From: an uncultured Phycisphaerae bacterium
GTDB lineage: Bacteria > Planctomycetota > Phycisphaerae > UBA1845 > PWPN01
Length of the DNA stretch: 64,000 nt
Assembly (NCBI GenBank): GCA_938005315.1
Contig: CALLOB010000005.1
Coordinates: forward strand, 19,413 to 83,412
Reading direction: 5' to 3'
Part shown: positions 1 through 64,000 of the stretch, piece by piece
How the letters are laid out: each line of letters opens with the position of its first letter
Numbering within the stretch: the first letter of the stretch is position 1
Notes under the pieces: model-generated
Told to the model about the DNA's origin: nothing
What the model saw: only the letters and a program-made list of their open reading frames with translations
Database searches by the model: none
Made by a program: the position numbers and the translations under genes

Positions 1-801
1 GAGTCGCTCCAGCAGCAGGTCGATCGCCTGCCGGGGGTCGGTCATGACCCGGCCGTGGGAGGGCACCAGCAGATCGGCCCCGGCGTCGCGGATGCGTCGA
101 AGGCTTCCGGCCAGCATCCAGCGGGCGCCCATGAAACCGTGGTAGTCGTAGATCGTCCGCTCGCCGCGGGAGAAGCCCTTCTGCAGGCTGTGAAGGTCCC
201 AGACCCGGCCGGCATCGAAGATCGCGTCGCCGCAGAAGATGGTTGTCCTTCCATCGACCCGGACCTGGAGGCTGATCGAGCCGTCGGTGTGGCCCGGCGT
301 GTCCAGGACGGTGATTCGTGCCGGTCCGAAGTCCAGAGTCTGCCCATCAGCCAGCGTATCGTCGGCCGACAGCGGCTCGATCGGCATGAGGCGGCTCGGC
401 CTGAACGCGTAGTTATGCCAGCGTTGCCGGGGATCGTTCCAGAACCGCTCGGGATGATCGAACCACTCCCGTTCCCGGGCCGGTACCAGCACCCGGGCGC
501 CATCGGCCGCGAACCGGCCGGCGCCGCAGAGCTGATCGCGGTGGTAATGGGTGAAGGCCAGCGACACAACCCGGGCGACGCCCAGTGCCTGAAGCGAATC
601 GGCGACCCGGCCGTCGCCGCAGTCGATCAGGAGGGCGCGATCGGCGTCCAGAACGATGCCGGTGTTGACCGGGCCGTGGAACACCGCCAGGTGCTCGGAA
701 AGCCGCGTCAGGCGGGGCTCCCCGGCCCGGGCGGAGACCGCCGCGACCAGCACAAGCCACCATCCGGCCTGCAGCCGCCTGCGCGTCAGATTTGCGATCA
801 T
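1..801 (-). CDS. MBL-fold metallo-hydrolase (3' end cut by window edge)
   Basis: This is my own translation of the minus frame; it is missing from the ORF track because it runs off the window start. The N-terminus MIANLTRRRLQAGWWLVLVAAVSARA is signal-like. Metallo-beta-lactamase motifs are present: LAFTHYHRDQ (HxHxDH-type), LDTPGHTDGS and VPSHG. The ATG complement is at 799-801. The long + ORF 55..867 is its antisense shadow. Confidence 0.7.
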   Translation of the reverse strand, partial: MIANLTRRRLQAGWWLVLVAAVSARAGEPRLTRLSEHLAVFHGPVNTGIVLDADRALLIDCGDGRVADSLQALGVARVVSLAFTHYHRDQLCGAGRFAADGARVLVPAREREWFDHPERFWNDPRQRWHNYAFRPSRLMPIEPLSADDTLADGQTLDFGPARITVLDTPGHTDGSISLQVRVDGRTTIFCGDAIFDAGRVWDLHSLQKGFSRGERTIYDYHGFMGARWMLAGSLRRIRDAGADLLVPSHGRVMTDPRQAIDLLLERL

Positions 802-829
802 CCGTGTCTCCCGCCGTACCCGCCGGGAC

Positions 830-1411
830 TCAGCAGTCCGGACTCCCGGGCATGCCCGGCCCCGTGAGGCATCGCTGCAGAATGCCGAAATCGGCCGCAT
901 CCACGTCGTGGTCGCGGTCCAGGTCCGCCTCGCGGCAGGCCGGGTCCGGCTGCGGCACGCCCGGAGCCGTGCGGAACAAGTTCTCGAAATCCGGGATGTA
1001 CGGCTCGTCGGGCGGAAAACGGTATCCGATGCCCGGGCCGTACTGGTCGAGAATCCCCTGCGGCAGGGCCCAGTCGGGCCTCAGGCGCGAGTGGGCGAAC
1101 ACGGTCAGGCCGCGGGCGAGGGCCTCTTCCACCTGGTGGTCCACGTACGACCAGTCGCACACTCCGCGGACGCGCTCGATGTCCCCCCAGGCGAAGTTGG
1201 CCGGGCAGTTGGTGCCGCCCATCTGGAGGATCCTGTCCATGCTGCGGCGGTCGAACTCCCGGGCGTCCTGCGGCGCCAGTTGCAGCCACTGGCCCCAGGT
1301 GATGCCGCAGCCGAAGATGTACGGCCGGGATTCGGCCGCCGCCGGCACCGCCGCGCCGAACAACGCGGTGATCGAAGCCGTCGCGGTAAAAAGTCGCGGC
1401 GCCGGTCTCAT
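830..1411 (-). CDS. Secreted protein: short glycoside-hydrolase-like fragment plus dockerin/EF-hand-like C-terminal module
   Basis: ORF track, 193 aa. It has a signal peptide (MRPAPRLFTATASITALFGAAVPAAA). The segment FAWGDIERVRGVCDWSYVDHQVEEALARGLTVFA resembles the start of TIM-barrel GH domains (W..IE...G.ydWs.vD..v..a...Gl). The C-terminus is DLDRDHDVDAADFGILQRCLTGPG. Confidence 0.6.
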   Translation of the reverse strand: MRPAPRLFTATASITALFGAAVPAAAESRPYIFGCGITWGQWLQLAPQDAREFDRRSMDRILQMGGTNCPANFAWGDIERVRGVCDWSYVDHQVEEALARGLTVFAHSRLRPDWALPQGILDQYGPGIGYRFPPDEPYIPDFENLFRTAPGVPQPDPACREADLDRDHDVDAADFGILQRCLTGPGMPGSPDC

Positions 1412-2334
1412 CCCCGGCCCCCCATCGGACGTTCAGGCCGGGCCTCGCCGTCCGATAAAGAAACGATTCGTCCGCATTTTGGCCCGTGCGTCCCGGAGAC
1501 CGGGTCGGACCGGGCACCCCCGTCGCGTGCGGCCGGGCCTCGATGGGCGTGCGTTCCCCGGTCCTGCCGGGGGATGCCGGCGGCATCCAACTGCGTCGAT
1601 CATAAATGATCCTATCGACCCGGTTCAACCCCAGTCGCGCATTTCACGTTGGAACATGGGCTTACGTCCTGTCGCGGTTACGGCGAGGTCGAGTCGCTGG
1701 CGGGGCGCATCCGCGTTAGGGGTCGGTCGTCCGGGGTCTCCCGGAGGCCGAAAAACGCCGTGGTCTGTCTGCGTCGAGGGCTCGGTCGGGACCTCGGCGG
1801 TCCGCCCGCTCCCGCAGGGTTCTTCGCCTGAATCCCAGACCTGCTTTGCCGGTCCGTCCGGCGAAGGATTCATTCCCCGGCGGCCCTGCCCGGCCCCGAG
1901 CGTTACCGGGCCCTTTCAAACCGGGTCAAAACTGGTTTTTTCTGGTCTTTGAGACTTGAATCCGTCCGCGCGATACGATAAAGTACAGGAGGTGCAATTC
2001 GGCGGACTGCAAGTCGGCAGAGGAGGAGAGGTGGTCCGCACCGTGCGTCCGCAACGAGGAGGATGAGTATCCGTGGGCTTTGCCCGGGCTTCCCGGCGGC
2101 GTCTGACGGCCCAGGATCCCATTCGGGGTGGAATCGTCGGCAAAAGATGAGGCGCGATGGCCGGTCATGGGTTCCACACGCAGTGCGTGGTGTGTTCCCG
2201 GCGTGCCGAGGCGCTTGAACGAGTCGCACAATAACCAGTCGCACAAGCCACCGCCGGTCGCCTGGTCGACCGATGGACAGTCAGTGAGGTCGGAGTCGTT
2301 TGTGGTGTTCTTCTTGACGCGAAAGGAGCGGGTC

Positions 2335-4671
2335 ATGGTGAAAAGGTCTCATCGTAAGGCCGGATCGGCGAGCAGGGTCGTCGGCGTGTCCGTGGTACTT
2401 GCACTGGCCGGGCAGGCCGTGGCGGCCGAGCTTCTGGTCACCAGCCGCCTGACCAACCAGGTGCTCGAGTTCGACGCCTCCACAGGGGCGTTCGTCGGCA
2501 TCTTCGCCGGCGCCGGAAAGGACGGTAGCGGGCTGCAGGATCCCCGCGGCATCCTGCTGGGTTCCGACGGCAACATCTACGTGGCCAGCTATGCCACCGA
2601 CAGCGTGAAAAAGTACAGCGCCACCGGAACCTACATCGGCGACTTCGTCACCGCCGGCAGCGGCGGCCTGGACGGCCCGGACGGCATGACCTGGGGCCCG
2701 GACGGCAACCTGTACGTCAGCAGCAACCTGAACCACCGCGTTTTGCGGTACCAGGGGCCCGGCGGGGCCTCGCCCGGGGCGTTCATCGACACCTTCGTCA
2801 CCGCCGGAAGCGGCGGACTGAACCAGCCCAGGGGCCTGATGTTCGGCAACGATCAGTTCTCGCCCGGTCCGGTGATCCCCGGCCCGGCCCAGGACGGCTA
2901 TCCCGAGCTGCTGGTCTGCAGCTGGGGCAGCGGCAAGATCCTGCGGTACAACGGCCAGGCCACCCCGAGCCTGGCCGCCGGCGCGTTCCTGGACGTCTAC
3001 GCCGACGCCGCCAATGTTCAGCACCTGATCTTCGAGCGGTTCGTCGAGGACAGCTGGCGCTACGACCGGATCGTCAACGGCAACATCCTGGCTTCGCTGG
3101 ACGCCGGCAACCTGATCGGCATCTACAGCGGCACCTACTCCAAGGCCGAGCACTTCATCGCCACCGGCATGGATACCAACTTCTACGGGCCTTTCTACGT
3201 CGAGCAGCTGTCCTCGCCGCGCGGTTTGGCCTGGGGTCCGGACCGCGGTAGCAACGGCAATGTGGGGTCCAGCTACCGCGACGGCTTCAATGACCTGGCC
3301 ATCGCCAACTATATCTGGGACAACATCCGCGTGGCCGGGGCCGACGAATCCGACCTCGGCATTCTCGTGGCTGCCAAGGCCGGCGGCCTGGACGGACCGA
3401 GCTACCTGCTGTTCAAGTGCGGCGACAAGACGCCGACGCTGGTCCGCAGGGTGGTCAACAACAATGCCCTCCTGGGGAGCACGCATACTCTCCGCCTGCA
3501 GGGCGACAACCTCGCCAGCATCACCGCCGTCCGGCTGCGCAAGATGCGCGACAGCGGTTCGCTGGCCAGCGACGGCACCGGCCGGATCGACGGCTTCAAC
3601 CTCCGCATGGACGGCAACGACGTGCTGGTGGACTTCAACCTGACCGTCAACTATCAGGGCAACCCCGTGGAGTGCGGCCGATACATGGTCCAGCCGTTCG
3701 ACTCCTGCGGCATCAGCAACTGGATGCCCGACACCGTCCTGGTCTACGCCCCCGAGCTGCTGAACACCAGCTTCGAGGAAGGGTATGTGGTCGATCCCCG
3801 GGAGGCCAACAATGTCTGCGAAAACCCCAGCCAATGGGACCCCAACGGCGGCGGCAACAAAACCAAGCCCAAGCACTGGGACGTGCGGAAGTACGGCTGG
3901 CAGACTCAGCTCGACATCAAGCGGGACGGCAACGTGTGGCATCCCTGCACCAGCCCCACCGGCCCCGGCAGCTACGCCGAGGGCATGACCGGCGATCACT
4001 ACGGCAGCATCCACTGCAACATCTCCAACGACGACGAGGCGGTGATGTGGCAGACCATCGCGGCCCCCGACGTCAGCACCAAGCCCTACCGTGTGTATGT
4101 CGATGCCCACATGGCCAGCTTCGAGCGGCTCAGCTACGGCTACATCCGGCTGATCGACGGCATCGACAGGATCGGGGCCGGGGTGGTCATTGCCGAAACG
4201 CAGATCCCCAACACGCAGACCATCGACGACAACGCCATCGTCCGCAGTCCGGACTTCGTGGCCACGGTGCCCCAGGGCTACGTGTTCCAGTCGGATCCGC
4301 CGCTGCTGACGGTGATGTTCGTGCTCAAGTCGGTGACCGGCGACGTATGCCCGGCGGGCTCTCCCGACTGCGGCTATCCCACGGTCGATCTGGCGCTCAA
4401 GGGTCTGCACCTGGACGCGGTCCGCAACACGTTCCAGCCCTGCCCGAACAGCCCGTGGGCGGATACCGACAACGATGACGATGTCGACAGCGACGACTTC
4501 GCCTTCTTCCAGCGCTGCCTGACGGTGGGCGACAACCAGCCGATGGACCCCGCCTGCCAGTGCCTGGACCGCAACGGCGACAACCTGATCGACATCGAGA
4601 ACGACTTCGTCCAGTTCCAGCTGTGCGGAACCGGACCGGGCGTGACCACTGTCGCTCCGGGTTGCGAATAA
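2335..4671 (+). CDS. Large secreted NHL-repeat (beta-propeller) protein with two C-terminal dockerin/EF-hand-like repeats
   Basis: This is the frame of ORF 2128..4671. I place the start at ATG 2335, preceded by gaaaGGAGcgggtc, which gives MVKRSHRKAGSASRVVGVSVVLALAGQAVAA. NHL-like repeats are present (GILLGSDGNIYVASYATDSVKKY, GMTWGPDGNLYVSSNLNHRVLRY). The C-terminus is DTDNDDDVDSDDFAFFQRCLT...DRNGDNLIDIENDFVQFQLCGTGPG. Confidence 0.75.
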   Translation: MVKRSHRKAGSASRVVGVSVVLALAGQAVAAELLVTSRLTNQVLEFDASTGAFVGIFAGAGKDGSGLQDPRGILLGSDGNIYVASYATDSVKKYSATGTYIGDFVTAGSGGLDGPDGMTWGPDGNLYVSSNLNHRVLRYQGPGGASPGAFIDTFVTAGSGGLNQPRGLMFGNDQFSPGPVIPGPAQDGYPELLVCSWGSGKILRYNGQATPSLAAGAFLDVYADAANVQHLIFERFVEDSWRYDRIVNGNILASLDAGNLIGIYSGTYSKAEHFIATGMDTNFYGPFYVEQLSSPRGLAWGPDRGSNGNVGSSYRDGFNDLAIANYIWDNIRVAGADESDLGILVAAKAGGLDGPSYLLFKCGDKTPTLVRRVVNNNALLGSTHTLRLQGDNLASITAVRLRKMRDSGSLASDGTGRIDGFNLRMDGNDVLVDFNLTVNYQGNPVECGRYMVQPFDSCGISNWMPDTVLVYAPELLNTSFEEGYVVDPREANNVCENPSQWDPNGGGNKTKPKHWDVRKYGWQTQLDIKRDGNVWHPCTSPTGPGSYAEGMTGDHYGSIHCNISNDDEAVMWQTIAAPDVSTKPYRVYVDAHMASFERLSYGYIRLIDGIDRIGAGVVIAETQIPNTQTIDDNAIVRSPDFVATVPQGYVFQSDPPLLTVMFVLKSVTGDVCPAGSPDCGYPTVDLALKGLHLDAVRNTFQPCPNSPWADTDNDDDVDSDDFAFFQRCLTVGDNQPMDPACQCLDRNGDNLIDIENDFVQFQLCGTGPGVTTVAPGCE

Positions 4672-4682
4672 GCCCCGGCGCT

Positions 4683-4700
4683 GCGGATCGAACGATCCGC
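4683..4700. terminator. Hairpin in convergent intergenic region (NHL gene / metF)
   Basis: GCGGATCG-AA-CGATCCGC is a perfect 8-nt inverted repeat lying 12 nt after the stop at 4671. A second GC hairpin, GGCCCCCCG-N17-CGGGGGGCC, lies at 4726..4760. Neither is followed by a strong U-tract. Confidence 0.3.
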
Positions 4701-4823
4701 ACCCTTCTGAGGATCTGTTCCCGGCGGCCCCCCGGCGTGCCCAGCGCATGTCGGGGGGCCGCGATCGTCTGCACGACCGCGGGCCGGCCCGGATTCAGGC
4801 CGCCCGGAGCAGGCCGTGCCGGC

Positions 4824-5708
4824 TCAGCCGCCGCCGGCGATGAGCCCCAGGTCGCGCATTACCTCGGCGGTGGAGGCCGCCCGGTTGAGCGTGTAGAAAT
4901 GGATCCCGGGCACCTTGCGGGCGATCAGTTCCCGGCACATGTCCGTGGCCAGTTCCACGCCGTAGCGGCGACAGGAGGCCGGATCGTCGGCGTACTGCTC
5001 CAGGCGGGCCTGCACCGCCGGCGGAATGCGGGCCCCGCACAGCGAACAGAAGCGGTTGATCTGCTGGGTACTGAGAATGGGCAGGACGCCGGCGACAATC
5101 GGCACGGTGACGCCCATGCGGTTGCGCAGGAAGTCCGTGAAGGCCCAGAAGTCCTCCAGGTCATAGAACAGCTGGGTGATGATCACGTCGGCTCCGGCGG
5201 CGACCTTTTCGGCGCAGTGGCGCCAGTCCTCGGTGCGGTCGGGGCACTCGGGATGGCCCTCCGGGTAACCGGCCACCGCGATGTCGAATCCGCCGCGCCG
5301 CCTGATATGGGCGACCAGTTCCGCGGCCCGCTGAAACCCGTCGGGCACCGGGCGAAAACCGGCGTCGCCCCTGGGCGGGTCGCCGCGCAGGGCCACGATG
5401 TTGGCGACGCCCAGGCCCGCGGCCTCGTCGAGGTAGGCGTCGATCTGCTCGCGGGAGGATCCCACGCAGGTCAGGTGGCTGGCGATCTCGATCCCGAATT
5501 CCCGCGCGATCCGGCCGACGACCTCCAGGGTCTGTTCGCGGGTGCTGCCCCCGGCGCCATAGGTGCAGGTCAGGAAAGCCGGCGAGAGTCGCAGCAAGGC
5601 CGGCAGTTCATCTTCGAACAGCCGGGCGTGGGCCTCCGGCGTCTTGGGGGGGAAAAGCTCGAAGGATACGACCAGTTCCCGCTGCCGGTGAAACTCCGAG
5701 AATCGCAA
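4824..5708 (-). CDS. metF: 5,10-methylenetetrahydrofolate reductase
   Basis: MetF-like sequence runs throughout (VSFELFPPKT, TCTYGAGGST, HLTCVG, NIVALRGDPP, AGYPEGHP, ITQLFYD). I trimmed the ORF-track start (5870) to TTG 5708-5706, preceded by caGGAGGGAGtgga. This gives 294 aa, matching the usual MetF length. Confidence 0.85.
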   Translation of the reverse strand: MRFSEFHRQRELVVSFELFPPKTPEAHARLFEDELPALLRLSPAFLTCTYGAGGSTREQTLEVVGRIAREFGIEIASHLTCVGSSREQIDAYLDEAAGLGVANIVALRGDPPRGDAGFRPVPDGFQRAAELVAHIRRRGGFDIAVAGYPEGHPECPDRTEDWRHCAEKVAAGADVIITQLFYDLEDFWAFTDFLRNRMGVTVPIVAGVLPILSTQQINRFCSLCGARIPPAVQARLEQYADDPASCRRYGVELATDMCRELIARKVPGIHFYTLNRAASTAEVMRDLGLIAGGG

Positions 5709-5796
5709 TCCACTCCCTCCTGGCAGGCCGGCCGCTTGAGCCGATCGGACGTTCGCGTGCCGGAGACGCCGACACCGCGCGACCGACCGGCCCGGC

Positions 5797-5826
5797 AGTG
5801 TATTGCACTTCGCGGGCGACATCCAA
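5797..5826 (-). promoter_or_regulatory. Candidate sigma-70-like promoter for metF
   Basis: The minus strand reads TTGGAT-18 nt-TACACT. This would leave an ~80-nt leader before the TTG start. Confidence 0.3.
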
Positions 5827-5866
5827 CCCGCGCCGGAAGCCGACGACTGCTGACGACCCTTTGCGG

Positions 5867-7396
5867 TCACATCCGCCGATCCAGCCGCCGGTACATGACC
5901 GCCTCGGTGAGGTGCTCGGCCCGGATCGGCCCGCCGCCGTCGAGGTCGGCGATGGTGCGCGCGACCCGCAGGATCTTGTCATGGGCCCGGGCGCTGAGCC
6001 CCAGTTCGGTAAGCGCCTGCCGCAGCAGGGCCTCGCCGGCCGGGTCCAGCACGCAGTGGCGGCGGAGCTGGCGGGGACCCATCCGGGCGTTGAGCATGGT
6101 GGTGCCGTCGCCGAACCGCTCGCGCTGCACCTGCCGGGCCCGCAGCACCTGCTCGCGCATGGTCGCGCTGTCGCTGCCCTCGCGGCCGCCGCGCAGCTCG
6201 CGATACGGCACCGGCGGAACCTCGATGTGGATATCGATCCTGTCGATCAGGGGCCCGCTGATGCGCGAGAGGTACTTGTCGATCTGGCTGGGCGAGCACT
6301 TGCAGGGTTTGTTGGGGTCGGTGAAGTAGCCGCAGGGACAGGGGTTCATGGCGGCCACGAGCATGAACCGCGCCGGAAACAGCACCGAGGCATGCGCCCG
6401 GGCGATGGTCACCGTGCCGTCCTCCAGCGGCTGACGCAGCGTCTCCAGGATCGTCCGCGGGAACTCCGGGAACTCGTCCAGGAACAGCAGCCCGTGGTGG
6501 GCCAGCGAGACCTCGCCGGCTTGCGGCACCGTGCCCCCGCCCACCAGGGCCGGACCGCTGGCCGAGTGGTGCGGGCTGCGTACCGGCCTGCGGGCCATCA
6601 ACGGCTCGCCGGGCGGCAGCTTGCCGGCAGCCGACCAGATCCGCGTGGTCTCCAGCGACTCGGCCAGCCCCAGCGGGGGCAGGATCGTCGGCAGCCGCTT
6701 GGAGAGCATCGTCTTGCCGGTGCCCGGCGGCCCGATCAGCAGCACGTTGTGCCCGCCGGCGGCGGCGATCACCAGAGCCCGCTTGGCCGACTCCTGCCCG
6801 CGGACCTCGCCGAAGTCCACGTCGTACTGCGAGGCCTGCCCGAAGACCTCGTCGATGTCGATGGTCGTCGGCTCCAGCGGCAGCTGCTCGTTCAGAAAGC
6901 CCACCGCCTCGGCCAGCGTGCCGATGCCGATGACCTCTACGTCGCCGACCACTGCCGCCTCGGCGGCGTTCTCCCGCGGCACCAGCACGCCGGCCAGCCG
7001 CCGGTCGCGGGCCAGCATGGCCATCGACAGCGCCCCGCGGATCGGCCGGACCCGCCCGTCCAGGGCCAGCTCGCCGGCGATCAGGTAGCGACCGACCTTC
7101 TCCGGCGTGCCCTCGCCCCCGGCGTAGATCATGCCCAGAGCGATCGGCAGGTCGAACGCCGGGCCCTCCTTCTTCGTGTCCGCAGGGGCGAGGTTGACCA
7201 CCGCCTTGGTCCGCGGCCAGTCGTAGCCGCTGTTCCGCAGCGCGGACCGCACGCGCTCCAGGCTCTCCTTGACCGCCGCATCCGGCAGCCCCACGATCAC
7301 CGGCGGGGCCATGCCCGAGGAGGCCACGTCCACCTCGACCTCGCAGCCGATCGCATCGATCCCGACCAAGGCCATGCTGTGGAGACGTGAGAGCAT
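5867..7396 (-). CDS. comM: YifB/ComM family Mg-chelatase-like AAA ATPase
   Basis: The N-terminus is MLSRLHSMALVGIDAIGCEVEVDV. Walker A is GPPGTGKT and Walker B is LFLDEFPEF. The C-terminal helix LSARAHDKILRVARTIADLDG is present. The start is trimmed to the second Met (7396). Confidence 0.85.
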   Translation of the reverse strand: MLSRLHSMALVGIDAIGCEVEVDVASSGMAPPVIVGLPDAAVKESLERVRSALRNSGYDWPRTKAVVNLAPADTKKEGPAFDLPIALGMIYAGGEGTPEKVGRYLIAGELALDGRVRPIRGALSMAMLARDRRLAGVLVPRENAAEAAVVGDVEVIGIGTLAEAVGFLNEQLPLEPTTIDIDEVFGQASQYDVDFGEVRGQESAKRALVIAAAGGHNVLLIGPPGTGKTMLSKRLPTILPPLGLAESLETTRIWSAAGKLPPGEPLMARRPVRSPHHSASGPALVGGGTVPQAGEVSLAHHGLLFLDEFPEFPRTILETLRQPLEDGTVTIARAHASVLFPARFMLVAAMNPCPCGYFTDPNKPCKCSPSQIDKYLSRISGPLIDRIDIHIEVPPVPYRELRGGREGSDSATMREQVLRARQVQRERFGDGTTMLNARMGPRQLRRHCVLDPAGEALLRQALTELGLSARAHDKILRVARTIADLDGGGPIRAEHLTEAVMYRRLDRRM

Positions 7397-7472
7397 GACC
7401 GGGAGTCTAGGTGCACGGACGGAGTTTGGCAAGTGTAAGGGATGCCGTCCCGCGGCCCGCCCGGCCCGGCGC

Positions 7473-7985
7473 TCAGCGGATCCGACCGCCCCGCCGCCGC
7501 ATCAGCGCGAGCCCCAGCAGGCTCAGGCCCGCTGCCTGGCATGCGCCGCCGCCACAGATGGCCGGCACCCAGGCACGGTCCAGGAAGCTTGCCTCGAGGG
7601 CCATCCTGTCGGTCAGCACCACCTCGATCGTCGCAGACGTCGATGAAACCGCGCCGCTCCATCCGGCGAACAGGTCGCAGTCCTCCTCCGCCTCAGCCCG
7701 CAGCACAAGCCGCGTTCCGGCCGGAAAAGCCCTGGGTTCCCCATGACGGAAGAAGGTCGGGGATTCCGCATCGCTGCCGGGGACGCTGCGGATGGTTCCA
7801 GGACCTGTGATCCTGATCGTGAGGCAGCCTTCATCGACACGGCCGTCGCAGTTGTCGTCGCGATCCCGAGGCCAAGCCGGCCATGCCGGCTGCCTCCGAA
7901 GGCGAACGTCACCCCTTCGTCGGCCTTGGCGTTTTGCGGCGCTGCGCATGGGATTGTGCCCGACAGGACGACCTTCAGCATGCAA
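7473..7985 (-). pseudogene. Probable frameshifted gene for a secreted protein with DNxCDGxxDE metal-binding-type motif and a PEP-CTERM-like C-terminal anchor
   Basis: The ORF-track frame (TTG start) has no signal peptide and low GC3 in its first ~35 codons. A different frame starting at ATG 7981 (MLKVVLSGTIPCAAPQNAKADEGVTFAFGGS) has high GC3 there, then decays near ~7860-7880. The C-terminus is VPAICGGGACQAAGLSLLGLALMRRRGGRIR. Confidence 0.4.
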
Positions 7986-8272
7986 GCCCAGCCCCGGACG
8001 ATCCGACCACGCCCCCCGACCGAAACCGGACTAATCCGGCGACCGAAGACCTCTGCGCGGCCTGGCGACGTGGATGGATTCCACACGGCATGCCTCTCTC
8101 CATCGGGAGGACGGTCACCTGGACCCGCTGCGGGCTGGTCCCCGGTCGTTCCCGCCGGACGCCGATGGATCGGCGGCCGGTGCTTGTGGGCGGGGGGTGA
8201 TCGGCTTAGCATGCCCGGCAGCCGGCGGCGCGGGTCGCCGGGCGGGCGACGGCGTATCGCGAGGGCCCCAAC

Positions 8273-9202
8273 GTGTCACCGGAATCCTTTTCGCGTCGGC
8301 GAGTGCTGCGAACGGCCGCGGGAGCGGTCGCCGGCATGGTCCTGAACGGGAACGCCGTCGGGCAGAACTCCGCTCCGGCCGGGTTGGCCGCGGGCGGACG
8401 ACCGCTCCCGGCCCGCCTGAAGCTCAGCCTGGCCGGCTACTCCTTCCGCAAGGAGCTGGACACGCCCGGAAAGCCCGGGGCGATGTCGCTGTTCGACCTG
8501 GCGGACCTCTGCGCCCGGCTGGACCTCGACGCGATCGAGCCGACCTCGTACTACTTCCTGCGGACCGACGACGAATGGCTCTACCGCCTCAAAAGCCACA
8601 TCTTCCGGCTGGGCCTGGAAATCAGCGGCACGCCGATCAACACCAACTTCGCGCTACCGTCCGGCGAGGAGCGCGACGCACAGCTGGCCCACTGCCGCGC
8701 CTGGGTGGACATCGCCGCCAAGCTCGGCTCGCCGACCATCCGCGTGTTCGCCGGACGGCCGCCCCAGGCCGGCACCCGCGAGGAGATGTTCAAGCAGGTG
8801 GTCGACGGCCTGATCCGCTCATGCGAATACGCCGGATCGCGCGGCATCTTCCTGGCCATCGAAAACCACGGCTACCTCACCGAGACGGCCGACGACCTGC
8901 TGCGGATCGTCGAGGCCGTTCGAAGCCCCTGGCTGGGCGTGAACCTCGACAGCGGCAACTTCCACGAGGCTCCTTACGAGAGCTTCGCCCGGGTCGCTCC
9001 GCACGCCATCGTCTGTCAGGTCAAGGCCGAGGTCCGGCTTGGAGGCGACCGCCGCGAGCCCACCGACTACCGCCGCATCGTCTCGATTCTCCGCGAAACC
9101 GGCTACCGGGGCTACCTGGCTTTGGAGTACGAGGGGCCGGACCCGGCCGTCAACGTGCCGATCGAGGTCTGCAAGCTCCAGGAGGCCGTGCGGACTCTCT
9201 GA
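8273..9202 (+). CDS. Sugar phosphate isomerase/epimerase (xylose-isomerase-like TIM barrel), Tat-signal
   Basis: GTG start. The Tat-like N-terminus is SRRRVLRTAAGAVAG. The body LSLAGYSFR...LDLDAIEP...IRVFAG...LAIENHG...NLDSGNF is typical of the AP-endonuclease-2/xylose-isomerase-like fold. Confidence 0.75.
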   Translation: MSPESFSRRRVLRTAAGAVAGMVLNGNAVGQNSAPAGLAAGGRPLPARLKLSLAGYSFRKELDTPGKPGAMSLFDLADLCARLDLDAIEPTSYYFLRTDDEWLYRLKSHIFRLGLEISGTPINTNFALPSGEERDAQLAHCRAWVDIAAKLGSPTIRVFAGRPPQAGTREEMFKQVVDGLIRSCEYAGSRGIFLAIENHGYLTETADDLLRIVEAVRSPWLGVNLDSGNFHEAPYESFARVAPHAIVCQVKAEVRLGGDRREPTDYRRIVSILRETGYRGYLALEYEGPDPAVNVPIEVCKLQEAVRTL

Positions 9203-9368
9203 GTCGGCCGGACCGGGTTTTTCGCCGACCTCGACGGTCAAGGCAGCGGCACAGCGGCCGGAACGCTCGCGCCCGGGCGGGAAGCATTCCTCCCGGAAAC
9301 AGGACTTGTCCGGGTGGCCGACCGGCCGACGATGCGCTAGAATCCCGGGCGATGGGTGAATGAATCCG

Positions 9369-9387
9369 AGGTGCCGGCGCGGCACCT
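9369..9387 (+). promoter_or_regulatory. Perfect 8-bp hairpin/palindrome in the peroxiredoxin leader
   Basis: AGGTGCCG-GCG-CGGCACCT lies ~12 nt upstream of the RBS aaAGGAGG and 27 nt upstream of ATG 9414. Confidence 0.3.
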
Positions 9388-9413
9388 GTCGACATGCAAA
9401 AGGAGGCTTGTTC

Positions 9414-10055
9414 ATGCACGAAGTCGGTGGCAGCTGTTGTCAGCCGGTGCTTCAGGTCGGGCAACCGGCCCCGGCGTTCAAGGGCCCGGCCGTGGTCGGC
9501 AGCCAGTTCGTGGATCTCAGCTATCAGAACGGCGTTCTGACCGTCGGGGACCAGAAGTTCACGGGGAAATACGTGGTGCTGTTTTTCTACCCGCTGGACT
9601 TCACCTTCGTCTGCCCGACCGAGATCATCGCCTTCAGCGACCGGATCGACGAGTTCGAGAAGATCGGGGCCAAGGTGGTCGGAACCTCGATCGACAGCAA
9701 GTATACGCACCTGGCCTGGAAGAACACGCCGCGCAACGCCGGCGGGCTGGGGGAGATCAAGTACCCGCTGCTGAGCGATCTGAACAAGGAAGCGGCGCAT
9801 GCCTACGGGGTTCTGCTGCCGGACGGCATCGCCGCCCGCGGGCTTTTCATCATAGACGACAAGGGCATCCTGCAGAGCTACACGGTCAACAACCTGGGCG
9901 TCGGCCGCAACGTGGACGAGGCCCTGCGGCTCATCCAGGCCTATCAGTACGTGGCCCGGCACGGCGAGGTCTGCCCGGCCAACTGGAAGCCCGGCGACAA
10001 AACCATGAAGCCCGATGTGGAGGGTTCCAAGAGCTACTTCAAGGACGTCAAGTAA
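9414..10055 (+). CDS. Typical 2-Cys peroxiredoxin (AhpC/TSA family)
   Basis: [15 protein letters not shown] carries the peroxidatic Cys and GEVCPANW the resolving Cys. The start is ATG 9414 after aaAGGAGGcttgttc. Confidence 0.9.
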
Positions 10056-10094
10056 GCGCGTCGGCCTCAGGAAGGTCGCGCATCACCGCCTGCC

Positions 10095-10129
10095 CGCGAG
10101 CCGCGCTTCGTGCGGCTCGCGTTTTTTTT
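10095..10129 (+). terminator. Rho-independent terminator after the peroxiredoxin gene
   Basis: CGCGAGCCGC-gcttcgt-GCGGCTCGCG forms a perfect 10-bp stem, followed directly by T8. Confidence 0.75.
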
Positions 10130-10143
10130 CGCCGCCGACTAGC

Positions 10144-11850
10144 ATGGCCGATATGGCCCGGCCGAGCCTCTGGGATCGCCTACTTTTCTATCCGGCGCAG
10201 TGGCACGCCCGTGACGTCTACCGGCGATTCACCTCTGCGGCGCGACGGGCCACGGCCGTGCAGGAGCAGGTCCTGCGAGCGAAGATCCGGGCCGGCGTCG
10301 ACAGCGACTTCGGCCGCCAGCACGGCTTCGACCGGATCGGCTCGGCGGCCGATTTCACGCGGTGCGTTCCCATCCGGGACTACGAAGGCCACAGGCCCTG
10401 GATCGAGCGGGTCAAGTCCGGCGACCTGCGGGCCCTCTTCGGTCCCGGCGAGCGGGTGTTGATGTTCGCCCTGACCAGCGGCACCACGCAGGAACCCAAA
10501 TACATTCCCGTGACCGGCCGATTCCTGGCCGAGTACCGCCGCGGCTGGAACGCCTTCGGCATCAAGGCCCTGCTGGATCACCCGGCGGCGTTTCTGCGGG
10601 GCATCGTGCAGGTAACCTCGCGCATGGACGAGAGCCGCACCGCCGCGGGCATCCCCTGCGGGGCGATCACCGGCCTGATGGCCGCGACGCAGAAGCGGCT
10701 CGTGCGAAAGTACTATGTGACCCCCGAGTGCCTGGCCCGGATCGAGGATCCGGCCTCCAAGTACTACACCATCATGCGCCTGGCACTGCCGGCGGACGTG
10801 GCCTTCGTGATCACGGCCAGTCCGGCCACCCAGCTCAAGCTGGCCCGCGCCGGGGCCGAGCACAGCGCCGCGATCATCCGCGACGTGCACGACGGCACGC
10901 TGCGGGCGGACCTGGCGGTGCCGGGCTCGGTGCGCGAGGCCCTGCGTCCGCGGCTGCGGCCCGACCCGGCGGCGGCGGCGCGGCTGGAGCGCATCGCCGC
11001 GGCGCACGGCCGGCTGCTGCCGCGGCACTGCTGGAACCTGGCGTTCCTGGCCAACTGGACGGGCGGCACCATGGGGCTGTACCTGGCCGACTTTCCCGAG
11101 TACTTCGGCGACGTGCCGGTGCGGGACATCGGACTGCTGGCCAGCGAGGGCCGGGTATCGGTGCCCATCGAGGACGGCACGCCCGCCGGCGTGCTGGACG
11201 TCGGCAGCCACTTCTTCGAGTTCGTGCCCGCCGACCGGATCGACGAGCTTTCTCCTCCCGCATTGCGCAGCCACCAGCTGGACGTCGGCGGCGAGTATTT
11301 CGTGCTGCTGACCACTTCGTCGGGGCTGTACCGCTACGATCTTCGCGACCTGGTGCGGGTGGTCGGATTCTTCGGTGAGGCGCCGGTGATCGAGTTCCTC
11401 AACAAGGGCGACCACGTCTGCTCGCTGGCCGGCGAGAAGCTGACCGAACATCAGGTGGTCCTGGCCATGGAGCGGGCCGGCCGCCGGACCGGCGCGGTCG
11501 TCCACGGTTTCGTCCTGGCGCCGGTGTGGGGCACGCCGCCGCGCTATCGCCTGCACCTCGAGGCGACGGTGGCGGCCCGCCCGGAGCAGGCGGCGGAGCT
11601 GGCCGCGGCCCTGGACGACGAACTGGCGGCCGTGAACATCGAATACGCCTCCCGGCGGCGAAGCGGGCGACTCGAGGCGATGTGCGTCAACATCCTGCCC
11701 GATGGTTTCCTGGCCCGTGAGGACCGTGAACAGGCCGAGCGGCACCGGCGCGGCAACGAGCAGTACAAGCACCGCTACCTGCTCTGCCGGCCGGGCGAGG
11801 ACGACCGCTTTCCCCTGCAGCCGGACGTTCCCTCCCCGGCCCGGCGGTGA
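10144..11850 (+). CDS. GH3 (auxin-responsive promoter) family acyl-acid amido-synthetase-like protein
   Basis: Starts MADMARPSLWDRLLFYPAQW. The motif FALTSGTTQEPKYIPVT and the rest of the length look GH3-like. The start is ATG 10144, downstream of the terminator. Confidence 0.75.
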   Translation: MADMARPSLWDRLLFYPAQWHARDVYRRFTSAARRATAVQEQVLRAKIRAGVDSDFGRQHGFDRIGSAADFTRCVPIRDYEGHRPWIERVKSGDLRALFGPGERVLMFALTSGTTQEPKYIPVTGRFLAEYRRGWNAFGIKALLDHPAAFLRGIVQVTSRMDESRTAAGIPCGAITGLMAATQKRLVRKYYVTPECLARIEDPASKYYTIMRLALPADVAFVITASPATQLKLARAGAEHSAAIIRDVHDGTLRADLAVPGSVREALRPRLRPDPAAAARLERIAAAHGRLLPRHCWNLAFLANWTGGTMGLYLADFPEYFGDVPVRDIGLLASEGRVSVPIEDGTPAGVLDVGSHFFEFVPADRIDELSPPALRSHQLDVGGEYFVLLTTSSGLYRYDLRDLVRVVGFFGEAPVIEFLNKGDHVCSLAGEKLTEHQVVLAMERAGRRTGAVVHGFVLAPVWGTPPRYRLHLEATVAARPEQAAELAAALDDELAAVNIEYASRRRSGRLEAMCVNILPDGFLAREDREQAERHRRGNEQYKHRYLLCRPGEDDRFPLQPDVPSPARR

Positions 11851-11883
11851 GTGCCACCCTCTAAGGCACCCGCGCTCGCCGGG

Positions 11884-12681
11884 TCAGGGATGCGGATCGG
11901 ACATGCATCGCTCGAGAAAGGCCAGCAGCCGCGGGCGGGCCTCGTCGAACCGGTCCTGCATGGCCTCATAGTGGTTGGCCCGCTCCACCAGCCACAGTTC
12001 GCGCGGCTCGCCGGCGGCGGCGTAGAGCCGGCGGGCCATCGAGACCGGCACGATCTCGTCGGCCGTGCCGTGCATGATCAGGATTCCGCGGGGAGCGATC
12101 CGGGCCACGTGGTCGATCGGATCGAATCGCCGGCTGATGAACCACGGCACCCACCAGGCCAGCGGCAACAGCAGCGGACTGCGCAGGATGTGGTATCGGG
12201 CGACCCGCCGGTAGCTGTCAAACGCCCCGTCGACGACGAGTCCCCGGATTTCGCTTCGCCGGGCGGCCAGCACGATGCCCACGGCCCCGCCCAGCGACTG
12301 GCCGAAGGCCGCCACGCGGGCCGGATCGACGTCGCTGCGGGCCAGCAGGAAGTCCAGCGCCGCGCAGGCGTCGTCCAACGTGCCGGCCCGGGTGACCCGG
12401 CCGGTGGATCGGCCATAACCGCGGTAGTCGAAGCAGAGTACGTTCCAGTGGTCGGCCGGCAGCCAGGCGACGTGCTGAAAGTGCCCCGTGACATTGCCCG
12501 CGTTGCCGTGGAGGTGGAGAATCGTGCCGGCGGCGGGGGGTCGTCGGGCGGGGAAGAACCAGCCGTGGAGCCGGACGCCCGCAGTGGAGCGAATGGCGAC
12601 CGTCTCGAAGGACAACCCCAGATCGGCCGGCGAGCCGTAATCGCAGCGATTGGGATGATAGAAGAAGCGGTCCAGCCCCAT
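11884..12681 (-). CDS. Alpha/beta hydrolase (BAAT/prolyl-oligopeptidase-like serine hydrolase)
   Basis: Starts MGLDRFFYHP. Contains HLHGNAGN, the nucleophile elbow GQSLGG, HGTADEIVP and NHYE. The ORF-track 415-aa form is trimmed to ATG 12681. Confidence 0.75.
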   Translation of the reverse strand: MGLDRFFYHPNRCDYGSPADLGLSFETVAIRSTAGVRLHGWFFPARRPPAAGTILHLHGNAGNVTGHFQHVAWLPADHWNVLCFDYRGYGRSTGRVTRAGTLDDACAALDFLLARSDVDPARVAAFGQSLGGAVGIVLAARRSEIRGLVVDGAFDSYRRVARYHILRSPLLLPLAWWVPWFISRRFDPIDHVARIAPRGILIMHGTADEIVPVSMARRLYAAAGEPRELWLVERANHYEAMQDRFDEARPRLLAFLERCMSDPHP

Positions 12682-12708
12682 CGTGCCGCGAGTGTAGGCC
12701 AAACGGCC

Positions 12709-14058
12709 GTGTCGGAAAACCCGGGCCGTTCGCCGGACCCGGCGGGCGGGCCCCGCCGCCGGCAGAAACCGGCACCCTCCGACGGCCGACGGCTTCCCGC
12801 GAGACGATCCCGGCCCGAGCGGCCGGGCACGGGCCGCATCCGCCGCTTTCGTGCCCGGTTGCTGGCGTGGTACGACGCGCACCGCCGGGATCTTCCCTGG
12901 CGCCGCCGGCCCGACGACGCCTGGGCCCAGCTGGTGGCCGAGTTCATGCTCCAACAGACGCAGGTCGCCACCGTCACCGCCTACTACGAGCGGTTCCTGC
13001 GGCGTTTCCCCACGGTGGAGTCCCTGGCCCGGGCCCCGCAGGAGGCTGTCCTGGCCCTGTGGTCGGGCCTGGGCTATTACCGCCGCGCGAGGATGCTTCA
13101 CGAGGCGGCCCGGCGCATTGTTCGGGAGCACGGCGGCGAGGTGCCCTCGACGGTGGATGAACTGGCCCGGCTGCCGGGCATCGGGCGCTACACGGCCGGC
13201 GCCATCGCCAGTATCGTTTTCGGGCGGCGGGAACCGGTGCTGGACGGCAACGTCCGGCGGGTGTTGATCCGCTGGCAGGCAACCGACGGAGACCCGGACG
13301 CGCCGGACCTGCGGAAGCGGTTATGGGACCTGGCCGAGGCGCTGGTTCCGCGGCGGCGACCGGGGGACTTCAACCAGTCGCTGATGGAACTGGGCGCGAC
13401 GGTCTGCACGCCGCGGGCGCCGGGCTGCGGCGTCTGTCCGCTGCGGCGGTCCTGCGCTGCCCGACGCCTGGGACTGACGGAGATCCTTCCGCGAGCGAAA
13501 CGGCGCCGGACTCCGGAAGCTTTGAACATCGTCGCTCTGGCGGTCGAGCGGGACGGACGGCTGCTGTTCGTGCGGCGCCCGGCCAGGGGGCTCTGGGGCG
13601 GGCTCTGGGATCTGCCCACGGAAGCGGTCGCTTGCGGTGAGCGACCGACACAGGCTCTCAGGCGGCTGGTCCGGAGGCTTGCGGGCGGCCGCCGGGCGGT
13701 CGGCCGGCCGGTCGGGCGGATCACGCGTCTGCTGACCCACCGCAAAGTGACGTTCCGCCTTTACCGCCTGACCGGCACGCCCGCGGCGCGGGGCATTCCT
13801 GCGGGCCGGCGGGCCGGCGACACCGGTTACCGATGGCTGAAGCCCGACGAATCCGGCCGGGTGGGCGTGAGCCGCGCGGTACAGTCGCTGATCGCGATGC
13901 TGGACCGGCACCGATCCCGTAGGCGGTTCAGGCGGCCGGAGGCCGACCGGCCGGGGCGTCGTTCCAGAGATCAGCTTCAGGGTGCCGCCGCGGAGGAGGC
14001 TGGCGAGGAGTCGGGCTGCGGCACGGTCAGCCTCACCGGCACTTCCACCGACGGCTGA
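12709..14058 (+). CDS. mutY: A/G-specific adenine DNA glycosylase
   Basis: Contains LLAWYDAHRRDLPWR, FMLQQTQV and the HhH motif LPGIGRYTAGAI. The 4Fe-4S ligands follow CTPRAPGCGVCPLRRSC (C-x6-C-x2-C-x5-C). A NUDIX-like C-terminal part is present. The start is uncertain: GTG 12709 or TTG ~12859. The upstream part of ORF 11851..14058 is antisense to the hydrolase. Confidence 0.75.
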   Translation: MSENPGRSPDPAGGPRRRQKPAPSDGRRLPARRSRPERPGTGRIRRFRARLLAWYDAHRRDLPWRRRPDDAWAQLVAEFMLQQTQVATVTAYYERFLRRFPTVESLARAPQEAVLALWSGLGYYRRARMLHEAARRIVREHGGEVPSTVDELARLPGIGRYTAGAIASIVFGRREPVLDGNVRRVLIRWQATDGDPDAPDLRKRLWDLAEALVPRRRPGDFNQSLMELGATVCTPRAPGCGVCPLRRSCAARRLGLTEILPRAKRRRTPEALNIVALAVERDGRLLFVRRPARGLWGGLWDLPTEAVACGERPTQALRRLVRRLAGGRRAVGRPVGRITRLLTHRKVTFRLYRLTGTPAARGIPAGRRAGDTGYRWLKPDESGRVGVSRAVQSLIAMLDRHRSRRRFRRPEADRPGRRSRDQLQGAAAEEAGEESGCGTVSLTGTSTDG

Positions 14059-16229
14059 GTCGCGCAGTCGGCCGGAACGGTGATCGACGCGCGGTGTTCC
14101 CCCGGCTCGAAGGGACCGTGGGCCTCGATGATCAGCATGGTGTAGGCCTCCTGCGGCGTGGGCTTCAGCACGGCCGAGAACCTGGGGGACGAGGATACGG
14201 GCGGACCGAACTTCACGCCGCCGGGGGCGTTCCAGACCAGCGTGACCAGCCGGGGAACGGAGTGGGTCTGGGGGTTGTCGGAAAAGTCCGCGCCGTCCGG
14301 CGGGTCGACCTCCAGGAAGGGGCGGGTCTGGCCGGTGACGGTCAGATGCACGTCGGGCTGGTTGAGGTCGTCGGTCCTGATCTGCAGGGCGTGAACGAAG
14401 GGCCGCGGCTCGGACGGCGTCGTGAACGTGCAGTTCACGAACCCGTCGGCGCCGGGCTCGACCACCGTCGAGTGATCGGGCAGGATTTTGAGATCCGGTG
14501 AGGGGTTGAGGCTGAGAATCCGCAGCGGGTTCAGCCCGATGTTGCGGAAGCGGAAGGTGTACCGGACCGGCTCCGACAGGCGCACGAGACCGACGTCGTG
14601 CCGGCTGGACTCGACATAGCAGGCCGGTCGGATGCTGGAGGCCGGCTGGTCGAGCGGATCGAGGTTCACGGCCGAGGCCATCATCGGCGCGAAGGGCACA
14701 CTGGGAAAGGCGTCGCGCCCCTTGCCGGCCAGCAGAACGTCCAGCTGGGCGGCGATGTTCTCGGCCAGGCGGTGATGCTCCGGAGGGGGCATTCCGCGGT
14801 GCACGGCACGGACCACCCCCTCCCGGTCGATCACCACCACGAGGGGCACACGGGTAGCTCCGTAGGCGCGAATCGCCTGCCGCTTGCGGTCCAGGCGGAC
14901 GGGGCCGGGCACGTTCATCGCCCTGGCCACGGCCTGGACCTCCTCGGGCGTCGTCAGCTGGTCCACGGCGACCTGCACGAAATCGACGTCCCTGCGGGCG
15001 TACCGGCGGGCGAGGTCGGCGATGATCGGGACCTGACGTCGCGAGCTGGAGCACCAGGTCGCCCAGAAGTTGAGCACCGTGAGCCGGCCGGCCGGCTCGA
15101 TCCGGACCTGCTGACCGGCGGCATCGGTCAGCTCCAGCACCGGCGCGGGCCGATCGATCAGGGCCTCGGCGCTGGCCGCCGGGACGGGAGGCGGCGGCTC
15201 CTCGCGGCCGGTCATGACCGGAACGACGATCGCGGGCCGCTGCTCGAGATCGGTGCGGATCGTGAGCTGGAGGGGCTGGCCGCGGGGCGGCTGGTAGCCG
15301 GGCGGAAAGGTCGCGACGATGCGGTAGTCCCGGCCGGGTCTGGTGACTTCGACGCGGATGGGGATCTGGGGATCGGTAAACTCCGTCGCCAGAACCTCCA
15401 TTGAGCCGGCGTGGTTGTAGCGCAGCAGGACGGTGCGTTCGAAGGGTTTGTCCGGGGCGGCGGTCAGCAGGAGCCGGTTGGGCACCACTTCCACCAGCGC
15501 CGGGCTGAACAGCGAGCAGGGAATGACCAGCTCGGGCTGATCGTCCAGGCCGGTGCTCAGACGGATCTGGGCGGCGTTGAAGCCCTCCCGGAACGGCGGC
15601 ACGGCGGTGATGGTGAGCTCGGCGACCCGGCCGGGCTCGGTTTCGCGCAGCTCCGCGCGGAAGGGGTTCCCGTCGGCCGGCGGCAGAACGGCCAGCCGCA
15701 TGGGGGTGTCGGTGCGGTTGCGGATCGTCAGCCTGCGAACCAGCGAGCTGTCGGGGTTGATCCGGCCCCAGGAGGCCCCCGCGGTCGGCTCGACCTCCAG
15801 GCGCGGGGTCAGTTCAGCCCCGATGGTCAGGACGACCTCGGGAGCGGCCGGGTCGTTGGTGTCCACGTGAATCTGCTTGGCGTTTCGTCCTTTGGCGTTG
15901 GCCGAAGTGGTCAGGATGATGCGGACCCGGCCCGTGCCCCCCGGGGCGATGGTCCGGTCGTAGTCCGGGGCGACGGTGCATCCGCACGTCGAGCGTACGT
16001 TGAGGATCTGCAGTTCGGCCTGGCCGTCGTTGGCGATGACGAAATCATGTTCGACCTTGTCGCCGGCCCAGGCGTTCTTCGCGATGTACTCGGGCTGGTC
16101 GCAGCGGAGCCGCGGGACCGGACCGGCCGGAGCCGTGGAGGTCGCCGGCGGCGCTTCGCCCGGCGGTTCGGCGGCGACCGCCAGTACGGCCAGAGTACAG
16201 ACGGCAAACACGATGCCCGGACGCTGCAT
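13977..16229 (-). CDS. Secreted multi-domain DUF1573-type (Ig-like) protein with an embedded TlpA/thioredoxin-like domain
   Basis: It has a signal peptide (MQRPGIVFAVCTLAVLAVAA). The DUF1573 signature is FVIANDGQAELQILNVRSTCGCTV. The central segment LTVLNFWATWCSSSRRQVPIIADL...VPLVVVIDREGVV is thioredoxin-fold-like. Confidence 0.7.
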   Translation of the reverse strand: MQRPGIVFAVCTLAVLAVAAEPPGEAPPATSTAPAGPVPRLRCDQPEYIAKNAWAGDKVEHDFVIANDGQAELQILNVRSTCGCTVAPDYDRTIAPGGTGRVRIILTTSANAKGRNAKQIHVDTNDPAAPEVVLTIGAELTPRLEVEPTAGASWGRINPDSSLVRRLTIRNRTDTPMRLAVLPPADGNPFRAELRETEPGRVAELTITAVPPFREGFNAAQIRLSTGLDDQPELVIPCSLFSPALVEVVPNRLLLTAAPDKPFERTVLLRYNHAGSMEVLATEFTDPQIPIRVEVTRPGRDYRIVATFPPGYQPPRGQPLQLTIRTDLEQRPAIVVPVMTGREEPPPPVPAASAEALIDRPAPVLELTDAAGQQVRIEPAGRLTVLNFWATWCSSSRRQVPIIADLARRYARRDVDFVQVAVDQLTTPEEVQAVARAMNVPGPVRLDRKRQAIRAYGATRVPLVVVIDREGVVRAVHRGMPPPEHHRLAENIAAQLDVLLAGKGRDAFPSVPFAPMMASAVNLDPLDQPASSIRPACYVESSRHDVGLVRLSEPVRYTFRFRNIGLNPLRILSLNPSPDLKILPDHSTVVEPGADGFVNCTFTTPSEPRPFVHALQIRTDDLNQPDVHLTVTGQTRPFLEVDPPDGADFSDNPQTHSVPRLVTLVWNAPGGVKFGPPVSSSPRFSAVLKPTPQEAYTMLIIEAHGPFEPGEHRASITVPADCATQPSVEVPVRLTVPQPDSSPASSAAAP

Positions 16230-16528
16230 GGCGTTTCCTCCCGGCGACCGGCGCGCCCGGGATTCCGCCCCGGCACGCAGCCACCTTCATTTCTCCGCAT
16301 CGCGGTCATCATAAGGGCACGGCGAACCGTCGCTCAAGCAGGCAAGCCTGCGCCGGCAGCGACATCCGGGCGCGCCTTCTTGCCGCCGCGCGCCGGCGGC
16401 GCTATCATGGGCCCGCGGATCGGGCAACAAGACGGGCGGACGCGCGCCGGCCGCACGAAGCCGCTGCGGTCCGCGTCCCGCGGCCTCGCGCCGCCACGCC
16501 GCCGGATCCGGAAATCCGGGAGCCGTGC

Positions 16529-17233
16529 TTGGCAAGGCTGTCCATCGTCATTCCCGTGTACAACGAGGCGGCCACGCTGCCGGAGATCGTGCGGCGGGTG
16601 TTCGCCGCGCCGGTAGAGCTGGAAAAGGAAGTGATCCTCGTGGACGACGGCTCGACGGACGGCACCCGAGAACTGTATGACGCCATCCGACGGGAGCACG
16701 CCGATCGGAAGCTGAAAGTCCTGCTCCACGAGCGCAACCGCGGCAAGGGGGCGGCGCTGCGGACGGGCTTCGCCGAGGCCACCGGCGACATCGTGCTGAT
16801 CCAGGACGCCGACCTGGAGTACGACCCGGCGGACTACCCCCGCCTGCTGGCCCCGATCCTGCGGGGGCTGGCCGACGTGGTCTACGGCTCGCGGTTCGTG
16901 GGCGGCGAGGCCCACAGAGTGCTTTTATTCTGGCACATGATCGGCAATCGCCTGCTGACGCTGGTCTCGAACGCCCTGACCAACCTCAACCTCACCGACA
17001 TGGAGACCTGCTACAAGGTGTTCCGGGCCGAGGTCCTCAGGGGCCTGCGGATCCGCAGCGACCGGTTCGAGTTCGAGCCGGAGATCACCGCCAAGGTCGC
17101 CCGGGGCGGCTGGCGGATCTACGAGGTGGGCATCAGCTACGCCGGTCGCGATTACGCGGAAGGCAAGAAAATCACCTGGATCGACGGGCTGAAGGCCGTC
17201 GGAGCGATCATCCGCTACCGCTTCTTCGACTGA
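16529..17233 (+). CDS. Family 2 glycosyltransferase (polyprenyl-phosphate sugar synthase-like)
   Basis: TTG start. Contains LSIVIPVYNE, VDDGSTDGT, IQDADLEYDP and a GT2 core. Confidence 0.8.
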   Translation: MARLSIVIPVYNEAATLPEIVRRVFAAPVELEKEVILVDDGSTDGTRELYDAIRREHADRKLKVLLHERNRGKGAALRTGFAEATGDIVLIQDADLEYDPADYPRLLAPILRGLADVVYGSRFVGGEAHRVLLFWHMIGNRLLTLVSNALTNLNLTDMETCYKVFRAEVLRGLRIRSDRFEFEPEITAKVARGGWRIYEVGISYAGRDYAEGKKITWIDGLKAVGAIIRYRFFD

Positions 17234-17274
17234 ACGCCGTGCCGGGCGGGGCCGCCGGCCCGATGGAGAAGGGC

Positions 17275-18369
17275 ATGAAACTGATCAACGTCTGCGGGGC
17301 CCGCCCCAATTTCATGAAGATCGCGCCGCTGATGCGGGCCTACCGGGCGCATCCGGGCATCGCTCCGCTGCTGGTGCACACCGGTCAGCACTACGACGAG
17401 AAGATGAGCCGGCTCTTCTTCGACGAGCTCGAAATACCCCGGCCGGACATCAATCTGGAGGTCGGCAGCGGCTCGCACGCCCGCCAGACCGCGGCCATCC
17501 TGGAGCGTTTCGAGCCGGTGCTGCTGGAACACCGCCCGGACGCCGTGCTGGTGGTCGGCGACGTCAACTCGACGGTGGCCTGCGCCCTGGCCGCGGCCAA
17601 GCTCGGGGCGGCCGTCTTCCACGTGGAGGCCGGCCTGCGGAGCTTCGACCGCCGCATGCCCGAGGAGATCAACCGGGTGCTGACCGACGCGATCAGCGAC
17701 CTGCTGTTCGTCAGCGAGCCCAGCGGGCTGGAGAACCTGCGCCGCGAGGGAATCCCCGAACACCGGATCCACTTCGTCGGCAACGTCATGATCGACACGC
17801 TGGAGCGCTGCCGGGAACGCGCCGCGGCCTCGGGCATTCTGGAGGCCCTCGGCCTGGAACCGGGGAACTATGCGGTTCTCACGCTGCACCGACCCTCCAA
17901 TGTGGACGACCCGGCGGTTCTGGCCGGTCTGGTGGGGGCCTTGGAGGAGATCCAGCGGGACCTGCCGGTGGCCTTTCCGATCCACCCCAGGACGCGCAAG
18001 TCGCTGGCCTGTGCCGGGCTGGAGAACAGGATCAAGGCGATGTCGGGACTGCGGCTGCTGGATCCGCTGGGTTACCTGGATTTCCTGCGGCTGATGTCCG
18101 AGGCGGCGGTGGTGCTGACCGACTCCGGCGGCATCCAGGAGGAAACGACGATCCTGGGGGTCCCGTGCCTGACCTTGCGCGACAGCACCGAGCGACCGGT
18201 GACCATCGCCGAGGGCACGAACCGGCTGGTGGGGATGGATCCCGACCGGCTTCTGGCCGGCTATCGCGAGGCCCGGCGGCAGGGCCGCCGCAGCGGTCGT
18301 CGGCCGGAGAAATGGGATGGCCGGGCGGCCGAACGCATCGCGGCCGTTCTGGCCGACTGGCACCGCTGA
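17275..18369 (+). CDS. wecB: UDP-N-acetylglucosamine 2-epimerase (non-hydrolysing)
   Basis: Starts MKLINVCGARPNFMKIAPL. Contains HTGQHYD, GSGSHARQTA, VVGDVNST, HVEAGLRSFDRRMPEEINR and DSGGIQEE. The start is ATG 17275 after GGAGAAGggc. Confidence 0.85.
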   Translation: MKLINVCGARPNFMKIAPLMRAYRAHPGIAPLLVHTGQHYDEKMSRLFFDELEIPRPDINLEVGSGSHARQTAAILERFEPVLLEHRPDAVLVVGDVNSTVACALAAAKLGAAVFHVEAGLRSFDRRMPEEINRVLTDAISDLLFVSEPSGLENLRREGIPEHRIHFVGNVMIDTLERCRERAAASGILEALGLEPGNYAVLTLHRPSNVDDPAVLAGLVGALEEIQRDLPVAFPIHPRTRKSLACAGLENRIKAMSGLRLLDPLGYLDFLRLMSEAAVVLTDSGGIQEETTILGVPCLTLRDSTERPVTIAEGTNRLVGMDPDRLLAGYREARRQGRRSGRRPEKWDGRAAERIAAVLADWHR

Positions 18370-18452
18370 GCAGGGGAAAGCGGGATGTTGAGCCGGGGCC
18401 GGCCGGGTGCGGGTCGGGCTCGACCCCCCTCCGGAAAGGGGACCCGACGGCG

Positions 18453-18481
18453 TTGCGGTGGGTGAGAAGCGGCTTTATAAT
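18453..18481 (+). promoter_or_regulatory. Candidate sigma-70-like promoter upstream of the bamD-like gene
   Basis: TTGCGG-17 nt-TATAAT lies ~140 nt upstream of ATG 18621. Confidence 0.3.
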
Positions 18482-18620
18482 CCCACCCACGACTGGCTAA
18501 GTGGCGATGATTCCGTCGGTTAGCGATGATGCCGCCGGGCCGCGGGCTGCAAGGCGATGGGCCGGTGTTCGGCGTGTGCCGAACGCCCGCGCAACGAAGC
18601 GGCTGCCAGGGAAACACAGG

Positions 18621-19763
18621 ATGGCCATACCCGCCCGCTTGAGATTCACGTTCGCGCCCGACCGCCGCGCGGGGCCGGCATCGTCGGGCGTGCTCTGCAT
18701 GGGGCTGGCCTGCCTGGTTCTGTGCGCGGGCCAAGCGAACGGCGAGGTCGAGCGCGGCGAGCGTCTGACGTTCGATCCGCAGACCGAGCAGTGGCGGCGG
18801 GTCGCCGAGCCGATCCCGGGTACGCCGGACGGCGACCTGGATCTCGCCCGCCGGCTGGTGGCCCAGGAGCGCTATCCCGAGGCGCTCAAAGCCTTGGAGA
18901 AATGGATCAAGACCTACGGCGCCGAGCCGGACCGGTACCCCGAGGCGCTGTATCTGAAGGCCTCCTGCCTCCTGGAAACCGGCGAATACCGCGACGCTCA
19001 CGACGCCTACAGCGCCCTGCTCAATGATTTCCCCGGCTCCATCTACGCCGAGCGGGCCCTTTCGGGCGAATTCCGGGTAGCCGAACAGTACCTGGCGGGC
19101 AAGCGCAAGAAGATCTGGGGCGGTCTGTTGCGTTTCAAGAACCGGGACGGCGGCGTGGAGATCCTCGACGACATGATCGTGAACTACGCCGACACGCCGC
19201 TGGCCGAGAAAGCCCAGCGGGCCAAGGCGGACTATTACTTCTCCCGCGGGGAGTTCGAGCTGGCCGAGGACGAGTACGCGGTCTTTACCCGAGATTACCC
19301 GCGCAGTCGCTGGCACCCCTACGCGCTTCTGCAGAGTGCCCGGGCGGCGCTGGCCAGCTTTCCGGGCGTGAAGTTCGACGACGCGCCGCTGCTGGAGGCC
19401 CAGGAGCGGTTCACCGAGTTTCTGCGAACCTACCCGGATCAGGCGCGCGAGCTGGACGTCCCGGTGCTGCTGGACGAGATCGCCAACCGCCGGGCGGAGA
19501 AGACGCTAGAAATCGCCCGGTTCTACGACAAGACCAGGCAGATCAACGCGGCACGGTATTATTATCGACAGACGGCGGCCCGGTGGCCGGACTCGCCGGC
19601 GGCCCTGCAGGCCCGGGCGCGGCTGGAAGCCCTGGGCGGAGCGGTGGAGCAACCGCTCGACGAGGCGGCCGCGGACACTGCTGCTCGAACGGGACCGTCG
19701 GCCGGAGGGGCCTCGCGAGGCGGGTCCGGAGGGGCACCGGCCGGATGGGATCGACGCGGATGA
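18621..19763 (+). CDS. bamD: BamD/YfiO-like TPR outer-membrane assembly lipoprotein
   Basis: TPR-like repeats have the BamD-style pattern ([84 protein letters not shown]). A hydrophobic N-terminus is present. The C-terminal tail is low-complexity. Confidence 0.55.
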
Positions 19764-20296
19764 CCAGGAATCCCGGGAGACGGCAGACGTTCAGGAGCGT
19801 CCGGAGGGTCAGGCCCCCGCTGGTGCTGCTGGCGGTCGCGTTGCTGCCGGCGGCCTGTGGTTATTCGGACGAACCGCTGCACCGCACCTCGGTGCGGAGC
19901 GTCTACGTGGAGATGTTTCAGTCCAGGGAGTTCCGCCGGGGGATCGAGTTCCAGCTCACCGAGGCGATCCGCAAGCAGATCGACCGGGCCACTCCGTACA
20001 AGAGCGCCCCCCGTGAAAGAGCCGATACCATCCTCAGCGGCGAGGTGCTGGAGTGGCGTGAGGACACGATCGGCCGCGATTTCATCACCGACCGCCCCCG
20101 GGAGACGGCAGCCAGCCTGGCGGTCCGTTTCCGGTGGCAGGACATGCGCACGGGCAGGATCCTCGCCGAGCAGGACCGCCTCGTGACCACGGTGCAGTAC
20201 GTCCGGCTGGCCGGCGAGGACACGTACAACGCCCGGGACGAGGCCACCGCGAAACTCGCCCGCCGGCTGGTGGAGGCGATGGAAACGGCCTGGTAA
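19760..20296 (+). CDS. lptE: LptE-like lipoprotein
   Basis: The ATG overlaps the bamD-like stop (ATGA at 19760-19763). The lipobox is LLPAACG. The ~160-aa mature part has an LptE-like pattern ([11 protein letters not shown]...LTEAIRKQI...ADTILSGEV...LAVRFRWQD). I assigned it by pattern memory, not by search. Confidence 0.45.
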
Positions 20297-20405
20297 ACCA
20301 GCTACCATGGCACATGGGCTGCCGAGCCCATGAGGCCGCGCGGGTGTTGGGGGCATCCGGCGGCCGCAGCGCCGGGTGACCCGCCGGAACCGTGGAATTT
20401 CGGAC

Positions 20406-22421
20406 ATGCAGGGCAATCGTGACAATCCGCAGGGTGGCAGCCGCCCGTCCGGGCCGCCGGGGCAGTTCCGCGGCGTGACCCTGTGGGCGGTGTTCATCCT
20501 GGTTTCGCTGGTTCTGGTCACGGTGATCGCGGACCGGATGGGCAGCCGGGCGCGGCTGTCGATGGACGAGTTCAAGCGCGAGCTGGAGAACAACAACGTC
20601 GAGGAGCTGACCATCCAGACGGACCGGATGATCGGCCGGCTGAGGGAGGTCCAGGGCAAGGGGCAGTCGCGGGAGTTCGAGGTCGAGTGGCCGCCCGGCG
20701 CGATGGACTCGGCCTTCACCGAATACCTGCTGCAGCACTGCCGTGGGCGGGTGCGCACGGACAACAACAGCGGCGTCCTGCTGCAGATCCTGGGCCAGCT
20801 GGTGCCGTGGGTTCTGGTCCTGGCGATCGTCTGGTTCTTTCTGTTCCGCCAGCTGCGCGGCTTCGGCGGAGGTCCCGGAGGGATGCTGGGCAGCTTCGGG
20901 CGCTCGCGACACCGCGTGACCACGCGTGAGCACACCCACATCACCTTCGCCGACGTCGCGGGCATCGACGAGGCCAAGGAAGAGGTCACCGAGATCATCG
21001 AGTTTTTGAAGAATCCCAAGCGCTTCCAGCGTCTGGGCGGGCGCATCCCCCGTGGGGTGCTCCTGGTCGGCGAGCCGGGCTGCGGCAAGACCCTGCTGGC
21101 CAAGGCGATCGCCGGAGAGGCCGACGTCCCGTTCTTCAGTATCTCCGGCAGCGATTTCGTGGAAATGTTCGTGGGCGTGGGCGCCTCGCGGGTCCGCGAT
21201 CTTTTCAAGCAGGCTAAGGACAATGCCCCCTGCATCATATTCCTGGACGAGATCGACGCCGTCGGCCGGCGGCGGGGCGCCGGGTTCTCCAGCGGCGGGC
21301 ACGACGAGCGTGAGCAGACCCTGAACGCCATCCTGGTGGAGATGGACGGGTTCGATTCCTCTGACCAGGTGATCGTGATCGCGGCCACCAACCGGGCCGA
21401 CGTGCTCGATCCGGCGCTGATCCGCCCGGGGCGCTTCGACCGGCAGGTCTACGTGCCCCTGCCGGACGTCAAGGGGCGGCTGGAGATCCTCAAAGTCCAC
21501 GCCCGCAAGATCAAGATGGGCACCGACGTGGACCTCAGCCGGCTGGCCCGCGGCACACCGCTGTTCAGCGGGGCCGACCTGGCGGCGATCATCAACGAAG
21601 CGGCGCTGCTGGCCACGATGGCCAACAAGGACTTCGTGGAGATGGCCGACCTGGAGGAGGCCCGGGACAAGGTACGATGGGGCCGGGCCAAGAAGAGCCG
21701 GGTCATCGACGAAAAGGAGCGCGTCGCGACCGCCTGGCACGAGGCCGGCCACGCCCTGACGCAGTGCCTGCTGCCGCACGCGGACCCGTTGCACAAGGTC
21801 AGCATCATCCCCCGCGGCCCGTACCTAGGGGCATCCTTCTCGCTGCCGGAGAAGGACCGCACCAGCTACTCCAGCCGATGGATCCAGGCCACCCTGCGGA
21901 TTCTTTGCGCCGGGCGGATCGCCGAGGAGATGGCCTGCGGCGAGGTGAACACCGGGGCCTCGGCCGACATCCGTCAGGTCACCGACATGGCCCGCAAGAT
22001 GGTGACTGAGTGGGGCATGAGCGAGCGCGTCGGGTTCCTCTATTTCGGAACCGATCCCCAGAGGCAGTCCATGTGGGGCGACCTACCCGGCGGGCACGAC
22101 TACTCGCCGGAGACGGCCCGGCTCATCGACGAGGAGGTCCGCGGCATTGTGGACGCAGCGGTCGGCGACGCCCGCCGCCTGCTGACCGAGAACCGCGACA
22201 AGCTCGAGCGCATCGCCCATGCCCTGCTGAAGTACGAGACGCTGGACGCCTCGGAGGTCAAGCGGCTCATCGCTGGCGAGCCGCTGGACCGGCCCACCCT
22301 CGACGACCTGCTGGACGCGGCCGACGGCCAGCGGGGCCCGACGGCCGTCCCGACCGCGCGCAAGATCGATGCCCCTGCCGAACCGGACTTCGGAGCCGGC
22401 CCCCTGCCTCAGCCCGGCTGA
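20406..22421 (+). CDS. ftsH: ATP-dependent zinc metalloprotease FtsH
   Basis: Has two N-terminal TM segments. Walker A is GEPGCGKT and Walker B is IIFLDEID. The SRH region is present, as is the zinc motif HEAGHAL. Confidence 0.9.
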
Positions 22422-22445
22422 TTCACTCCCGGCGAACCGAGCCGT

Positions 22446-23087
22446 TCACCCGGGGCCCCCGGCCGACAAGGCTTCAAGCCGGCGACCCGCTTCCAGCAGC
22501 TCTCTCAGCAATCGCTCCGGCGTTTCCGGACGACCGTCCGCCGGAGCGGTCACGGCCAGCACCCGTCCGCAGGCCTCCCATTCCGCCCCCGGCGGCGACC
22601 GCTCCAGCAGTTCGCGAATCGCCGGGTCGGAGAGCCTCCGGAGCGTTTCGGCGTGGTCGGCGGTCAGCACCGGCCCGCCACCGGCGTCGTCCGGCGGCGC
22701 GGTACTCCAGATGTCCGGCTTCCCCAGCCGCCAGGGTCTGTGCGGCCGGGCGCTCTCCAGCACCGCGACCCAGGCCTGCCGCGTGGTCCGACCGGCGCCG
22801 AAGCCCAGGTCGTAGCTGTACCGGAACAGGGCGACCAGCCCGACCTCCGTCGAGCCGTAGAGCACATTGCGGGCATGCCGCTGATGACCCCGGCGGATGA
22901 GCCGGAGGCTGTTGTAACGGCCGTGCACGCCGATGAGATCGGCACCCGCGAAATTCAGCCGCATGCCGCGGGCCAGGCGGCGGAGGGTCGCGGCCTCCCG
23001 GCGACCGCGGAAGGCTGCGGCGCCGGACACGGCGGCGAGGGCGATGAGCACCAGCAGCAGCCACAGCGGCGACATCGGCGCGGGCAC
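22446..23087 (-). CDS. Hypothetical N-terminally membrane-anchored protein
   Basis: ORF track, 213 aa. The TM segment is PLWLLLVLIALAAVSGAAAF. It lies 1 nt downstream of the preceding minus-strand gene. I recognise no family. Confidence 0.5.
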   Translation of the reverse strand: MPAPMSPLWLLLVLIALAAVSGAAAFRGRREAATLRRLARGMRLNFAGADLIGVHGRYNSLRLIRRGHQRHARNVLYGSTEVGLVALFRYSYDLGFGAGRTTRQAWVAVLESARPHRPWRLGKPDIWSTAPPDDAGGGPVLTADHAETLRRLSDPAIRELLERSPPGAEWEACGRVLAVTAPADGRPETPERLLRELLEAGRRLEALSAGGPG

Positions 23088-23088
23088 C

Positions 23089-24264
23089 TCAGGGTGCCGG
23101 CATGGTCCCGGCCGGCTGCGTCGCGGGCAGGCGACCGATCCCGGTGCCGGCCGGCGGCGGCTCGGGGGCGTCCGGCAGGGCCACGCCGGTACGGATCGGG
23201 AATCGGTTCAGGGCATCGATCCACGCCAACGTCTGCTGGTACTTGAGATCGTCGAAGCCCTTGGGGAACATCGGCTCGATTCTGACCGGGTGTCGCGTGC
23301 CGGCGGCCTGCGCCGGCAGACCGTATTCCAGCAGCAGGCTGGCCGGCGGGTTGTCGCGGTCGATGAGCTTGCGGTTCCCGGAGGACGCCCGGCTGAGCAC
23401 CAGGAAGTTGGTGTACATCGCCGCGGCCGCACCGGCCGAGCCCCGGCCCGACGGGGCGCTGCGGAGGCGAAAGGCCGGGGCCACGGGGGCTCCGTGGCAC
23501 TCGGCGTTGCCGCAGTTTCTCATGATCATCGGGTGCAACGACTTGAACTCGGCGAAGACCCAAGGATCCCCGGCGATCTCGATGCGGGAGGCGAAACGGT
23601 CGCCGGTGTGATAGCGGATCTGCTGCAGCTGCTGAACGGCCGGAAGATCCATGAAGCGCCGGCGGTCCTCGACGCTGGCAAAACCCGGACGGCCGGCCAC
23701 GACCTCCAGGAACTCCTGCAGCACCCCGGGTTCGAAACGGACGCGGCAGGACTCGCGCGGCGGCCCGGAAAACTCGCCCCGCCGCGACGAACGGCCGGAC
23801 CCGCGCCGCGGGCCGGAAGGCTGAGCGGATTCGAGCAATTCCGCGAAACGCAGCCGCTGGATCTGGGCGTCGGTGAGGAACTCCCCGGGGACGGCGGTCG
23901 GATCGGCGGCCTGACGCTTCCGCTCGGCGTACTCGAGCAGCCGGGCGGCGTCGACGTGGTTCCTGTCGAGCTTCAGGACGTAAAGCGCCTGGCGGCGCAG
24001 CAGACGGTAGTCCTGCTGGAGCTCGCACCATTCGGCCAGCTGGTAGTGCCCTTCGATATCGAGGGGATCCAGGGCCTGGAATCGCCGACGATACTCCGCG
24101 TTGATGTCCACGGACGGCCGGGATGCCGCATCTTCATCCGGAACGGGAGCCTGGGCCTCGGCGAGGCCGGCCACTGCCAGAAAAATGGCCAGGGCCGCCG
24201 GCCGGCGGTGGACACTGAACGCTCGGGCTGACAAGGCAGGAAAAAACGGCATGATGGGGCCCAT
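23089..24264 (-). CDS. Hypothetical secreted protein with a C-x4-CH motif
   Basis: This is the frame of ORF 23089..24882, trimmed to ATG 24264 (MGPIMPFFPALSARAFSVHRRPAALAIFLAVAGLAEA). The motif HPMIMRNCGNAECHG recalls planctomycete cytochrome-like (PSCyt) domains, but it is not CxxCH. Confidence 0.55.
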   Translation of the reverse strand: MGPIMPFFPALSARAFSVHRRPAALAIFLAVAGLAEAQAPVPDEDAASRPSVDINAEYRRRFQALDPLDIEGHYQLAEWCELQQDYRLLRRQALYVLKLDRNHVDAARLLEYAERKRQAADPTAVPGEFLTDAQIQRLRFAELLESAQPSGPRRGSGRSSRRGEFSGPPRESCRVRFEPGVLQEFLEVVAGRPGFASVEDRRRFMDLPAVQQLQQIRYHTGDRFASRIEIAGDPWVFAEFKSLHPMIMRNCGNAECHGAPVAPAFRLRSAPSGRGSAGAAAAMYTNFLVLSRASSGNRKLIDRDNPPASLLLEYGLPAQAAGTRHPVRIEPMFPKGFDDLKYQQTLAWIDALNRFPIRTGVALPDAPEPPPAGTGIGRLPATQPAGTMPAP

Positions 24265-24340
24265 GGCGGCCTTCACTCCGGGCGGGACGCCGCCGGCCGG
24301 CACGGGCCGGCCCCGAACGGCGCGTGGATCGACGGTTGTC

Positions 24341-24370
24341 TTGACCCCCGCGTCGGGGCATTCGTAGTAT
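24341..24370 (+). promoter_or_regulatory. Candidate sigma-70-like promoter for the small ORF/galE unit
   Basis: TTGACC-18 nt-TAGTAT lies ~70 nt upstream of ATG 24439. Confidence 0.35.
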
Positions 24371-24438
24371 ACGTGCCCGCGTGGGACGCCCGCCGGCGAG
24401 TATAAAGGCCGTCCGTGCGCGGGGCAAGCAGGGCCGCC

Positions 24439-24720
24439 ATGAGCCAGAACGCCCGCGAATCCGTTGATGCGCTGCTGGGCTGCGAAGTCGTGCTCGACAC
24501 GGACGGACCGATGGTCTATCTCGGCCGGCTGGTGTCCTGCGATTCCGAGGGCTTCTGGCTGGAGGACGCGGACGTGCACAGCACCCGGGAGGGGCACGCG
24601 ACGCGGGAACAGTACATCGCCGAGGCCCGACGCGACGGCATCCGGGTCAATCGCCGGCGGGTGCTGGTGTTCCGCGGCACGGTGACCAGCGTGTCCGCCC
24701 TGCATGACGTGACGGACTGA
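24439..24720 (+). CDS. Small hypothetical protein (possible Sm-like fold)
   Basis: 93 aa from ATG 24439. The pattern LLGCEVVLDTDGPMVYLGRLVSCDSEGFWLEDADVH is LSm-like. It has good GC3 and a promoter-like element upstream. Confidence 0.45.
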   Translation: MSQNARESVDALLGCEVVLDTDGPMVYLGRLVSCDSEGFWLEDADVHSTREGHATREQYIAEARRDGIRVNRRRVLVFRGTVTSVSALHDVTD

Positions 24721-24781
24721 ATGCCGCGGGAACGGCGGTGCGGCCGGTGCCGTGAACCGGCCGCCCCGGGACAGGGGGCAG

Positions 24782-25795
24782 ATGCCGATGCGTGTTTTCG
24801 TGACGGGCGGAGCCGGGTACGTGGGCAGCCACTGCGTGCGCGAACTCTGCGCCCAGGGGCACGACGTGGTGGTCTTCGACAACCTCTCAGAGGGCCACGC
24901 CCAGGCCGTTCACCCCGCGGCCCGCCTGATCGTCGGCGACCTGTCCGACACCGGGGCGCTGGAGCGGGCCCTGTCCGCCGAACCCTTCGACGCGGTCATG
25001 CACTTCGCGGCCTCGGCCTATGTCGGGGTCTCGGTGGACAAGCCGCTGGAGTACTACCGCAACAACGTGGCCAACACCCTCAACCTGCTGGAGCGGATGC
25101 GGGCCCGCGGCATCCGGCGGATGGTGTTCAGCTCCACATGCGCCACCTACGGCACGCCTGCGGAAATCCCGATCCGGGAAACGACCCCCCAGCGGCCGAT
25201 CAACCCCTACGGACGCACCAAGGTCGCGGTGGAGTGGATGCTCCAGGACTCCGCCGTGGCCTGGGGCCTGGGATCGATCGCCCTGCGCTACTTCAACGCC
25301 TGCGGCGCCGCGGCCGACGGCTCGATCGGCGAGGATCACGATCCCGAGACGCATCTCATCCCCCTGGTCCTCCAGGCCGCGACCGGCAGGCGACCCAGCG
25401 TGAACGTGTTCGGCACGGATTACGATACCCCCGACGGAACGTGCATCCGGGACTACATCCATGTGGAGGATCTGGCCGCCGCTCACCGCCTGGCGCTCGA
25501 GGCCGTCCACCCGGGGCAGGCCGAGGCCTTCAACGTCGGCACCGGCCGGGGCCATTCGGTCCGGGAGGTGGTCGAAACGGCCCGCGCGGTCACCGGTCGG
25601 GCGATTCCGGCGGTGGAAAGCCCGCGACGGCCCGGTGACCCCCCCCGCCTGGTCGCCGAGGCCTCCCGGATCCGCGAGCGTCTGGGCTGGGTGCCGGAGT
25701 GGACGGACCTCGCCCGAATCATCGAGTCGGCCTGGCGATGGCATCTGGCCCGTCCCGAGGGTTTCGCCGATCGACCGGCCGGCGCACTGAAGTAA
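24782..25795 (+). CDS. galE: UDP-glucose 4-epimerase
   Basis: Contains MRVFVTGGAGYVGSH (Rossmann) and the YGRTK catalytic Y-x3-K. The length and motifs are GalE-like. The start is ATG 24782 or 24788. Confidence 0.85.
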   Translation: MPMRVFVTGGAGYVGSHCVRELCAQGHDVVVFDNLSEGHAQAVHPAARLIVGDLSDTGALERALSAEPFDAVMHFAASAYVGVSVDKPLEYYRNNVANTLNLLERMRARGIRRMVFSSTCATYGTPAEIPIRETTPQRPINPYGRTKVAVEWMLQDSAVAWGLGSIALRYFNACGAAADGSIGEDHDPETHLIPLVLQAATGRRPSVNVFGTDYDTPDGTCIRDYIHVEDLAAAHRLALEAVHPGQAEAFNVGTGRGHSVREVVETARAVTGRAIPAVESPRRPGDPPRLVAEASRIRERLGWVPEWTDLARIIESAWRWHLARPEGFADRPAGALK

Positions 25796-25827
25796 TCCCT
25801 CAGCGTGGGTCACCGGAGCAGATGTGA

Positions 25828-27702
25828 TTGTCCAGACGTCCGACTGACCAAGGCACAGCCCGAACCGCCGGACGCCGCCGGCCGGTCCCCGCGCGGGCCA
25901 ACGACGCCGCCGGATCCGGGTCCGTGCCGGGCGGCTCGGTCCGGACGGTCGCCGGCGCGGCGGCACTCACGCTGCTGCTGAGCCTGCCGCTGTTTGCGCC
26001 GTGGTCTTTCTGGCCGCTGGCCCATGTCGCTTTCGTGCCCTGGCTGGCGGCCATCGCGGCCTCGCCGCGTGCGGGGCGGGTGTACGCACTGAGCGCCGCC
26101 CTGGGGGCGGCCTTCTTCCTGATCCACTTCAGATGGCTCTACCGCACCACGCCGGAAGGCTACGTGGCCGCGTCTCTGCTGCTGCTGGCCCCGGGCTTCG
26201 TGCTGGGCACGTGGCTCATCCGGCATCTGCGCCGGCATCGGGGCATCCCGCTGGTGCTGAGCTTTCCGCTGGTCTGGGTCGCGGTGGAGTTCCTGCGGGC
26301 CCGCATGCCTCTGGGTTTCCCGTGGTTCCTGCTGGGGCACACTCAGATCCGCCTGCCGGCCATGATCCAGATCGTCGACCTGGCCGGCGTGTACGGCGTG
26401 AGCTTCGTGGTGGCGATGGTGAACGGGCTGATCGCCGAGCTGGTACTGCGGCGAACGGGGCACGGCGCCGGTGCAACCGACGCCGGTCCGCTGCGACGGT
26501 GGGCGGCCGTGGTCGTGGCCGTGGTCGCGGCGGTCAACCTCTACGGCTGGTACCGGCTGGCCCAGACCGACGCCCGGCCCGGTCCTCGAATCGCGGTGCT
26601 CCAGGGCGACTTCGAGCTGCACCCCCGTCCGGTTCGCGGCCGGCGCCCCGCCACCGATGAGCAGAAGCGGGAACTGTACTTCGAGCTGTTTCGCCAGGCC
26701 ACTGCCGGGGCCCCGGACCTGGTGGTTTTCCCGGAAACGCCTTGGTCGATGGTCCTGAACCGCGAGATCCGCGAGATCCACCGCAACCCCGCCCTGCTGG
26801 CGGCCATGAGCGAGGAACGGGCCCGCCAGGCGTTGCTCCTGGGCCTGTCCGGGCAGCGGCATCACGAGCGGTTGCGGGCCCTGGCGGCCGAGTACGGGAC
26901 CGCCATCGTGATCGGCAGTCTGTCCGAGGAACCCCAGCCCGACGGGGTTTACCCGCGGGAGCACCGCTACAACTCCGCCTTCATCTACCGTCCGGACCGC
27001 GACGAGCCCGAGCGCTACGACAAGATCCACCTGGTGCCCTTCGGCGAGGCGATTCCCTTCCGATACAGCCGACGGCTGTTCTGGCTGTACCGTTTTCTCA
27101 ACGACGGCCCCTGGAATCCCTGGGGCGGGAAGGATTTCGAGCACACCCTGACCGCCGGCGACGAGTTCCGCACATTCGCGATTCCCGCGCCCTCGCTGAA
27201 CGGACATGACTACCGCTTCGGGGTGACGATATGCTACGAGGATGTCATTCCCGAGGTGTTCCGTCGCTTCGTGGTCGAGGGATCGGGCCCCAAGCGGGTG
27301 GACTTCATGCTGAACATCAGCAACGACGGCTGGTTCGGTCACGGCAGCCAGCAGGCTCAGCACCTGGTCAACTGCGCCTTCCGGGCGATCGAGAACCGCG
27401 TGGGCATCGCCCGGGCGGTCAACACCGGCGTGAGCGGCTTCGTGGACTCCACCGGGCGCTGGCACGATCTGGTGGTCGAGCCGGGTCGGGGCCCGCACGC
27501 CGGCGGCACCGGTCAGCGCATCGCCCGGGTGGCCGTCGATTCGCGGGTGACGTTGTACAGCCGTTTCGGCGACGTGTTCGCCTGGCTTTGCGGTCTGATG
27601 GCCCAGGCGGCGGGTCTGGACGCCGTCACCCTGCGATGGCAACGGCGGCGTCGTGCCAGCATGGCCGCGCCCGACGTCGCCCGCGAGGGAGAATCGTCGT
27701 GA
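25828..27702 (+). CDS. lnt: Apolipoprotein N-acyltransferase
   Basis: Has a multi-TM N-terminal half and a CN-hydrolase domain (IAVLQGDF, VTICYEDVIPE, LNISNDGWFG, RAIENRVGIARAVNTGVSG). TTG start; the N-terminus is uncertain. Confidence 0.8.
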   Translation: MSRRPTDQGTARTAGRRRPVPARANDAAGSGSVPGGSVRTVAGAAALTLLLSLPLFAPWSFWPLAHVAFVPWLAAIAASPRAGRVYALSAALGAAFFLIHFRWLYRTTPEGYVAASLLLLAPGFVLGTWLIRHLRRHRGIPLVLSFPLVWVAVEFLRARMPLGFPWFLLGHTQIRLPAMIQIVDLAGVYGVSFVVAMVNGLIAELVLRRTGHGAGATDAGPLRRWAAVVVAVVAAVNLYGWYRLAQTDARPGPRIAVLQGDFELHPRPVRGRRPATDEQKRELYFELFRQATAGAPDLVVFPETPWSMVLNREIREIHRNPALLAAMSEERARQALLLGLSGQRHHERLRALAAEYGTAIVIGSLSEEPQPDGVYPREHRYNSAFIYRPDRDEPERYDKIHLVPFGEAIPFRYSRRLFWLYRFLNDGPWNPWGGKDFEHTLTAGDEFRTFAIPAPSLNGHDYRFGVTICYEDVIPEVFRRFVVEGSGPKRVDFMLNISNDGWFGHGSQQAQHLVNCAFRAIENRVGIARAVNTGVSGFVDSTGRWHDLVVEPGRGPHAGGTGQRIARVAVDSRVTLYSRFGDVFAWLCGLMAQAAGLDAVTLRWQRRRRASMAAPDVAREGESS

Positions 27703-28748
27703 CCACGCTCCGCTCCCGGACTCGTCGGTTCCGCTGCACGCCCGCTTGGGCGTTCGCGCTGACCGGCATGCTGGTCGGGTGCGCCGCCACCGGACCGGTT
27801 CCACCCGACGACGTTCTGGCCCGCCAGACCTCAGACCTCATCGGCCGCGCGATCCAGTTCCCGGAGAACCCGCTGATCAGGGTCCAGGGCATTGAGGCCG
27901 CGGCGGAGCTGCGGCTGATTCATCTTCGCCCGGCCATTCTGGCCGCCCTGAGGGACGAATCGCCGGCGGTGCGTTTCGCGGCCTGCGCGGCCCTGGGCGA
28001 ACTGGGCGATGCCAGCAGCAGGGAGGCGATCCGCCCGCTTCTTCAGGACGCCAACCCCAGCGTGCGGCTCGGCGCTTACTACGCCCTGGAACGGCTGGGC
28101 GAGCCCCTCTACCGGCGGCCGTGGGCGGCGGCGCTTCGCGAGGATCCCGACCCGGCGGTCCGCCGCAACGCGGTCCTGCTTCTGGGGCTGCTGAAGGACC
28201 CGCGCGTCCGCCCGCTGCTGATGCGGGCGTCCTCCGAGGACCCCGACGAGGGGGTACGGGTGCAGGCCCTGGAGGGGCTCGCACTGCTGGGCGACGCCGA
28301 GGCCATCGGCCGATGCCGGATGTATGCCTTCGGCGGCGTGGACTACCGCCAGGTGTTCGCCACGCTGGTGCTCGGGCGGGTGGAAGGCGACCAGTGGCTG
28401 GGCGCCCTGCGGGCCCGGCTGACCGGGGCTACGCATCTGGAGACCCGCCTGGCGGCGGCTCGCGGGCTGGGCATGCACGGCCGCGCCGAGGGCTACGATC
28501 TGGCCCTGCAGTCGCTGAGCTTCAACAGTCCCAGGGCCGGCGTGCCGGAGGATCCGCCGGCCAACCAGATCATGCGCGTGCGATCGATGGCGGCGCTGGC
28601 CCTGGGGGAAATCGGCGACCGGCGGGCCCTGGGGCCGCTCTATGCGCTGATGGCCGACCCGGATGATCCGCGGGTGCAGATCGCGGCGGCCCGGGCGATC
28701 CTGATGATTCTTGCCCGCCGGCCGGCGGCCAGCGCCCCGGCCGGCTGA
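27699..28748 (+). CDS. HEAT-repeat lipoprotein
   Basis: The GTG start overlaps the lnt stop (GTGA). The lipobox is LTGMLVGCA. HEAT/PBS-lyase-like repeats recur (DESPAVRFAACAALGELGD, DANPSVRLGAYYALERLG, DPDPAVRRNAVLLLGLL, DPDEGVRVQALEGLALLGD). Confidence 0.7.
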   Translation: MTTLRSRTRRFRCTPAWAFALTGMLVGCAATGPVPPDDVLARQTSDLIGRAIQFPENPLIRVQGIEAAAELRLIHLRPAILAALRDESPAVRFAACAALGELGDASSREAIRPLLQDANPSVRLGAYYALERLGEPLYRRPWAAALREDPDPAVRRNAVLLLGLLKDPRVRPLLMRASSEDPDEGVRVQALEGLALLGDAEAIGRCRMYAFGGVDYRQVFATLVLGRVEGDQWLGALRARLTGATHLETRLAAARGLGMHGRAEGYDLALQSLSFNSPRAGVPEDPPANQIMRVRSMAALALGEIGDRRALGPLYALMADPDDPRVQIAAARAILMILARRPAASAPAG

Positions 28749-28772
28749 GGACGGCCCTCGCCCCGACGACGA

Positions 28773-29348
28773 TCAGGCCGGTCCGGCGAAGTGCGCCTCC
28801 ACGCGTTGACAGATCAGGTGGTAGGCCAGCTGGTGGACTTCCTGCACCCGGTCGCTGGCGTCGTGTTCCACGCAGAGGCAGAGGTCGCAAAGCGGGCGCA
28901 GCCGGCCTCCTGTGCCTCCGGTGAAGCCCAGGACGACGGCCCCGCGCCTTTTGGCCTCGGCGGCCGCCTCCAGGACGTTCACCGAGTTGCCGGAGGTGGA
29001 GAGCACCCACAGCACGTCGCCGGAGCCGACCAGGGCCTCCACCTGCCGGCGGAACACGCCGTCGAAGCCGTAGTCGTTGCCGATGGAGGTCAGCGCGGAG
29101 GTGTCGGTGGTCAGGGCCGTCGCCGGCAGGGCCCGCCGCTCTCGCCGGAACCGCCCCACCAGTTCGGCGGCGATGTGCTGGGCGTCGGCGGCGCTGCCCC
29201 CGTTGCCGGCCAGGTACAGCCGCTGGCCGGCCTCCAGGGCCGTGATGATCGTGGCGGCGAAACGCTCCAGCAGGTCGATCCGCTCCTCGAGCCGCGCTGC
29301 CAGGCGAAGGTGATCGGCGATGCCGGCGCGCCAGGGTGCGTCCATCAT
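28773..29348 (-). CDS. gmhA: D-sedoheptulose-7-phosphate isomerase (SIS domain)
   Basis: Starts MMDAPW. Contains LAGNGGSAADAQHIAAEL, TDTSALTSIGNDYGF and LSTSGNSVNV. It sits directly after the hldE stop. Confidence 0.8.
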   Translation of the reverse strand: MMDAPWRAGIADHLRLAARLEERIDLLERFAATIITALEAGQRLYLAGNGGSAADAQHIAAELVGRFRRERRALPATALTTDTSALTSIGNDYGFDGVFRRQVEALVGSGDVLWVLSTSGNSVNVLEAAAEAKRRGAVVLGFTGGTGGRLRPLCDLCLCVEHDASDRVQEVHQLAYHLICQRVEAHFAGPA

Positions 29349-30829
29349 CTGCCCCCCGCGCGAATGCGGTCGACGACCGACGTGGTGCTCAGCCCCGGCT
29401 TGAGCGGCACGAGGACCACCCGGCCGCCCCGGCCCTCGACGAACTCGCGGCCCACGACGCCTTTCTCGGCCCAGTCCTCGCCCTTGACGAGCACGTCGGG
29501 GCAGACCTGCTCGATCACCGCCGCGGGCGTCGGCTCGTCGAAGATCACCACGTAGTCGACCAGGCTCAGGGCCGCCAGCACCTCCGCGCGTTCGTCCTGG
29601 GGCATGATCGGTCTGCCGGGGGCCTTGTTCTGCGCCCGGACGGACGCGTCCGAGTTGAGCCCGACGACCACCACCTGCCCCAGCGCCCGACATTGCCTGA
29701 AAAAGTGGATGTGCCCGGCGTGCAGCAGGTCGAAACAGCCGTTGGTGAAGACGATCGTCTCGCCGCGGCTGCGGCGCAGGCGCAGCTCCGCCACCAGCCG
29801 CGGCAACGGGCGGATCTTGGCGCTGCCGTCGGCAGCGGACAGCGTGAGATCGGCGATGATCTCCTCGCGGCTGATCGGTACGCAGCCGAACTTCTCGACT
29901 TCCAGGCCGCCGGCGATGTTGGTCAGCTGGGCGGCCTCTTCCCAGGAGGCCCCGCTGGCCGTCGCCGCCACCAGCATGGCCAGCACCGCGTCGCCGGCAC
30001 CGGTGTTGTCGTACACCGCCCGGGGACGGGTCGGGAAATGGATCGGCTCGCGGCCGCGCAGGGCCAGCAGGCAGCCGTCGCGGTCAAGCGTGACCAGCAC
30101 GCCCTGCAGGTCGCAGGCCTCGATCAGGCCCGCGACGTGCGCCTTGATCGTCTCAACCGCGGTTCCCGGGCACCCCGTGGCGAGGCGGAACTCGCTGCGG
30201 TTGGGCGTGAGCATCGTGGCACCGGTGTACTTGGCATAGTCGTCGATCCGCGCCGGATCGACCAGCACCGGCTTGCCAGCCTGCCGGGCCATGTCGATGA
30301 TCCTGCGGCACAGCCCGGCGGTCAGCACGCCCTTGTCGTAGTCCTCCAGGCACACCGCGGCCACGTCCTTCATCGCCCCCGCGATGACCTCCAGGCACGG
30401 CCTGGCGTCCGACTCGCTCATCGGCGCGGTGATCTCATCGTCCACCCGGATGAGCTGCTGCCGGTGACGGTGCTGCGCCAGGCCGATGAAACGCGTCTTG
30501 CGGGTCGTGGGCCGCCCGCTGATCGACACGATGCCGCGGGTGTTGGCGCCCATGCTCTGCAGCAGGGCCCGCAGCCGGTGGCCGGCGTCGTCCAGCCCCA
30601 CCAGGCCGCAGCACACCGTGTTCATGCCGAGTTGCTGAAGGTTGGCCGCGACACTGCCGGCCCCGCCGACACGATCCTCCTCGTACTGCTTGCGGAGCAC
30701 GGGTACCGGCGCCTCCGGACTGATCCGCTCGGCATCGCCGTAGACGTAACGGTCCAGAATGAAGTCGCCGACCAGCAGGATCCGCTGCCGGCCGAACGAT
30801 TCGACGATTTCGATGAGGCGGGAAAGCAA
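29345..30829 (-). CDS. hldE: Bifunctional D-beta-D-heptose 7-phosphate kinase / heptose 1-phosphate adenylyltransferase
   Basis: The N-terminal ribokinase-like part has ILLVGDFILDRYVYGDAERISPEAPVPVL. The C-terminal cytidylyltransferase part has FTNGCFDLLHAGH. I trimmed the start to TTG 30829 after cgaGGAGtgtgc. Confidence 0.85.
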   Translation of the reverse strand: MLSRLIEIVESFGRQRILLVGDFILDRYVYGDAERISPEAPVPVLRKQYEEDRVGGAGSVAANLQQLGMNTVCCGLVGLDDAGHRLRALLQSMGANTRGIVSISGRPTTRKTRFIGLAQHRHRQQLIRVDDEITAPMSESDARPCLEVIAGAMKDVAAVCLEDYDKGVLTAGLCRRIIDMARQAGKPVLVDPARIDDYAKYTGATMLTPNRSEFRLATGCPGTAVETIKAHVAGLIEACDLQGVLVTLDRDGCLLALRGREPIHFPTRPRAVYDNTGAGDAVLAMLVAATASGASWEEAAQLTNIAGGLEVEKFGCVPISREEIIADLTLSAADGSAKIRPLPRLVAELRLRRSRGETIVFTNGCFDLLHAGHIHFFRQCRALGQVVVVGLNSDASVRAQNKAPGRPIMPQDERAEVLAALSLVDYVVIFDEPTPAAVIEQVCPDVLVKGEDWAEKGVVGREFVEGRGGRVVLVPLKPGLSTTSVVDRIRAGGR

Positions 30830-31032
30830 GCACACTCCTCGGCACGGGGTCGGGAAAACGGTCCGGCGGTGCCGCATCCGCGGGCCGACGCCCGAGACGC
30901 CCGCGTCCGGCCGCGCGAGGCATCCTAGGATCGTCCTGCACGCCCGTCAAACAACCGCCGGCCGCCCTCGGACACGCCGCCGGCCGCCCAACCCGGGCGT
31001 ACGCCCGGCCGGCCGAATCGCCCGGCCGGCGG

Positions 31033-31061
31033 TTGAAACCCGACGGCAGCCGACCTACAGT
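31033..31061 (+). promoter_or_regulatory. Candidate sigma-70-like promoter for the aldo/keto reductase gene
   Basis: TTGAAA-17 nt-TACAGT lies ~45 nt upstream of ATG 31104. Confidence 0.45.
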
Positions 31062-31103
31062 CTTCCGCGAAGCGGGGTTTCAGACGACCGCGGAGTGCGA
31101 CGC

Positions 31104-32111
31104 ATGAGTCGGCGCATCGGGCGCAGAGAACTGCTGGAGGCCGCCGGGGCCGGGCTGGCCGGCGGTCTGATGGCCGCCGTCGGCGGCGAAATCGCCGGGT
31201 CGTTGCCCGCGTCACGTCCCGAGGTGGGCACGCTGCGGGACATTCCCCGCCGAAGGCTGGGACGCACCGGCATGGAGGTCGCCCCGCTGAGCCTCGGGAC
31301 CGCCGCCATGGGACACGCCTTCTACCAGGCCGGACCGTTCGAGGAGGTGGTCCATGCGGCCATCGACGCCGGCGTCAACTACATCGACACTGCGCGGCTT
31401 TACGACGTGGCCGAGGAACGCCTCGCCCCGATCCTCGCCCGGCGCCGGCACGAGGTCTTTCTGGTCACCAAGACCTGGGCCCGGAACCGCGACGACGCCC
31501 TGGCCTCGCTGGAGAAAAGCCTGGAGCTGATGGGCGTCGATTCCGTGGACCTGTGCCACATCCACAACGCCGGCCAGTACACTCGCCAGGAGGTCTTCGG
31601 GTCGGCGGGCCTGCTGTCGGCCATGCGCGAGGTGCGCAAGCGCGGGCTCGCACGGTTCATCGGCTGCAGCGGCCACATGAACCCCGACCGCTTCGTGCCG
31701 ATCATCGAGACCGGCGAGATCGACGTGGTCATGCTGGCCATGAACTTCGTGGACGAGCACACCTACCGCTTCCAACAGCGCGTCCTGCCGGCTGCCCGGC
31801 GGCACGACTGCGGCATCATCGCGATGAAGGTCTACGGCGGCGTCACCGGATCGTGGGACGGTTACCGGAAGCGACGCCCCGGGCGGCTGGCCGGCGACGA
31901 ATACCGCCAGCAGGCCTTCGACTTCGCCCTGGGAATCCCCGACGTGGCCACCTGCGTGGTTGGCCTCAAGACTCTGGACGAGCTGCGGCTGGCGATCGCG
32001 GCGGTCCGCAACGCCCGGCCGCTGGAGGGAGATCGCCGGCAGCGGGTGCTGGCCGAGGGTACGGCCCTGGCCGCCGAGTGGGGAGAGCACTTCGGCCCGG
32101 CCAACGAATGA
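31104..32111 (+). CDS. Aldo/keto reductase with Tat-type signal
   Basis: Starts MSRRIGRRELLEAAGAGLAGG. Contains RRLGRTGMEVAPLSLGTAAMG, NYIDTARLYD and DLCHIHN; the body is AKR-like. Confidence 0.8.
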   Translation: MSRRIGRRELLEAAGAGLAGGLMAAVGGEIAGSLPASRPEVGTLRDIPRRRLGRTGMEVAPLSLGTAAMGHAFYQAGPFEEVVHAAIDAGVNYIDTARLYDVAEERLAPILARRRHEVFLVTKTWARNRDDALASLEKSLELMGVDSVDLCHIHNAGQYTRQEVFGSAGLLSAMREVRKRGLARFIGCSGHMNPDRFVPIIETGEIDVVMLAMNFVDEHTYRFQQRVLPAARRHDCGIIAMKVYGGVTGSWDGYRKRRPGRLAGDEYRQQAFDFALGIPDVATCVVGLKTLDELRLAIAAVRNARPLEGDRRQRVLAEGTALAAEWGEHFGPANE

Positions 32112-32298
32112 AGCCCGATGCGGTGCCACCCAGGCCTGAGCTGAACCCCGAAGACCCGGACACCCGCGGCCCTCGACCGCCCGGTCCGGACCCGCCGGAG
32201 CACCGGCAGGCGCGATCGCCGGGGCCGGGAATCATCCAGGCAGGCCCGGCGCCACACTGGGGTCCCCTCCCGGCCCGCCAAACCCGCTGGTGTCCGGA

Positions 32299-32327
32299 TT
32301 GACATCCCAGGCCGCATGGTTTCTAAT
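32299..32327 (+). promoter_or_regulatory. Sigma-70-type promoter of tRNA-Val
   Basis: A perfect TTGACA (32299-32304) is followed by a 17-nt spacer and TCTAAT (32322-32327). The mature tRNA 5' end lies 10 nt downstream. Confidence 0.55.
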
Positions 32328-32336
32328 ACACTACGC

Positions 32337-32410
32337 GGGCGTTTAGCTCAGTTGGCTAGAGCGTACGGATCACACCCGTAAGGTCACTGGTTCGAGTCCA
32401 GTAACGCCCA
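32337..32410 (+). tRNA. tRNA-Val (anticodon CAC)
   Basis: I folded the cloverleaf by hand. Acceptor GGGCGTT/AACGCCC; D stem GCTC/GAGC; anticodon stem TACGG/CCGTA; loop AT-CAC-AC; variable loop AGGTC; T arm ACTGG-TTCGAGT-CCAGT; discriminator A. No CCA is encoded. 74 nt. Confidence 0.9.
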
Positions 32411-32540
32411 TCTCTTTCTTGCCTGAACCCTGGTCAGTGGGAATGTTGCGGTTCCAAGCGCGGTTGGTCGCCGCGAGAAGTGCCGCAGTGCACGGCAGGC
32501 GGCGCGGGCGCGGTCGTCTCGCCGGGTCGCGGCGATGTCG

Positions 32541-32639
32541 GTCGGATAAGGGGACACGGTCGGACAAGGGGACATTTGCATTGGTCGCAAAAGTCGGACA
32601 AGGGGACATTTTCATTGGTCGCAAAAGGGGACATTCTCC
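32541..32639 (+). repeat. Tandem 34-nt direct repeats with core AAGGGGACAT (2 full and 2 partial copies)
   Basis: GTCGGATAAGGGGACAC is followed by two near-identical units GTCGGACAAGGGGACATTT(G/T)CATTGGTCGCAAAA at 32559-32592 and 32593-32626, then AAAGGGGACATTC. The same 13-mer is inverted at 32787-32799. Confidence 0.85.
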
Positions 32640-32880
32640 TTTTTGATTGTCCATCCCACTTTTTGATTGACAATCGCGTGGGATTCTGCGGCGTAGCGTG
32701 AACCGGGGCACCCCCTGAGGTTCGGAAACGTGCCCCCGCGGACGGCCGTGGAAGCCTCCCCCAAAACCCAAGGCGGCACAAAAGTAGAATGTCCCCTTTG
32801 ACATGTTTGCGGACCGAACCGCCGGAAACGAAACGGCGCGAACACCCGCACCAGATGGGACCGGCCCGGCGACCGGATGC

Positions 32881-35800
32881 TCAACCCGCTTTGGCGGCGG
32901 CAAGACCGTGGGTTCGCAGCTCGGGCCAGCGGACCGGAACGACCGGACCTCGCCCCGTGGATTCCTCTGCGTCGGCCGCGCCGATCTTACGGGCGGGCGG
33001 GCGGCCGGCCATGTCGGCGGCACTGCGCGCGATCGCGGCCAGCAATTCCTTGACGGCGGATCCGGCCTCCGAGCCCCGATCGACCAGTTGCCGCAACTCC
33101 TCGGCCACCCCCTCGGCATGACCGACCAGGGCGTCAAGCTGCGCCCGGGATTGACGGCTCTGTTCCTCCAGGCGCCGCCGTGCGACGGCCTCGACCCGCG
33201 CGAGACGCTGAGCCCACTCCTGCTGGCGTTCCTCGGCCTGGCGGAGGCTGTCATGGACCGCATCGTTGCAGCGCTGCAATGCCTTGAGGATGCCCGCCGA
33301 CGACCGGGCCGAGGTCTTGAGCTGCTCAGCCTGAGCACGAACGGCGTCGGCGTTTTCCGACCAGCCCGCCAGCGCCTCGGTCACACGTCGAGCGGAATCC
33401 TCCAGTTGCGTCCCGACGGCCTGGGCCTGCTCGATCAGCGTCTCCAATCGATCGGCCTGGGCTAGAGCCTGTTCATTCAGCCGTCCGAGCCGGGCGGCCG
33501 CCTGCGGGGCGAGTTGGATCTTCACCGGCCGCGGGCGCTCGCGTTCCTCCAGCAGTCTGATGCGCTGGGTCAGGGTTTCAATGACCTCGACGAAGGTCTG
33601 GGCGTCGCTGGCTTGCCGTCCGCCGATCTCGCCCAGACGCGACTTCAGCCCCTCCAGCGCCTGAGTGATCGACTCCTGTGCCGCGCGGAATGTCGCCACC
33701 GGCGTGGAGGAGTTGGCCAGCTGCTCGACGCTGTCCCGCAGCGTTTGCCAGCGGGCCCCCAGGTCGCCGAGACGCTCTTCGTGGCGGCGACGGGTCTCCT
33801 GCAGGCGGGCCAGCAGCGCCCGCACATGCTGGTCGTGCCGTCTGCGGAGTTCGGCCACGTCCTCGTTGGACGCGGCGCGGGCCTCCAGGGCCTGCAGCGC
33901 CGCGCCGGTCTGGTCGCAGCGTCCGTTGACCTGGCGGATCGCCTCCTCCAGTTCCGACTTGCGGGCTGCCACCAGAGCCTCAAACCGCTCGCTGAAGCTC
34001 GCGACCAGGGATTCCAGTTGCGCGCGGCTCTCGCTGACGGCCGTTCTGACCTCCTCGGCGTCGCGGGCCTGCCGGGCGCGCAGCGCCTCCACAGCGACAC
34101 GATCGGCGGCGCGCTCGCGCAGTGCCTCCAGCTGCTCCTGAGTGCGCTCCCAGCGGGACAACGCGCCGTTCAGCCGCTCGTCCATCGACCGCCGGATGCC
34201 CTGCAGCTCCTCCAGCAGACCTTCCACGTCCTGCCGCTGACGGGCGACGAGTCCGGCGAGCTCCTGGCCGCCGGCCTGGGCCGTGCGGCTCAGGCGGTCG
34301 ATTTCCTCCTGGGCGGCGCGGCATAGCGCCTCGAGTTCGTCGAGCCGTCGCCTAGCGTCCTGCCGGCCGGCGGCGATCTCGGCCGTCAACCGCTCATCCA
34401 GCTCGCGCCTCTGGGCGTCCTGCTGTTCGCGGGCCGCCTCCAGGTCTTCCCGGCGGGCGAATTCCTCGGCCAGGACCGACAGCTGCTCCCGGATGTCGGC
34501 ATGCTGGCGGACCAGGCGCTGTCGCAGCCCGGACAGCTCGCAGGCCTCGTCGACAATCCGCTGAGCCAGTTCCTCGAACGCCCGACGCTGCTCTCCGGAA
34601 AGCTCCGCCGCCCGGGCATCGACCTGCCGGCGCATGTCCGCCAGCTCCAGGGCCTGTTGCGCGAGTCGGTTTTCCAGCTCGCCCAGCGCCCGTTCCTGCT
34701 CGTTGCGGACGTGCTCCAGATCGTGCAGGGAGGGCGTCTGCTCGCGCAGGGCGGCCACAGAGGCAGCCACCGCCTCGAGCCGCTCCCCGATATCCCGGGC
34801 CAGCGCCTGCCCGGCGGCCTCGCAACCGGCCACCCTGCTGCCCAGGCGCTCCAGCGTCTCGGCCTGGGCCGCCTGATCGCGCTGCTGCTGGGCCAGTTCC
34901 TTGCCCAGACGCTCCAGCGTCTCGGTCCGGGCCGTCTGATCGCACCGCTGCTGGGCCAGTTCCTCGCTCAGACGCTCCATGTCGCGATCCTGTCGCTCCT
35001 GGTTGAGGGCAAGCGATGCGATGCGGGCTTCGGTGTCCTCGCACTGGCGCTGGATCAGGGGCACCAGTTCAGCGACCTGTGCCTGATAGGCCTCCAGCTG
35101 CCCGACGGCCTCCTCGATGCGTTTCTCGAGCTGGCTCTCCAGTTCCTCGAGCGTCTCGGCACTGACGGCTTCCCGAGCCAGTCCGGCGACGCGCTGGCGG
35201 GTTTCGATCCAGTGTTGCTCGTTCTGCTCGAAGAGCCGCTGGAATTCCTCTCGCTGACGGGCGATTCGTTCCAGCAGCTCAGCCGTACCCTGCTGGTGCA
35301 GGCGTCGGATCTCGTCCAGGGCCTCGGCGGACGAACCGCTCCGGTCGACCCGCTCGATCTGCTGCTCGGCGGCCCGGCAGCGGGCCATGGTCTCGTCAAT
35401 GATCGCGTGCAGATCCTCGCGGCAGATGCCCAGTTCACTGCGGGCGGCGTTCCATCGTGACGCGACCTGGTCGACGATCTCCTCGATCTCCTCGCGCCTC
35501 GGCCGTTCACGGCCGAGCCGGGCCTGCAGCCCTGCGGCCGAGGACTCGATGATCTCCAGAGCCCGTTCGATCCGCCGATGGATGGCCTGCGGCTCCAGAT
35601 CCGGGAGGGTCGAAACCTTCGGGACGCCCCCCTCCACCCCGGCTTCCTGTTCAACACGCTCGGAAACCTGGACGACCTCGGGCCGGACCCCGTAGATGGC
35701 CTCGATGCGGGCCTGGGTCTGTTCGGGCGTCGGCGCGGCCGCCTGCTCCTCGGCCTCCAAAACCTGATCGAGGATGACGTTGTCCACGATCCGGCTGTCC

Positions 35801-36549
35801 AGCCCATAGGCGGTCAGCAGGGCGTTGTCGCAGATCTGGTTGATCACCCGCGGTATGCCCGCCGACGCCCGGAAGATCCGGGCCAGGGCGTGCGGCGTGA
35901 AGACCTCCGTCTCCGGCGGACAGCCGGCGACCGCCATGCGGCTGCGGACGTACTCGGCGGTCTGCTCGGCGGTCAGGGCCCGCAGGTGGAAACGCCGGAA
36001 AAGCCGCTGGTTGAGCTGTCTCATGTCCGACCGTGCGAAACGGTCGCGGAGCTCGGGCTGCCCGAGGATGCAGATCTGGAGGAGCTTGGCGTCGTCGGCC
36101 TCGAGATTGCCCAGCATCCGCAGCATCTCGAAGCTCTCGTCGGGCAGGTCCTGGGCCTCGTCGAGCACCACCACCACCAGCCGGTCGGCGGCGAACTCGC
36201 GGAGCAGGTACTGCTGGAGCGTCTCCACCAGTTGCAGATTGCTGCTCTCGGGCGGGCAGGGAAGGTTGAACTCGGCGCAGATCGCCGCCAGCAGCTGTCG
36301 GGCGGACAGCTGGTTCTGGGTGATGACCGCCACGCTGCCCAGCGGTTCGATCTGGCGGGCGAACATCCGGGCGACAAGCGTCTTGCCGGACCCCACCTCG
36401 CCGGTAATCAGCACGAATCCCTTGCGCTGCTGGCAGGCGTACTGCAGGGTGGCCAGGGCCTCTTCGTGGTCCGGGGTCCGGTAATAGAAGGTCGGATCCG
36501 GGGTGTTGTTGAACGGCGGCCGGTGCAGGCCGAAGTGAGCGCAGTACAT
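32881..36549 (-). CDS. ExeA-like AAA ATPase (PEP-CTERM-locus secretion-ATPase type) fused to a ~950-aa coiled-coil region
   Basis: ORF track, 1222 aa. The N-terminus is MYCAHFGLHRPPFNNTPDPTFYYRTPDHEEALATLQYA. Walker A is GEVGSGKT and Walker B is VVVVLDEAQ. GIPRVINQICDNALL is ExeA/GspA-like. From ~aa 290 onward the sequence is E/R/Q/A/L-rich and heptad-like to the C-terminus. RBS is GGAGAgcgatcc-ATG. No TM segment is visible. Confidence 0.8.
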   Translation of the reverse strand: MYCAHFGLHRPPFNNTPDPTFYYRTPDHEEALATLQYACQQRKGFVLITGEVGSGKTLVARMFARQIEPLGSVAVITQNQLSARQLLAAICAEFNLPCPPESSNLQLVETLQQYLLREFAADRLVVVVLDEAQDLPDESFEMLRMLGNLEADDAKLLQICILGQPELRDRFARSDMRQLNQRLFRRFHLRALTAEQTAEYVRSRMAVAGCPPETEVFTPHALARIFRASAGIPRVINQICDNALLTAYGLDSRIVDNVILDQVLEAEEQAAAPTPEQTQARIEAIYGVRPEVVQVSERVEQEAGVEGGVPKVSTLPDLEPQAIHRRIERALEIIESSAAGLQARLGRERPRREEIEEIVDQVASRWNAARSELGICREDLHAIIDETMARCRAAEQQIERVDRSGSSAEALDEIRRLHQQGTAELLERIARQREEFQRLFEQNEQHWIETRQRVAGLAREAVSAETLEELESQLEKRIEEAVGQLEAYQAQVAELVPLIQRQCEDTEARIASLALNQERQDRDMERLSEELAQQRCDQTARTETLERLGKELAQQQRDQAAQAETLERLGSRVAGCEAAGQALARDIGERLEAVAASVAALREQTPSLHDLEHVRNEQERALGELENRLAQQALELADMRRQVDARAAELSGEQRRAFEELAQRIVDEACELSGLRQRLVRQHADIREQLSVLAEEFARREDLEAAREQQDAQRRELDERLTAEIAAGRQDARRRLDELEALCRAAQEEIDRLSRTAQAGGQELAGLVARQRQDVEGLLEELQGIRRSMDERLNGALSRWERTQEQLEALRERAADRVAVEALRARQARDAEEVRTAVSESRAQLESLVASFSERFEALVAARKSELEEAIRQVNGRCDQTGAALQALEARAASNEDVAELRRRHDQHVRALLARLQETRRRHEERLGDLGARWQTLRDSVEQLANSSTPVATFRAAQESITQALEGLKSRLGEIGGRQASDAQTFVEVIETLTQRIRLLEERERPRPVKIQLAPQAAARLGRLNEQALAQADRLETLIEQAQAVGTQLEDSARRVTEALAGWSENADAVRAQAEQLKTSARSSAGILKALQRCNDAVHDSLRQAEERQQEWAQRLARVEAVARRRLEEQSRQSRAQLDALVGHAEGVAEELRQLVDRGSEAGSAVKELLAAIARSAADMAGRPPARKIGAADAEESTGRGPVVPVRWPELRTHGLAAAKAG
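34841..34980 (-). repeat. 63-nt (21-aa) tandem duplication inside the coiled-coil ORF
   Basis: The units at 34841-34903 and 34904-34966 differ at ~7 of 63 positions by my hand alignment, and a partial third unit follows. The protein units are EELAQQRCDQTARTETLERLG and KELAQQQRDQAAQAETLERLG. Confidence 0.8.
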
Positions 36550-36800
36550 GGATCGCTCTCCTGGGAGCCCGGCGGCCCCGGGTTATCGGACATCCTCCCG
36601 GGTCGACCGGCTCAGCGCGTTCTATCGGACCTGCCCGGAGCCGGCTTGAGGTCGGCGGGAGGGTCCGCAAAAAAAACGGAGATAAGTCACCACCGCCCCA
36701 TCGGGTGCCGATAGTCCCATCACCGAGGGACCGGAGACCGGCGTCGGCCGGATCGGGACCCGGCCCTGCGGGCGGACACGGACGAGCCTTCGCGTCAGGG

Positions 36801-37631
36801 ATGACGACGATGCGATACACCTCCTTGAGACGCTGGCGGAATCCGGCGCTGACGGCGCTGTGCGGACTGGCCGCCGCCGCGTCGGCCGGGTGCGCCAACA
36901 AGTACGACGACATGAAGGTCTTCATGCGGGCCCACGAGAACGAGGTCGCGGGCACGATCTACCGCCTGGAGCCCCCGGACGTGATCGTGATCAACTCGCC
37001 GACCTGCCCGGAGGTGGACAACGAGGTCCAGCGCATCCGGGCCGACGGCAAGATCTCCCTGGACCTGCTGGGCGAGGTCTACGTGGCCGGCATGAGCCCG
37101 GCCGAGATCGCGGCCAAGCTCCAGGAGCAGCTCGCCCGCTACTACGAGAACCCCCGCGTCGATGTGCGCGTGGCCGCCTACGAGAGCAAGAGCGTCTACG
37201 TATTCGGGCAGGTCGCCGTGCCCGGACCGCATCCCTTCACCGGCCGCGACACGCTGATGGACGTGCTGGCGCGGGCCCGACCGACCTTCATCGCCTGGGG
37301 GGCGCAGGTCAAGGTCATCCGTCCCAGCGCCCGTCCCGACGAACGCCGCGAGATCACCGTGGACGTCGACAGGATCGTCGAGACCGGCGACATGCGCGAC
37401 AACCTGCTCCTGCAGGAGGGCGATATCGTCTACGTCCCGCCGACCCCGCTGGGATGGGTCGGGCTGCGGGTCAACGAGGTGCTGTTCCCGGTCTCGCCGA
37501 TGCTGTCGGCCTACCAGATGCCGTACCACTTCCGGGACTCGACCGACCACTACCGTTACGGGTCGTACTACCACTACAAGCATGACGATGACGACAACAA
37601 AGGGGGATACCGGAGGCTGCTGTTCAGGTAG
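36801..37631 (+). CDS. Polysaccharide export (OPX, Wza-like) lipoprotein
   Basis: The lipobox is AAAASAGCA. The Poly_export-like part has YRLEPPDVIVI...IRADGKISLDLLGEVYVAGMSPAEIAAKLQEQL. The SLBB-like part has VYVFGQVAVPGPHPF...LQEGDIVYVP. The C-terminal tail is unusually Tyr/His-rich. Confidence 0.8.
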   Translation: MTTMRYTSLRRWRNPALTALCGLAAAASAGCANKYDDMKVFMRAHENEVAGTIYRLEPPDVIVINSPTCPEVDNEVQRIRADGKISLDLLGEVYVAGMSPAEIAAKLQEQLARYYENPRVDVRVAAYESKSVYVFGQVAVPGPHPFTGRDTLMDVLARARPTFIAWGAQVKVIRPSARPDERREITVDVDRIVETGDMRDNLLLQEGDIVYVPPTPLGWVGLRVNEVLFPVSPMLSAYQMPYHFRDSTDHYRYGSYYHYKHDDDDNKGGYRRLLFR

Positions 37632-37667
37632 GAGGCGGAAGGTCGGAGGCGATCGTGGGATGACCGC

Positions 37668-39446
37668 ATGAGTATACAACCCTCTCCCATCATCCTCGGA
37701 CCGCGGGTCGGAGCCCGTGCCGACGACGCTGAGAACGGCGACCTCGGCCGGGTGCTCGCCCGGGTGATGGCCATTCTGAGCCATCGCCGCTGGCTGTTCG
37801 CCATCCCGCTGCTGGCGGGCATGGCCTTTAGCCTGAGCGTCGCTCTGTGCCTGCCCCGCCAGTACCAGGTGAAGGCGATCATCGAGCGGCGCGACGACGA
37901 GGTCCTCACCAAGCTGGTCAGCTACAACTCCCCGACGCGCTTCGAGACCGTGCGCCGCTCCATCCGCATCGACCTGGCGGGCTACGAGGCCATTCGTCGG
38001 GCCGCCGACGAGCTCGGCCTGCTGGCCGGGCTGCCCCGCGACGCCAACGGCGCCCTGACGCCGCACGGCGAGGCCATGTGCCACGAGTTCCTGAGCAACC
38101 TGGCGTCGCAGCTCACGGTCGGGACCATCGACCAGAGCACCTACCTGGACCTCATCGAGATCCGCTATGCCGGCGACGATCCCGAGATGGCCGTCCGGCT
38201 GATCCGGCAACTCAAGGACAACTACATCGCCCAGACCCAGAACTTCATCACCGAAACCATGCGCGAATCGGAGCAGTTCTTCGAGGACAAGGTCCGCACC
38301 TGCCGCGAACAGGTCGCACGCATGCAGGTCGAACTGCTCCAGATCGAGGCCGAACAGCCCGGCATCTCGCCCAATCGACCCTCCGAGCTCGAGGACCTGA
38401 TCCGGCTGGAGATCAAGTCCATCGAGGAGCTCACCGGACGCAAGGCCCAGGTGGCCATGGACCTCTCCGGGCTCGAGGAAACCCTCCGTCAGCTGGCGGC
38501 CCGCGAACAGGCCGGCGATGCCAGCGGCGGACCGATGCCGGAACTGCTGCCTCTGACCGCAACCCACCTGATCCCCAATCCGCAGCGCTCCGCCCTGATG
38601 GCGGAAATGAACAATGTGCGTTCGCAGATCGCCGACGCCAAGTCCATGCGTCAGATGAAGGACGCCCATCCGACGGTGCTCAACCTCCGCGAGAAGCTCC
38701 GCCAGCTCCAGTCGGAGTTCGAACGGCTTCCGGAGATGATCGAGGCCCAGCCGGCGCCGCAGCCGGCTTCCGCGGACCGCTCCGGCCTGCCGCCGATCGT
38801 GGCCGCCCGCCAGCGGGTCGATCGCGAAATCGAGATCCTCCGCCGCAACCTGGCCAGCCTGGAGGACGCCCTTGCCGGGCATGTCGCCCGCCGCGCCGAA
38901 CTGGAGGCCCAGCGGCAGACCCTGCCCGACCGCCGCAAGGCCTACATGCAGCGGCTCGCGGCCCTGCGCGACGCCCAGGCCGAGGCCGAGATGTGGAGCG
39001 GGCACCTGGCCGACGTCCGCCAGCGTCTGACCGCCGCCGACGAGAACCGCGGCGTCAGGTTCTCCACCGTCGAGGAGCCGCGCGTCCCGATGCGCCCGCT
39101 CTCCCCGAAACTGTCGAGCGTGCTGCTGGTCTCGGCCGGAGTCGGAATGGCTTTGGGTGTCGCCGCCGTCTTCCTCCGGGAAGTCATGGATACCACCCTC
39201 CGGGACCCGATGCGTGTCTCCCAGATCCTCGGGATCCCGGTGCTCGAGATCGTCGGACGCATCAGCGTGACCGGTCGACGGCGCTTCTTCTCGCGCCGAG
39301 GGCTGCTGCCGGCCGTCGCCTGGGTTCAGGGAGTGTTGGTTCTCGTCCTCGGCGGCCTGTTCTACCTGAGCGTCGAGCGGCCGCGGACCTATGACGAGAT
39401 CCGGGAAAAGGCCAGCGGTGTCGTCGCCTCCCTGCGGAGGGACTGA
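37668..39446 (+). CDS. Polysaccharide chain-length determinant (PCP, GumC/Wzz-like)
   Basis: The N-terminal TM segment is WLFAIPLLAGMAFSLSVALCL. A long coiled periplasmic region follows, then the C-terminal TM segment LSSVLLVSAGVGMALGVAAVFL. It sits between the OPX and kinase-like genes. Confidence 0.75.
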   Translation: MSIQPSPIILGPRVGARADDAENGDLGRVLARVMAILSHRRWLFAIPLLAGMAFSLSVALCLPRQYQVKAIIERRDDEVLTKLVSYNSPTRFETVRRSIRIDLAGYEAIRRAADELGLLAGLPRDANGALTPHGEAMCHEFLSNLASQLTVGTIDQSTYLDLIEIRYAGDDPEMAVRLIRQLKDNYIAQTQNFITETMRESEQFFEDKVRTCREQVARMQVELLQIEAEQPGISPNRPSELEDLIRLEIKSIEELTGRKAQVAMDLSGLEETLRQLAAREQAGDASGGPMPELLPLTATHLIPNPQRSALMAEMNNVRSQIADAKSMRQMKDAHPTVLNLREKLRQLQSEFERLPEMIEAQPAPQPASADRSGLPPIVAARQRVDREIEILRRNLASLEDALAGHVARRAELEAQRQTLPDRRKAYMQRLAALRDAQAEAEMWSGHLADVRQRLTAADENRGVRFSTVEEPRVPMRPLSPKLSSVLLVSAGVGMALGVAAVFLREVMDTTLRDPMRVSQILGIPVLEIVGRISVTGRRRFFSRRGLLPAVAWVQGVLVLVLGGLFYLSVERPRTYDEIREKASGVVASLRRD

Positions 39447-39491
39447 CCGCACGGCGGACGGGCCTGCCGTTCCCCCACGGAAGCGTGAGCT

Positions 39492-40424
39492 ATGGGTCGC
39501 ATCGCAGAAGCACTGAAACGCGCACAGGAGGAGAGACTTCGAAGGCGCGAGGCCGCCGGGGCCGCCCCGGGTGGTCCGCCGGCCGGCGCCGCGCGAGAGG
39601 GCGTCCCGGACGCCGGAGCCCGCGCCCCCGACGCCGCAGCCTCCACGACCGCGAGGTTCGGGGCGCTCTTCGACCTCCCGGCCATGCCCCGGCCCTTCAT
39701 CGTCAGCGCCTCCCCGCTGCCGCCGGAATCCGTCGATCGCCGGCTGGTCAGCTTCCACGAACCGTCCCTGGTCGTATCCGAGAAGTACCGGGCCATCCGC
39801 ACGCGGCTCCTGACCGCCAATCCCGACGGCGGCTCGCGCATCTACGCCGTGGCCTCCAGCCTCCACGGAGAGGGCCGGTCGGTCAGCGTCGGCAACCTGG
39901 GATTCTGCTTCGCCGAGCTGCGCCATCTTCGCGTGGCCATGGTGGACTGCGATCTGCGCCGCCGGGGCCTCAGCGATCTGTTCTCCGCCGCCGACAAGCC
40001 CGGCCTGGTGGATGTGATCCGGGGCGACAGACCGCTCTCGGAGGTCTGCCTGCCCGTCGTGCGCGGCAACCTGCATCTCATTCCCTCGGGAGACCCGGCC
40101 GGCGAGAGCCCCAGCGACCTGTTCGGCGGCTCCCGGCTGGCCTCGATCTTCCAGGAGATCCGCGAGCGCTTCCACTACGCGCTGGTGGACACGCCACCCA
40201 TGGACACCTTCGCGGACATCGGCCTGGTGGCTCCACTCTGCCACTCGACGCTGATCGTCATCCGCCTGAACAGCACCCCGGAAGGCGTCCTGCGACGCTG
40301 CGTGCGGATGCTGCAGGCCAACCGGATTCCCATCGCCGGATCTATCCTGGTCGGCGAGTGCCACAACGGCCTGGCCCGGCCCGAGTCCAGCGATTACTAC
40401 AACCCCCTTGCGGCGGAGGCATGA
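39492..40424 (+). CDS. BY-kinase-like (CpsD/CapB/EpsG-type) P-loop protein with Lys-to-Arg Walker A
   Basis: Walker A' is VAMVDCDLRRRGL and Walker B is YALVDTPPM. The Walker A position reads SSLHGEGRSVS where the family has GEGK[ST]. The C-terminus has only a DYY pair. Confidence 0.7.
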   Translation: MGRIAEALKRAQEERLRRREAAGAAPGGPPAGAAREGVPDAGARAPDAAASTTARFGALFDLPAMPRPFIVSASPLPPESVDRRLVSFHEPSLVVSEKYRAIRTRLLTANPDGGSRIYAVASSLHGEGRSVSVGNLGFCFAELRHLRVAMVDCDLRRRGLSDLFSAADKPGLVDVIRGDRPLSEVCLPVVRGNLHLIPSGDPAGESPSDLFGGSRLASIFQEIRERFHYALVDTPPMDTFADIGLVAPLCHSTLIVIRLNSTPEGVLRRCVRMLQANRIPIAGSILVGECHNGLARPESSDYYNPLAAEA

Positions 40425-41491
40425 ACATGCCCCCGACGGTCCGCGAACTCGACGCCGCCGCGCGGGGCCGATGGGACGAGTACGTCCGGGACCATCCGGA
40501 GGCGACCTTCTTCCACACGCCGGTCTGGCAGGATGCCGTGGAGACCGCCTTCGGGCACGCCCCCTGCGCCCTAGCCGCCTGGCGGGGCGAACGGCTGACC
40601 GGCGTGTTTCCGCTGTTCCGCGTCGAGAGCCGTCTGGCCGGGCGCATCCTGGTGAGCACCCCCTACGCGGTGTATGGCGGGACCCTGGCCGACGACGCCG
40701 AATGCCACCAGGCGCTGCTCGAGGCCGCCCTGGAACGCGCCCGGAGCATGCGCGTCCGGTGGATCGACATCCGCTCCGAAAAGGCGCATTGCCCGGACCT
40801 GCCGGTGGTGAATCGCTATGTCACCTTCCGCCGCGCGCTGCCGGAGGACCCGGCCGAGGTTCTCGCCCGGCTGCCCCGCAAAGCCCGGGCGGCCGCACGT
40901 CATGCCCGCGAGCGATTCGGGCTCCAGATCGTCTTCGGCGACGAGTGCCTGCCGACCGTCTGGAAACTCTACAGCCGCAGCATGCGGAGGCTGGGCTCGC
41001 TGAATTACCCGCAGGGATTTTTCGAAGCACTGATACGCAGCACGCCGGCCGGCCCGGCAGATCCCCAGGCGCCCGGCCATCTGGTCCAGCTCGTGCTCCA
41101 CCGTGACAGACCCATCGCCGGCCTGCTGAGCTTCACGTTTCGCGGGGTGATGATGCCCTACTTCGCCGGCTGCGACGAGCGTTTCGAGAGGTACCACCCC
41201 AACAACCTCATGTACCTGGCCGCGATGGAGGAGGCGGTGCGCAGGGGGTGCCGGGTGTTCGATTTCGGCCGCAGCCGCGTCGACAACGCCGGGGTCTGCG
41301 ACTTCAAACGCTTCCAGGGGTTCCAGCCTCGGCCGCTGGAGTACCAGTACGCGTCGCTGCGGGGATCTGAGGCGCCGAACCTGCATCCGGACAACCCCCG
41401 GCTGGCCGTCGCCCGCAGACTCTGGCCGCGGCTTCCGCTGGCGGTCACGCGGCCGCTGGGAGCCTGGCTGGCACGCTCGATTCCGGGCTGA
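40421..41491 (+). CDS. FemAB-related / GNAT-fold acyltransferase (PEP-CTERM-locus type)
   Basis: The ATG overlaps the previous stop (ATGA). Contains WDEYVRDHPEATFFHTPVWQDAV, STPYAVYGG, YSRSMRRLGSLNYPQGFF, MPYFAGCDERFERYHPNNLMY and FDFGRS. Confidence 0.7.
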   Translation: MNMPPTVRELDAAARGRWDEYVRDHPEATFFHTPVWQDAVETAFGHAPCALAAWRGERLTGVFPLFRVESRLAGRILVSTPYAVYGGTLADDAECHQALLEAALERARSMRVRWIDIRSEKAHCPDLPVVNRYVTFRRALPEDPAEVLARLPRKARAAARHARERFGLQIVFGDECLPTVWKLYSRSMRRLGSLNYPQGFFEALIRSTPAGPADPQAPGHLVQLVLHRDRPIAGLLSFTFRGVMMPYFAGCDERFERYHPNNLMYLAAMEEAVRRGCRVFDFGRSRVDNAGVCDFKRFQGFQPRPLEYQYASLRGSEAPNLHPDNPRLAVARRLWPRLPLAVTRPLGAWLARSIPG

Positions 41492-41554
41492 AGAGCCGGC
41501 CGACGCTGAAAAAACGCGGCGGAGCCTGTTTCGGCGGCCGCAACACGGACGAAC

Positions 41555-42859
41555 ATGAGACTGCTGTTTCTCATCCATCGCCTGCCCTGTCCGCCCGACC
41601 GCGGGGCCAAGCTGCGCGCCGCGGCGCTGCTGGACTGGCTGGCCCGCCGCCACGAACTGTGGTGCGCCGGCTTCCTGGATCCGCCCGCCGGCCGGGAGCA
41701 CGCTGCCCAGACCGCCGAGTCCCTGGCCCGCTGGCGCGGCCTCTGCCGGGAGGTCTCGGCCCTGCCGCTTCGCCCGGCGACGGCGACGTGCCGGGCCCTG
41801 GCCGGGCTGACCGCCGGCGGCACCGCCACCGAAAACTACTTCCGCTCGGCCCGCCTCGAACGGCAGATCGCCGACTGGGGTCGGCGGATCGGCTTCGACG
41901 CCGTGCTGGCCTTCTCCTCCAGCATGGCCCCGGCGGCGCTGAGCGTGCCGGCGCCGCGCCGGGTGCTGGTTATGGATGACCTGGACAGCCGCAAGTGGGC
42001 CCAGTCCGCGGCCCGCTCCGTCTGGCCCGCCCGTCAGCTTTATGCCCTGGAGGCCTCCCGGCTGGCCGACCGCGAACGCGCCTGGATCGCGGCCTTCGAC
42101 GCCACCGTGCTGGTCAGCCGACGCGAGGCGGAGGCCGTGACCGACCCCGCCCTGCGCGCCCGGGTGCACGTCATTCCGGCTGGAGCCGGAGCGGGCTTCG
42201 GGGATGCCCCGGCCGCCGACCCGCCGCCGCTGCCGGACGACGATGTCGTCGGCTTCGTCGGGGCCATGGACTACGAGCCCAACATCGACGCCGCCAGGTG
42301 GCTTGCCGGGTCGATCTGGCCGCTGATCCGAGCCCGCCGCCCCTCGGCCCGGCTGTGGATCGTGGGACGCTCTCCGACCCGCGCCGTGCGGCGGCTCGAC
42401 GGGCGCGACGGCATCCGTGTGACCGGCACCGTACCCGACGTCGGCCCCTGGCTGGCCGGCATGTGCGTGCATGTCGCTCCGCTGCGGCTGGCCCGCGGCG
42501 TCCAGATCAAGGTGCTCTCGGCCATGGCGGCCGCGCGGCCCTGCGTGGTGACGCCCGAGGTCGCCGAAGGCCTCGGCGCCGACCCCGGGCGCGACCTGCT
42601 GGTGGCCTCCGGCGCCCGGGACATCGCCGGGGCGGTGGTCGATCTGCTGGAGGACCGAATGCGGGCCCGAACAATCGGGCTGAACGGGCTGGCCTTTGTC
42701 CGGGAAGGCGGCGGCGCCTCCCGGGGCCTGCTGCGTCTGGAGGAACTGTTGGGAGGAAACCCCGGCGACACGGGACGGCCGGCGCACGAACGAACCGCGA
42801 ACCCGGCTGCGATCCGCCGGGTCCCCGCGTCCGGGAGGGTGGTCGCCCTGCCGGCATGA
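41555..42859 (+). CDS. GT4-family glycosyltransferase (resembles the PEP-CTERM/EpsH1-associated sugar transferase type)
   Basis: Starts MRLLFLIHRLPCPPDRGAKLRAAALLDWLARRHEL. Contains FVGAMDYEPNIDAARWL and APLRLARGVQIKVLSAMAAARPCV. Confidence 0.75.
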   Translation: MRLLFLIHRLPCPPDRGAKLRAAALLDWLARRHELWCAGFLDPPAGREHAAQTAESLARWRGLCREVSALPLRPATATCRALAGLTAGGTATENYFRSARLERQIADWGRRIGFDAVLAFSSSMAPAALSVPAPRRVLVMDDLDSRKWAQSAARSVWPARQLYALEASRLADRERAWIAAFDATVLVSRREAEAVTDPALRARVHVIPAGAGAGFGDAPAADPPPLPDDDVVGFVGAMDYEPNIDAARWLAGSIWPLIRARRPSARLWIVGRSPTRAVRRLDGRDGIRVTGTVPDVGPWLAGMCVHVAPLRLARGVQIKVLSAMAAARPCVVTPEVAEGLGADPGRDLLVASGARDIAGAVVDLLEDRMRARTIGLNGLAFVREGGGASRGLLRLEELLGGNPGDTGRPAHERTANPAAIRRVPASGRVVALPA

Positions 42860-42871
42860 GGCTGCATCATC

Positions 42872-44101
42872 ATGATCCGCGACAAGAACATCATCTGTTT
42901 CGCCAGCGGCTGGAACTACCATCCGACGAGCAAGCACCATGTGATGCGTCGGCTCTCGGAGCAGAACAACATCATCTGGGTCAACTGGCACGCCTCCCGG
43001 CGGCCGCGGCTGGACCGGACCGACCTGCGTCACATGGCCGGCCGGCTGTGGCAGATCCGCCAGGGCCCGCAGGCGGTCAGCGACTCGATCACCGTCGTGA
43101 CCCCCTGCCAGCTGCCCCTGCCGGGCTCCTCGGCCGCGCGGCGGTTCAACGCCCGGATGGTCAGCCGGGCGATCAGGGGCATCCTTCGCCGTCTGCCCCG
43201 CAGGCCGGTGCAGATCTGGAGCTTCGCCCCCGACGTGGCCGAGCTGGTCGGCAGGTTCGACGAGGAACTGGTCCTGTACTACTGCGTCGACGCGTTCGGC
43301 GAGTTTCCCGGCTACAACCGGCGGCTCATCGAGGACCGCGAGCGCGAGCTCATCGCCCGCAGCGACGTGATCATCACCACCTCGCCCCCGCTGTACGAGA
43401 ACAAGCGCCGGCTGCACTGGAACGTCCAGCACGTCGAGCACGGCGTGGATCACGGCCACCTCTCGCAGGCCCTGCGGCGGGATGTGCCGCCCCCGGCGGA
43501 CCTGGCGGCCCTGAGCCGCCCGATCTTCGGCTTCGTCGGCGTGATCGGCGACTGGGTGGACCTCGGGCTGATCGCCGGCCTGGCCCGCATGCGCCCGGAC
43601 GCCTCGGTGGTCATGATCGGCCCGACCCAGCAGCAGCGCGGGCCCTGCGCGGGCCTGCGCAACGTGCACTGGCTCGGGCCCAGGGACCATCGCCTGCTGC
43701 CGGACTATCTGCGATGGTTCGACGTCGGCCTGATCCCGTTCAAGGACGTGCCGCTGACCCAGGCCGCCAACCCGATCAAGCTGCACGAATATCTGGCCGC
43801 CGGGGTGCCCACGGTCAGCACTTCCCTGCCGGCCGTGCGGGCGATACCCAATTCGGTGTGGCTGGCCGACGACGCCCAGTCCATGGCCGACTGCTGCGAG
43901 GCCGCGCGGAAGTGCAACAGCCCCGACCAGCGCCGGGCCCGTTCGGAGTCCATGCTGCCGGAATCCTGGGCCCAGCGACTCGAACAGATCAGCCTGATCG
44001 TCGAGCGCACCCTCGCCCATCGGCCTTCCGCGGGCTTCGTGCCCGCCGCTGGCCGGACCCCCGCGCCCCCGGCGCCGGAGCTGGCCGTGACCGCGACGTG
44101 A
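42872..44101 (+). CDS. Glycosyltransferase (GT1/GT4 clan, TuaH-like)
   Basis: Starts MIRDKNIICFASGWNYHPTSKHHVMRRLSEQNNIIWVN. Contains FGFVGVIGDWVDL, GLIPFKDVPLTQAANPIKLHEYLAAGVP. Confidence 0.65.
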   Translation: MIRDKNIICFASGWNYHPTSKHHVMRRLSEQNNIIWVNWHASRRPRLDRTDLRHMAGRLWQIRQGPQAVSDSITVVTPCQLPLPGSSAARRFNARMVSRAIRGILRRLPRRPVQIWSFAPDVAELVGRFDEELVLYYCVDAFGEFPGYNRRLIEDRERELIARSDVIITTSPPLYENKRRLHWNVQHVEHGVDHGHLSQALRRDVPPPADLAALSRPIFGFVGVIGDWVDLGLIAGLARMRPDASVVMIGPTQQQRGPCAGLRNVHWLGPRDHRLLPDYLRWFDVGLIPFKDVPLTQAANPIKLHEYLAAGVPTVSTSLPAVRAIPNSVWLADDAQSMADCCEAARKCNSPDQRRARSESMLPESWAQRLEQISLIVERTLAHRPSAGFVPAAGRTPAPPAPELAVTAT

Positions 44102-44139
44102 GAAGCGAGGCGGTTGCGGATGTCCAGGGAGGATGGCCC

Positions 44140-44940
44140 TTGAGCGAGATCTGGCAGTATCGCGACCTGCTCTTTCAGCTCGTGCGGCGCGAGATCGTCG
44201 TGCGCTACCGCCACTCCCTGCTCGGCGTGGCCTGGGCCCTCCTCCAGCCGCTGGGGCTGATGCTGCTGTTCACCTTCGTGTTCACGCGGGCGGTGTCCGC
44301 CGGAGCGCTGAGCGAACTGGGCGTCCCGTATGCGATCTGGGCCTACATCGGCATCCTGCCCTGGACGCTCTTCGCGGCCGGACTGGGCGGCGCCGTGCTC
44401 AGCCTGGCCGCCCACCGCGACATGGTCACCAAGGTCTACTTCCCCCGGCAGATCCTGCCGATGGCCGCCGTCGCCAGCGCATTCTTCGATTTTCTGGTCG
44501 CCTCGACCGTGCTGGTCGGGCTGGCCGTGTACTACCGGGTCACCTGCGGCCTGACCCTGCCCCTGGGCGCTTCGCTGCTGTGGCTCGGACCGCTGATCGC
44601 CTTCCAGCTGCTGATCATGCTCGGCCTGGGTCTGTGGCTGGCCCTGGCCAACCTCTGGTACCGCGACGTGAAGTACCTGTTCAACGTCGGCATTCAGATG
44701 TGGATGTTCCTGACCAACGTGCTGTATCCGCTGCCGGACGACGGCGGAACGGCCATGCGGCTTCTGTCCCTGGCCAACCCGATGGTGCCGATCATCAGCG
44801 GTTATCGCTCGGTGCTGCTGGAAGGCCGGATGCCCGAGCCGCCGGCCCTGCTCCTGTCCGCGGCCGTCGGGGCGATGCTGACCGCCGGCGCCTGGGCGGC
44901 CTATCGCGTGCTGGAGGGGCGATTCGCCGAAAGGGTCTGA
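44140..44940 (+). CDS. wzm: ABC-2 type polysaccharide exporter permease
   Basis: The TTG start follows caGGGAGGAtggccc. Contains SEIWQYRDLLFQLVRREIVVRYRHSLLGVAWALLQPL. Six hydrophobic spans are visible. This is the 3' part of the read-through ORF 41995..44940. Confidence 0.8.
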   Translation: MSEIWQYRDLLFQLVRREIVVRYRHSLLGVAWALLQPLGLMLLFTFVFTRAVSAGALSELGVPYAIWAYIGILPWTLFAAGLGGAVLSLAAHRDMVTKVYFPRQILPMAAVASAFFDFLVASTVLVGLAVYYRVTCGLTLPLGASLLWLGPLIAFQLLIMLGLGLWLALANLWYRDVKYLFNVGIQMWMFLTNVLYPLPDDGGTAMRLLSLANPMVPIISGYRSVLLEGRMPEPPALLLSAAVGAMLTAGAWAAYRVLEGRFAERV

Positions 44941-44949
44941 CGCCGCCAG

Positions 44950-46059
44950 ATGCCACGGACCCCGCGAGGACTGCGGATGCTCATCGGCCAACGAATCATC
45001 GCCGGCCTGACCTGGCGGGTGGAAGCCCGGGCGGCAGGCCTGTCTCCCGCAGCCCGGGCCCGGGTACGCGACCTCTGCGGCCGGGCGCTGGGCATCGCCC
45101 GGGCCCACGACTGCCTTCCGGACCTCGCCGCGCGGGCCGCGATCCTGTGCTTTCACGGTGTCGGTCGGCGCCCCGATCCCCAGGTCGAGGAGGGCGTGCT
45201 CCCGGTCCGGGGCTTGCGAGCCGTCCTGAACACCCTGCGGCGATCCTTCCGTGTGATTCCACTGGCCGAGCTGGTCAACTGCCTGCGCGAACGCCGCCCG
45301 CTTCCGCCCCGCGCCGTGGTCATCACCTTCGACGACGGTTACGCCAACAATGCCGAGATCGCCGCCGAGGAACTCGACCGTCTGCGGCTGCCCTGGTCGG
45401 CGTTCCTCCCGGCCGGCCTGATCGAACACGGCCGGCGGCAGTGGGTGGACGACCTGCGGCTCCTGGTGCACCGCGGAAGCCGCAAACGCCTGTCGTTGCC
45501 CTGGGAGGGACGCACGCTCGCATTCGAGCTCGACACGCCCGGACGCCGACGCGCGGCGCTGGCCTGGCTGATCGATCATCTCCGCTACCTGCCCGAAGAG
45601 CGGCGAGAAGAACTGTGGCGGCAGCTCGTGGAGCCCTGTCCGCCCGACGAACTGGCCGACCTGCGCGAGCGTTTTCCGGGCTTTGCGCCGATGAGCTGGG
45701 CGCAGGCCCGTCAGCTTCGCCAGGCCGGCGTGGATGTCGGCAGTCACGGCCTGTCGCACATCGCCCTGGCACCGCAGACCCCCGAGCGACTGCGCCACGA
45801 GCTCAGCGAGGCCCGGAGACTGCTGCAACTTCGCCTGGGATCCGATGGACCGCACTTCTCGTACCCCTACGGCCGACCGGCGAGCATCTCCCCGGCCACC
45901 GAAGCCGCCCTGGGCGAGATGGGCTACGCCTGCGGTCTGACCCTCGAGCAGGACACCGTGCGCGGCGAACGTGCCGCCCTTCCGGCCCTGCCGCGGCTGA
46001 TCGTCCCGGCTCAGGCCGGCCGGATTCTCCTGACGCTCTGGCAGCGCTTCGCCCGCTGA
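44950..46059 (+). CDS. Polysaccharide deacetylase (NodB homology domain)
   Basis: Contains VVITFDDGYANN and GSHGLSHIAL, and ends in LIVPAQAG. Confidence 0.75.
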   Translation: MPRTPRGLRMLIGQRIIAGLTWRVEARAAGLSPAARARVRDLCGRALGIARAHDCLPDLAARAAILCFHGVGRRPDPQVEEGVLPVRGLRAVLNTLRRSFRVIPLAELVNCLRERRPLPPRAVVITFDDGYANNAEIAAEELDRLRLPWSAFLPAGLIEHGRRQWVDDLRLLVHRGSRKRLSLPWEGRTLAFELDTPGRRRAALAWLIDHLRYLPEERREELWRQLVEPCPPDELADLRERFPGFAPMSWAQARQLRQAGVDVGSHGLSHIALAPQTPERLRHELSEARRLLQLRLGSDGPHFSYPYGRPASISPATEAALGEMGYACGLTLEQDTVRGERAALPALPRLIVPAQAGRILLTLWQRFAR

Positions 46060-46264
46060 GGCCCGGCATCCGATAACCGCGCAGGCCCCATAATCGCCAC
46101 GAGGGCCGGGACGCCGCGGATTCTTTATGGGGCCGAACTCGCCCGGGCCCTTCCGCCTGCCGACATAACCATCAGCCGCGGACGGCTGGCGGACGGGCCG
46201 CCGCGCGCCGGTCGGCGTGCGCCCGCCGGTCGCCGCCGGCGCCGCGGCATGGAGTCTTCGAAAG

Positions 46265-47272
46265 ATGGCCGTGTTGGAAGCTGAAACCCCCGCGGCCGCG
46301 GGCTCGACGCTCGACATCCGGGCGTACGTCGATCCCCGCCGGCCGCTGAGCTGGTCGGCCCAGATGGTCGCCCTGCTGCGCGACGGGCATTACGCCGAGG
46401 CCTACGGCATCCTGGCCGAGAAGATGCCGTTCGTCGAGAACCAGCTGCGACCCTATGCCGAGTGCCTGGCCGGCGTCCGCAACCACTGGACGATGGTCCA
46501 CGACCGCATCGCCGGCCTGATGCCGCCGGGCGACAACCAGCGGATCCTCGACGTGGGCTGCGCTGTCGGCAGTCACGCCGTCGAGTTCGCCCGCAAGGGC
46601 CACCGCACCTGGGGCGTGGACATCCTGCCGGCGATGATCGACCGCGGCCGCGAGCTGGTCGATTCGCTCGGCCTGCAGGACCGCTGCACGCTGCTGACCG
46701 GCGACATCCGCCGGCTGGAACAGCTCTTCGAGCCGCACACATTCGACGCGGCCGTGGCCTGCGACATCTTCGAGCATCTCGACGATGCGTCGCTGCTGAC
46801 GCTTCTGGCGGGCCTGAGGCATGTGCTGCGGCCCGGCGGCACGATCATCATCCAGACCTCGCCGGGCCGGCATTACTACTGGTTCGACCCGGACCGCATC
46901 AAGCTGCTGGCCCTGCTGGCGCCGATGGCCTGGCTGCCGGACCGTCTGTTCACCGCCTGGGTGCGCGGGCTGGAACGCGGCCCGCTGCGGCGGCTGCGAT
47001 CCGAACACGAGCGCTTCTACCGCCACGAGCACGGGCACTTCAACTGCCTGGATCCGGTCCACCTGCGGGGGCTGCTCCGGCGGGCGGGGCTGCGCGACAT
47101 CCGGGTCTTCGCCGAGCACACCCACCCGGGCTTCAAGGACGAGGGCTGCCGCCGGACTTGGTGGGGCCGGCTGCTGTTCGGACGCAAGTCCGTTGCCTGC
47201 CGCAACCTCTACGGCCTGGCCCGGACGCCCGAATGCCGCGACCGGCCCGCCCCGCCGGAGGACCGGTCATGA
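46265..47272 (+). CDS. Class I SAM-dependent methyltransferase
   Basis: Contains ILDVGCAVGSHAVEFARKGHRTWGVDILPAMI, FDAAVACDIFEHL and LRPGGTIIIQT. Confidence 0.7.
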   Translation: MAVLEAETPAAAGSTLDIRAYVDPRRPLSWSAQMVALLRDGHYAEAYGILAEKMPFVENQLRPYAECLAGVRNHWTMVHDRIAGLMPPGDNQRILDVGCAVGSHAVEFARKGHRTWGVDILPAMIDRGRELVDSLGLQDRCTLLTGDIRRLEQLFEPHTFDAAVACDIFEHLDDASLLTLLAGLRHVLRPGGTIIIQTSPGRHYYWFDPDRIKLLALLAPMAWLPDRLFTAWVRGLERGPLRRLRSEHERFYRHEHGHFNCLDPVHLRGLLRRAGLRDIRVFAEHTHPGFKDEGCRRTWWGRLLFGRKSVACRNLYGLARTPECRDRPAPPEDRS

Positions 47273-48573
47273 GCGCCGCCGGCGGCAACGCCATCGAGGT
47301 TCGCGGGCTGTGGAAGCGCTTCCGCAAGGGCGGCCACGAGGGGCTGCTGTGGGAGCAGCTGGTCCGCGCCGCGGCCCGACTGGCCGGCCGGAGCTCCGGG
47401 CGGGAGTCCTTCTGGGCCCTGCGCGATGTCGGTTTCGAAGTCCGCAGGGGCGAGGCCGTCGGCATCATCGGTCCCAACGGCGCCGGCAAGAGCACCATCC
47501 TCAAGGTGCTCTCCCGCGTCCTGAAGCCCGACCGCGGCGAAGTGGCCGTTCACGGCCGGCTCAGCGGGCTGATCGAGGTCGGCGCCGGCTTCCACGGCGA
47601 CCTCTCCGGCCGCGAGAACATCTTCGTCAACGGGGCCATTCTGGGCATGAGCCGGGCCGAGATCCGCCGCAAGTTCGACCGCATCGTGGACTTCGCCGGC
47701 ATCCGCGAGTTTCTGGACATGCCCGTGAAACGCTACTCCTCGGGCATGTACGTGCGCCTGGGCTTCTCGGTCGCCGCCCACATGGAACCCGACATCCTCC
47801 TGGTCGACGAGGTGCTCAGCGTGGGCGACGTGGCCTTCAAGGTCAAGTGCATGGATGTCATGCGCGGCTTCCTCCGCCGCGGCACGTCGGTGATCTTCGT
47901 CTCGCACAATCTGGCGGCCATCAAGCGTTTCTGCGACCGCGTGGTGCTGCTCGACCACGGCCGCATCCGCCGCATCGGCACACCGGATGAGGCCATCGCG
48001 GAGTACAGCCGGCTGGTGACCGACCTGGAGGACGCCAACCCGGCCGGCGCGGAGGGATCGCACCTCGGCGGACGCGCTGCCGCACCCGGACGCCGGGCCC
48101 GCATCGACGCGGTGCGCCTGCTCAGGGCCGACGGCCGGCCGGCCTCGACGTTCGTATCCGGCGAGCCGGTCCGGCTGGAGATCGACTACCACATCGATCC
48201 GGCCGACGGCGGCCTGGTCGATCCCAACTTCGCCGTGTCGGTCCACATGTTCGGCGCCGGGCTGTTCTTCCAGTTCGACGCCCGGCGCGACGGGCTGCGG
48301 CTGGGACGTTGCGCCGGCAAGGGCACGGTGGCCGTGGACCTGCCCCACCTGGGGCTGGGTGAGGGCATCTACCAGGTCGGAGTGGCCATCGCCGACGAGA
48401 AGGGCCTGCCCGAACACGACTGGCACGACCGCGCGTACCGCATCAGCGTGGTCGCCGACGGAAAGACCGACGGGCCGGTGCATCAGCCGCGGCGATGGAG
48501 CGCCGTCGCCGTTTCGGCACCTCGTGCCGAGACGGGCCGTGAGTCCGCCGCGGCAGTGGAGGCCGTATGCTGA
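47269..48573 (+). CDS. wzt: Polysaccharide ABC exporter ATP-binding protein with C-terminal carbohydrate-binding-type extension
   Basis: The ATG overlaps the previous stop (ATGA). Walker A is GPNGAGKST, the signature is YSSGMYVRL and Walker B is ILLVDEVLS. A ~170-aa beta-rich C-terminal domain is present (VRLLRADGRPASTFVSGEPVRLEIDYH...YRISV). Confidence 0.85.
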   Translation: MSAAGGNAIEVRGLWKRFRKGGHEGLLWEQLVRAAARLAGRSSGRESFWALRDVGFEVRRGEAVGIIGPNGAGKSTILKVLSRVLKPDRGEVAVHGRLSGLIEVGAGFHGDLSGRENIFVNGAILGMSRAEIRRKFDRIVDFAGIREFLDMPVKRYSSGMYVRLGFSVAAHMEPDILLVDEVLSVGDVAFKVKCMDVMRGFLRRGTSVIFVSHNLAAIKRFCDRVVLLDHGRIRRIGTPDEAIAEYSRLVTDLEDANPAGAEGSHLGGRAAAPGRRARIDAVRLLRADGRPASTFVSGEPVRLEIDYHIDPADGGLVDPNFAVSVHMFGAGLFFQFDARRDGLRLGRCAGKGTVAVDLPHLGLGEGIYQVGVAIADEKGLPEHDWHDRAYRISVVADGKTDGPVHQPRRWSAVAVSAPRAETGRESAAAVEAVC

Positions 48574-49520
48574 GCCGCGACGCCGAGGTGTCGGTCATCA
48601 TCCCCTGCCGCGACGCCCGGGCAACGCTGGCGGACGCCATCCGCAGCGCGCTGAACCAGACCGTTCCCCCGCTGGAAGTCCTGGTCATCGACGATCGCAG
48701 CCGCGACGACAGCGCCGCGCTGGCCGCAGGCTTCGGCCCGCCGGTGCGCGTGCTGGCCGGCTCCGGGCGCGGGCCCGGGGCCGCACGCAGAATGGGGGTC
48801 GAGGCCGCACGCGGGCGCTACATCGCCTTCGTCGACGCCGACGACATCGTCGACGCCGCCAAGAACGAACGCCAGCTGGCCGTCCTGAGCGCCGCGCGGA
48901 CCGAAACCGTCGTGCATACCGGGGCCACGCTCCGATGGCTCGGCGACACCCGACCTCCCCGCTTGCGGTCCGGAGGCGAGCGCGCCTCCGGTCGATGCAC
49001 GCGTGCGATCTTCGAATCCAACCCCGTCTGCGGCGCTTCGGTGATGATGCGGCGCGAACTGATCCTGGATCTGGGCAACTTCCGCGCCGATCTGCCCATC
49101 TCCGAGGACTACGCGATGTGGCTGGCGGCCTCGACCCGCGCCGATTTCGTGTATCTGCCCGAGCCGCTGTACCACATCACCCGCCATCAGGGAAACATCA
49201 CCGCCCGCACCGCCCTGGGGGCCCTGTGCCACTGGAAGGCCCAGGAGGGTTTCCGCCAGGCGTTTCCGGATGCCTTCAACGCCCTGCCGGCCGAATCGAT
49301 CCGGCGGTACATGATCGAGCCGGTGCTGGCCGCGGCCCGCGAGGCCTGGTGGCGACGCGATGCGAGAGACGCACGGGCGCTGCTGACCCTCGCGGCCAGA
49401 CTGGCCCCGGAGGACGAGGAAATCCGGCGGCTCGCCCGGCGGGCCCGGCTGCCGATGGGCATCGTGCGGCTGTGGGATCGCCTCGCCGGACAGGCCATGC
49501 CGACCGCGGAGGTGCGTTGA
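48567..49520 (+). CDS. Family 2 glycosyltransferase
   Basis: Contains VSVIIPCRDARATL, VIDDRSRDDS and FVDADD. It overlaps the wzt stop by 7 nt. Confidence 0.8.
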   Translation: MLSRDAEVSVIIPCRDARATLADAIRSALNQTVPPLEVLVIDDRSRDDSAALAAGFGPPVRVLAGSGRGPGAARRMGVEAARGRYIAFVDADDIVDAAKNERQLAVLSAARTETVVHTGATLRWLGDTRPPRLRSGGERASGRCTRAIFESNPVCGASVMMRRELILDLGNFRADLPISEDYAMWLAASTRADFVYLPEPLYHITRHQGNITARTALGALCHWKAQEGFRQAFPDAFNALPAESIRRYMIEPVLAAAREAWWRRDARDARALLTLAARLAPEDEEIRRLARRARLPMGIVRLWDRLAGQAMPTAEVR

Positions 49521-50786
49521 ATGATCAACGACATCCCCCGCGAGACATCCCTGCATGTTGCCCTTGTCGTCGCCCATCCCGGCGGCATCGGCGGCCTGGA
49601 ACGCGCCTGCCGTTTCGTGACCGAAACCATGCTCTCGGCCGGCTGGGGGGTCACTGTGGCCCTGTCCGGGCAGGACATTTACAGCCCCGTCACGTGGGCG
49701 ACGCGAGGTCGGCTGAGGGTGGAAACGGTCGGCTGGGTCGATTCGACCATCGCGGGCGACCGTGAGTACCGGCTGGATCGCATCCGGCGGAGCCACCGCT
49801 GGTTCCGCCGGGTCCGGCCGGATGTGGCCCTGTTCGTCCAGTCATCCAACACGCCGTTCCGGGCCGCGGTCATCGCAGCCCGCCTGGCCGGCGTACCGGT
49901 GGTCGTGACCCACCGGACCATGCCGTGGCCGGTCGCGGATCACGGCTCGCGCCGCCACATGTTCGGCCTGGTGCCCGGCCTGGGCCTGTACCGGCGGAAG
50001 GCCGTTCTCAAAACGCGTCTGACGGCCATGCAGGCCCGCGCCATCGTCTACAACAGCCATGCCGTCCGCGAGGGCTACGAGCGCATCTACGGTTATCCGC
50101 GTGCCCGGGGGCGGGTGATTCCCAACGCCGTCGCCGCACCTGTCGGCCCGGAGCCTCGCCGGCCGGCCGGGCCGCCGGTGATCGGCTTCGTGGGCCGCAT
50201 CGGCCGCGAAAAACGCCTGGACGTGCTGCTGCACGCCTTCGCGCGCCTCCGTTCGAGTCCCGCGCCCCGTCTGGTGCTGGTCGGCGAAGGTCCTGAACGA
50301 CCCGCTCTCGACAGACTGGCGTCCGAACTCGGCCTCGTCGGCCGCGTCACCTGGACCGGGCCGACCGACGACGTCCGGCCGGCCTACGCGGGCATGGATG
50401 TGGTCGTGTTGTGCTCGCCTCGCGAATCCTCGAGCAACATGGTCCTGGAGGCCATGGCCGCCGGACGCGCGGTCGTGGTCACCACCGCCGGCGGACTTCC
50501 CGAACTGGTCGATTACGGACGCTGCGGCCTGCTGGTGCCGCCGCTGGACATCGATGCCCTGGCCGGGACGCTCGCGCGGCTGCTGGCCGACCAGGCGCTT
50601 CGCACTGAACTTGGCCGCCGGGCCGCTGAACTGGCCCGAACGCGACACGACCCTCAGGACATCCGCAGGCAGTGGCTGGACACGCTGCGGTCCGCCACCC
50701 GGGCGAAACGCGCTGCAAAGCATGCATCGGCTGCAAACAAGGCCAGGGAGTATCGGTTTGAGCCCCGGACTGTTCATGGTGTTTGA
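49521..50786 (+). CDS. GT4-family glycosyltransferase
   Basis: The ATG follows the previous TGA directly. Contains GGIGGLERA, FVGRIGREKRLDVLL and SPRESSSNMVLEAMAAGRAVV. Confidence 0.8.
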   Translation: MINDIPRETSLHVALVVAHPGGIGGLERACRFVTETMLSAGWGVTVALSGQDIYSPVTWATRGRLRVETVGWVDSTIAGDREYRLDRIRRSHRWFRRVRPDVALFVQSSNTPFRAAVIAARLAGVPVVVTHRTMPWPVADHGSRRHMFGLVPGLGLYRRKAVLKTRLTAMQARAIVYNSHAVREGYERIYGYPRARGRVIPNAVAAPVGPEPRRPAGPPVIGFVGRIGREKRLDVLLHAFARLRSSPAPRLVLVGEGPERPALDRLASELGLVGRVTWTGPTDDVRPAYAGMDVVVLCSPRESSSNMVLEAMAAGRAVVVTTAGGLPELVDYGRCGLLVPPLDIDALAGTLARLLADQALRTELGRRAAELARTRHDPQDIRRQWLDTLRSATRAKRAAKHASAANKAREYRFEPRTVHGV

Positions 50787-52710
50787 TTCCCGGCCCGGCG
50801 AAGCCTGCCTGGCCGTCCAGCGGATGCTGGCACGAACCGGTCTGCCGCCCGATCGGCGGATCGCCGCCGCCAGGGGCCGCGACTGGGCCTTGGCCGCGGC
50901 GGCCCCCGCAGCCGATGAGCCGACCTGCGGGGCGGGCGTGGCGACATCGGAAGGCCACGTGCTGGCCTGGACCGGCGATCTGCTGGTGCCCGACGACTGG
51001 CGCGACGGGCAGCACGGCCGGCACGAACCCCGCATGATCGGGACGGCGGTGCTGCGCCGCCTCGCCCGCCGCGGGCTCGACTGCCTGGCCGAAGTGGACG
51101 GCTCGTTCTGCGGCGCCTGGTACGACCCCCGCGCCGACCGTTGGCAGATCTTCAACGACAAGCTCGGCCTGATTCCGGTGTTCTGGACGAGCCAGCGCGG
51201 CCGCGACGTGATCGGACCGACTCCCGACGCCGTGCGGATCGGCGCTCAGGCACCGCCGGCGCTGTGGGACGAGGGCCTGACCGACCTGCTGAGGACCGGC
51301 AACATGGTCGACGATCGCACGCTGATCCGTGGCGTGCGCTGGCTGATCGGCGGGCACGTTCTGACGCGGACACCGCAGGGCCTGCAGCCCCGCTGTTACT
51401 GGGAGTTCCGCCATCTTCCGGTAGCCGAGACCGACGTCGGGCGTCTGGTCGACAGCGCCGCAGAGGTCCTCGAACGGTGCGTCCGCCGCCAGGCCGACAC
51501 CCGCTCGCCGCTGCTGCTGGGACTCAGCGGCGGCATGGACTCGCGCTGCATCCTGGCGGCCGCACACGCGACCGGACGGGTGCCGTTCTGCTTCACCACC
51601 GGCACGGCCGTCAGCGAGGACGTGCGCTTCGCCCCGCGCGTGGCCCGCGCCGCCGGCGCCGCCCACCAGTGGCTGCCGTATGAGCCGCGCGAGGCGGTCG
51701 AGCCGCTGATGGGACTGATCCGCCGCACGCAGGGCCTGCACAGTGCACGCCACCTGGCCGCGGCGGCGATGATTCCCCGGTGGCTGGAGGCCCGCAGGCC
51801 GTGCGTGCTGCTCGAGGGCTATCTGATGGGCGCACTGGCCGGCGTGCATCTGCCCGACGCCCGGGACATGCTGCCCGACCGGCCGCCCCACCAGTGGGCC
51901 TGGGCCTGCGCCCGCCTCCACGGCGGCGGCCGAATCGAGGCGGTGGACGACCTGCTCCGGCCGGACCTGGCGCGCAGCAGTTTCGAACGCTGGGCCGAGC
52001 GGATCGACCGGCGTTTTCGACAGGCCCAGGTCGATGACCCCGTCCGAAAGGCCGAATTCGTCGTGGTCGCCGGCCGCAGCGGCCGCAACGACGTGATCGG
52101 CACGTGGATGCTCACGCCGCACGCCGTGCTCCGCTGCCCCGGCAGCGACCGGGCGATGCTCGACTGGTATGCGGCCGCGCCGCCGGACCTGCTGCGCGGC
52201 AAGCGCTTCCACATGGAACTGATCCGCCGCCGCTATCCGCGTTTCGCGCGCGCCCAGCGCGCCAGCTACGACGGCCTGCCCCTGACCACCGATGCCTGGA
52301 GCCGCAACTGGTGCTGGCAGAAGGAAAAGCTCTTCCGCGCGTGGGCACGACTGCGCCACCCCTGGACCCGCGAGGTCGGCCTGGGCGCGGCGGGCATGCT
52401 GATGCTCACCCTGCGGGCCTGGAAGGCCTCGGGGGCGCTGGATATGTTGCTGGAACCGGACGCGCGGGTTCTCGAATGCCTCCGCCGGGACAGCCTGAAA
52501 CGTCTGTGGCACCAGGCCGACGTCGACAAGGACGCCCTGGCGCTGCTGATGGGCGTCGCCACCGCCGAGATCGCCCTGCGCGACCTGGAGGATGCCCGGC
52601 CGGCGACGCCGCCGACCGTGGTGGGCGAAGTCCGCTTCCGGTCGATGGAAACCCGCGGAAAGGCCGCCAACGCCGCGACCGCTGAAGATGTCGTGGGGGT
52701 GCACCCGTGA
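50776..52710 (+). CDS. Asparagine-synthetase-B-like protein lacking the N-terminal Cys nucleophile
   Basis: It starts MVFDSRPG, with no Cys2. It keeps VDGSFCGAWYD...NDKLGLIPVFW and the PP-loop LGLSGGMDSR. This is the 3' part of ORF 50398..52710. Confidence 0.65.
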   Translation: MVFDSRPGEACLAVQRMLARTGLPPDRRIAAARGRDWALAAAAPAADEPTCGAGVATSEGHVLAWTGDLLVPDDWRDGQHGRHEPRMIGTAVLRRLARRGLDCLAEVDGSFCGAWYDPRADRWQIFNDKLGLIPVFWTSQRGRDVIGPTPDAVRIGAQAPPALWDEGLTDLLRTGNMVDDRTLIRGVRWLIGGHVLTRTPQGLQPRCYWEFRHLPVAETDVGRLVDSAAEVLERCVRRQADTRSPLLLGLSGGMDSRCILAAAHATGRVPFCFTTGTAVSEDVRFAPRVARAAGAAHQWLPYEPREAVEPLMGLIRRTQGLHSARHLAAAAMIPRWLEARRPCVLLEGYLMGALAGVHLPDARDMLPDRPPHQWAWACARLHGGGRIEAVDDLLRPDLARSSFERWAERIDRRFRQAQVDDPVRKAEFVVVAGRSGRNDVIGTWMLTPHAVLRCPGSDRAMLDWYAAAPPDLLRGKRFHMELIRRRYPRFARAQRASYDGLPLTTDAWSRNWCWQKEKLFRAWARLRHPWTREVGLGAAGMLMLTLRAWKASGALDMLLEPDARVLECLRRDSLKRLWHQADVDKDALALLMGVATAEIALRDLEDARPATPPTVVGEVRFRSMETRGKAANAATAEDVVGVHP

Positions 52711-53678
52711 AGACCCTGCTGGCCGGACCCTACGTCGGTGAGATCGGCTGGGAGCTGATGTCCTGGCAGGCTCACGTCCGGCGGGTGTTCCGGGAGGAAG
52801 GCTTCGACCGCCTGGTGGTCCTCGGTGCCGCCGGTCGTGAGGCCTTCTACGAAGACATGGCTGCCGACTACCGCGTCGTCGATCTGAGCGGCCTGCCCGG
52901 CGAACCCTGCGAGGACCGCCGCGTCGATGCCCACCGCCGCCCCCTGCCGGTGCCGCAGATCCGGGCCTGCATCGAACCGATGCTGCAGAGCGCGGTCCGG
53001 ACGCTCCGGGACGCGGGTGCGGCCGTCACGACCCTCCTGCCGGCCATGGAGGGGCGACTCCTGCCCTGCGACGCGGCTCACCAGAGGTTCATTCAGTTCC
53101 GGCGCGTCCCGCGCGACCCGATGGATGCCCCCTGGGTCGTCCTGGTCATGCGGCAGCGGGCCTTCAATGCCGACCAGAACTGGCCGACGGCCTGCTGGGA
53201 GGAACTGTACGATCTGCTCATCGACCGGGGCATCAACGTCAGCAGCTATCCCAACGAGGCCGCCTCGGCCATCGAGGCGCTGTCGGCCTGCGACCTGGCC
53301 GTCGGGCACTCCACCGGCGGGCTTCACCTGGCGGCCCTGTGCGGCTGCCCGCGCCTGGTATGGTCCTGGGATGACTCGGTGCGCGACTTCCCCTGGGGCA
53401 TGACCCAGCGGCAGCGCTACCAGACGCTCTGGAACCCGCTGGGCAGCCCGGTGATCTTTCACGGCCAGGGCGAGTTGCCTTCACCGGCCATGGTGGCCGC
53501 ATGGGTCCAGCAGGCGCTGGAGCGCATCGGCCGTCGGACCGGGCGGGCGTGGCACCGCCGGGCGTTCCGTGCCGCCTGGCGGGTCCGGAACGGCCTCTAC
53601 GATAGCGTCGTCCGCCGGCCCTCGTTCAGGCGGTGGCCCTGGCGACTGCAGGAGTTCGTGCGTTACGGACTGATCTGA
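52707..53678 (+). CDS. Hypothetical protein, possible GT9 (heptosyltransferase)-like GT-B glycosyltransferase
   Basis: The GTG start overlaps the previous stop (GTGA). The N-terminus is MKTLLAGPYVGEIGWELMSW. The segment AVGHSTGGLHLAALCGCPRLVWS resembles the GT9 C-terminal motif (nDSGxmHLAAAlGtPxv). The assignment is weak. Confidence 0.4.
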   Translation: MKTLLAGPYVGEIGWELMSWQAHVRRVFREEGFDRLVVLGAAGREAFYEDMAADYRVVDLSGLPGEPCEDRRVDAHRRPLPVPQIRACIEPMLQSAVRTLRDAGAAVTTLLPAMEGRLLPCDAAHQRFIQFRRVPRDPMDAPWVVLVMRQRAFNADQNWPTACWEELYDLLIDRGINVSSYPNEAASAIEALSACDLAVGHSTGGLHLAALCGCPRLVWSWDDSVRDFPWGMTQRQRYQTLWNPLGSPVIFHGQGELPSPAMVAAWVQQALERIGRRTGRAWHRRAFRAAWRVRNGLYDSVVRRPSFRRWPWRLQEFVRYGLI

Positions 53679-53679
53679 C

Positions 53680-54735
53680 ATGGCGGAAGCCGGATTGACA
53701 GGCTGCTGTTCGCCCCGGATCGCCGGCGGCCAGCGTTCATCCGCCCGGCGGTCGCCGGCCTGCGCATGCTGCGGCGCGCACGACAGCCGCCCGTTGTGGC
53801 CCCGGCACGCCGGGACCGGTCGCCTGACACTTCCGCTGCACCGTTGCCGGAGATGCGGCCTGATCTTCGCCTGGCCGCAACCGGACGCTCAGGAGATCCG
53901 CGGCTTCTACGACGCCGACTACTACGTCTTCCACGAGCCGCCCGCCAAACGCTGGGGGCGGGCCGCGCAGCTTTACATCGAATACCTTCTGCCGCTGGAG
54001 TCGCGCGGCGGCCGCCGCCTTCTGGAGGTCGGTTGTGCTCAGGGCGAACTGCTGGTTCTGGCCCGGCGGCGCGGGTGGAACGTCGTCGGTATAGAACTCT
54101 CTTCCCCGGCGGCCGAATATGCCCGCCGGCAATGGGATTTGAACGTCCGCACCGGCACGATCGAGCAACACGCGGCCGACGTGCCCCCCTGCGACCTGGC
54201 TGTCGCGACCGATGTCATCGAGCATGTGCCGGAGCCGCGACGTTTTCTTGGGAGCATGGCTTCAGCCCTCGGGCCCGGCGGACTCGTACTGCTGGAAACA
54301 CCGAACTGGGACAGCCCATGGCGAAGGCTTGGCGGCCGACACTGGATCGGCCTGAATCCCTTCCACATCTTCCTGTACGGCACCCGCAGCCTGACCACGC
54401 TGGCCCGGCAGTGCGGCCTGGAAAACGTCGAGATGCGCAGCGTCACCCATTTCGCCCATGCGCTGTGGGGCCATCGGCCCGAACTGGACTGTCTGGTGCG
54501 GCGACTGCCCGAGAGCCTCGCATGGCGGGTGCGGGCGGGTCTGGATCGCCTGACTCCCCCCTCCCGGTCGCGGGCTTTGTGCCTGGACCCGCCGGACTCC
54601 TGCGACTCCGCTCTGGCACGGATCGAGGCCGCCGCCCGAAACGGCGCGGCTCCGAAGAAACAGGGCGTCTTCCATCCCTGGCGAACCTCCCTGGGCGACA
54701 ATCTGGCCCTGCTGGCGCGGCGCCAAGACCGATAA
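53680..54735 (+). CDS. Class I SAM-dependent methyltransferase with N-terminal Cys-rich (zinc-ribbon-like) segment
   Basis: The Cys-rich part is CACCGAHD...HRCRRCGLIF. The methyltransferase part has RLLEVGCAQGELLVLARRRGWNVVGIELS, DLAVATDVIEHVPEP and LGPGGLVLLETP. Confidence 0.7.
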   Translation: MAEAGLTGCCSPRIAGGQRSSARRSPACACCGAHDSRPLWPRHAGTGRLTLPLHRCRRCGLIFAWPQPDAQEIRGFYDADYYVFHEPPAKRWGRAAQLYIEYLLPLESRGGRRLLEVGCAQGELLVLARRRGWNVVGIELSSPAAEYARRQWDLNVRTGTIEQHAADVPPCDLAVATDVIEHVPEPRRFLGSMASALGPGGLVLLETPNWDSPWRRLGGRHWIGLNPFHIFLYGTRSLTTLARQCGLENVEMRSVTHFAHALWGHRPELDCLVRRLPESLAWRVRAGLDRLTPPSRSRALCLDPPDSCDSALARIEAAARNGAAPKKQGVFHPWRTSLGDNLALLARRQDR

Positions 54736-54799
54736 TATCGCCCGCCGGGCCCACGCAAACGCCGATCAGGCCTATTGGACGCGGTTGCGGCCGATATTC

Positions 54800-54852
54800 C
54801 TCAACTTTTCTGCGGACCGACCGATATCCCAATCGAGAGCGGTTATCGGAGT
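54800..54852 (+). promoter_or_regulatory. Three-block conserved intergenic element, copy A
   Basis: The element is CTCAACTT-N10-CGACCGATATCC-N12-GTTATCGG-AGT. The same blocks at the same spacing recur at 56561-56614. It ends 41 nt upstream of ATG 54893. Confidence 0.5.
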
Positions 54853-54892
54853 TCCCGCTCGCGGGCGCTGCCCGATACCCGAGGTCGATGCG

Positions 54893-56404
54893 ATGCCGGC
54901 CGGCTCAACGATGATCAAGGGAGCCCGCCCGGCGGCGGACGACCGGGCGTATCGGGAAGCCTTGGAACGCTGGCGGCGATGGCTCGATCACGAGCCCGAG
55001 CTGCCGGGAGCCGATCGCCGCGGGGCCGCCCCGCCGAGGCGCGTCCTGCTGATCAGCTACATGTTCCCGCCCGCGGGCGGAGCCACCCTGCAGCGGCCGG
55101 CCAGGCTCGCCGCGTACCTGCCGACCTGCGGGTGGTCGGTCGAAGTCGTCACCGCGAACCATGAGCGGTTCGCCTGGTACGACGCCACGATGGAGGACAG
55201 CGCCGGCAGCGGCGTTCACCGCGTCAGCGGCTGGGAACCCGCGTGCCTGGCAGGTCGCATCGCTTCGTTGTTCCGGTTGCATACGGGAACGGATGCCCGT
55301 CACCATGCACGAGTTGAGGTCGGTCGACAGGGACGTCGACCGACCTCACGCTTTGAAGACGCCCTCTACTGGCGCCTGACCGCCCTGGCCGAGCGGCTCG
55401 GCGCAGGCGACGGCAGCAGCCTCTGGCAAGGTCCGGCTTTTCGCGCCGCTCTCCGGCTTCACCGCGCATGCCCGTTCGACGCCGTGGTCTCCACCGGCCC
55501 GCCGCACTTCGTGCACCGCATCGCCGCACGCCTGACCGCCGTCGCCGGCCTGCCCTGGCTGGCCGATCTGCGCGATCCGCTGATCAGCGACTTCGACCGG
55601 GGATGCGTCGGTCATCAGCCGGATTCCGCGTCTGCGAAACTGGAACGCATGATCCTGCGGCAGGCCCGTATCGTCGTGACCACCTGTCCGGCGCTGCGCG
55701 AGGATCTGCTGAGCCGCTACCCCGACAGGTCCCGCGACAGCATCCGGTGTGTGACCAACGGCTTCGATCGTCGTGACCTGCATCCGCTTCTGAGGGATCC
55801 CGCGTTCACGTCGCCCAGGACAGACCACTGCATTCTGGCGTGCGCGGGATCGCTATACGGCCGCCGCGAGCTGTCGCGCATCGTCGAGCCGCTGGCCGGC
55901 GTGCTTTCGGCCCGGCCCGACTGGGCGGCAAAGGTCCGACTCGTGGTGGCCGGCACGATCGACCGCGAACAGCGCCGATTCTGGCAGCAGTGCGCTCCTG
56001 AATGGCTGACCTTCGCCGGATATCTCGATCACCGGCAGGCACTGGCACTGGCAGCCGGTGCGGCCTGCAATCTCGTCATCGTCCCGGACTGCGCGCACGG
56101 CCGGATGAGCATACCGGGCAAGACCTTCGAGCTGCTGGCCCTGCCGCCGCACATCCTGGGCATGGTTCCGCCGGAAAGCGACACCGCCCGCATCCTGCGG
56201 CGGGCCGGCAACGCTACCGTGGTGCCGTTCGAGGATGCCGGGGCGGTCCGGGCCGCCTTCGAGCGCATCATCGCCGCGCACCTGGCGGGACGGCTCATTC
56301 CGGACCGCAACTGGCAGGCCGTCGAGCCCTACGACCGCCGTCGCATCGCCCGGCGGTTCGCCGCCTGCCTTTCTGCGGCAGTCCAGTGCCACTGCGGAAG
56401 CTGA
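54893..56404 (+). CDS. Glycosyltransferase (GT4-like)
   Basis: Starts MPAGSTMIKG. Contains RVLLISYMFPPAGGATLQRPARLAAYLPTCGWSVEVVT and GKTFELLALPPHILG. The start is ATG 54893 after GAGGtcgatgcg. Confidence 0.6.
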   Translation: MPAGSTMIKGARPAADDRAYREALERWRRWLDHEPELPGADRRGAAPPRRVLLISYMFPPAGGATLQRPARLAAYLPTCGWSVEVVTANHERFAWYDATMEDSAGSGVHRVSGWEPACLAGRIASLFRLHTGTDARHHARVEVGRQGRRPTSRFEDALYWRLTALAERLGAGDGSSLWQGPAFRAALRLHRACPFDAVVSTGPPHFVHRIAARLTAVAGLPWLADLRDPLISDFDRGCVGHQPDSASAKLERMILRQARIVVTTCPALREDLLSRYPDRSRDSIRCVTNGFDRRDLHPLLRDPAFTSPRTDHCILACAGSLYGRRELSRIVEPLAGVLSARPDWAAKVRLVVAGTIDREQRRFWQQCAPEWLTFAGYLDHRQALALAAGAACNLVIVPDCAHGRMSIPGKTFELLALPPHILGMVPPESDTARILRRAGNATVVPFEDAGAVRAAFERIIAAHLAGRLIPDRNWQAVEPYDRRRIARRFAACLSAAVQCHCGS

Positions 56405-56560
56405 GTCCGCCGTGTATCCCTTGCCGGAAGAACCGCCGGCGGCCGCAGGTCGGCAGGCGTGGACACGTCCGATAATCAGGCGGTTCTCAGGCCTCCGGCG
56501 GGCTGGGCATTTCCCTGGCTGGCGGGATCTGCCGGGGGCGGCCGGAATGACCGGGGGGAC

Positions 56561-56614
56561 CTCAACTTATCCTGCCAGCGACCGATATCCACCATAGCGA
56601 CTGTTATCGGGAGT
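56561..56614 (+). promoter_or_regulatory. Three-block conserved intergenic element, copy B
   Basis: The element is CTCAACTT-N10-CGACCGATATCC-N12-GTTATCGG-GAGT. It lies 170 nt upstream of ATG 56784, inside a 379-nt gap. Confidence 0.5.
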
Positions 56615-56783
56615 GCTTGTGCGGCAATGGGTTAGCGCGCAAGCCACCCGCCCGGAAGGATCCGAACGAACGTTCGCCAGGGATGGCGTCATGCCCCCGC
56701 CGATTCGCGCGGCGCAAGCACGCCCGGACTTCCCGGCGACAAGCAGCCCGGCTGTTGCCCGGGGATTGCGTGAAAGGCCCGCA

Positions 56784-58037
56784 ATGAGCCGCCCCATCGC
56801 CAGACCCTTCTTCGTCAGCGACGCGCCGCATTTTGGCGGGGCCGAGCGCTACATCGTGGCGATGTGCGCGGCGGCGCGCCGTCGGGGTTTGTCGCCGGGG
56901 ATCCTGTGGATCGACCGGGGCATCGCCGGTGAAGCGGTGATGGAGCGGCTGCGACAAGAGGGCGCGCCGGTGAAGGTTCTTGATGGGCGGCGAGGCGCCG
57001 GCACCGGACTGGTGCGCGGTTTTCTTTCGGCCCTCGATGAGACCGGGGCGGATGCACTGATCTTCAACGCCTGTGGACGGGCGGGATTCTGGCTGTTGCC
57101 GTGGGCGGCGCGGTGCAGAGGACTGCCGGCCGTATGGGTGCATCAGATGGTTGATGCCCGCGATCACCGCCGACTGCCGGCACGGTGGTGGAACGGCCGG
57201 ATGGAGGGCCTGCAGACCTGGCGTGTGCCGCAGGCTGTGCGGCACACGCTGGCCATGGCCGCCTGCCGGGCGGCGGTGACGCTGAACGAGGCCGACGGCG
57301 AGCGCATCGTCCGCTGGCTGCGGGCGCCGCGCGACCGGCTGCATGTCGTTCCGCACGGCGTGGACTGCACGGAGTACCGCTACGATGCCGCCGCGGGGAT
57401 GCGGCTTCGTGCCGCGCTGAAGCTGCCGCCGCCGGGGGCCGGGCCATTCGTGGTCGGCACCGCCGGCCGGCTGGTTCGCGGCAAGGGTGTGGACCTGCTG
57501 ATCCGTGCGGCCGCGCTTTTGAAGGATCGCGGCCTGGACGTGGAAGTGCTGGTGGCCGGCGACGGCGAGGCCAAAACCGAGCTGGCGGAGCTGGCGGCGG
57601 GGTTGGGCGTGGCGGGCCGGGTGCATTTCGCCGGTTTCATGGAGGACATGCCGGCCTTCTACAGCGCCCTGGACGCCTTCGCGCTGTGCAGCCTCACCGA
57701 GTCGTTCGGCCTGGCGATCGCCGAGGCCATGGCCTGCTGCCGGCCGGTGATCGCGACGCCCACGGCCGGGGCCTTGCGTCAGATCGAGCACGGCGTGAAC
57801 GGCCTGCTATTGCCGGGTTTCGACGCCGGCGCCCTGGCCGAGGCGATTGCGCGGCTGGCGGGCGATTCCCGCGCTGCCGCGCGCCTGGGCGAGGCCGGGC
57901 GCCGCAGCGTACTGCAACACTACAGCATCGACCTCACGCTCGAGCGGACGCTGCGAGCCTTGCGCGGCCGGGCCCGGGCCTGCAGCTGTCCGGTCGATCC
58001 GCCGCAGGTCGTCGCGGTCGGGGAGGAGCGAGCATGA
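56784..58037 (+). CDS. GT4-family glycosyltransferase
   Basis: Starts MSRPIARPFFVSDAPHFGGAERY. Contains GRLVRGKGVDLLI and SLTESFGLAIAEAMACCRPVIAT. The ORF-track N-terminal extension (56613) is trimmed. Confidence 0.8.
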   Translation: MSRPIARPFFVSDAPHFGGAERYIVAMCAAARRRGLSPGILWIDRGIAGEAVMERLRQEGAPVKVLDGRRGAGTGLVRGFLSALDETGADALIFNACGRAGFWLLPWAARCRGLPAVWVHQMVDARDHRRLPARWWNGRMEGLQTWRVPQAVRHTLAMAACRAAVTLNEADGERIVRWLRAPRDRLHVVPHGVDCTEYRYDAAAGMRLRAALKLPPPGAGPFVVGTAGRLVRGKGVDLLIRAAALLKDRGLDVEVLVAGDGEAKTELAELAAGLGVAGRVHFAGFMEDMPAFYSALDAFALCSLTESFGLAIAEAMACCRPVIATPTAGALRQIEHGVNGLLLPGFDAGALAEAIARLAGDSRAAARLGEAGRRSVLQHYSIDLTLERTLRALRGRARACSCPVDPPQVVAVGEERA

Positions 58038-59287
58038 GAATCCTTGTGCCCCTGCCCTTCGACCCTTCGGACACCGCTCACGGCCGGAATCTGCGGGTGG
58101 TGAACCTGCTGGCGCACATGAGCGGGCTGGCCGAGGTTCGCTGTCTTGTCGAGAACGCAGAGGTGGCCGCGCGGCTGGGGCCGATGCTTCCGTCGGCCCG
58201 GGTGGAAGCCGCGGAGGCGATGCTTTCCCGCTCCGACCGCCGGCTGCCGCGGGTTTCGCGTGTCGGGGCGTACTTCGGGAGCTCGCCGGAGCTGGTGGCG
58301 GCGACGGCGGCCGCCGCCAGACAGGCCGAGGCAGTGTTGGGCTTCGATCTGCCCTCGATCAACGCGGTGCTGGCGGCCCGGTCGGTCGCGGACCGTCCGC
58401 GGCTGATCCTGGACGTCATTGACGACCCATGGCAGACGTGGCGGAGCGGTTGTCGGTCGGAGCGTCTGGGGCTGACGGGCTTGAAGACGGCGTTGTGCGT
58501 GCGGCTGGCTCGGCGGTTTCTGCTCGCGCGGCTCGATGCCGTCGTGGCTATCTCGCCGCAGGATGCCGCAAGCCTGGGCCGGGCATGCGGAAAACGCGTC
58601 CACGTCGTGCCTAACGGGGTGGATCCGCAGCCCCCAACATGTCTCACGGAACCGCGCGAGGCCATGGTGATCTTCACCGGAGCGATGGATTTCGGGCCTA
58701 ACGAGGAGGCGGCGTGTTTTCTGGCCAGGCAGCTGTGGCCGGGCATCCGGCGGGCGGCCGCGGAACGTGATGCCGGTCGGGCCGCTTCGCTGGAGCTGGT
58801 GATCGCCGGGTCGAATCCGACCGCGGCGGTGCGGGCGCTGGCCGGGATTCCCGGCGTGCGGGTCACGGGCCGGGTGCCGGATCTCGGCGCGTGGCTGCGG
58901 CGGGCCTGCGTGGCGACAGCCCCGATGCGCTCGGGCACGGGGATGAAGAACAAGGTGCTGGAGGCCCTGGCCGCGGCGTGCCCGGTGGTGGCGACCAGCG
59001 CCGGCGCGGCGGGCCTGCCGCAGGGAAAGGAGCATGGTCTGCTCGTAGAGGACGACTCGAATCGCCTGGCCGAGGTCATCGGGGCACTGGCCGCGGATCC
59101 CGAGCGGGCGCGGCGGCTGGGCCGGGCGGGATGGCGGACGGTCCGCGACCGGTACGCCTGGGCGGACTGTGCTCGTCTGATGATCGAAACCGTCGGCGAG
59201 CTGGTGCGCCGGGTCCGCACGGCGCCGGCCGCGCCGGCCGGCCCTCGAACGGGCGAACAGGAGGCGCTGCCCCATGCCGCTTCGTAG
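58034..59287 (+). CDS. GT4-family glycosyltransferase
   Basis: The ATG overlaps the previous stop (ATGA) after GGGAGGAGcgagc. Starts MRILVPLPFDPSDTAHGRNLR. Contains FTGAMDFGPNEEAACFL and APMRSGTGMKNKVLEALAAACPVV. Confidence 0.75.
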   Translation: MRILVPLPFDPSDTAHGRNLRVVNLLAHMSGLAEVRCLVENAEVAARLGPMLPSARVEAAEAMLSRSDRRLPRVSRVGAYFGSSPELVAATAAAARQAEAVLGFDLPSINAVLAARSVADRPRLILDVIDDPWQTWRSGCRSERLGLTGLKTALCVRLARRFLLARLDAVVAISPQDAASLGRACGKRVHVVPNGVDPQPPTCLTEPREAMVIFTGAMDFGPNEEAACFLARQLWPGIRRAAAERDAGRAASLELVIAGSNPTAAVRALAGIPGVRVTGRVPDLGAWLRRACVATAPMRSGTGMKNKVLEALAAACPVVATSAGAAGLPQGKEHGLLVEDDSNRLAEVIGALAADPERARRLGRAGWRTVRDRYAWADCARLMIETVGELVRRVRTAPAAPAGPRTGEQEALPHAAS

Positions 59288-60635
59288 TGTCGCGTTTCTG
59301 CTCTACTTCTTCGGCAGCTGCGGCGCCGCGTTCATCTACCCGATGGTCGGGGTGGTCTGCTACGTGGTGCTCTACCAGGTCTACCCCCAGACCACGTGGT
59401 GGGGCCAGCCGCTGGACGTCTACGGCATCCGCTACTCGTTCGTCTGCGGGCTGTGCCTGACGGTGGGCATGCTGCTGAACATCAAGCGGCTGCCGGCCGG
59501 CCGGCAGATCATGCACCCGGTGGAGATCGGCACGGTCTGCGTCTTTCTGGCGATGCTGCTGTCCTCGCTGATCGGCGCCAGCCGCAACCACTTCACGGAG
59601 CTGTACCTGGACAAGATGGCCAAGGTGGTGGTGTTTCTGCTGGTGATGTCGCGGGTGGTGGTGACCCGGGACCGGCTCTGGATCATGGTGCTGACGTTCA
59701 CGGCGATGGCCTGGTACCTCGGCCACGAGGCCACCAACGCCCCGCCGGGCGCGTTTCACCGCAACCGCGTGGACGGCATCGGCGGCCCGGACTTCCGCGA
59801 GGCCTCGTCGCTGGCGATCCACCTGAGTTCGCTGTTGCCGTTCGTGGCCATCACGCTGAGCGACCGGCGGCTTTACGTCCGGCTTTTCGCGGTCGCCGCC
59901 GCGGCCTACGCGGTCAACGGCATTCTGCTGTGCCGGGCGCGGTCGGCGTTCCTGGGAGCCGTGATCGCCGCTGGCGTGGCCCTTTTCTACGTGCCGCGCC
60001 GTTACCGCAGCCTGCTGATCGGGGCGATGATCCTGGGAACCGCGGGCATGCTGGTGCTCAGCGACGACTGGTTCTGGGACCGCATGGTGACCATCGCCAG
60101 CCCGTCGGAGGAGCGCGACCAGTCGGCGGCGGTGCGGCTGATCGTGTGGCGGGCCGCCTGGGACATGTTCCGCGATTACCCGATGGGCATCGGCGTGGGG
60201 CAGTTCCAGTGGCAGATCCGGCAGTACAGCGAGGAGCTCAACTGGATCCGGCGCGACGCGCACAACACCTACATCCTCTGCGCCTGCGAGCTGGGCATCT
60301 TCGGCCTGATCGCCTACCTGGCCACGCTGGGCGGCGGCTGGTGGACGCTCAACCACGCCATCCGGCGTGCCAGGCAGTGGCTGCCGACGCCGGGGAGATA
60401 CGAGCTGATCATCTTCGCATCGCGCATCAGCCTGGTGGTGTACGCGATCTCGGGGCTGTTCGTCAGCCGTCTGTACACCGAGGCCGCCTGGTGGCTGATC
60501 ATGCTGCCGGTCTGCATCCACCGGGCGGTCGAAAGCGAGATCCGCGCCGAGGCCCGCGCCGAAGAGCAGGTTTACGCGCGGCTTGCGCGGTGGCTGACGA
60601 ACCCGGAGGCGCCCGGGGCGGCGCCGGCCTACTGA
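59274..60635 (+). CDS. O-antigen ligase/polymerase-like (Wzy_C) polytopic membrane protein
   Basis: About 10-12 hydrophobic spans are visible. The Wzy_C-type motif is RDAHNTYILCACELGIFGLIAY. It resembles the O-glycosylation-ligase type found in exosortase loci. Confidence 0.75.
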   Translation: MPLRSVAFLLYFFGSCGAAFIYPMVGVVCYVVLYQVYPQTTWWGQPLDVYGIRYSFVCGLCLTVGMLLNIKRLPAGRQIMHPVEIGTVCVFLAMLLSSLIGASRNHFTELYLDKMAKVVVFLLVMSRVVVTRDRLWIMVLTFTAMAWYLGHEATNAPPGAFHRNRVDGIGGPDFREASSLAIHLSSLLPFVAITLSDRRLYVRLFAVAAAAYAVNGILLCRARSAFLGAVIAAGVALFYVPRRYRSLLIGAMILGTAGMLVLSDDWFWDRMVTIASPSEERDQSAAVRLIVWRAAWDMFRDYPMGIGVGQFQWQIRQYSEELNWIRRDAHNTYILCACELGIFGLIAYLATLGGGWWTLNHAIRRARQWLPTPGRYELIIFASRISLVVYAISGLFVSRLYTEAAWWLIMLPVCIHRAVESEIRAEARAEEQVYARLARWLTNPEAPGAAPAY

Positions 60636-60651
60636 CCCCAGGAGTCCTGCG

Positions 60652-61704
60652 TTGCGGAGCAGCGCCGCCACAACCGAACCCCGGGAAATCCGCGCGGCGG
60701 CGATCCGCCGGGTGAACCGGAGCTTCCACGCCCGGGCCCAGGCGTGCTTCGATCGCGAGCACCGCCGGCGGCACCGGGCCGAACGGGGCTTCTGGGAGCA
60801 GGTCGCCCTCCGGCTGCTCCGCGAGCGCCGGGCCGGCGCGGGGCCGGCCGGCCGCGGCCTGGTGGTCGTGGACCTGGCCTGCGGGACAGGCTTCGCCGGC
60901 CGCGTGCTGGGCCGCCGGCTGGGGCCGGGCGTCCGGCTTCTTTCCCTGGACCTCACCGAGGAGGCCATCCGCACGGTGCGGAATAAGTGGCATCACGATC
61001 CGGTTCCGGACGGGCCGCGGCTGATCGGCAGTGCCGCCGACGCCGCGGCTCTGCCCCTGGCCGACGCGTCGGTGGACCTGGTGGCGATGAACGCCGCCCT
61101 GCACCATATGCCGGCGCCGGCGGATGTGCTGGCCGAGGTCGACCGCGTGCTGCGGCCCGGGGGGCTGTTCGCGCTGGGTTTCGAGCCCAATGCGGCCCAT
61201 TTCCGGAACACCGCCCTGCGCGGCCTGTCGGCCGGCCTCGACCGGCTGGCGTGGTACCTCGATTTCAGACAGAACCGCCGCCGCCTGAGGCGTCTGGGGC
61301 ACAGCCTTGGACTGGTCTGCCCGGGCGAAAAAGCCCGCCGGACGCCCGACGGGCCGGATACGGCGGATCGGATCGGCGGCGTGGAGGTGGTCGAGGAGGA
61401 TCTGCCCCGGGAGGTTCTGGAACTGCTCGACCCTCACGCCAGGGGAGCCGGCGGGCGGGCGGGTTTCGATCCGCATGAGCTGCTGGCGGGATTGCCTCGT
61501 GCCTACGAGGTGATTCTCATCCGCTCGAGCGACTATCTGGGCGACGCGGCCCGGCGGCTGCCGCCGCTGCGAGGGTTGGCGGACGCCGTCATGGGGGCGC
61601 TATGGCCGGGCCAGGGTGTCCTTTTCTCCTGGCTGGTGCGCAAGCCCGGCGTCGGCCGGGAGGGATGCCCGAACGCGCCGATCGGCGGCAGGGCCCGGGC
61701 GTGA
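60652..61704 (+). CDS. Class I SAM-dependent methyltransferase
   Basis: The TTG start follows GGAGtcctgcg. Contains VVVDLACGTGFAGRVL, VDLVAMNAALHHM and LRPGGLFALGFEPN. Confidence 0.7.
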   Translation: MRSSAATTEPREIRAAAIRRVNRSFHARAQACFDREHRRRHRAERGFWEQVALRLLRERRAGAGPAGRGLVVVDLACGTGFAGRVLGRRLGPGVRLLSLDLTEEAIRTVRNKWHHDPVPDGPRLIGSAADAAALPLADASVDLVAMNAALHHMPAPADVLAEVDRVLRPGGLFALGFEPNAAHFRNTALRGLSAGLDRLAWYLDFRQNRRRLRRLGHSLGLVCPGEKARRTPDGPDTADRIGGVEVVEEDLPREVLELLDPHARGAGGRAGFDPHELLAGLPRAYEVILIRSSDYLGDAARRLPPLRGLADAVMGALWPGQGVLFSWLVRKPGVGREGCPNAPIGGRARA

Positions 61705-61719
61705 CCAGGGGTGCGATGC

Positions 61720-63678
61720 GTGTGCGGGATCGCGGGACTGGTACGGTTGGACGGGCTGACGCCGGCGGAGCGGGGCGTCGGGGCGCGCATGGCCCGGACG
61801 CTGCGCCACCGCGGACCGGACGGCCTGGGCGCCTACGAGGACGCCTGCGCGAGCCTGGGCCATACCCGGCTGAGCATCGTGGACCTCTCCAACGGCCGTC
61901 AGCCGATGGCCAACGAGGACGGCACGGTGTGGGTCACGTTCAACGGCGAAATCCACAACCACCTCGAGCTGGCCGAGGGTCTGCGTGCCCGGGGCCACGT
62001 GCTGCGGACCCGCTGCGACACGGAGGTGCTCGTCCACCTCTACGAGGAGTACGGCGAGGACTTCGTCGAGCGGCTCAACGGGATGTTCGCCGTCGCATTG
62101 TGGGACGTCCGCCGGCACCGGCTGATACTGGCCCGTGACCGGCTGGGCATCAAACCGCTGTACTGGCACGACGACGGCCACCGGATCGTCTTCGGCTCGG
62201 AGCTCAAGGCCCTGCTGGTGCCCGGCGACATCTCCCGAGAGGTGTGTCCGGAGGCCCTGCACGACTTTCTGACCTTCGGCCACGTCCAGAGCCCGCGGAC
62301 GATCTACCGCGGCGTGCGACAGCTGGAGCCCGGCGAACTGCTGTGCCGCACCACCGCCGGACTGCGTCGGCGGCGCTACTGGGACCTACCGGTCGGGCAG
62401 GCGGACACGGAGGTCGCGGCGGGGGACGAAACCCGCTGGATCGACCGCTTCGCGGCCTTGTTCGAGCATGCGGTCGGTCTGCGCATGGCGGCGGACGTGC
62501 CGCTGGGCGTGTTTCTCAGCGGCGGCGTGGACTCGGCCGCGGTGACCGCGGCGATGTGTCGCCGGGCGGACGGGCCGGTGCTGACGCGAACCGTCGGATT
62601 CGACGAGAGCGATCATGACGAACGTCGCGCGGCCGCGGATCTGGCCGGGCGACTGGGCACCGATCACCGCGAGATCGTCGTCCGGCCCGACGCCGTCGCG
62701 GCCCTGGAACGCCTGGCCGGGTGCTTCGACGAGCCCTTCGCCGATCCCTGTGCCGTACCCATGTACCACCTGGCCGCCGCCGCCCGGCAGAGCGTGACCG
62801 TCGCTCTCTCCGGTGACGGCGGCGACGAGCTGCTGGCAGGCTACCGCCGCTACCGTTTCGACCTGGCCGAGAGTCGTCTTCGCCGGGCGATGCCGGCGTG
62901 GCTGCGGTGGGCCGCCGCCGGCGCCGGGCGGCATTGGCCTTCCGGCGGGCGTCTGCCGCAGGCGTTGCGCGCCGGCCGCACGCTGGAAAACCTGGCCCGC
63001 GACGACATCGCCGCCCACCTGCGGAGCACGGCGATCGTGGGCGGCACCCTCCCGCAAACGGTACTCCGGCCGGAATGGCGCCGGGCGGGTCTGGCGGACC
63101 CCTTCGACAAGGGGCGGGCCTGCTTCGACCGTGCCGCGGGAGCCGCGCTGCTCAACCGGCTGCTGTACGTCGATATCAAGACGCTTATGGCGGACGGCAT
63201 TCTGACCAAGGTGGACCGGGCCTCGATGGCCGTCGCCCTGGAGGTGCGTCCGCCGCTGCTGGACCACCGGCTGGTGGAGCTCTGCGCGGCGATGCCCGAT
63301 GATCTGAAACTGCAACGCGGCCGCGGCAAGATCGTGCTGCGCCGTATGCTGGCCCGTTGGCTGGGCGATGCGGTGGCCGCGCGTCCCAAGCGCGGCTTCG
63401 ACGTGCCGGTCGACGTCTGGCTTCGCGGGCCGTTGCGACCGATGGTGACCGACCTGCTGTTGACGGCGGACGCCCGTTGCCTGGAGTGGCTGGATCGCCG
63501 TGCGGTCGCGCGACTCGCCGAGGAGCACGCCCGCGGCCGGCGCTCCGGCGGCCTGGCCCTCTGGACGCTGCTCAACCTGGAGCTGTGGGCCCGCAGTGCC
63601 GCGACGTGCAGCCGCCCGTCGAGCGAAGCTGCGGCAGCGGGCCGGCAGGGGAAGGAGAACCTCTTATGCGCGTGCTGA
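61720..63678 (+). CDS. asnB: Asparagine synthase (glutamine-hydrolysing)-type amidotransferase
   Basis: I set the start to GTG 61720 so that the product begins M-CGIAGLV, with the Ntn Cys at position 2. Contains HRGPDG, NGEIHNH, RDRLGIKPLYW and the PP-loop FLSGGVDSA. Confidence 0.85.
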   Translation: MCGIAGLVRLDGLTPAERGVGARMARTLRHRGPDGLGAYEDACASLGHTRLSIVDLSNGRQPMANEDGTVWVTFNGEIHNHLELAEGLRARGHVLRTRCDTEVLVHLYEEYGEDFVERLNGMFAVALWDVRRHRLILARDRLGIKPLYWHDDGHRIVFGSELKALLVPGDISREVCPEALHDFLTFGHVQSPRTIYRGVRQLEPGELLCRTTAGLRRRRYWDLPVGQADTEVAAGDETRWIDRFAALFEHAVGLRMAADVPLGVFLSGGVDSAAVTAAMCRRADGPVLTRTVGFDESDHDERRAAADLAGRLGTDHREIVVRPDAVAALERLAGCFDEPFADPCAVPMYHLAAAARQSVTVALSGDGGDELLAGYRRYRFDLAESRLRRAMPAWLRWAAAGAGRHWPSGGRLPQALRAGRTLENLARDDIAAHLRSTAIVGGTLPQTVLRPEWRRAGLADPFDKGRACFDRAAGAALLNRLLYVDIKTLMADGILTKVDRASMAVALEVRPPLLDHRLVELCAAMPDDLKLQRGRGKIVLRRMLARWLGDAVAARPKRGFDVPVDVWLRGPLRPMVTDLLLTADARCLEWLDRRAVARLAEEHARGRRSGGLALWTLLNLELWARSAATCSRPSSEAAAAGRQGKENLLCAC

Positions 63679-64000
63679 GCGCCACACTCTGCTACCCGGC
63701 GGCTGACGCCCCTGAGGAGGGGATTTTCGTCCAGCGGCGTCTGGTCGCCCTGGCCCGCCGCTATCCGGTGGACGTGCGGGTGGTGGCCCCGCGGCTGCGA
63801 TGTCCGCTGCTGCGCAGCCGCCGACCGCAGGACCCGGTCGGGGAACCGCTGAAGGCCTGTTACCCCTCGATGCCCAGCGTGCCGCTGCTGGGCCGCCTGA
63901 CCGACGGGATGGCCTTTGCCCGTTGCCTTCAGCGCGCGATCCTTGCCGGAGGCGAATGGCGACCCGACCTGCTGGACGCTCACTTCGAGTACCCCGACGG
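63666..64000 (+). CDS. GT4-family glycosyltransferase (5' part; continues beyond window)
   Basis: ATG 63666 overlaps the asnB end. The sequence MRVLSATLCYPAADAPEEGIFVQRRLVALARRYPVDVRVVAP is typical of a GT4 N-terminus. There is no stop before the window end. Confidence 0.6.
   Translation, partial: MRVLSATLCYPAADAPEEGIFVQRRLVALARRYPVDVRVVAPRLRCPLLRSRRPQDPVGEPLKACYPSMPSVPLLGRLTDGMAFARCLQRAILAGGEWRPDLLDAHFEYPD

Follow-up and report, generated by a model that had tools for sequence, protein, structure and literature searches.

The window analysed here, a stretch of 64,000 nt from a bacterium of the Phycisphaerae (Planctomycetota), carries an XrtA/PEP-CTERM-type exopolysaccharide locus. Four non-coding gaps of this locus are considered: gap 1, between a divergently transcribed ATPase gene and the OPX (polysaccharide export) operon; gap 2, upstream of a methyltransferase/Wzt operon (ATG 46265); gap 3, upstream of a GT4-like gene; and gap 4, upstream of a GT1/Wzy/AsnB operon that begins at ATG 56784 or possibly at 56691. 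By the gene calls made in the present analysis, 12% of the window is non-coding.

The initial annotation had described a TTATCGG motif recurring in the gaps of this locus. We recovered all five of its exact matches to the 8-mer TTATCGGA, at 1451(-), 36583(+), 46069(-), 54843(+) and 56468(-), along with the identical letters of GGTTATCGGA at 36581, 46069(-) and 54841 and the one-off variants at 36622, 36708, 54729 (overlapping a TAA stop), 54791, 54821, 56582 and 56603/4. The 8-mer is as rare by chance as had been estimated by hand, with 0.37 matches expected in the window against the five found, and at least five matches arose in none of 100 shuffled sequences. The pattern HTATCGG (A, C or T in first position) matched 14 times in the window, 11 of them in non-coding DNA, and ten of these 11 fell in the four locus gaps (~1 kb), leaving a single site in the other ~6.7 kb of non-coding DNA (binomial estimate ~1e-8 for the 10 versus 1 split). 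Counted on the other strand, CCGATAA (n=7) and CCGATAT (n=5) together occur 12 times in the window versus 4.34 expected, with ten in the locus gaps, and the base preceding the heptamer is G, T or A. The copies cluster at 3–5 per gap and in both orientations (Table 1). The only longer repeat is a 31-nt pair comprising the gap-3 and gap-4 promoters (family D2, 77% identical).

Table 1. Motif copies, predicted promoters and associated features in the window.
Feature	Position	Strand	Remarks
Orphan site TTCAG-N15-CCGATAA	1432..1458	+	Points right into ~500 nt of non-coding DNA
ATPase gene (XrtA/PEP-CTERM-associated)	32881-36549	-	Target of the 36622..36651 promoter
Second -10-like copy GTCCGATAACC	36583..36589	-	32 nt past the first -10, 33 nt before the ATPase ATG; without -35
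ATPase promoter (predicted)	36622..36651	-	-35 CCTCAAG (36651..36645), N16, -10 CCGATAG (36628..36622)
A-tract	36669..36676		Between the back-to-back ATPase and OPX promoters
Candidate OPX operon promoter	36687..36714	+	TCACC, N16, CCGATAG (36708-36714); operon from 36801 onward
Gap-2 isolated CCGATAA	46070..46076	+	10 nt past the deacetylase stop; without -35 box
CCGATAA	54729..54735	+	Overlaps the TAA that ends the preceding methyltransferase gene; conserved in L094
Gap-3 CCGATAT copy	54791..54797	+	Directly upstream of the gap-3 -35 box; not conserved in L094
GT4-like gene promoter (predicted)	54799..54827	+	-35 CCTCAAC (54799-54805), N15, -10 CCGATAT (54821-54827); gene 54893-56404
Gap-3 inverted copy (+ strand TTATCGG)	54843..54849	-	15 nt downstream of the -10, ~+9 to +15
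CCGATAC variant	54872..54878	+	14 nt before ATG 54893; CCGATAT in L094; one arm of inverted repeat I4
Gap-4 isolated CCGATAA	56469..56475	+	64 nt past the stop of the GT4-like gene
GT1/Wzy/AsnB operon promoter (predicted)	56560..56588	+	CCTCAAC (56560-56566), N15, CCGATAT (56582-56588)
Gap-4 inverted copy (+ strand TTATCGG)	56604..56610	-	15 nt downstream of the gap-4 -10

The strand on which the motif had been read turned out to be the non-functional one. Its functional reading, CCGATAA or CCGATAT, corresponds to the published -10 consensus of sigma-28 (FliA/SigD/WhiG), GCCGATAA, a match from which a flagellar-type sigma factor probably activates the exopolysaccharide cluster can be proposed. 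The sigma-28 consensus has been given as TAAAGTTT-N11-GCCGATAA (PMC7286023), as a -35 TCTAAAG with a -10 GCCGATAA at -15..-8 (PMC12784957), and as TNAAG-N14-GCCGATA, the Chlamydia hctB promoter having N15 (PMC3333780). Judging from the sequence, we consider it likely that the motif, which reads CCGATAA, CCGATAT or CCGATAG in the direction of the gene that follows, is the -10 element of promoters of the sigma-28 family (FliA/SigD/WhiG-type, group 3). Three window sites, one each in gaps 1, 3 and 4, have this element 15–17 nt behind a TNAAG-like -35 box and face the gene that follows, and dozens of orthologous loci show the same arrangement. The initial annotation had left a choice between an alternative promoter class and the operator of a dedicated regulator; the sigma-28-like -10, the -35 box and the orientation toward the downstream gene speak for the former. 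An operator may still apply to copies without a -35 box and to conserved inverted copies.

In gap 1 lies the predicted ATPase promoter, whose TCAAG-N15-tCCGATAG is the sole strict match to TNAAG-N15-17-CCGATA in the window (0.03 expected) and which is found at the same place in ~28 orthologous loci. Of 17 close-clade lineages, 16 carry the second -10-like copy beyond it, with variable spacing and unconserved surroundings. On the opposite side of the gap, the candidate OPX promoter has a weak -35 box in the window; the aligned position reads (T/C)(G/A)AAC-N15-CCGATGA in relatives and TTCAGTC-N14-CCGATAA in a distant clade. The A-tract between the two is kept ~17–18 nt from CTTGAG in 15 lineages, and may act as a shared UP-like element of both divergent promoters. 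We also considered, as part of a possible RNA element, a pairing of site B with the TCCGAT box in gap 1, which two divergent promoters explain better.

The predicted promoters of gaps 3 and 4 are two copies of TCAAC-N14-aCCGATAT. Upstream of the GT4-like gene, CCTCAAC-N15-CCGATATC is kept in L094 (80% amino acid identity), L097 (52%) and L098 (55%) around differing spacer sequences, and an orthologous CCTCAAC-N15-CCGATATC lies upstream of the GT1 gene in L096. The inverted copy behind the GT4-like promoter is conserved in L094, L097 and L098, making four lineages with the window, at 15–19 nt downstream of the -10; its gap-4 counterpart is not present in the L096 orthologue. In gap 2 the isolated CCGATAA stands 188 nt upstream of the methyltransferase/Wzt operon, within a block conserved in L001, and L012 and L030 have equivalents 156–190 nt before their ABC-transporter operon. 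The copy at 1451 had been tied to a secreted-protein gene starting at 1411, a link that we do not retain: it probably does not belong to that gene, because in the orientation that is functional at other sites it faces away. The next + strand gene beyond it has its own sigma-70-like promoter near 1955.

We next consider the motif in orthologous loci taken from metagenome-assembled genomes of Phycisphaerae; of 98 loci fetched, the 83 that are non-redundant yielded 209 non-coding sites. Across the 83 loci CCGATAA occurred at 0.538/kb in non-coding versus 0.049/kb in coding DNA, an 11-fold enrichment, and non-coding motif density was 1.87/kb within exopolysaccharide loci versus 0.52/kb beyond them, in line with the 10 versus 1 sites counted in the window. 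Sites in tandem gaps pointed with the downstream gene in 70 cases and against it in 25, a bias that held among those without a -35 box (54 versus 25), and the median distance from site to start codon was 89 nt. A sharp -35 peak was evident, with [CT]CAA lying 16–18 nt upstream in 43 sites versus a background of ~1 per offset. Among 34 sites that either face the wrong way for the gene that follows or are flanked by convergent genes, none had [CT]CAA at 16–18 nt, and every classifiable site with both boxes ran with its gene or sat in a divergent gap. When the spacer was made wrong or the order of the boxes reversed as a control, four non-coding matches remained versus 24 at the right spacer. The strict TNAAG-N15-17-CCGATA pattern was found in 35 of the 98 fetched loci, nearly always before the ATPase gene.

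The canonical TAAA -35 was not seen: the boxes are TCAAG, which matches TNAAG, and, in gaps 3 and 4, TCAAC, which comes near it. Between the -35 and nCCGATA the ATPase promoter has a spacer of N15 and the gap-3 and gap-4 promoters one of N14, within the 14–15 nt range of sigma-28. Conservation in related loci, proposed as a test by the initial annotation, was found for the ATPase and GT4-like promoters, whose boxes and spacer length are kept down to ~52% protein identity while the spacer sequence varies; overall, the motif is kept in more than 30 lineages inside otherwise diverged spacers. About 74% of the non-coding CCGATA[AGT] sites across the loci have no recognisable -35 box.

Other signals gave no comparable account of the gaps. 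As the initial annotation had stated, none of the four gaps holds a sigma-70-type match, and a clear sigma-70 promoter, TTGACC-N17-TAGTAT, is present elsewhere, before the small ORF at 24415. A weighted GG-N10-GC scan for sigma-54 promoters (TGGCAC-N5-TTGC type) found no good match in any gap, and the one weak candidate, TGGGGC-N5-TCGC in gap 2, is not kept in either L012 or L030. The tRNA at 32337-32410 was the sole Rfam match in the window to reach the gathering threshold, and the gap-2 leader gave no supported consensus structure. DNA hairpins at the inverted pairs, with z-scores of -0.9 and +0.15, are not significant. The JUMPstart/ops 8-mer GGCGGTAG occurs in coding sequence only, never in the gaps.

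Under the sigma-28 reading, RNA polymerase carrying a sigma-28-type factor would initiate ~7–8 nt downstream of each -10 element, and the transcription starts that we use are predicted in this way. Such a factor would drive the divergent ATPase gene and OPX/PCP/FemAB operon, and likewise the methyltransferase/Wzt operon, the GT4-like gene and the GT/Wzy/AsnB operon, so that the whole locus would form one regulon, switched on when the factor is active. Copies without a -35 box would most simply be promoters of this class too, either weaker ones or ones that need an activator; alternatively, they could be extra sigma-binding or pause sites. The genes downstream of sites across the loci are those for the ATPase (26), OPX (14), FemAB (12), AMP-ligase (~12), glycosyltransferases and an ABC transporter. 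That these targets serve polysaccharide production, and neither flagella nor chemotaxis, counts against the sigma-28 reading. A single YjfB_motility gene (PF14070) was found among the loci, with cAAAG-N15-GCCGATAC directly before it in L006/L007, a detail in favour of the sigma-28 reading. Of three PEP-CTERM protein genes in the loci, only one is preceded by the motif. We infer that the genome encodes a sigma-28 homologue that binds the motif sites. Among alternative sigma factors sigma-28 is the most widespread, with the non-flagellar paralogues WhiG and Chlamydia sigma-28 (PMC4598750), and fliA has been reported in Planctomycetota (PMC11958385). No sigma-factor gene lies in the window, and searches of 1.5 Mb of related loci returned none, the latter result being weak because the FliA, flagellin and RpoD queries were approximate.

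The alternative that survives best, although we judge it unlikely, is that a dedicated transcription factor, an activator or repressor, uses the heptamer as its half-site or operator and binds it in either orientation and in clusters; the likeness of the heptamer to the sigma-28 -10 would then be coincidental, or would reflect competition between a repressor and the sigma factor for one sequence. The plain promoter model does not predict the conserved inverted copy behind the GT4-like promoter, and an operator would accommodate the CCGATAT-N15-TTATCGG pairs of gaps 3 and 4, which have the predicted start at their centre, the variable spacing at which the inverted copy is kept in relatives, the clustering of copies in both orientations, the roughly three-quarters of sites that lack a -35 box, and the isolated copies that stand 150–190 nt before the transporter operon in four lineages with other conserved blocks in between. 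Apart from the promoters of gaps 3 and 4 and their orthologues, where inverted pairs occur (15–19 nt), copies are direct or single. Against an operator stand the strong orientation bias, which extends to sites without a -35 box, the fixed-spacing -35 partner on the gene-proximal strand only, and the exact match of 7–8 nt to a known sigma -10 consensus; moreover, no linked regulator gene is conserved beside the loci, and the dyad is not notable thermodynamically or statistically.

It is considerably less probable that the promoters belong to an ECF sigma factor, of a family abundant in Planctomycetota, instead of to the sigma-28 family. ECF promoters have a -35 AAC (GGAAC) and a short -10 CG(T) of the CGT(C) type, which TCAAC-N16-CGATAT in the window and GTCGAAC-N16-CGATGA in relatives resemble. 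The conserved -10 is instead long, 7–8 nt, and equals GCCGATAA or GCCGATAT, AAC shows no peak at -35 offsets, and no ECF sigma/anti-sigma gene pair lies beside any locus. We dropped the AAC-N16-CG reading because the 7–8 nt match to GCCGATAA, together with TNAAG, which TCAAG fits, is a recognised and literature-backed pattern (PMC3333780). An origin by chance, by composition (intergenic DNA being AT-richer while the genome has 70% G+C) or as a dispersed repeat is already refuted: non-coding DNA is indeed richer in A+T, and several control 7-mers ending in TAA are 2–4-fold enriched there (the rare CCTATAA 13.8-fold), but most controls over the 83 loci have non-coding/coding ratios of 1–4 versus 11 for the motif, the window shows its excess over expectation and its concentration in 1 kb of gaps, more than 30 lineages keep it within otherwise diverged spacers, and the search for dispersed repeats returned only the 31-nt promoter pair.

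We compared the putative sigma-28-type promoters with known systems. They share the -10 heptamer, a TNAAG-like -35, the 14–15 nt spacing and the orientation with the sigma-28 (FliA/SigD) class III–IV flagellar promoters of Proteobacteria and Firmicutes. They differ in having C instead of A at the second -35 position (TCAAG/TCAAC, not TAAAG), often T or A instead of G before CCGATAA, and extra -10-like copies beside promoters, some inverted; and where flagellar promoters serve flagellin, chemotaxis and motor genes, the target here is a 30-kb exopolysaccharide locus. Streptomyces WhiG and Chlamydia sigma-28 (late genes hctB, tsp) provide precedents for a FliA-family factor that keeps its promoter specificity and is redeployed to a developmental, non-motility regulon (PMC4598750, PMC3333780). 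Chlamydiae belong to the same PVC superphylum, and the TNAAG-N15-GCC spacing of hctB is like that of the ATPase promoter (PMC3333780). Those regulons concern sporulation or elementary-body differentiation, not polysaccharide synthesis, and the sigma factor here is a predicted one. In Zoogloea and Aquincola, RpoN (sigma-54) with PrsK/PrsR likewise places PEP-CTERM/exopolysaccharide floc formation under an alternative sigma factor (PMC9850573, PMC1569441), albeit of another class, whose GG-N10-GC promoter is absent from the gaps here. JUMPstart/ops, which recruits RfaH, is likewise a short conserved element heading long polysaccharide operons in enterobacteria; the loci showed no gene for a NusG paralogue, and the element here is a promoter and not a leader element because it has a -35 partner.

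The proposed promoter class is a known one, and the whole exopolysaccharide locus as its regulon is unreported. More tentatively, a FliA/WhiG-family sigma factor, possibly a dedicated paralogue, may have been recruited in Phycisphaerae as master regulator of the entire XrtA/PEP-CTERM-type locus, with the extra copies as an added layer of control, a possibility that we hold to be less likely than not but worth stating. In that case the swimmer-to-sessile (cell-cycle) programme would be coupled to production of matrix or holdfast, and the extra direct and inverted copies would be sigma-dependent pause or decoy sites or, alternatively, convergent antisense promoters insulating neighbouring operons. 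This would contrast with Proteobacteria, where PEP-CTERM/exopolysaccharide systems are sigma-54 dependent (PMC9850573) and the Pseudomonas putida matrix promoters PlapA and PbcsD are FliA-independent (PMC5026340).

The Phycisphaerae abound in sludge, sediments and soils, but most are uncultured, and almost nothing is known of their promoters and regulons. The conserved pattern described here for their main exopolysaccharide locus, roughly TNAAS-N14-16-nCCGATAA, predicts that one flagellar-type alternative sigma factor controls the whole locus. If this is true, TNAAS-N14-16-NCCGATAA could be used to find further regulon members in metagenome-assembled genomes, and matrix production in these bacteria would be linked to a developmental or motility programme.

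The intergenic motif TTATCGG is genuine and occurs far above chance. All five exact TTATCGGA positions claimed by the initial annotation were recovered (5 observed vs 0.37 expected; 0 of 100 shuffled sequences reached five), as was every variant on its list, and the 10-mer GGTTATCGGA is indeed the same at 36581, 46069 (reverse strand) and 54841. Genes were called from codon usage, modelled on the window itself; on these calls, 11 of 14 [A/C/T]TATCGG sites fall in non-coding DNA, which makes up 12% of the window. Ten of these 11 lie in four gaps totalling ~1 kb, bearing out the proposed concentration, while the other ~6.7 kb of non-coding DNA holds a single site. A chance or compositional origin is excluded.

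The four gaps belong to an XrtA/PEP-CTERM-type exopolysaccharide locus (32.9-64 kb) that has no other sizeable non-coding stretch. The window has ~70% G+C, and its proteins have their nearest relatives in MAGs labelled Phycisphaerae or Planctomycetota. Diverging from the XrtA/PEP-CTERM-associated ATPase gene is an operon encoding outer-membrane polysaccharide export (OPX), chain-length determinant and tyrosine-kinase-like ATPase proteins, then a FemAB-family protein (TIGR03019, exceeding the cut-off), glycosyltransferases, an ABC-2 permease and a deacetylase. The next unit encodes a methyltransferase, Wzt, further glycosyltransferases and an AsnB-like protein; it is followed by the GT4-like gene and by a last unit for glycosyltransferases, a Wzy_C protein, a methyltransferase and an XrtA-type amidotransferase. 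The ATPase joins a TIGR03015-like domain (~265 aa) to ~950 aa that weakly resemble SMC/Rad50-like coiled coils; the length of its orthologues varies between 827 and 1387 aa. As first reported, none of the gaps contains a sigma-70-type match and such promoters are found elsewhere in the window: the near-consensus TTGACC-N17-TAGTAT precedes a small ORF, so the ordinary promoters of this genome look conventional.

Features of the window and their coordinates
Feature	Position	Strand	Sequence or remark
XrtA/PEP-CTERM-associated ATPase	32881-36549	-	1222 aa
Gap 1	36550-36800		
Gap 2	46060-46264		
Gap 3	54736-54892		
Gap 4	56405-56783		
Predicted ATPase promoter	36651..36622	-	CCTCAAG-N16-CCGATAG, toward ATPase gene
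Conserved A-tract	36669-36676		
OPX-side element	36687-36714		TCACC-N16-CCGATAG
Predicted gap-3 promoter	54799-54827		CCTCAAC-N15-CCGATAT, toward gene starting 54893
Predicted gap-4 promoter	56560-56588		CCTCAAC-N15-CCGATAT, toward operon starting 56784
Copies without -35 box	36583 (-), 46070, 54729, 54791, 56469, 1452		
Inverted copies	54843, 56604		
Gap-2 blocks	46115-46124, 46150-46159		TTTATGGGGC; (T/G)CCGACA(A/T)AA
Inverted repeat	54867-54887 / 54940-54960		21 nt, arms CCGATAC / GTATCGG
Orphan site	1432-1458		TTCAG-N15-CCGATAA
Sigma-70 promoter	24341-24373		TTGACC-N17-TAGTAT
Small ORF	24415-24720		101 aa, no Pfam match
GGCGGTAG sites	8581, 9067, 28343, 36959, 44205, 47017, 62841	-	in coding sequence

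Reading the opposite strand proved decisive: there TTATCGG becomes CCGATAA, and a second box stands at a fixed distance at three window sites, the predicted ATPase, gap-3 and gap-4 promoters. The sigma-28 (FliA) consensus is TAAAGTTT-N11-GCCGATAA (PMC7286023); the Pseudomonas fliC open complex has TCTAAAG at -35 and GCCGATAA at -15 to -8 (PMC12784957), and the extended consensus is TNAAG-N14-GCCGATA, with N15 in Chlamydia hctB (PMC3333780). Written in this frame, the window carries TCAAG-N15-tCCGATAG and TCAAC-N14-aCCGATAT, which match sigma-28 in -10 sequence and spacing, with a -35 box that fits TNAAG at the ATPase promoter and nearly fits it in gaps 3 and 4. The strict form TNAAG-N15-17-CCGATA has a single window match (0.03 expected), the one at the ATPase promoter.

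Across 83 non-redundant loci (1.35 Mb), CCGATAA is 11-fold denser in non-coding than in coding DNA (0.538 vs 0.049/kb) and TCCGATAA 19-fold; control 7-mers of similar composition mostly gave ratios of 1-4, the rare CCTATAA reaching 13.8. Non-coding DNA holds 209 CCGATA[AGT] sites; in tandem gaps, 70 of them share the direction of the downstream gene and 25 oppose it, and the median distance from the start codon is 89 nt. A [CT]CAA partner lies 16-18 nt upstream of CCGATA at 43 sites, vs ~1 at each other offset, and at none of 34 sites facing against the downstream gene or between convergent genes. T.AA[CG]-N15-16-CCGAT[AG] has 24 non-coding matches, vs four for each of three controls with wrong spacer or reversed order. 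Non-coding density is 1.87/kb within loci vs 0.52/kb beyond the ATPase gene, the latter close to the ~0.3/kb estimated for chance (in the window, 10 sites inside the locus vs 1 beyond). The genes downstream belong to exopolysaccharide loci: ATPase (26), OPX (14), FemAB (12), glycosyltransferases, an ABC transporter and, in ~12 distant loci, an AMP-binding ligase directly upstream of FemAB.

The sites are also conserved in related genomes, in loci gathered both through FemAB homologues and by a one-genome-per-species scan (80 loci, all from Phycisphaerae or Planctomycetota MAGs). On the ATPase strand, (C/G/A)TCAAG-N16-17-CCGATA(G/A) is kept in ~28 lineages, down to ~52% ATPase identity, with spacers constant in length and unrelated in sequence; the strict sigma-28 consensus occurs in 35 of 98 loci, nearly always at this position. 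The OPX side reads (T/C)(G/A)AAC-N15-CCGATGA in relatives and TTCAGTC-N14-CCGATAA in a distant clade. The predicted ATPase and OPX promoters stand back to back, at conserved spacing, around the A-tract. This tract (A7-8) is midway between them, ~17-18 nt from CTTGAG in 15 lineages, and its region carries a 25-nt insertion in loci L006/L007. The predicted promoter of the GT4-like gene, CCTCAAC-N15-CCGATATC, is retained in L094 (80% protein identity), L097 (52%) and L098 (55%), and the gap-4 promoter in L096. In the distant clade (L047, L066, L036, L038, L044, L053, L065, L073, L054, L077), an acyl-CoA-ligase-like AMP-binding gene (~465 aa) adjoins FemAB on its upstream side at about 8.3-8.5 kb, with AACCAAT-N17/18-CCGATAA, containing a further -35 variant (CCAA), 50-95 nt upstream.

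Sigma-28-family promoters driving every transcription unit of the locus are therefore the best-supported reading. Of the two options first proposed, operator or alternative promoter class, the second is favoured by boxes, spacing and orientation, by enrichment and deep conservation, and by the lack of competing sigma-70 matches in the gaps. An operator for a dedicated transcription factor would account for the clustering and the inverted copies, but not for the bias in orientation, the -35 box at a fixed spacing or the exact identity with the sigma -10 consensus, and we consider it unlikely. An ECF sigma promoter is less probable still, because the -10 element is long. Sigma-54 promoters in the gaps, ops/JUMPstart elements, Rfam families and RNA or DNA hairpins were tested and rejected. 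For the ops 8-mer of E. coli, GGCGGTAG, the window has seven matches vs 2.05 expected, probably a codon or composition effect.

About three-quarters of non-coding copies lack a -35 box, and even these are biased in orientation, 54 running with the downstream gene vs 25 against. The copy at 36583 recurs in 16 of the 17 close lineages, although its spacing varies; it sits 32 nt past the ATPase -10 on the downstream side and may serve as a proximal second promoter or as a site of sigma-dependent pausing. Inverted copies follow the gap-3 and gap-4 promoters by 15 nt, and one lies 15-19 nt downstream of the promoter in L094, L097 and L098; such a conserved copy is not expected of a plain promoter and is possibly an operator or convergent antisense promoter. 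In gap 2, downstream of its CCGATAA copy and ahead of the methyltransferase/Wzt operon, two conserved blocks stand a fixed 25-26 nt apart in four lineages (the window, L001, L012, L030); the CCGACAA in one of them is possibly a degenerate sigma-28 -10 box. The inverted repeat (81% complementary) flanks the ribosome-binding site and start codon (ATG 54893) of the GT4-like gene and may form a translation-masking hairpin.

The 1451 copy had been tied to the gene at 1411, an assignment that is probably wrong: the site faces away, into ~500 nt of non-coding DNA. This stretch (1460-1950) has no convincing gene and could hold a small RNA or a small ORF that escaped annotation; near 1955, a sigma-70-like TTGAAT-N17-TAAAGT precedes the next gene. 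Predicted secreted proteins at 830-1411 (-) and ~2335-4671 (+) both end in a dockerin/EF-hand-like D-x-D-x-D...F..FQRCL, and in L036 a CCGATAG site lies 294 nt upstream of a Peptidase_C1-dockerin protein.

A sigma-28-family promoter would drive each transcription unit, making the whole locus one regulon under a FliA/SigD/WhiG-type sigma factor. We infer that this factor is present in the genome and binds the sites, and likewise where transcription starts; searches of the window and, with approximate queries, of related loci found no sigma-factor gene. In L006/L007, a 68-aa YjfB_motility (PF14070) gene (13693-13930) directly follows the exopolysaccharide core genes, and the cAAAG-N15-GCCGATAC preceding it stops just 8 nt short of the ATG, which suggests a leaderless sigma-28-type transcript. 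In B. subtilis, yjfB is a SigD regulon member.

The promoter class itself is textbook, and our literature search found no report of it serving a whole XrtA/PEP-CTERM-type exopolysaccharide locus, in an arrangement conserved across Phycisphaerae. In contrast to the sites described here, PEP-CTERM genes of Proteobacteria are under sigma-54 control (PMC9850573) and biofilm-matrix promoters of Pseudomonas putida are FliA-independent (PMC5026340). Tentatively, a FliA-family sigma factor may be dedicated to matrix production in these bacteria, with the extra -10-like copies as a further layer of control.

Follow-up and report, generated by a model that had tools for sequence, protein, structure and literature searches.

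The analysed DNA, a stretch of 64 kb referred to below as the window, is a Phycisphaerae-like exopolysaccharide cluster with 70% GC from an uncultured Phycisphaerae bacterium. Two of its intergenic gaps, each located 5' of a glycosyltransferase (GT) gene, contain a copy of the same composite element. The gap with copy A follows a methyltransferase gene (53680-54735) and precedes a plus-strand gene at 54893..56404, whose 503-aa product is a GT4-like glycosyltransferase (Pfam Glyco_transf_4); Phycisphaerae/Planctomycetes MAGs contain 70 close homologs. A GAGG Shine-Dalgarno sequence (54881-54884) backs the start at 54893, and M1 of the protein was invariant in a 16-sequence alignment. Copy B precedes a glycosyltransferase group 1 (GT4) gene on the same strand (56784..58037; Pfam Glycos_transf_1, 1e-37), and the Pfam domain register, with Glyco_transf_4 beginning at residue 17 of the product, backs this start as well. 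The domains and the start evidence thus agree with the preliminary description of this DNA, which had placed each copy in front of a GT gene. No sigma-70-like promoters or intrinsic terminators were detected in 54500-57000, and there was no Rfam match in the whole window at the gathering threshold or in 54650-56850 at E<=1.

The element consists of three blocks arranged as CTCAACTT-N10-CGACCGATATCC-N12-GTTATCGG. A search of the window for this pattern, allowing up to 3 mismatches, returned only 54800-54849 (copy A) and 56561-56610 (copy B), both on the plus strand and with 0 mismatches, and none of 100 dinucleotide shuffles matched, i.e., 0 matches are expected by chance. The two copies with three blocks at identical offsets, each followed by a (G)AGT tail, are therefore exactly as first reported, and so is the unrelatedness of the spacers, which are identical at 3/10 and 1/12 positions (4/22 overall). 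In copy A, block 1 (54800-54807) includes the heptamer CTCAACT (54800..54806, plus strand, an exact match), which aligns with sigma-28 CTAAAGT at -35..-29, and block 2 (54818-54829) includes GACCGATAT (54819..54827, plus strand), a word like the sigma-28 -10 element GCCGATAA and its sigD counterpart GCCGATAT. The exact equivalents in copy B, also on the plus strand, are CTCAACT at 56561..56567 (block 1, 56561-56568) and GACCGATAT at 56580..56588 (block 2, 56579-56590). Block 3 is an inverted CCGATAA box on the minus strand in both copies, reading TCCGATAAC at 54842..54850 in copy A (GTTATCGGA on the plus strand) and CCCGATAAC at 56603..56611 in copy B. One distance needs correction: CAACTT lies 15 nt before GATATC and not 17 nt as originally given, a value that is obtained only if CTCAAC is taken as the first hexamer.

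Blocks 1 and 2 recur at equivalent places in about 20 related metagenomic clusters, with the consensus CTCAACT-N12-GACCGATAT and invariant spacing. The motif is intergenic and on the coding strand in loci L001, L004, L005, L015, L016, L017, L018, L020, L022, L025, L026, L027, L030, L031, L032, L035, L038, and L051, and is missing from the orthologous loci L028/L029 and L033. Each orthologous cluster carries one to three copies, always 5' of a gene and on its coding strand, and the gene that follows is the GT ortholog, the next GT4 gene, or an AsnB-like gene. Across 25 instances, C1, T2, and A4 of the -35-like block were invariant, T7 was kept in 24/25, and the -10-like GACCGATAT was invariant in 25/25, an invariance that is partly a selection effect as C1/T2/A4/T7 of block 1 and GACCGATAT served to select the instances (<=2-3 mismatches to the core). 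Conservation extends to positions outside these selection criteria, namely A at -19 (25/25), a pyrimidine at -24 (25/25), and a purine at the predicted +1 (23/25). Same blocks with the same spacing 5' of orthologous genes in many related genomes bear out the original view of a functional promoter-like signal rather than a recent duplication.

Beyond these clusters the element is rare. An nhmmer profile built from 23 cores, run on the window and about 1 Mb of loci, found only the already known copies, and a strict pattern scan of 185,579 species genomes gave 8 matches, of which the 2 in Planctomycetes (one per MAG) both lie in this cluster type. The other 6 are in unrelated taxa, including Mesorhizobium and Corynebacterium, and look like chance or coding matches (about 9 expected by our own estimate). 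A dispersed repeat or mobile element, the outcome that would have spoken against a link with gene starts, is ruled out: the window holds 2 copies in 64 kb, both 5' of genes, and the orthologous clusters are alike in this respect.

Several published promoters provide a reference for blocks 1 and 2. These include the sigma-28 consensus TAAAGTTT-N11-GCCGATAA (PMC4866697), the Pseudomonas aeruginosa fliC promoter with TCTAAAG at -36 to -30 and GCCGATAA at -15 to -8 (PMC12784957), the Bacillus subtilis sigD consensus TAAA-N15-GCCGATAT (PMC5200910), and the WhiG -35 element XT(C/A)AX (PMC13595943). All 25 instances place A21 19 nt after T2, in the same register as TAAAGTTT-N11-G, so that the -35 T and the start of the -10 octamer are equally far apart in the element and in sigma-28 promoters. 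Likewise, the arrangement TCAA-N15-ACCGATAT is found in 25/25 instances with a length that never varies, with TTAA (3) and TCAG (5) as variants, and a WhiG-type T(C/A)A is present in 22/25. The octamer ACCGATAT, common to both window copies and 25/25 instances, agrees with the sigD consensus at 7/8 and with GCCGATAA at 6/8 positions, and its core CCGATA(T/A) is identical to that of sigma-28 promoters. The -35 region is less close, with CTCAACT matching CTAAAGT at 4-5/7 and TCAA matching TAAA at 3/4 positions; it has the C, T, A, A, and T of CTAAAGT, and TCA is a variant that WhiG accepts. The element also resembles sigma-28 promoters in its location on the coding strand, 58-220 nt 5' of start codons, and sigma-28 regulons outside flagella have precedent (WhiG in sporulation, Chlamydia late genes).

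There are differences, too. The -35 of the element has C at -33 instead of A and C at -30 instead of G, the -15 base is A rather than G and is preceded by an invariant G, and there is an additional invariant A at -19. The genes are exopolysaccharide glycosyltransferases and not flagellar or chemotaxis genes, and the element is flanked by extra -10-like boxes, one of them inverted just 3' of the predicted start. Neither the window nor any orthologous locus retrieved contains sigma-28 or flagellar genes, and tblastn with FliA, FliC, Hag, RpoE, SigW, and NusG as queries gave none in the Phycisphaerae loci (the sensitivity of the NusG search being limited); a consensus flagellin query meant for Phycisphaerae flagellins recovered Firmicutes-like proteins only.

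Taken together, we consider it probable that blocks 1 and 2 form an internal promoter of the exopolysaccharide cluster that is read by RNA polymerase with a group-3 sigma factor from the FliA/SigD/WhiG (sigma-28) family, a reading drawn from sequence comparison. Most likely, then, this is a known kind of signal at an unusual place that has been conserved in related genomes. CTCAACT would act as the -35 element, as the counterpart of CTAAAGT, and GACCGATAT as an extended -10 element, as the counterpart of GCCGATAA/T, at the canonical spacing. If ACCGATAT is given the -15..-8 numbering of the P. aeruginosa fliC promoter, element position 36 becomes +1, so that transcription would start about 8 nt past the -10 element, near 54835 in copy A (predicted start 54835..54836, plus strand) and, by the same register, near 56596 in copy B (56596..56597, plus strand, with A at 56596). 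The predicted 5'UTRs measure 58 nt before the GT gene (ATG at 54893) and about 188 nt before the GT4 gene (ATG at 56784), which would be the first genes of the respective mRNAs; expression of these glycosyltransferase sub-operons would then depend on the availability of the sigma-28-family factor. Upstream of the GT ortholog, the predicted 5'UTR spans 58-63 nt in six lineages. The idea of an alternative-sigma promoter put forward in the preliminary description is supported because the consensus matches a sigma-28 promoter in register, a purine occupies the predicted +1 in 23/25 instances, and the predicted 5'UTR keeps to 58-63 nt in six lineages.

What a simple promoter model does not account for are the CCGATAA boxes. 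Block 3 sits at about +8 to +15 relative to the predicted start and recurs in 13 orthologous promoters at a variable distance, while it is absent from several others. Further upstream, the gap of copy A has a plus-strand box, ACCGATAAT (54728..54736), which overlaps the methyltransferase stop codon (TAA) 71 nt 5' of block 1, and the gap of copy B has TCCGATAAT (56468..56476, plus strand) 92 nt 5' of block 1. The word that these boxes share, CCGATAAT, occurs just twice in the 64-kb window (54729 and 56469) and had been overlooked earlier; most orthologous promoters have an equivalent box 78-81 nt 5' of block 1, with no -35 to go with it. Two extra plus-strand boxes are found at copy A. One, GCCGATATT (54790..54798), abuts block 1 and has similar (C)GATA(N)C boxes in several orthologs but is not conserved in L001; the other, CCCGATACC (54871..54879), lies just 5' of the Shine-Dalgarno GAGG, where L001 has CCGATATCC at the equivalent place. 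This CCCGATACC box, within the predicted 5'UTR, can pair with block 3, with a fold z-score of just -0.5. In six orthologous loci, CCGATA[AT] words were 26-fold enriched in intergenic DNA (21 observed vs 0.8 expected). Regulatory gaps contain 3-6 such boxes each, in both orientations, and solitary ones are seen elsewhere between cluster genes (window 36581-36589 and 46069-46077; L005:1002 and 1148; L016:3712). A literature search with the box words CCGATAAT, ATTATCGG, CCGATAAC, and GTTATCGG yielded only the FliA -10 consensus entry, for CCGATAAT.

Additional promoters were considered for these boxes and rejected. The upstream CCGATAAT box has no conserved -35 at the N15 position that a second sigma-28 promoter would need, and the minus strand lacks a -35 at the right distance for block 3 to be an antisense sigma-28 promoter. 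The antisense start predicted from block 3 itself would coincide with the sense start. The likeness of GATAAT and TTATC to Fur and DnaA boxes was also dropped: Fur and DnaA need arrays of boxes, and these are isolated single words. Block 3 and the upstream CCGATAAT box repeat the -10-like word, and our best guess is that they modulate the promoter, either by binding the same holoenzyme non-productively or by binding a dedicated regulator that competes at the -10 element. By analogy, the FleQ boxes that flank the Pseudomonas pel promoter may offer a parallel, as conserved boxes lie both 5' and just 3' of the predicted start of an exopolysaccharide promoter; the box here is CCGATAA and not the FleQ consensus, and the analogy applies to the accessory boxes only.

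The main competing sigma factor reading, and the one suggested originally, is an ECF promoter, in which an ECF sigma would read TCAAC as -35 and CGAT(AT) as -10, 16 nt apart, and an envelope signal would switch on the glycosyltransferases. ECF sigma factors are abundant in Planctomycetes, and their promoters likewise consist of two short blocks at fixed spacing (e.g., RpoE/AlgU GAACTT-N16-17-TCTGA). The AAC-N16-CGAT spacing is ECF-like, and an ECF-type reading as TCAAC-N16-CGATAT also fits the spacing. Among listed ECF consensus sequences, ECF37 (GTCAAC / CGTTAT) is identical to TCAAC / CGATAT at 5/6 and 5/6 positions, and CAACTT resembles the GAACTT of RpoE/AlgU-type promoters, which control the polysaccharide alginate. 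Yet the AAC of the -35 is kept in 20/25 instances and replaced in 5/25 (CTCAGAT, CTCAGCC) while CT.A is invariant, the -10 reads CGA in all 25 instances and CGT in none, and the RpoE/AlgU -10 (TCTGA/TCAAA) does not occur at the right distance in the element. In addition, CGA is set within a conserved stretch of 9-10 nt (GACCGATAT, together with the A at -19), longer than expected for a sigma factor without domain 3. A conserved -10 block of this length points to a sigma factor with domain 3, which reads an extended -10, rather than to an ECF sigma. As a rule, an ECF regulon is local and auto-regulated, whereas no sigma/anti-sigma pair adjoins the element: the 64-kb window and about 15 orthologous clusters, searched over up to 21 kb, contain no such genes, and the Sigma70_r2/r4 families were absent from Pfam scans of 38 window ORFs and from the gene tables of the orthologous loci. 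The preliminary description had advised a search for a nearby ECF sigma/anti-sigma pair; none turned up in these sequences, although a more distant gene may exist. As judged from the element itself, a factor of the sigma-28 family appears more likely than an ECF sigma, and we regard the ECF reading as unlikely; an alternative sigma factor remains the best reading, with the -10 word and the -35 register pointing to sigma-28.

The boxes and the inverted pair invite explanations that would dispense with a sigma-28 promoter. The upstream box, the core, the inverted block 3, and the extras might form an operator array, with CCGATA(A/T) as the word bound by a regulator that represses or activates a promoter elsewhere in the gap; such a model would agree with the clustering of boxes in regulatory gaps, their intergenic enrichment, the solitary boxes in other gaps, and the fixed distance of an upstream box without a -35. 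Such an array leaves unexplained the invariant and non-palindromic block 1, fixed 12 nt from the core, and the purine at +1; moreover, the gaps have no other promoter-like signal, and the clusters share no conserved regulator gene. The imperfect inverted repeat of blocks 2 and 3 described at the outset is indeed present in both window copies, as CCGATATCC...(G/T)GTTATCGG with an 11-nt spacer, but the arm spacing ranges from 17 to 21 nt across orthologous promoters and block 3 can be missing, which would not be expected of a rigid dimer site. We therefore hold an operator array in place of a sigma-28 promoter to be quite improbable, though the model is compatible with such a promoter and would then account for the accessory boxes alone.

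The same repeat was initially proposed as a possible RNA hairpin. A cis-acting RNA or elongation signal, either a block 2/3 hairpin or an antitermination signal like ops/JUMPStart or EAR, would suit a long operon, and long polysaccharide operons of other phyla do carry RfaH/ops, EAR, LoaP, and UpxY signals. Like those leaders, the element is short, conserved, and placed in non-coding DNA between genes of a long, co-directional polysaccharide cluster; block 3, at a distance from the promoter that varies, falls within the predicted leader transcript. Blocks 2 and 3 could form a stem of 6-8 bp, and three closely related sequences show a possible compensatory change from C-G to U-A at the seventh pair (a single inherited double change). 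The fold z-scores (-0.5 and -0.7) are nevertheless no better than shuffles, and the core pairs of the stem (4-6 of up to 8) never vary and thus provide no covariation. The percentage of paired cells was matched by 186/500 shuffles and the covariation score by 154/500, single changes in block 3 (L027a, L030) are uncompensated, and several orthologous copies lack block 3. The element shares no sequence or structure similarity with the known leader signals, has no Rfam match at E<=1, and has no NusG paralog detected nearby (a search of limited sensitivity). An RNA model also leaves block 1 without a function, and the best conserved blocks, 1 and 2, behave as -35 and -10 elements and not as RNA; if block 2 is a -10 element, it lies outside the transcript from this promoter. 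An RNA signal is therefore very unlikely. Still more remote is a phase-variable invertible promoter, modelled on fimS and the capsule invertons of Bacteroides, in which the upstream CCGATAAT box and block 3 would be the inverted repeats (7-8 bp) bounding an invertible, promoter-bearing segment of 121-142 bp. The two are inverted copies of one word that flank the promoter, and surface polysaccharide loci are typical targets of phase variation. Against this, the promoter faces the gene in all instances from >20 independent assemblies, the repeats are very short, several promoters lack block 3, and no recombinase gene is present in the window or the loci.

To our knowledge, almost nothing is known about the promoters and sigma-factor regulons of Planctomycetota, especially of uncultured Phycisphaerae. 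A conserved and searchable sigma-28-like promoter in front of glycosyltransferase sub-operons would offer a handle on the regulation of surface polysaccharides, and the lineage-specific promoter logo aC-CTCAACT-N12-GACCGATAT could serve to predict regulons in MAGs. The accessory CCGATAA boxes are conserved and could reveal a new tuning of an alternative-sigma promoter. The sigma-28 family is normally the switch for late flagellar genes, and elsewhere in bacteria its members are linked to motility, cell-cycle, or developmental state. We speculate, with considerable doubt, that in this Phycisphaerae lineage a sigma-28-family factor was recruited for exopolysaccharide synthesis, with the CCGATAA boxes as sigma decoys or sites of a competing regulator. 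Equally tentative is the architecture that this recruitment may have involved, with one box inverted so that its predicted start stands face-to-face with the sense start and another at a fixed position of about -110. The finding hints at a coupling of motility or developmental state with polysaccharide production, and if such recruitment did occur, the production of a holdfast- or capsule-like polysaccharide would be tied to the motile/sessile cell cycle of these bacteria.

The window has a G+C content of 70%, and both copies of the three-block element lie in a co-directional polysaccharide cluster that extends from ~36.5 kb to the window end. The cluster encodes a Wza-like exporter, a GNVR chain-length protein, an AAA_31 kinase-like protein, several GT4 and GT2 glycosyltransferases, methyltransferases, a polysaccharide deacetylase, two AsnB-like amidotransferases, a Wzy_C polymerase/ligase and a divergent AAA_22 ATPase. 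Copy A (54800-54852) occupies the 157 nt that separate a methyltransferase gene (53680-54735) from a GT4-like gene (54893-56404; 503 aa). Copy B (56561-56614) occupies the 379-nt gap from there to the GT4 gene that follows (56784-58037). The sequence agrees with the preliminary description, which had placed each copy ahead of a glycosyltransferase (GT) gene. When the pattern CTCAACTT-N10-CGACCGATATCC-N12-GTTATCGG was searched with up to three mismatches permitted, the only matches in the window were copies A and B, both on the plus strand with no mismatches, and matches were found in 0 of 100 dinucleotide-preserving shuffles; the two-copy observation is confirmed, far above chance expectation. 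The spacers are unrelated, as had been noted (identical positions 3/10 and 1/12), and the A/B likeness is therefore restricted to the blocks. Two details were amended: CAACTT lies 15 nt from GATATC (the earlier 17 nt is true only of CTCAAC), and an octamer, CCGATAAT, had been overlooked, which occurs only twice in the window (at 54729, 71 nt upstream of copy A, and at 56469, 92 nt upstream of copy B).

Orthologous clusters were collected by exact-protein look-up and a protein-profile scan of metagenome contigs. The nearest relatives of the 503-aa protein are in Phycisphaerae/Planctomycetes MAGs (80% identity for the top one, ≤55% for the rest), which identifies the DNA as that of an uncultured Phycisphaerae-like bacterium; in some relatives (P0049, P0050; 762-783 aa) the methyltransferase and GT are fused, and the copy-A gap is absent there. 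Blocks 1 and 2 recurred in ~20 distinct lineages with CTCAACT always 12 nt from GACCGATAT, without exception on the coding strand and in non-coding gaps, and an nhmmer profile of the element gave E-values of 2e-5 to 6e-9. The instances stand upstream of the GT ortholog, like copy A (loci L001, L004, L015, L016/L026, L017, L027, L038), between the GT ortholog and the next GT4 gene, like copy B (L005, L018, L025, L027, L030, L031, L032, L035), or, with CTCAGAT or CTCAGCC as a variant -35, upstream of an AsnB-like gene (L005:7914, L018:5457, L031:1833, L035:3855, L051:2677); in a few orthologous clusters (L028/29, L033) the element was not found. A strict pattern scan of 185,579 species genomes, which bears on whether the element is a dispersed repeat, matched two Planctomycetes MAGs, both in the same cluster type, and six chance-consistent sites in unrelated taxa; with matches confined in this way, the element is not a dispersed repeat. 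Three of the chance matches (L007, L011, L013; Mesorhizobium, Caulobacteraceae) share a longer stretch, CGACTCAACTG[CT]GTAACCGAGCGACCGATATCCCGTTC, probably conserved coding sequence from a gene that all three carry, with no connection to the element.

In one related locus, the two promoter regions flanking the GT ortholog (L027:1-130 and L027:1700-1850) are ~85% identical over ~150 nt, which makes the A and B promoter regions paralogs. This pattern suggests that the whole regulatory region was duplicated or gene-converted; in the window lineage, divergence would have spared the functional blocks only, nothing else being common to A and B. L031:7440-7600 was listed with the L027 regions for promoter-region identity before and after the GT ortholog.

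What kind of signal is it? Alignment of 25 instances gave the core aC-CTCAACT-N12-GACCGATAT, whose invariance is partly circular because the same positions served to find the instances; outside the selection criteria, position 17 (counted from the first base of block 1) is A and position 12 a pyrimidine in all 25, and position 36 is a purine in 23. The -10 word CCGATAT/A is the hallmark of sigma-28-family promoters, for which the published consensus is TAAAGTTT-N11-GCCGATAA (PMC4866697); the P. aeruginosa fliC promoter in a cryo-EM open complex reads -36 TCTAAAG -30 and -15 GCCGATAA -8 (PMC12784957), the B. subtilis sigD consensus is TAAA-N15-GCCGATAT (PMC5200910), and the actinobacterial WhiG -35 is XT(C/A)AX (PMC13595943). 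With ACCGATAT (positions 21-28) set at -15 to -8, CTCAACT falls at -35 to -29, opposite sigma-28 CTAAAGT, with which it has C, T, A, A and T in common, and the T-to-octamer distance of 19 nt is identical to that of sigma-28 TAAAGTTT-N11-G. This register puts the conserved purine at position 36 at the predicted +1, and the predicted 5'UTR upstream of the GT ortholog measures 58-63 nt in six lineages. No sigma-70-like promoters or intrinsic terminators were predicted within 54500-57000. We conclude that blocks 1 and 2 form a putative internal promoter of the sigma-28 type, with predicted starts at ~54835 (copy A) and ~56596 (copy B).

The main rival is an ECF-type promoter, the family first proposed, which draws on the ECF-like spacing of AAC-N16-CGA and on the closeness of the element to a listed ECF37 consensus (GTCAAC / CGTTAT). 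However, AAC is missing in 5 of the 25 variants whereas CT.A is present in all, no variant has CGT in the -10, conservation at the -10 extends over 9-10 nt, as suits a sigma factor with domain 3, and the suggested search for nearby sigma/anti-sigma genes found none in the window or in ≤21 kb of orthologous clusters, so we regard ECF recognition as improbable. The constant block spacing in ~20 lineages supports the core of the preliminary description, an alternative-sigma promoter and not a recent duplication, but its ECF assignment gives way to sigma-28 (FliA/SigD/WhiG) as the more likely factor. Sigma-28 and flagellar genes were found neither in the window nor in any fetched locus, and a flagellin query aimed at Phycisphaerae genes returned Firmicutes proteins only; the sigma identity is therefore proposed from sequence resemblance. 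Close upstream of glycosyltransferase genes in distant GT4 loci of other taxa (~29% identity; L073/L074:5922-5952, L090:8336), TCAA-N15/16-(G/T)(A/C)CGATA(T/A) occurs, which could be separate sigma-28-like promoters or could match by chance alone.

Block 3, which falls at ~+8 to +15 in the predicted transcript, repeats the CCGATA word in inverted orientation (minus strand: TCCGATAAC / CCCGATAAC). Thirteen orthologous promoters have it, with 17-21 bases between CCGATA and TATCGG, and most copy-B-type promoters, like every one of the AsnB type, lack it; taken as a minus-strand -10 in the window, its predicted start coincides with the sense start. The idea that blocks 2 and 3 form a dimer site or RNA hairpin proved weak: the six core pairs are invariant, single block 3 changes (L027a, L030) have no compensating partner, measures taken over the whole structure stay inside the shuffle range, fold z-scores are -0.5 and -0.7, and block 2, if a -10 element, lies outside the transcript from the same promoter. 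An Rfam search gave no match for the element; the sole match in the window (67 bits) is a tRNA gene (32337-32410). A short GC-rich hairpin (CCCGC..GCGGG or GCGCGC..GCGCGC) is found at ~+20 to +45 in many of the predicted leaders, varying in sequence by lineage (window 54855-54866; L017:9960-9985; L027:1825-1850; L030:3900-3925; L032:7590-7615), which could be a 5' stabilising stem-loop.

The upstream CCGATAAT box stands 78-81 nt ahead of block 1 in most lineages, is retained at coding and non-coding positions alike and has no -35 of its own; more boxes lie ~30 nt farther upstream or adjoin block 1. Across six orthologous loci, the 5.0 kb of intergenic DNA hold 21 CCGATA[AT] words (0.8 expected from composition) and the 99.5 kb of coding DNA hold 20 (11.5 expected). 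The accessory boxes are genuine, conserved features. The sole use of CCGATAAT found in a literature search was as the FliA -10 consensus. An inverton, with the upstream box and block 3 as the short inverted repeats that bound a promoter segment of 121-142 bp, is unlikely, since that segment is reversed in none of the assemblies. Our preferred guess is that the boxes modulate the promoter, either through a non-productive hold on the same holoenzyme or through a regulator, bound to them, that would compete for the -10.

Further candidate sites were observed. Three CCGATA boxes lie in the divergent gap (36550-36810) that separates the AAA_22 ATPase gene (minus strand, start 36549) from the Wza-like exporter gene; CTCAAGC-N13-GTCCGATAG (minus strand, 36655 down to ~36620), with a spacer 1 nt longer, is a weaker sigma-28-like promoter candidate, and a TCCGATAAC box (36589-36581) lies 32 nt upstream of the ATPase start codon. 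A TCCGATAAC box that stands alone, with no -35 (46069-46077), occupies the gap before the methyltransferase gene opening the ABC-transporter part of the cluster, and similar CCGATAAC boxes precede the orthologous methyltransferase (L005:1002, L005:1148). Outside the polysaccharide cluster, TCAG-N14-TCCGATAAA (1433-1460), in the gap that precedes an 854-aa ORF (2107-4671; weak DUF4934 match only), is a possible further sigma-28-like site.

Overall, the element would belong to a known signal type, the sigma-28-type promoter, and would place a predicted flagellar-type promoter ahead of exopolysaccharide glycosyltransferase genes in a phylum whose transcription signals are essentially uncharted, accompanied by conserved accessory boxes.
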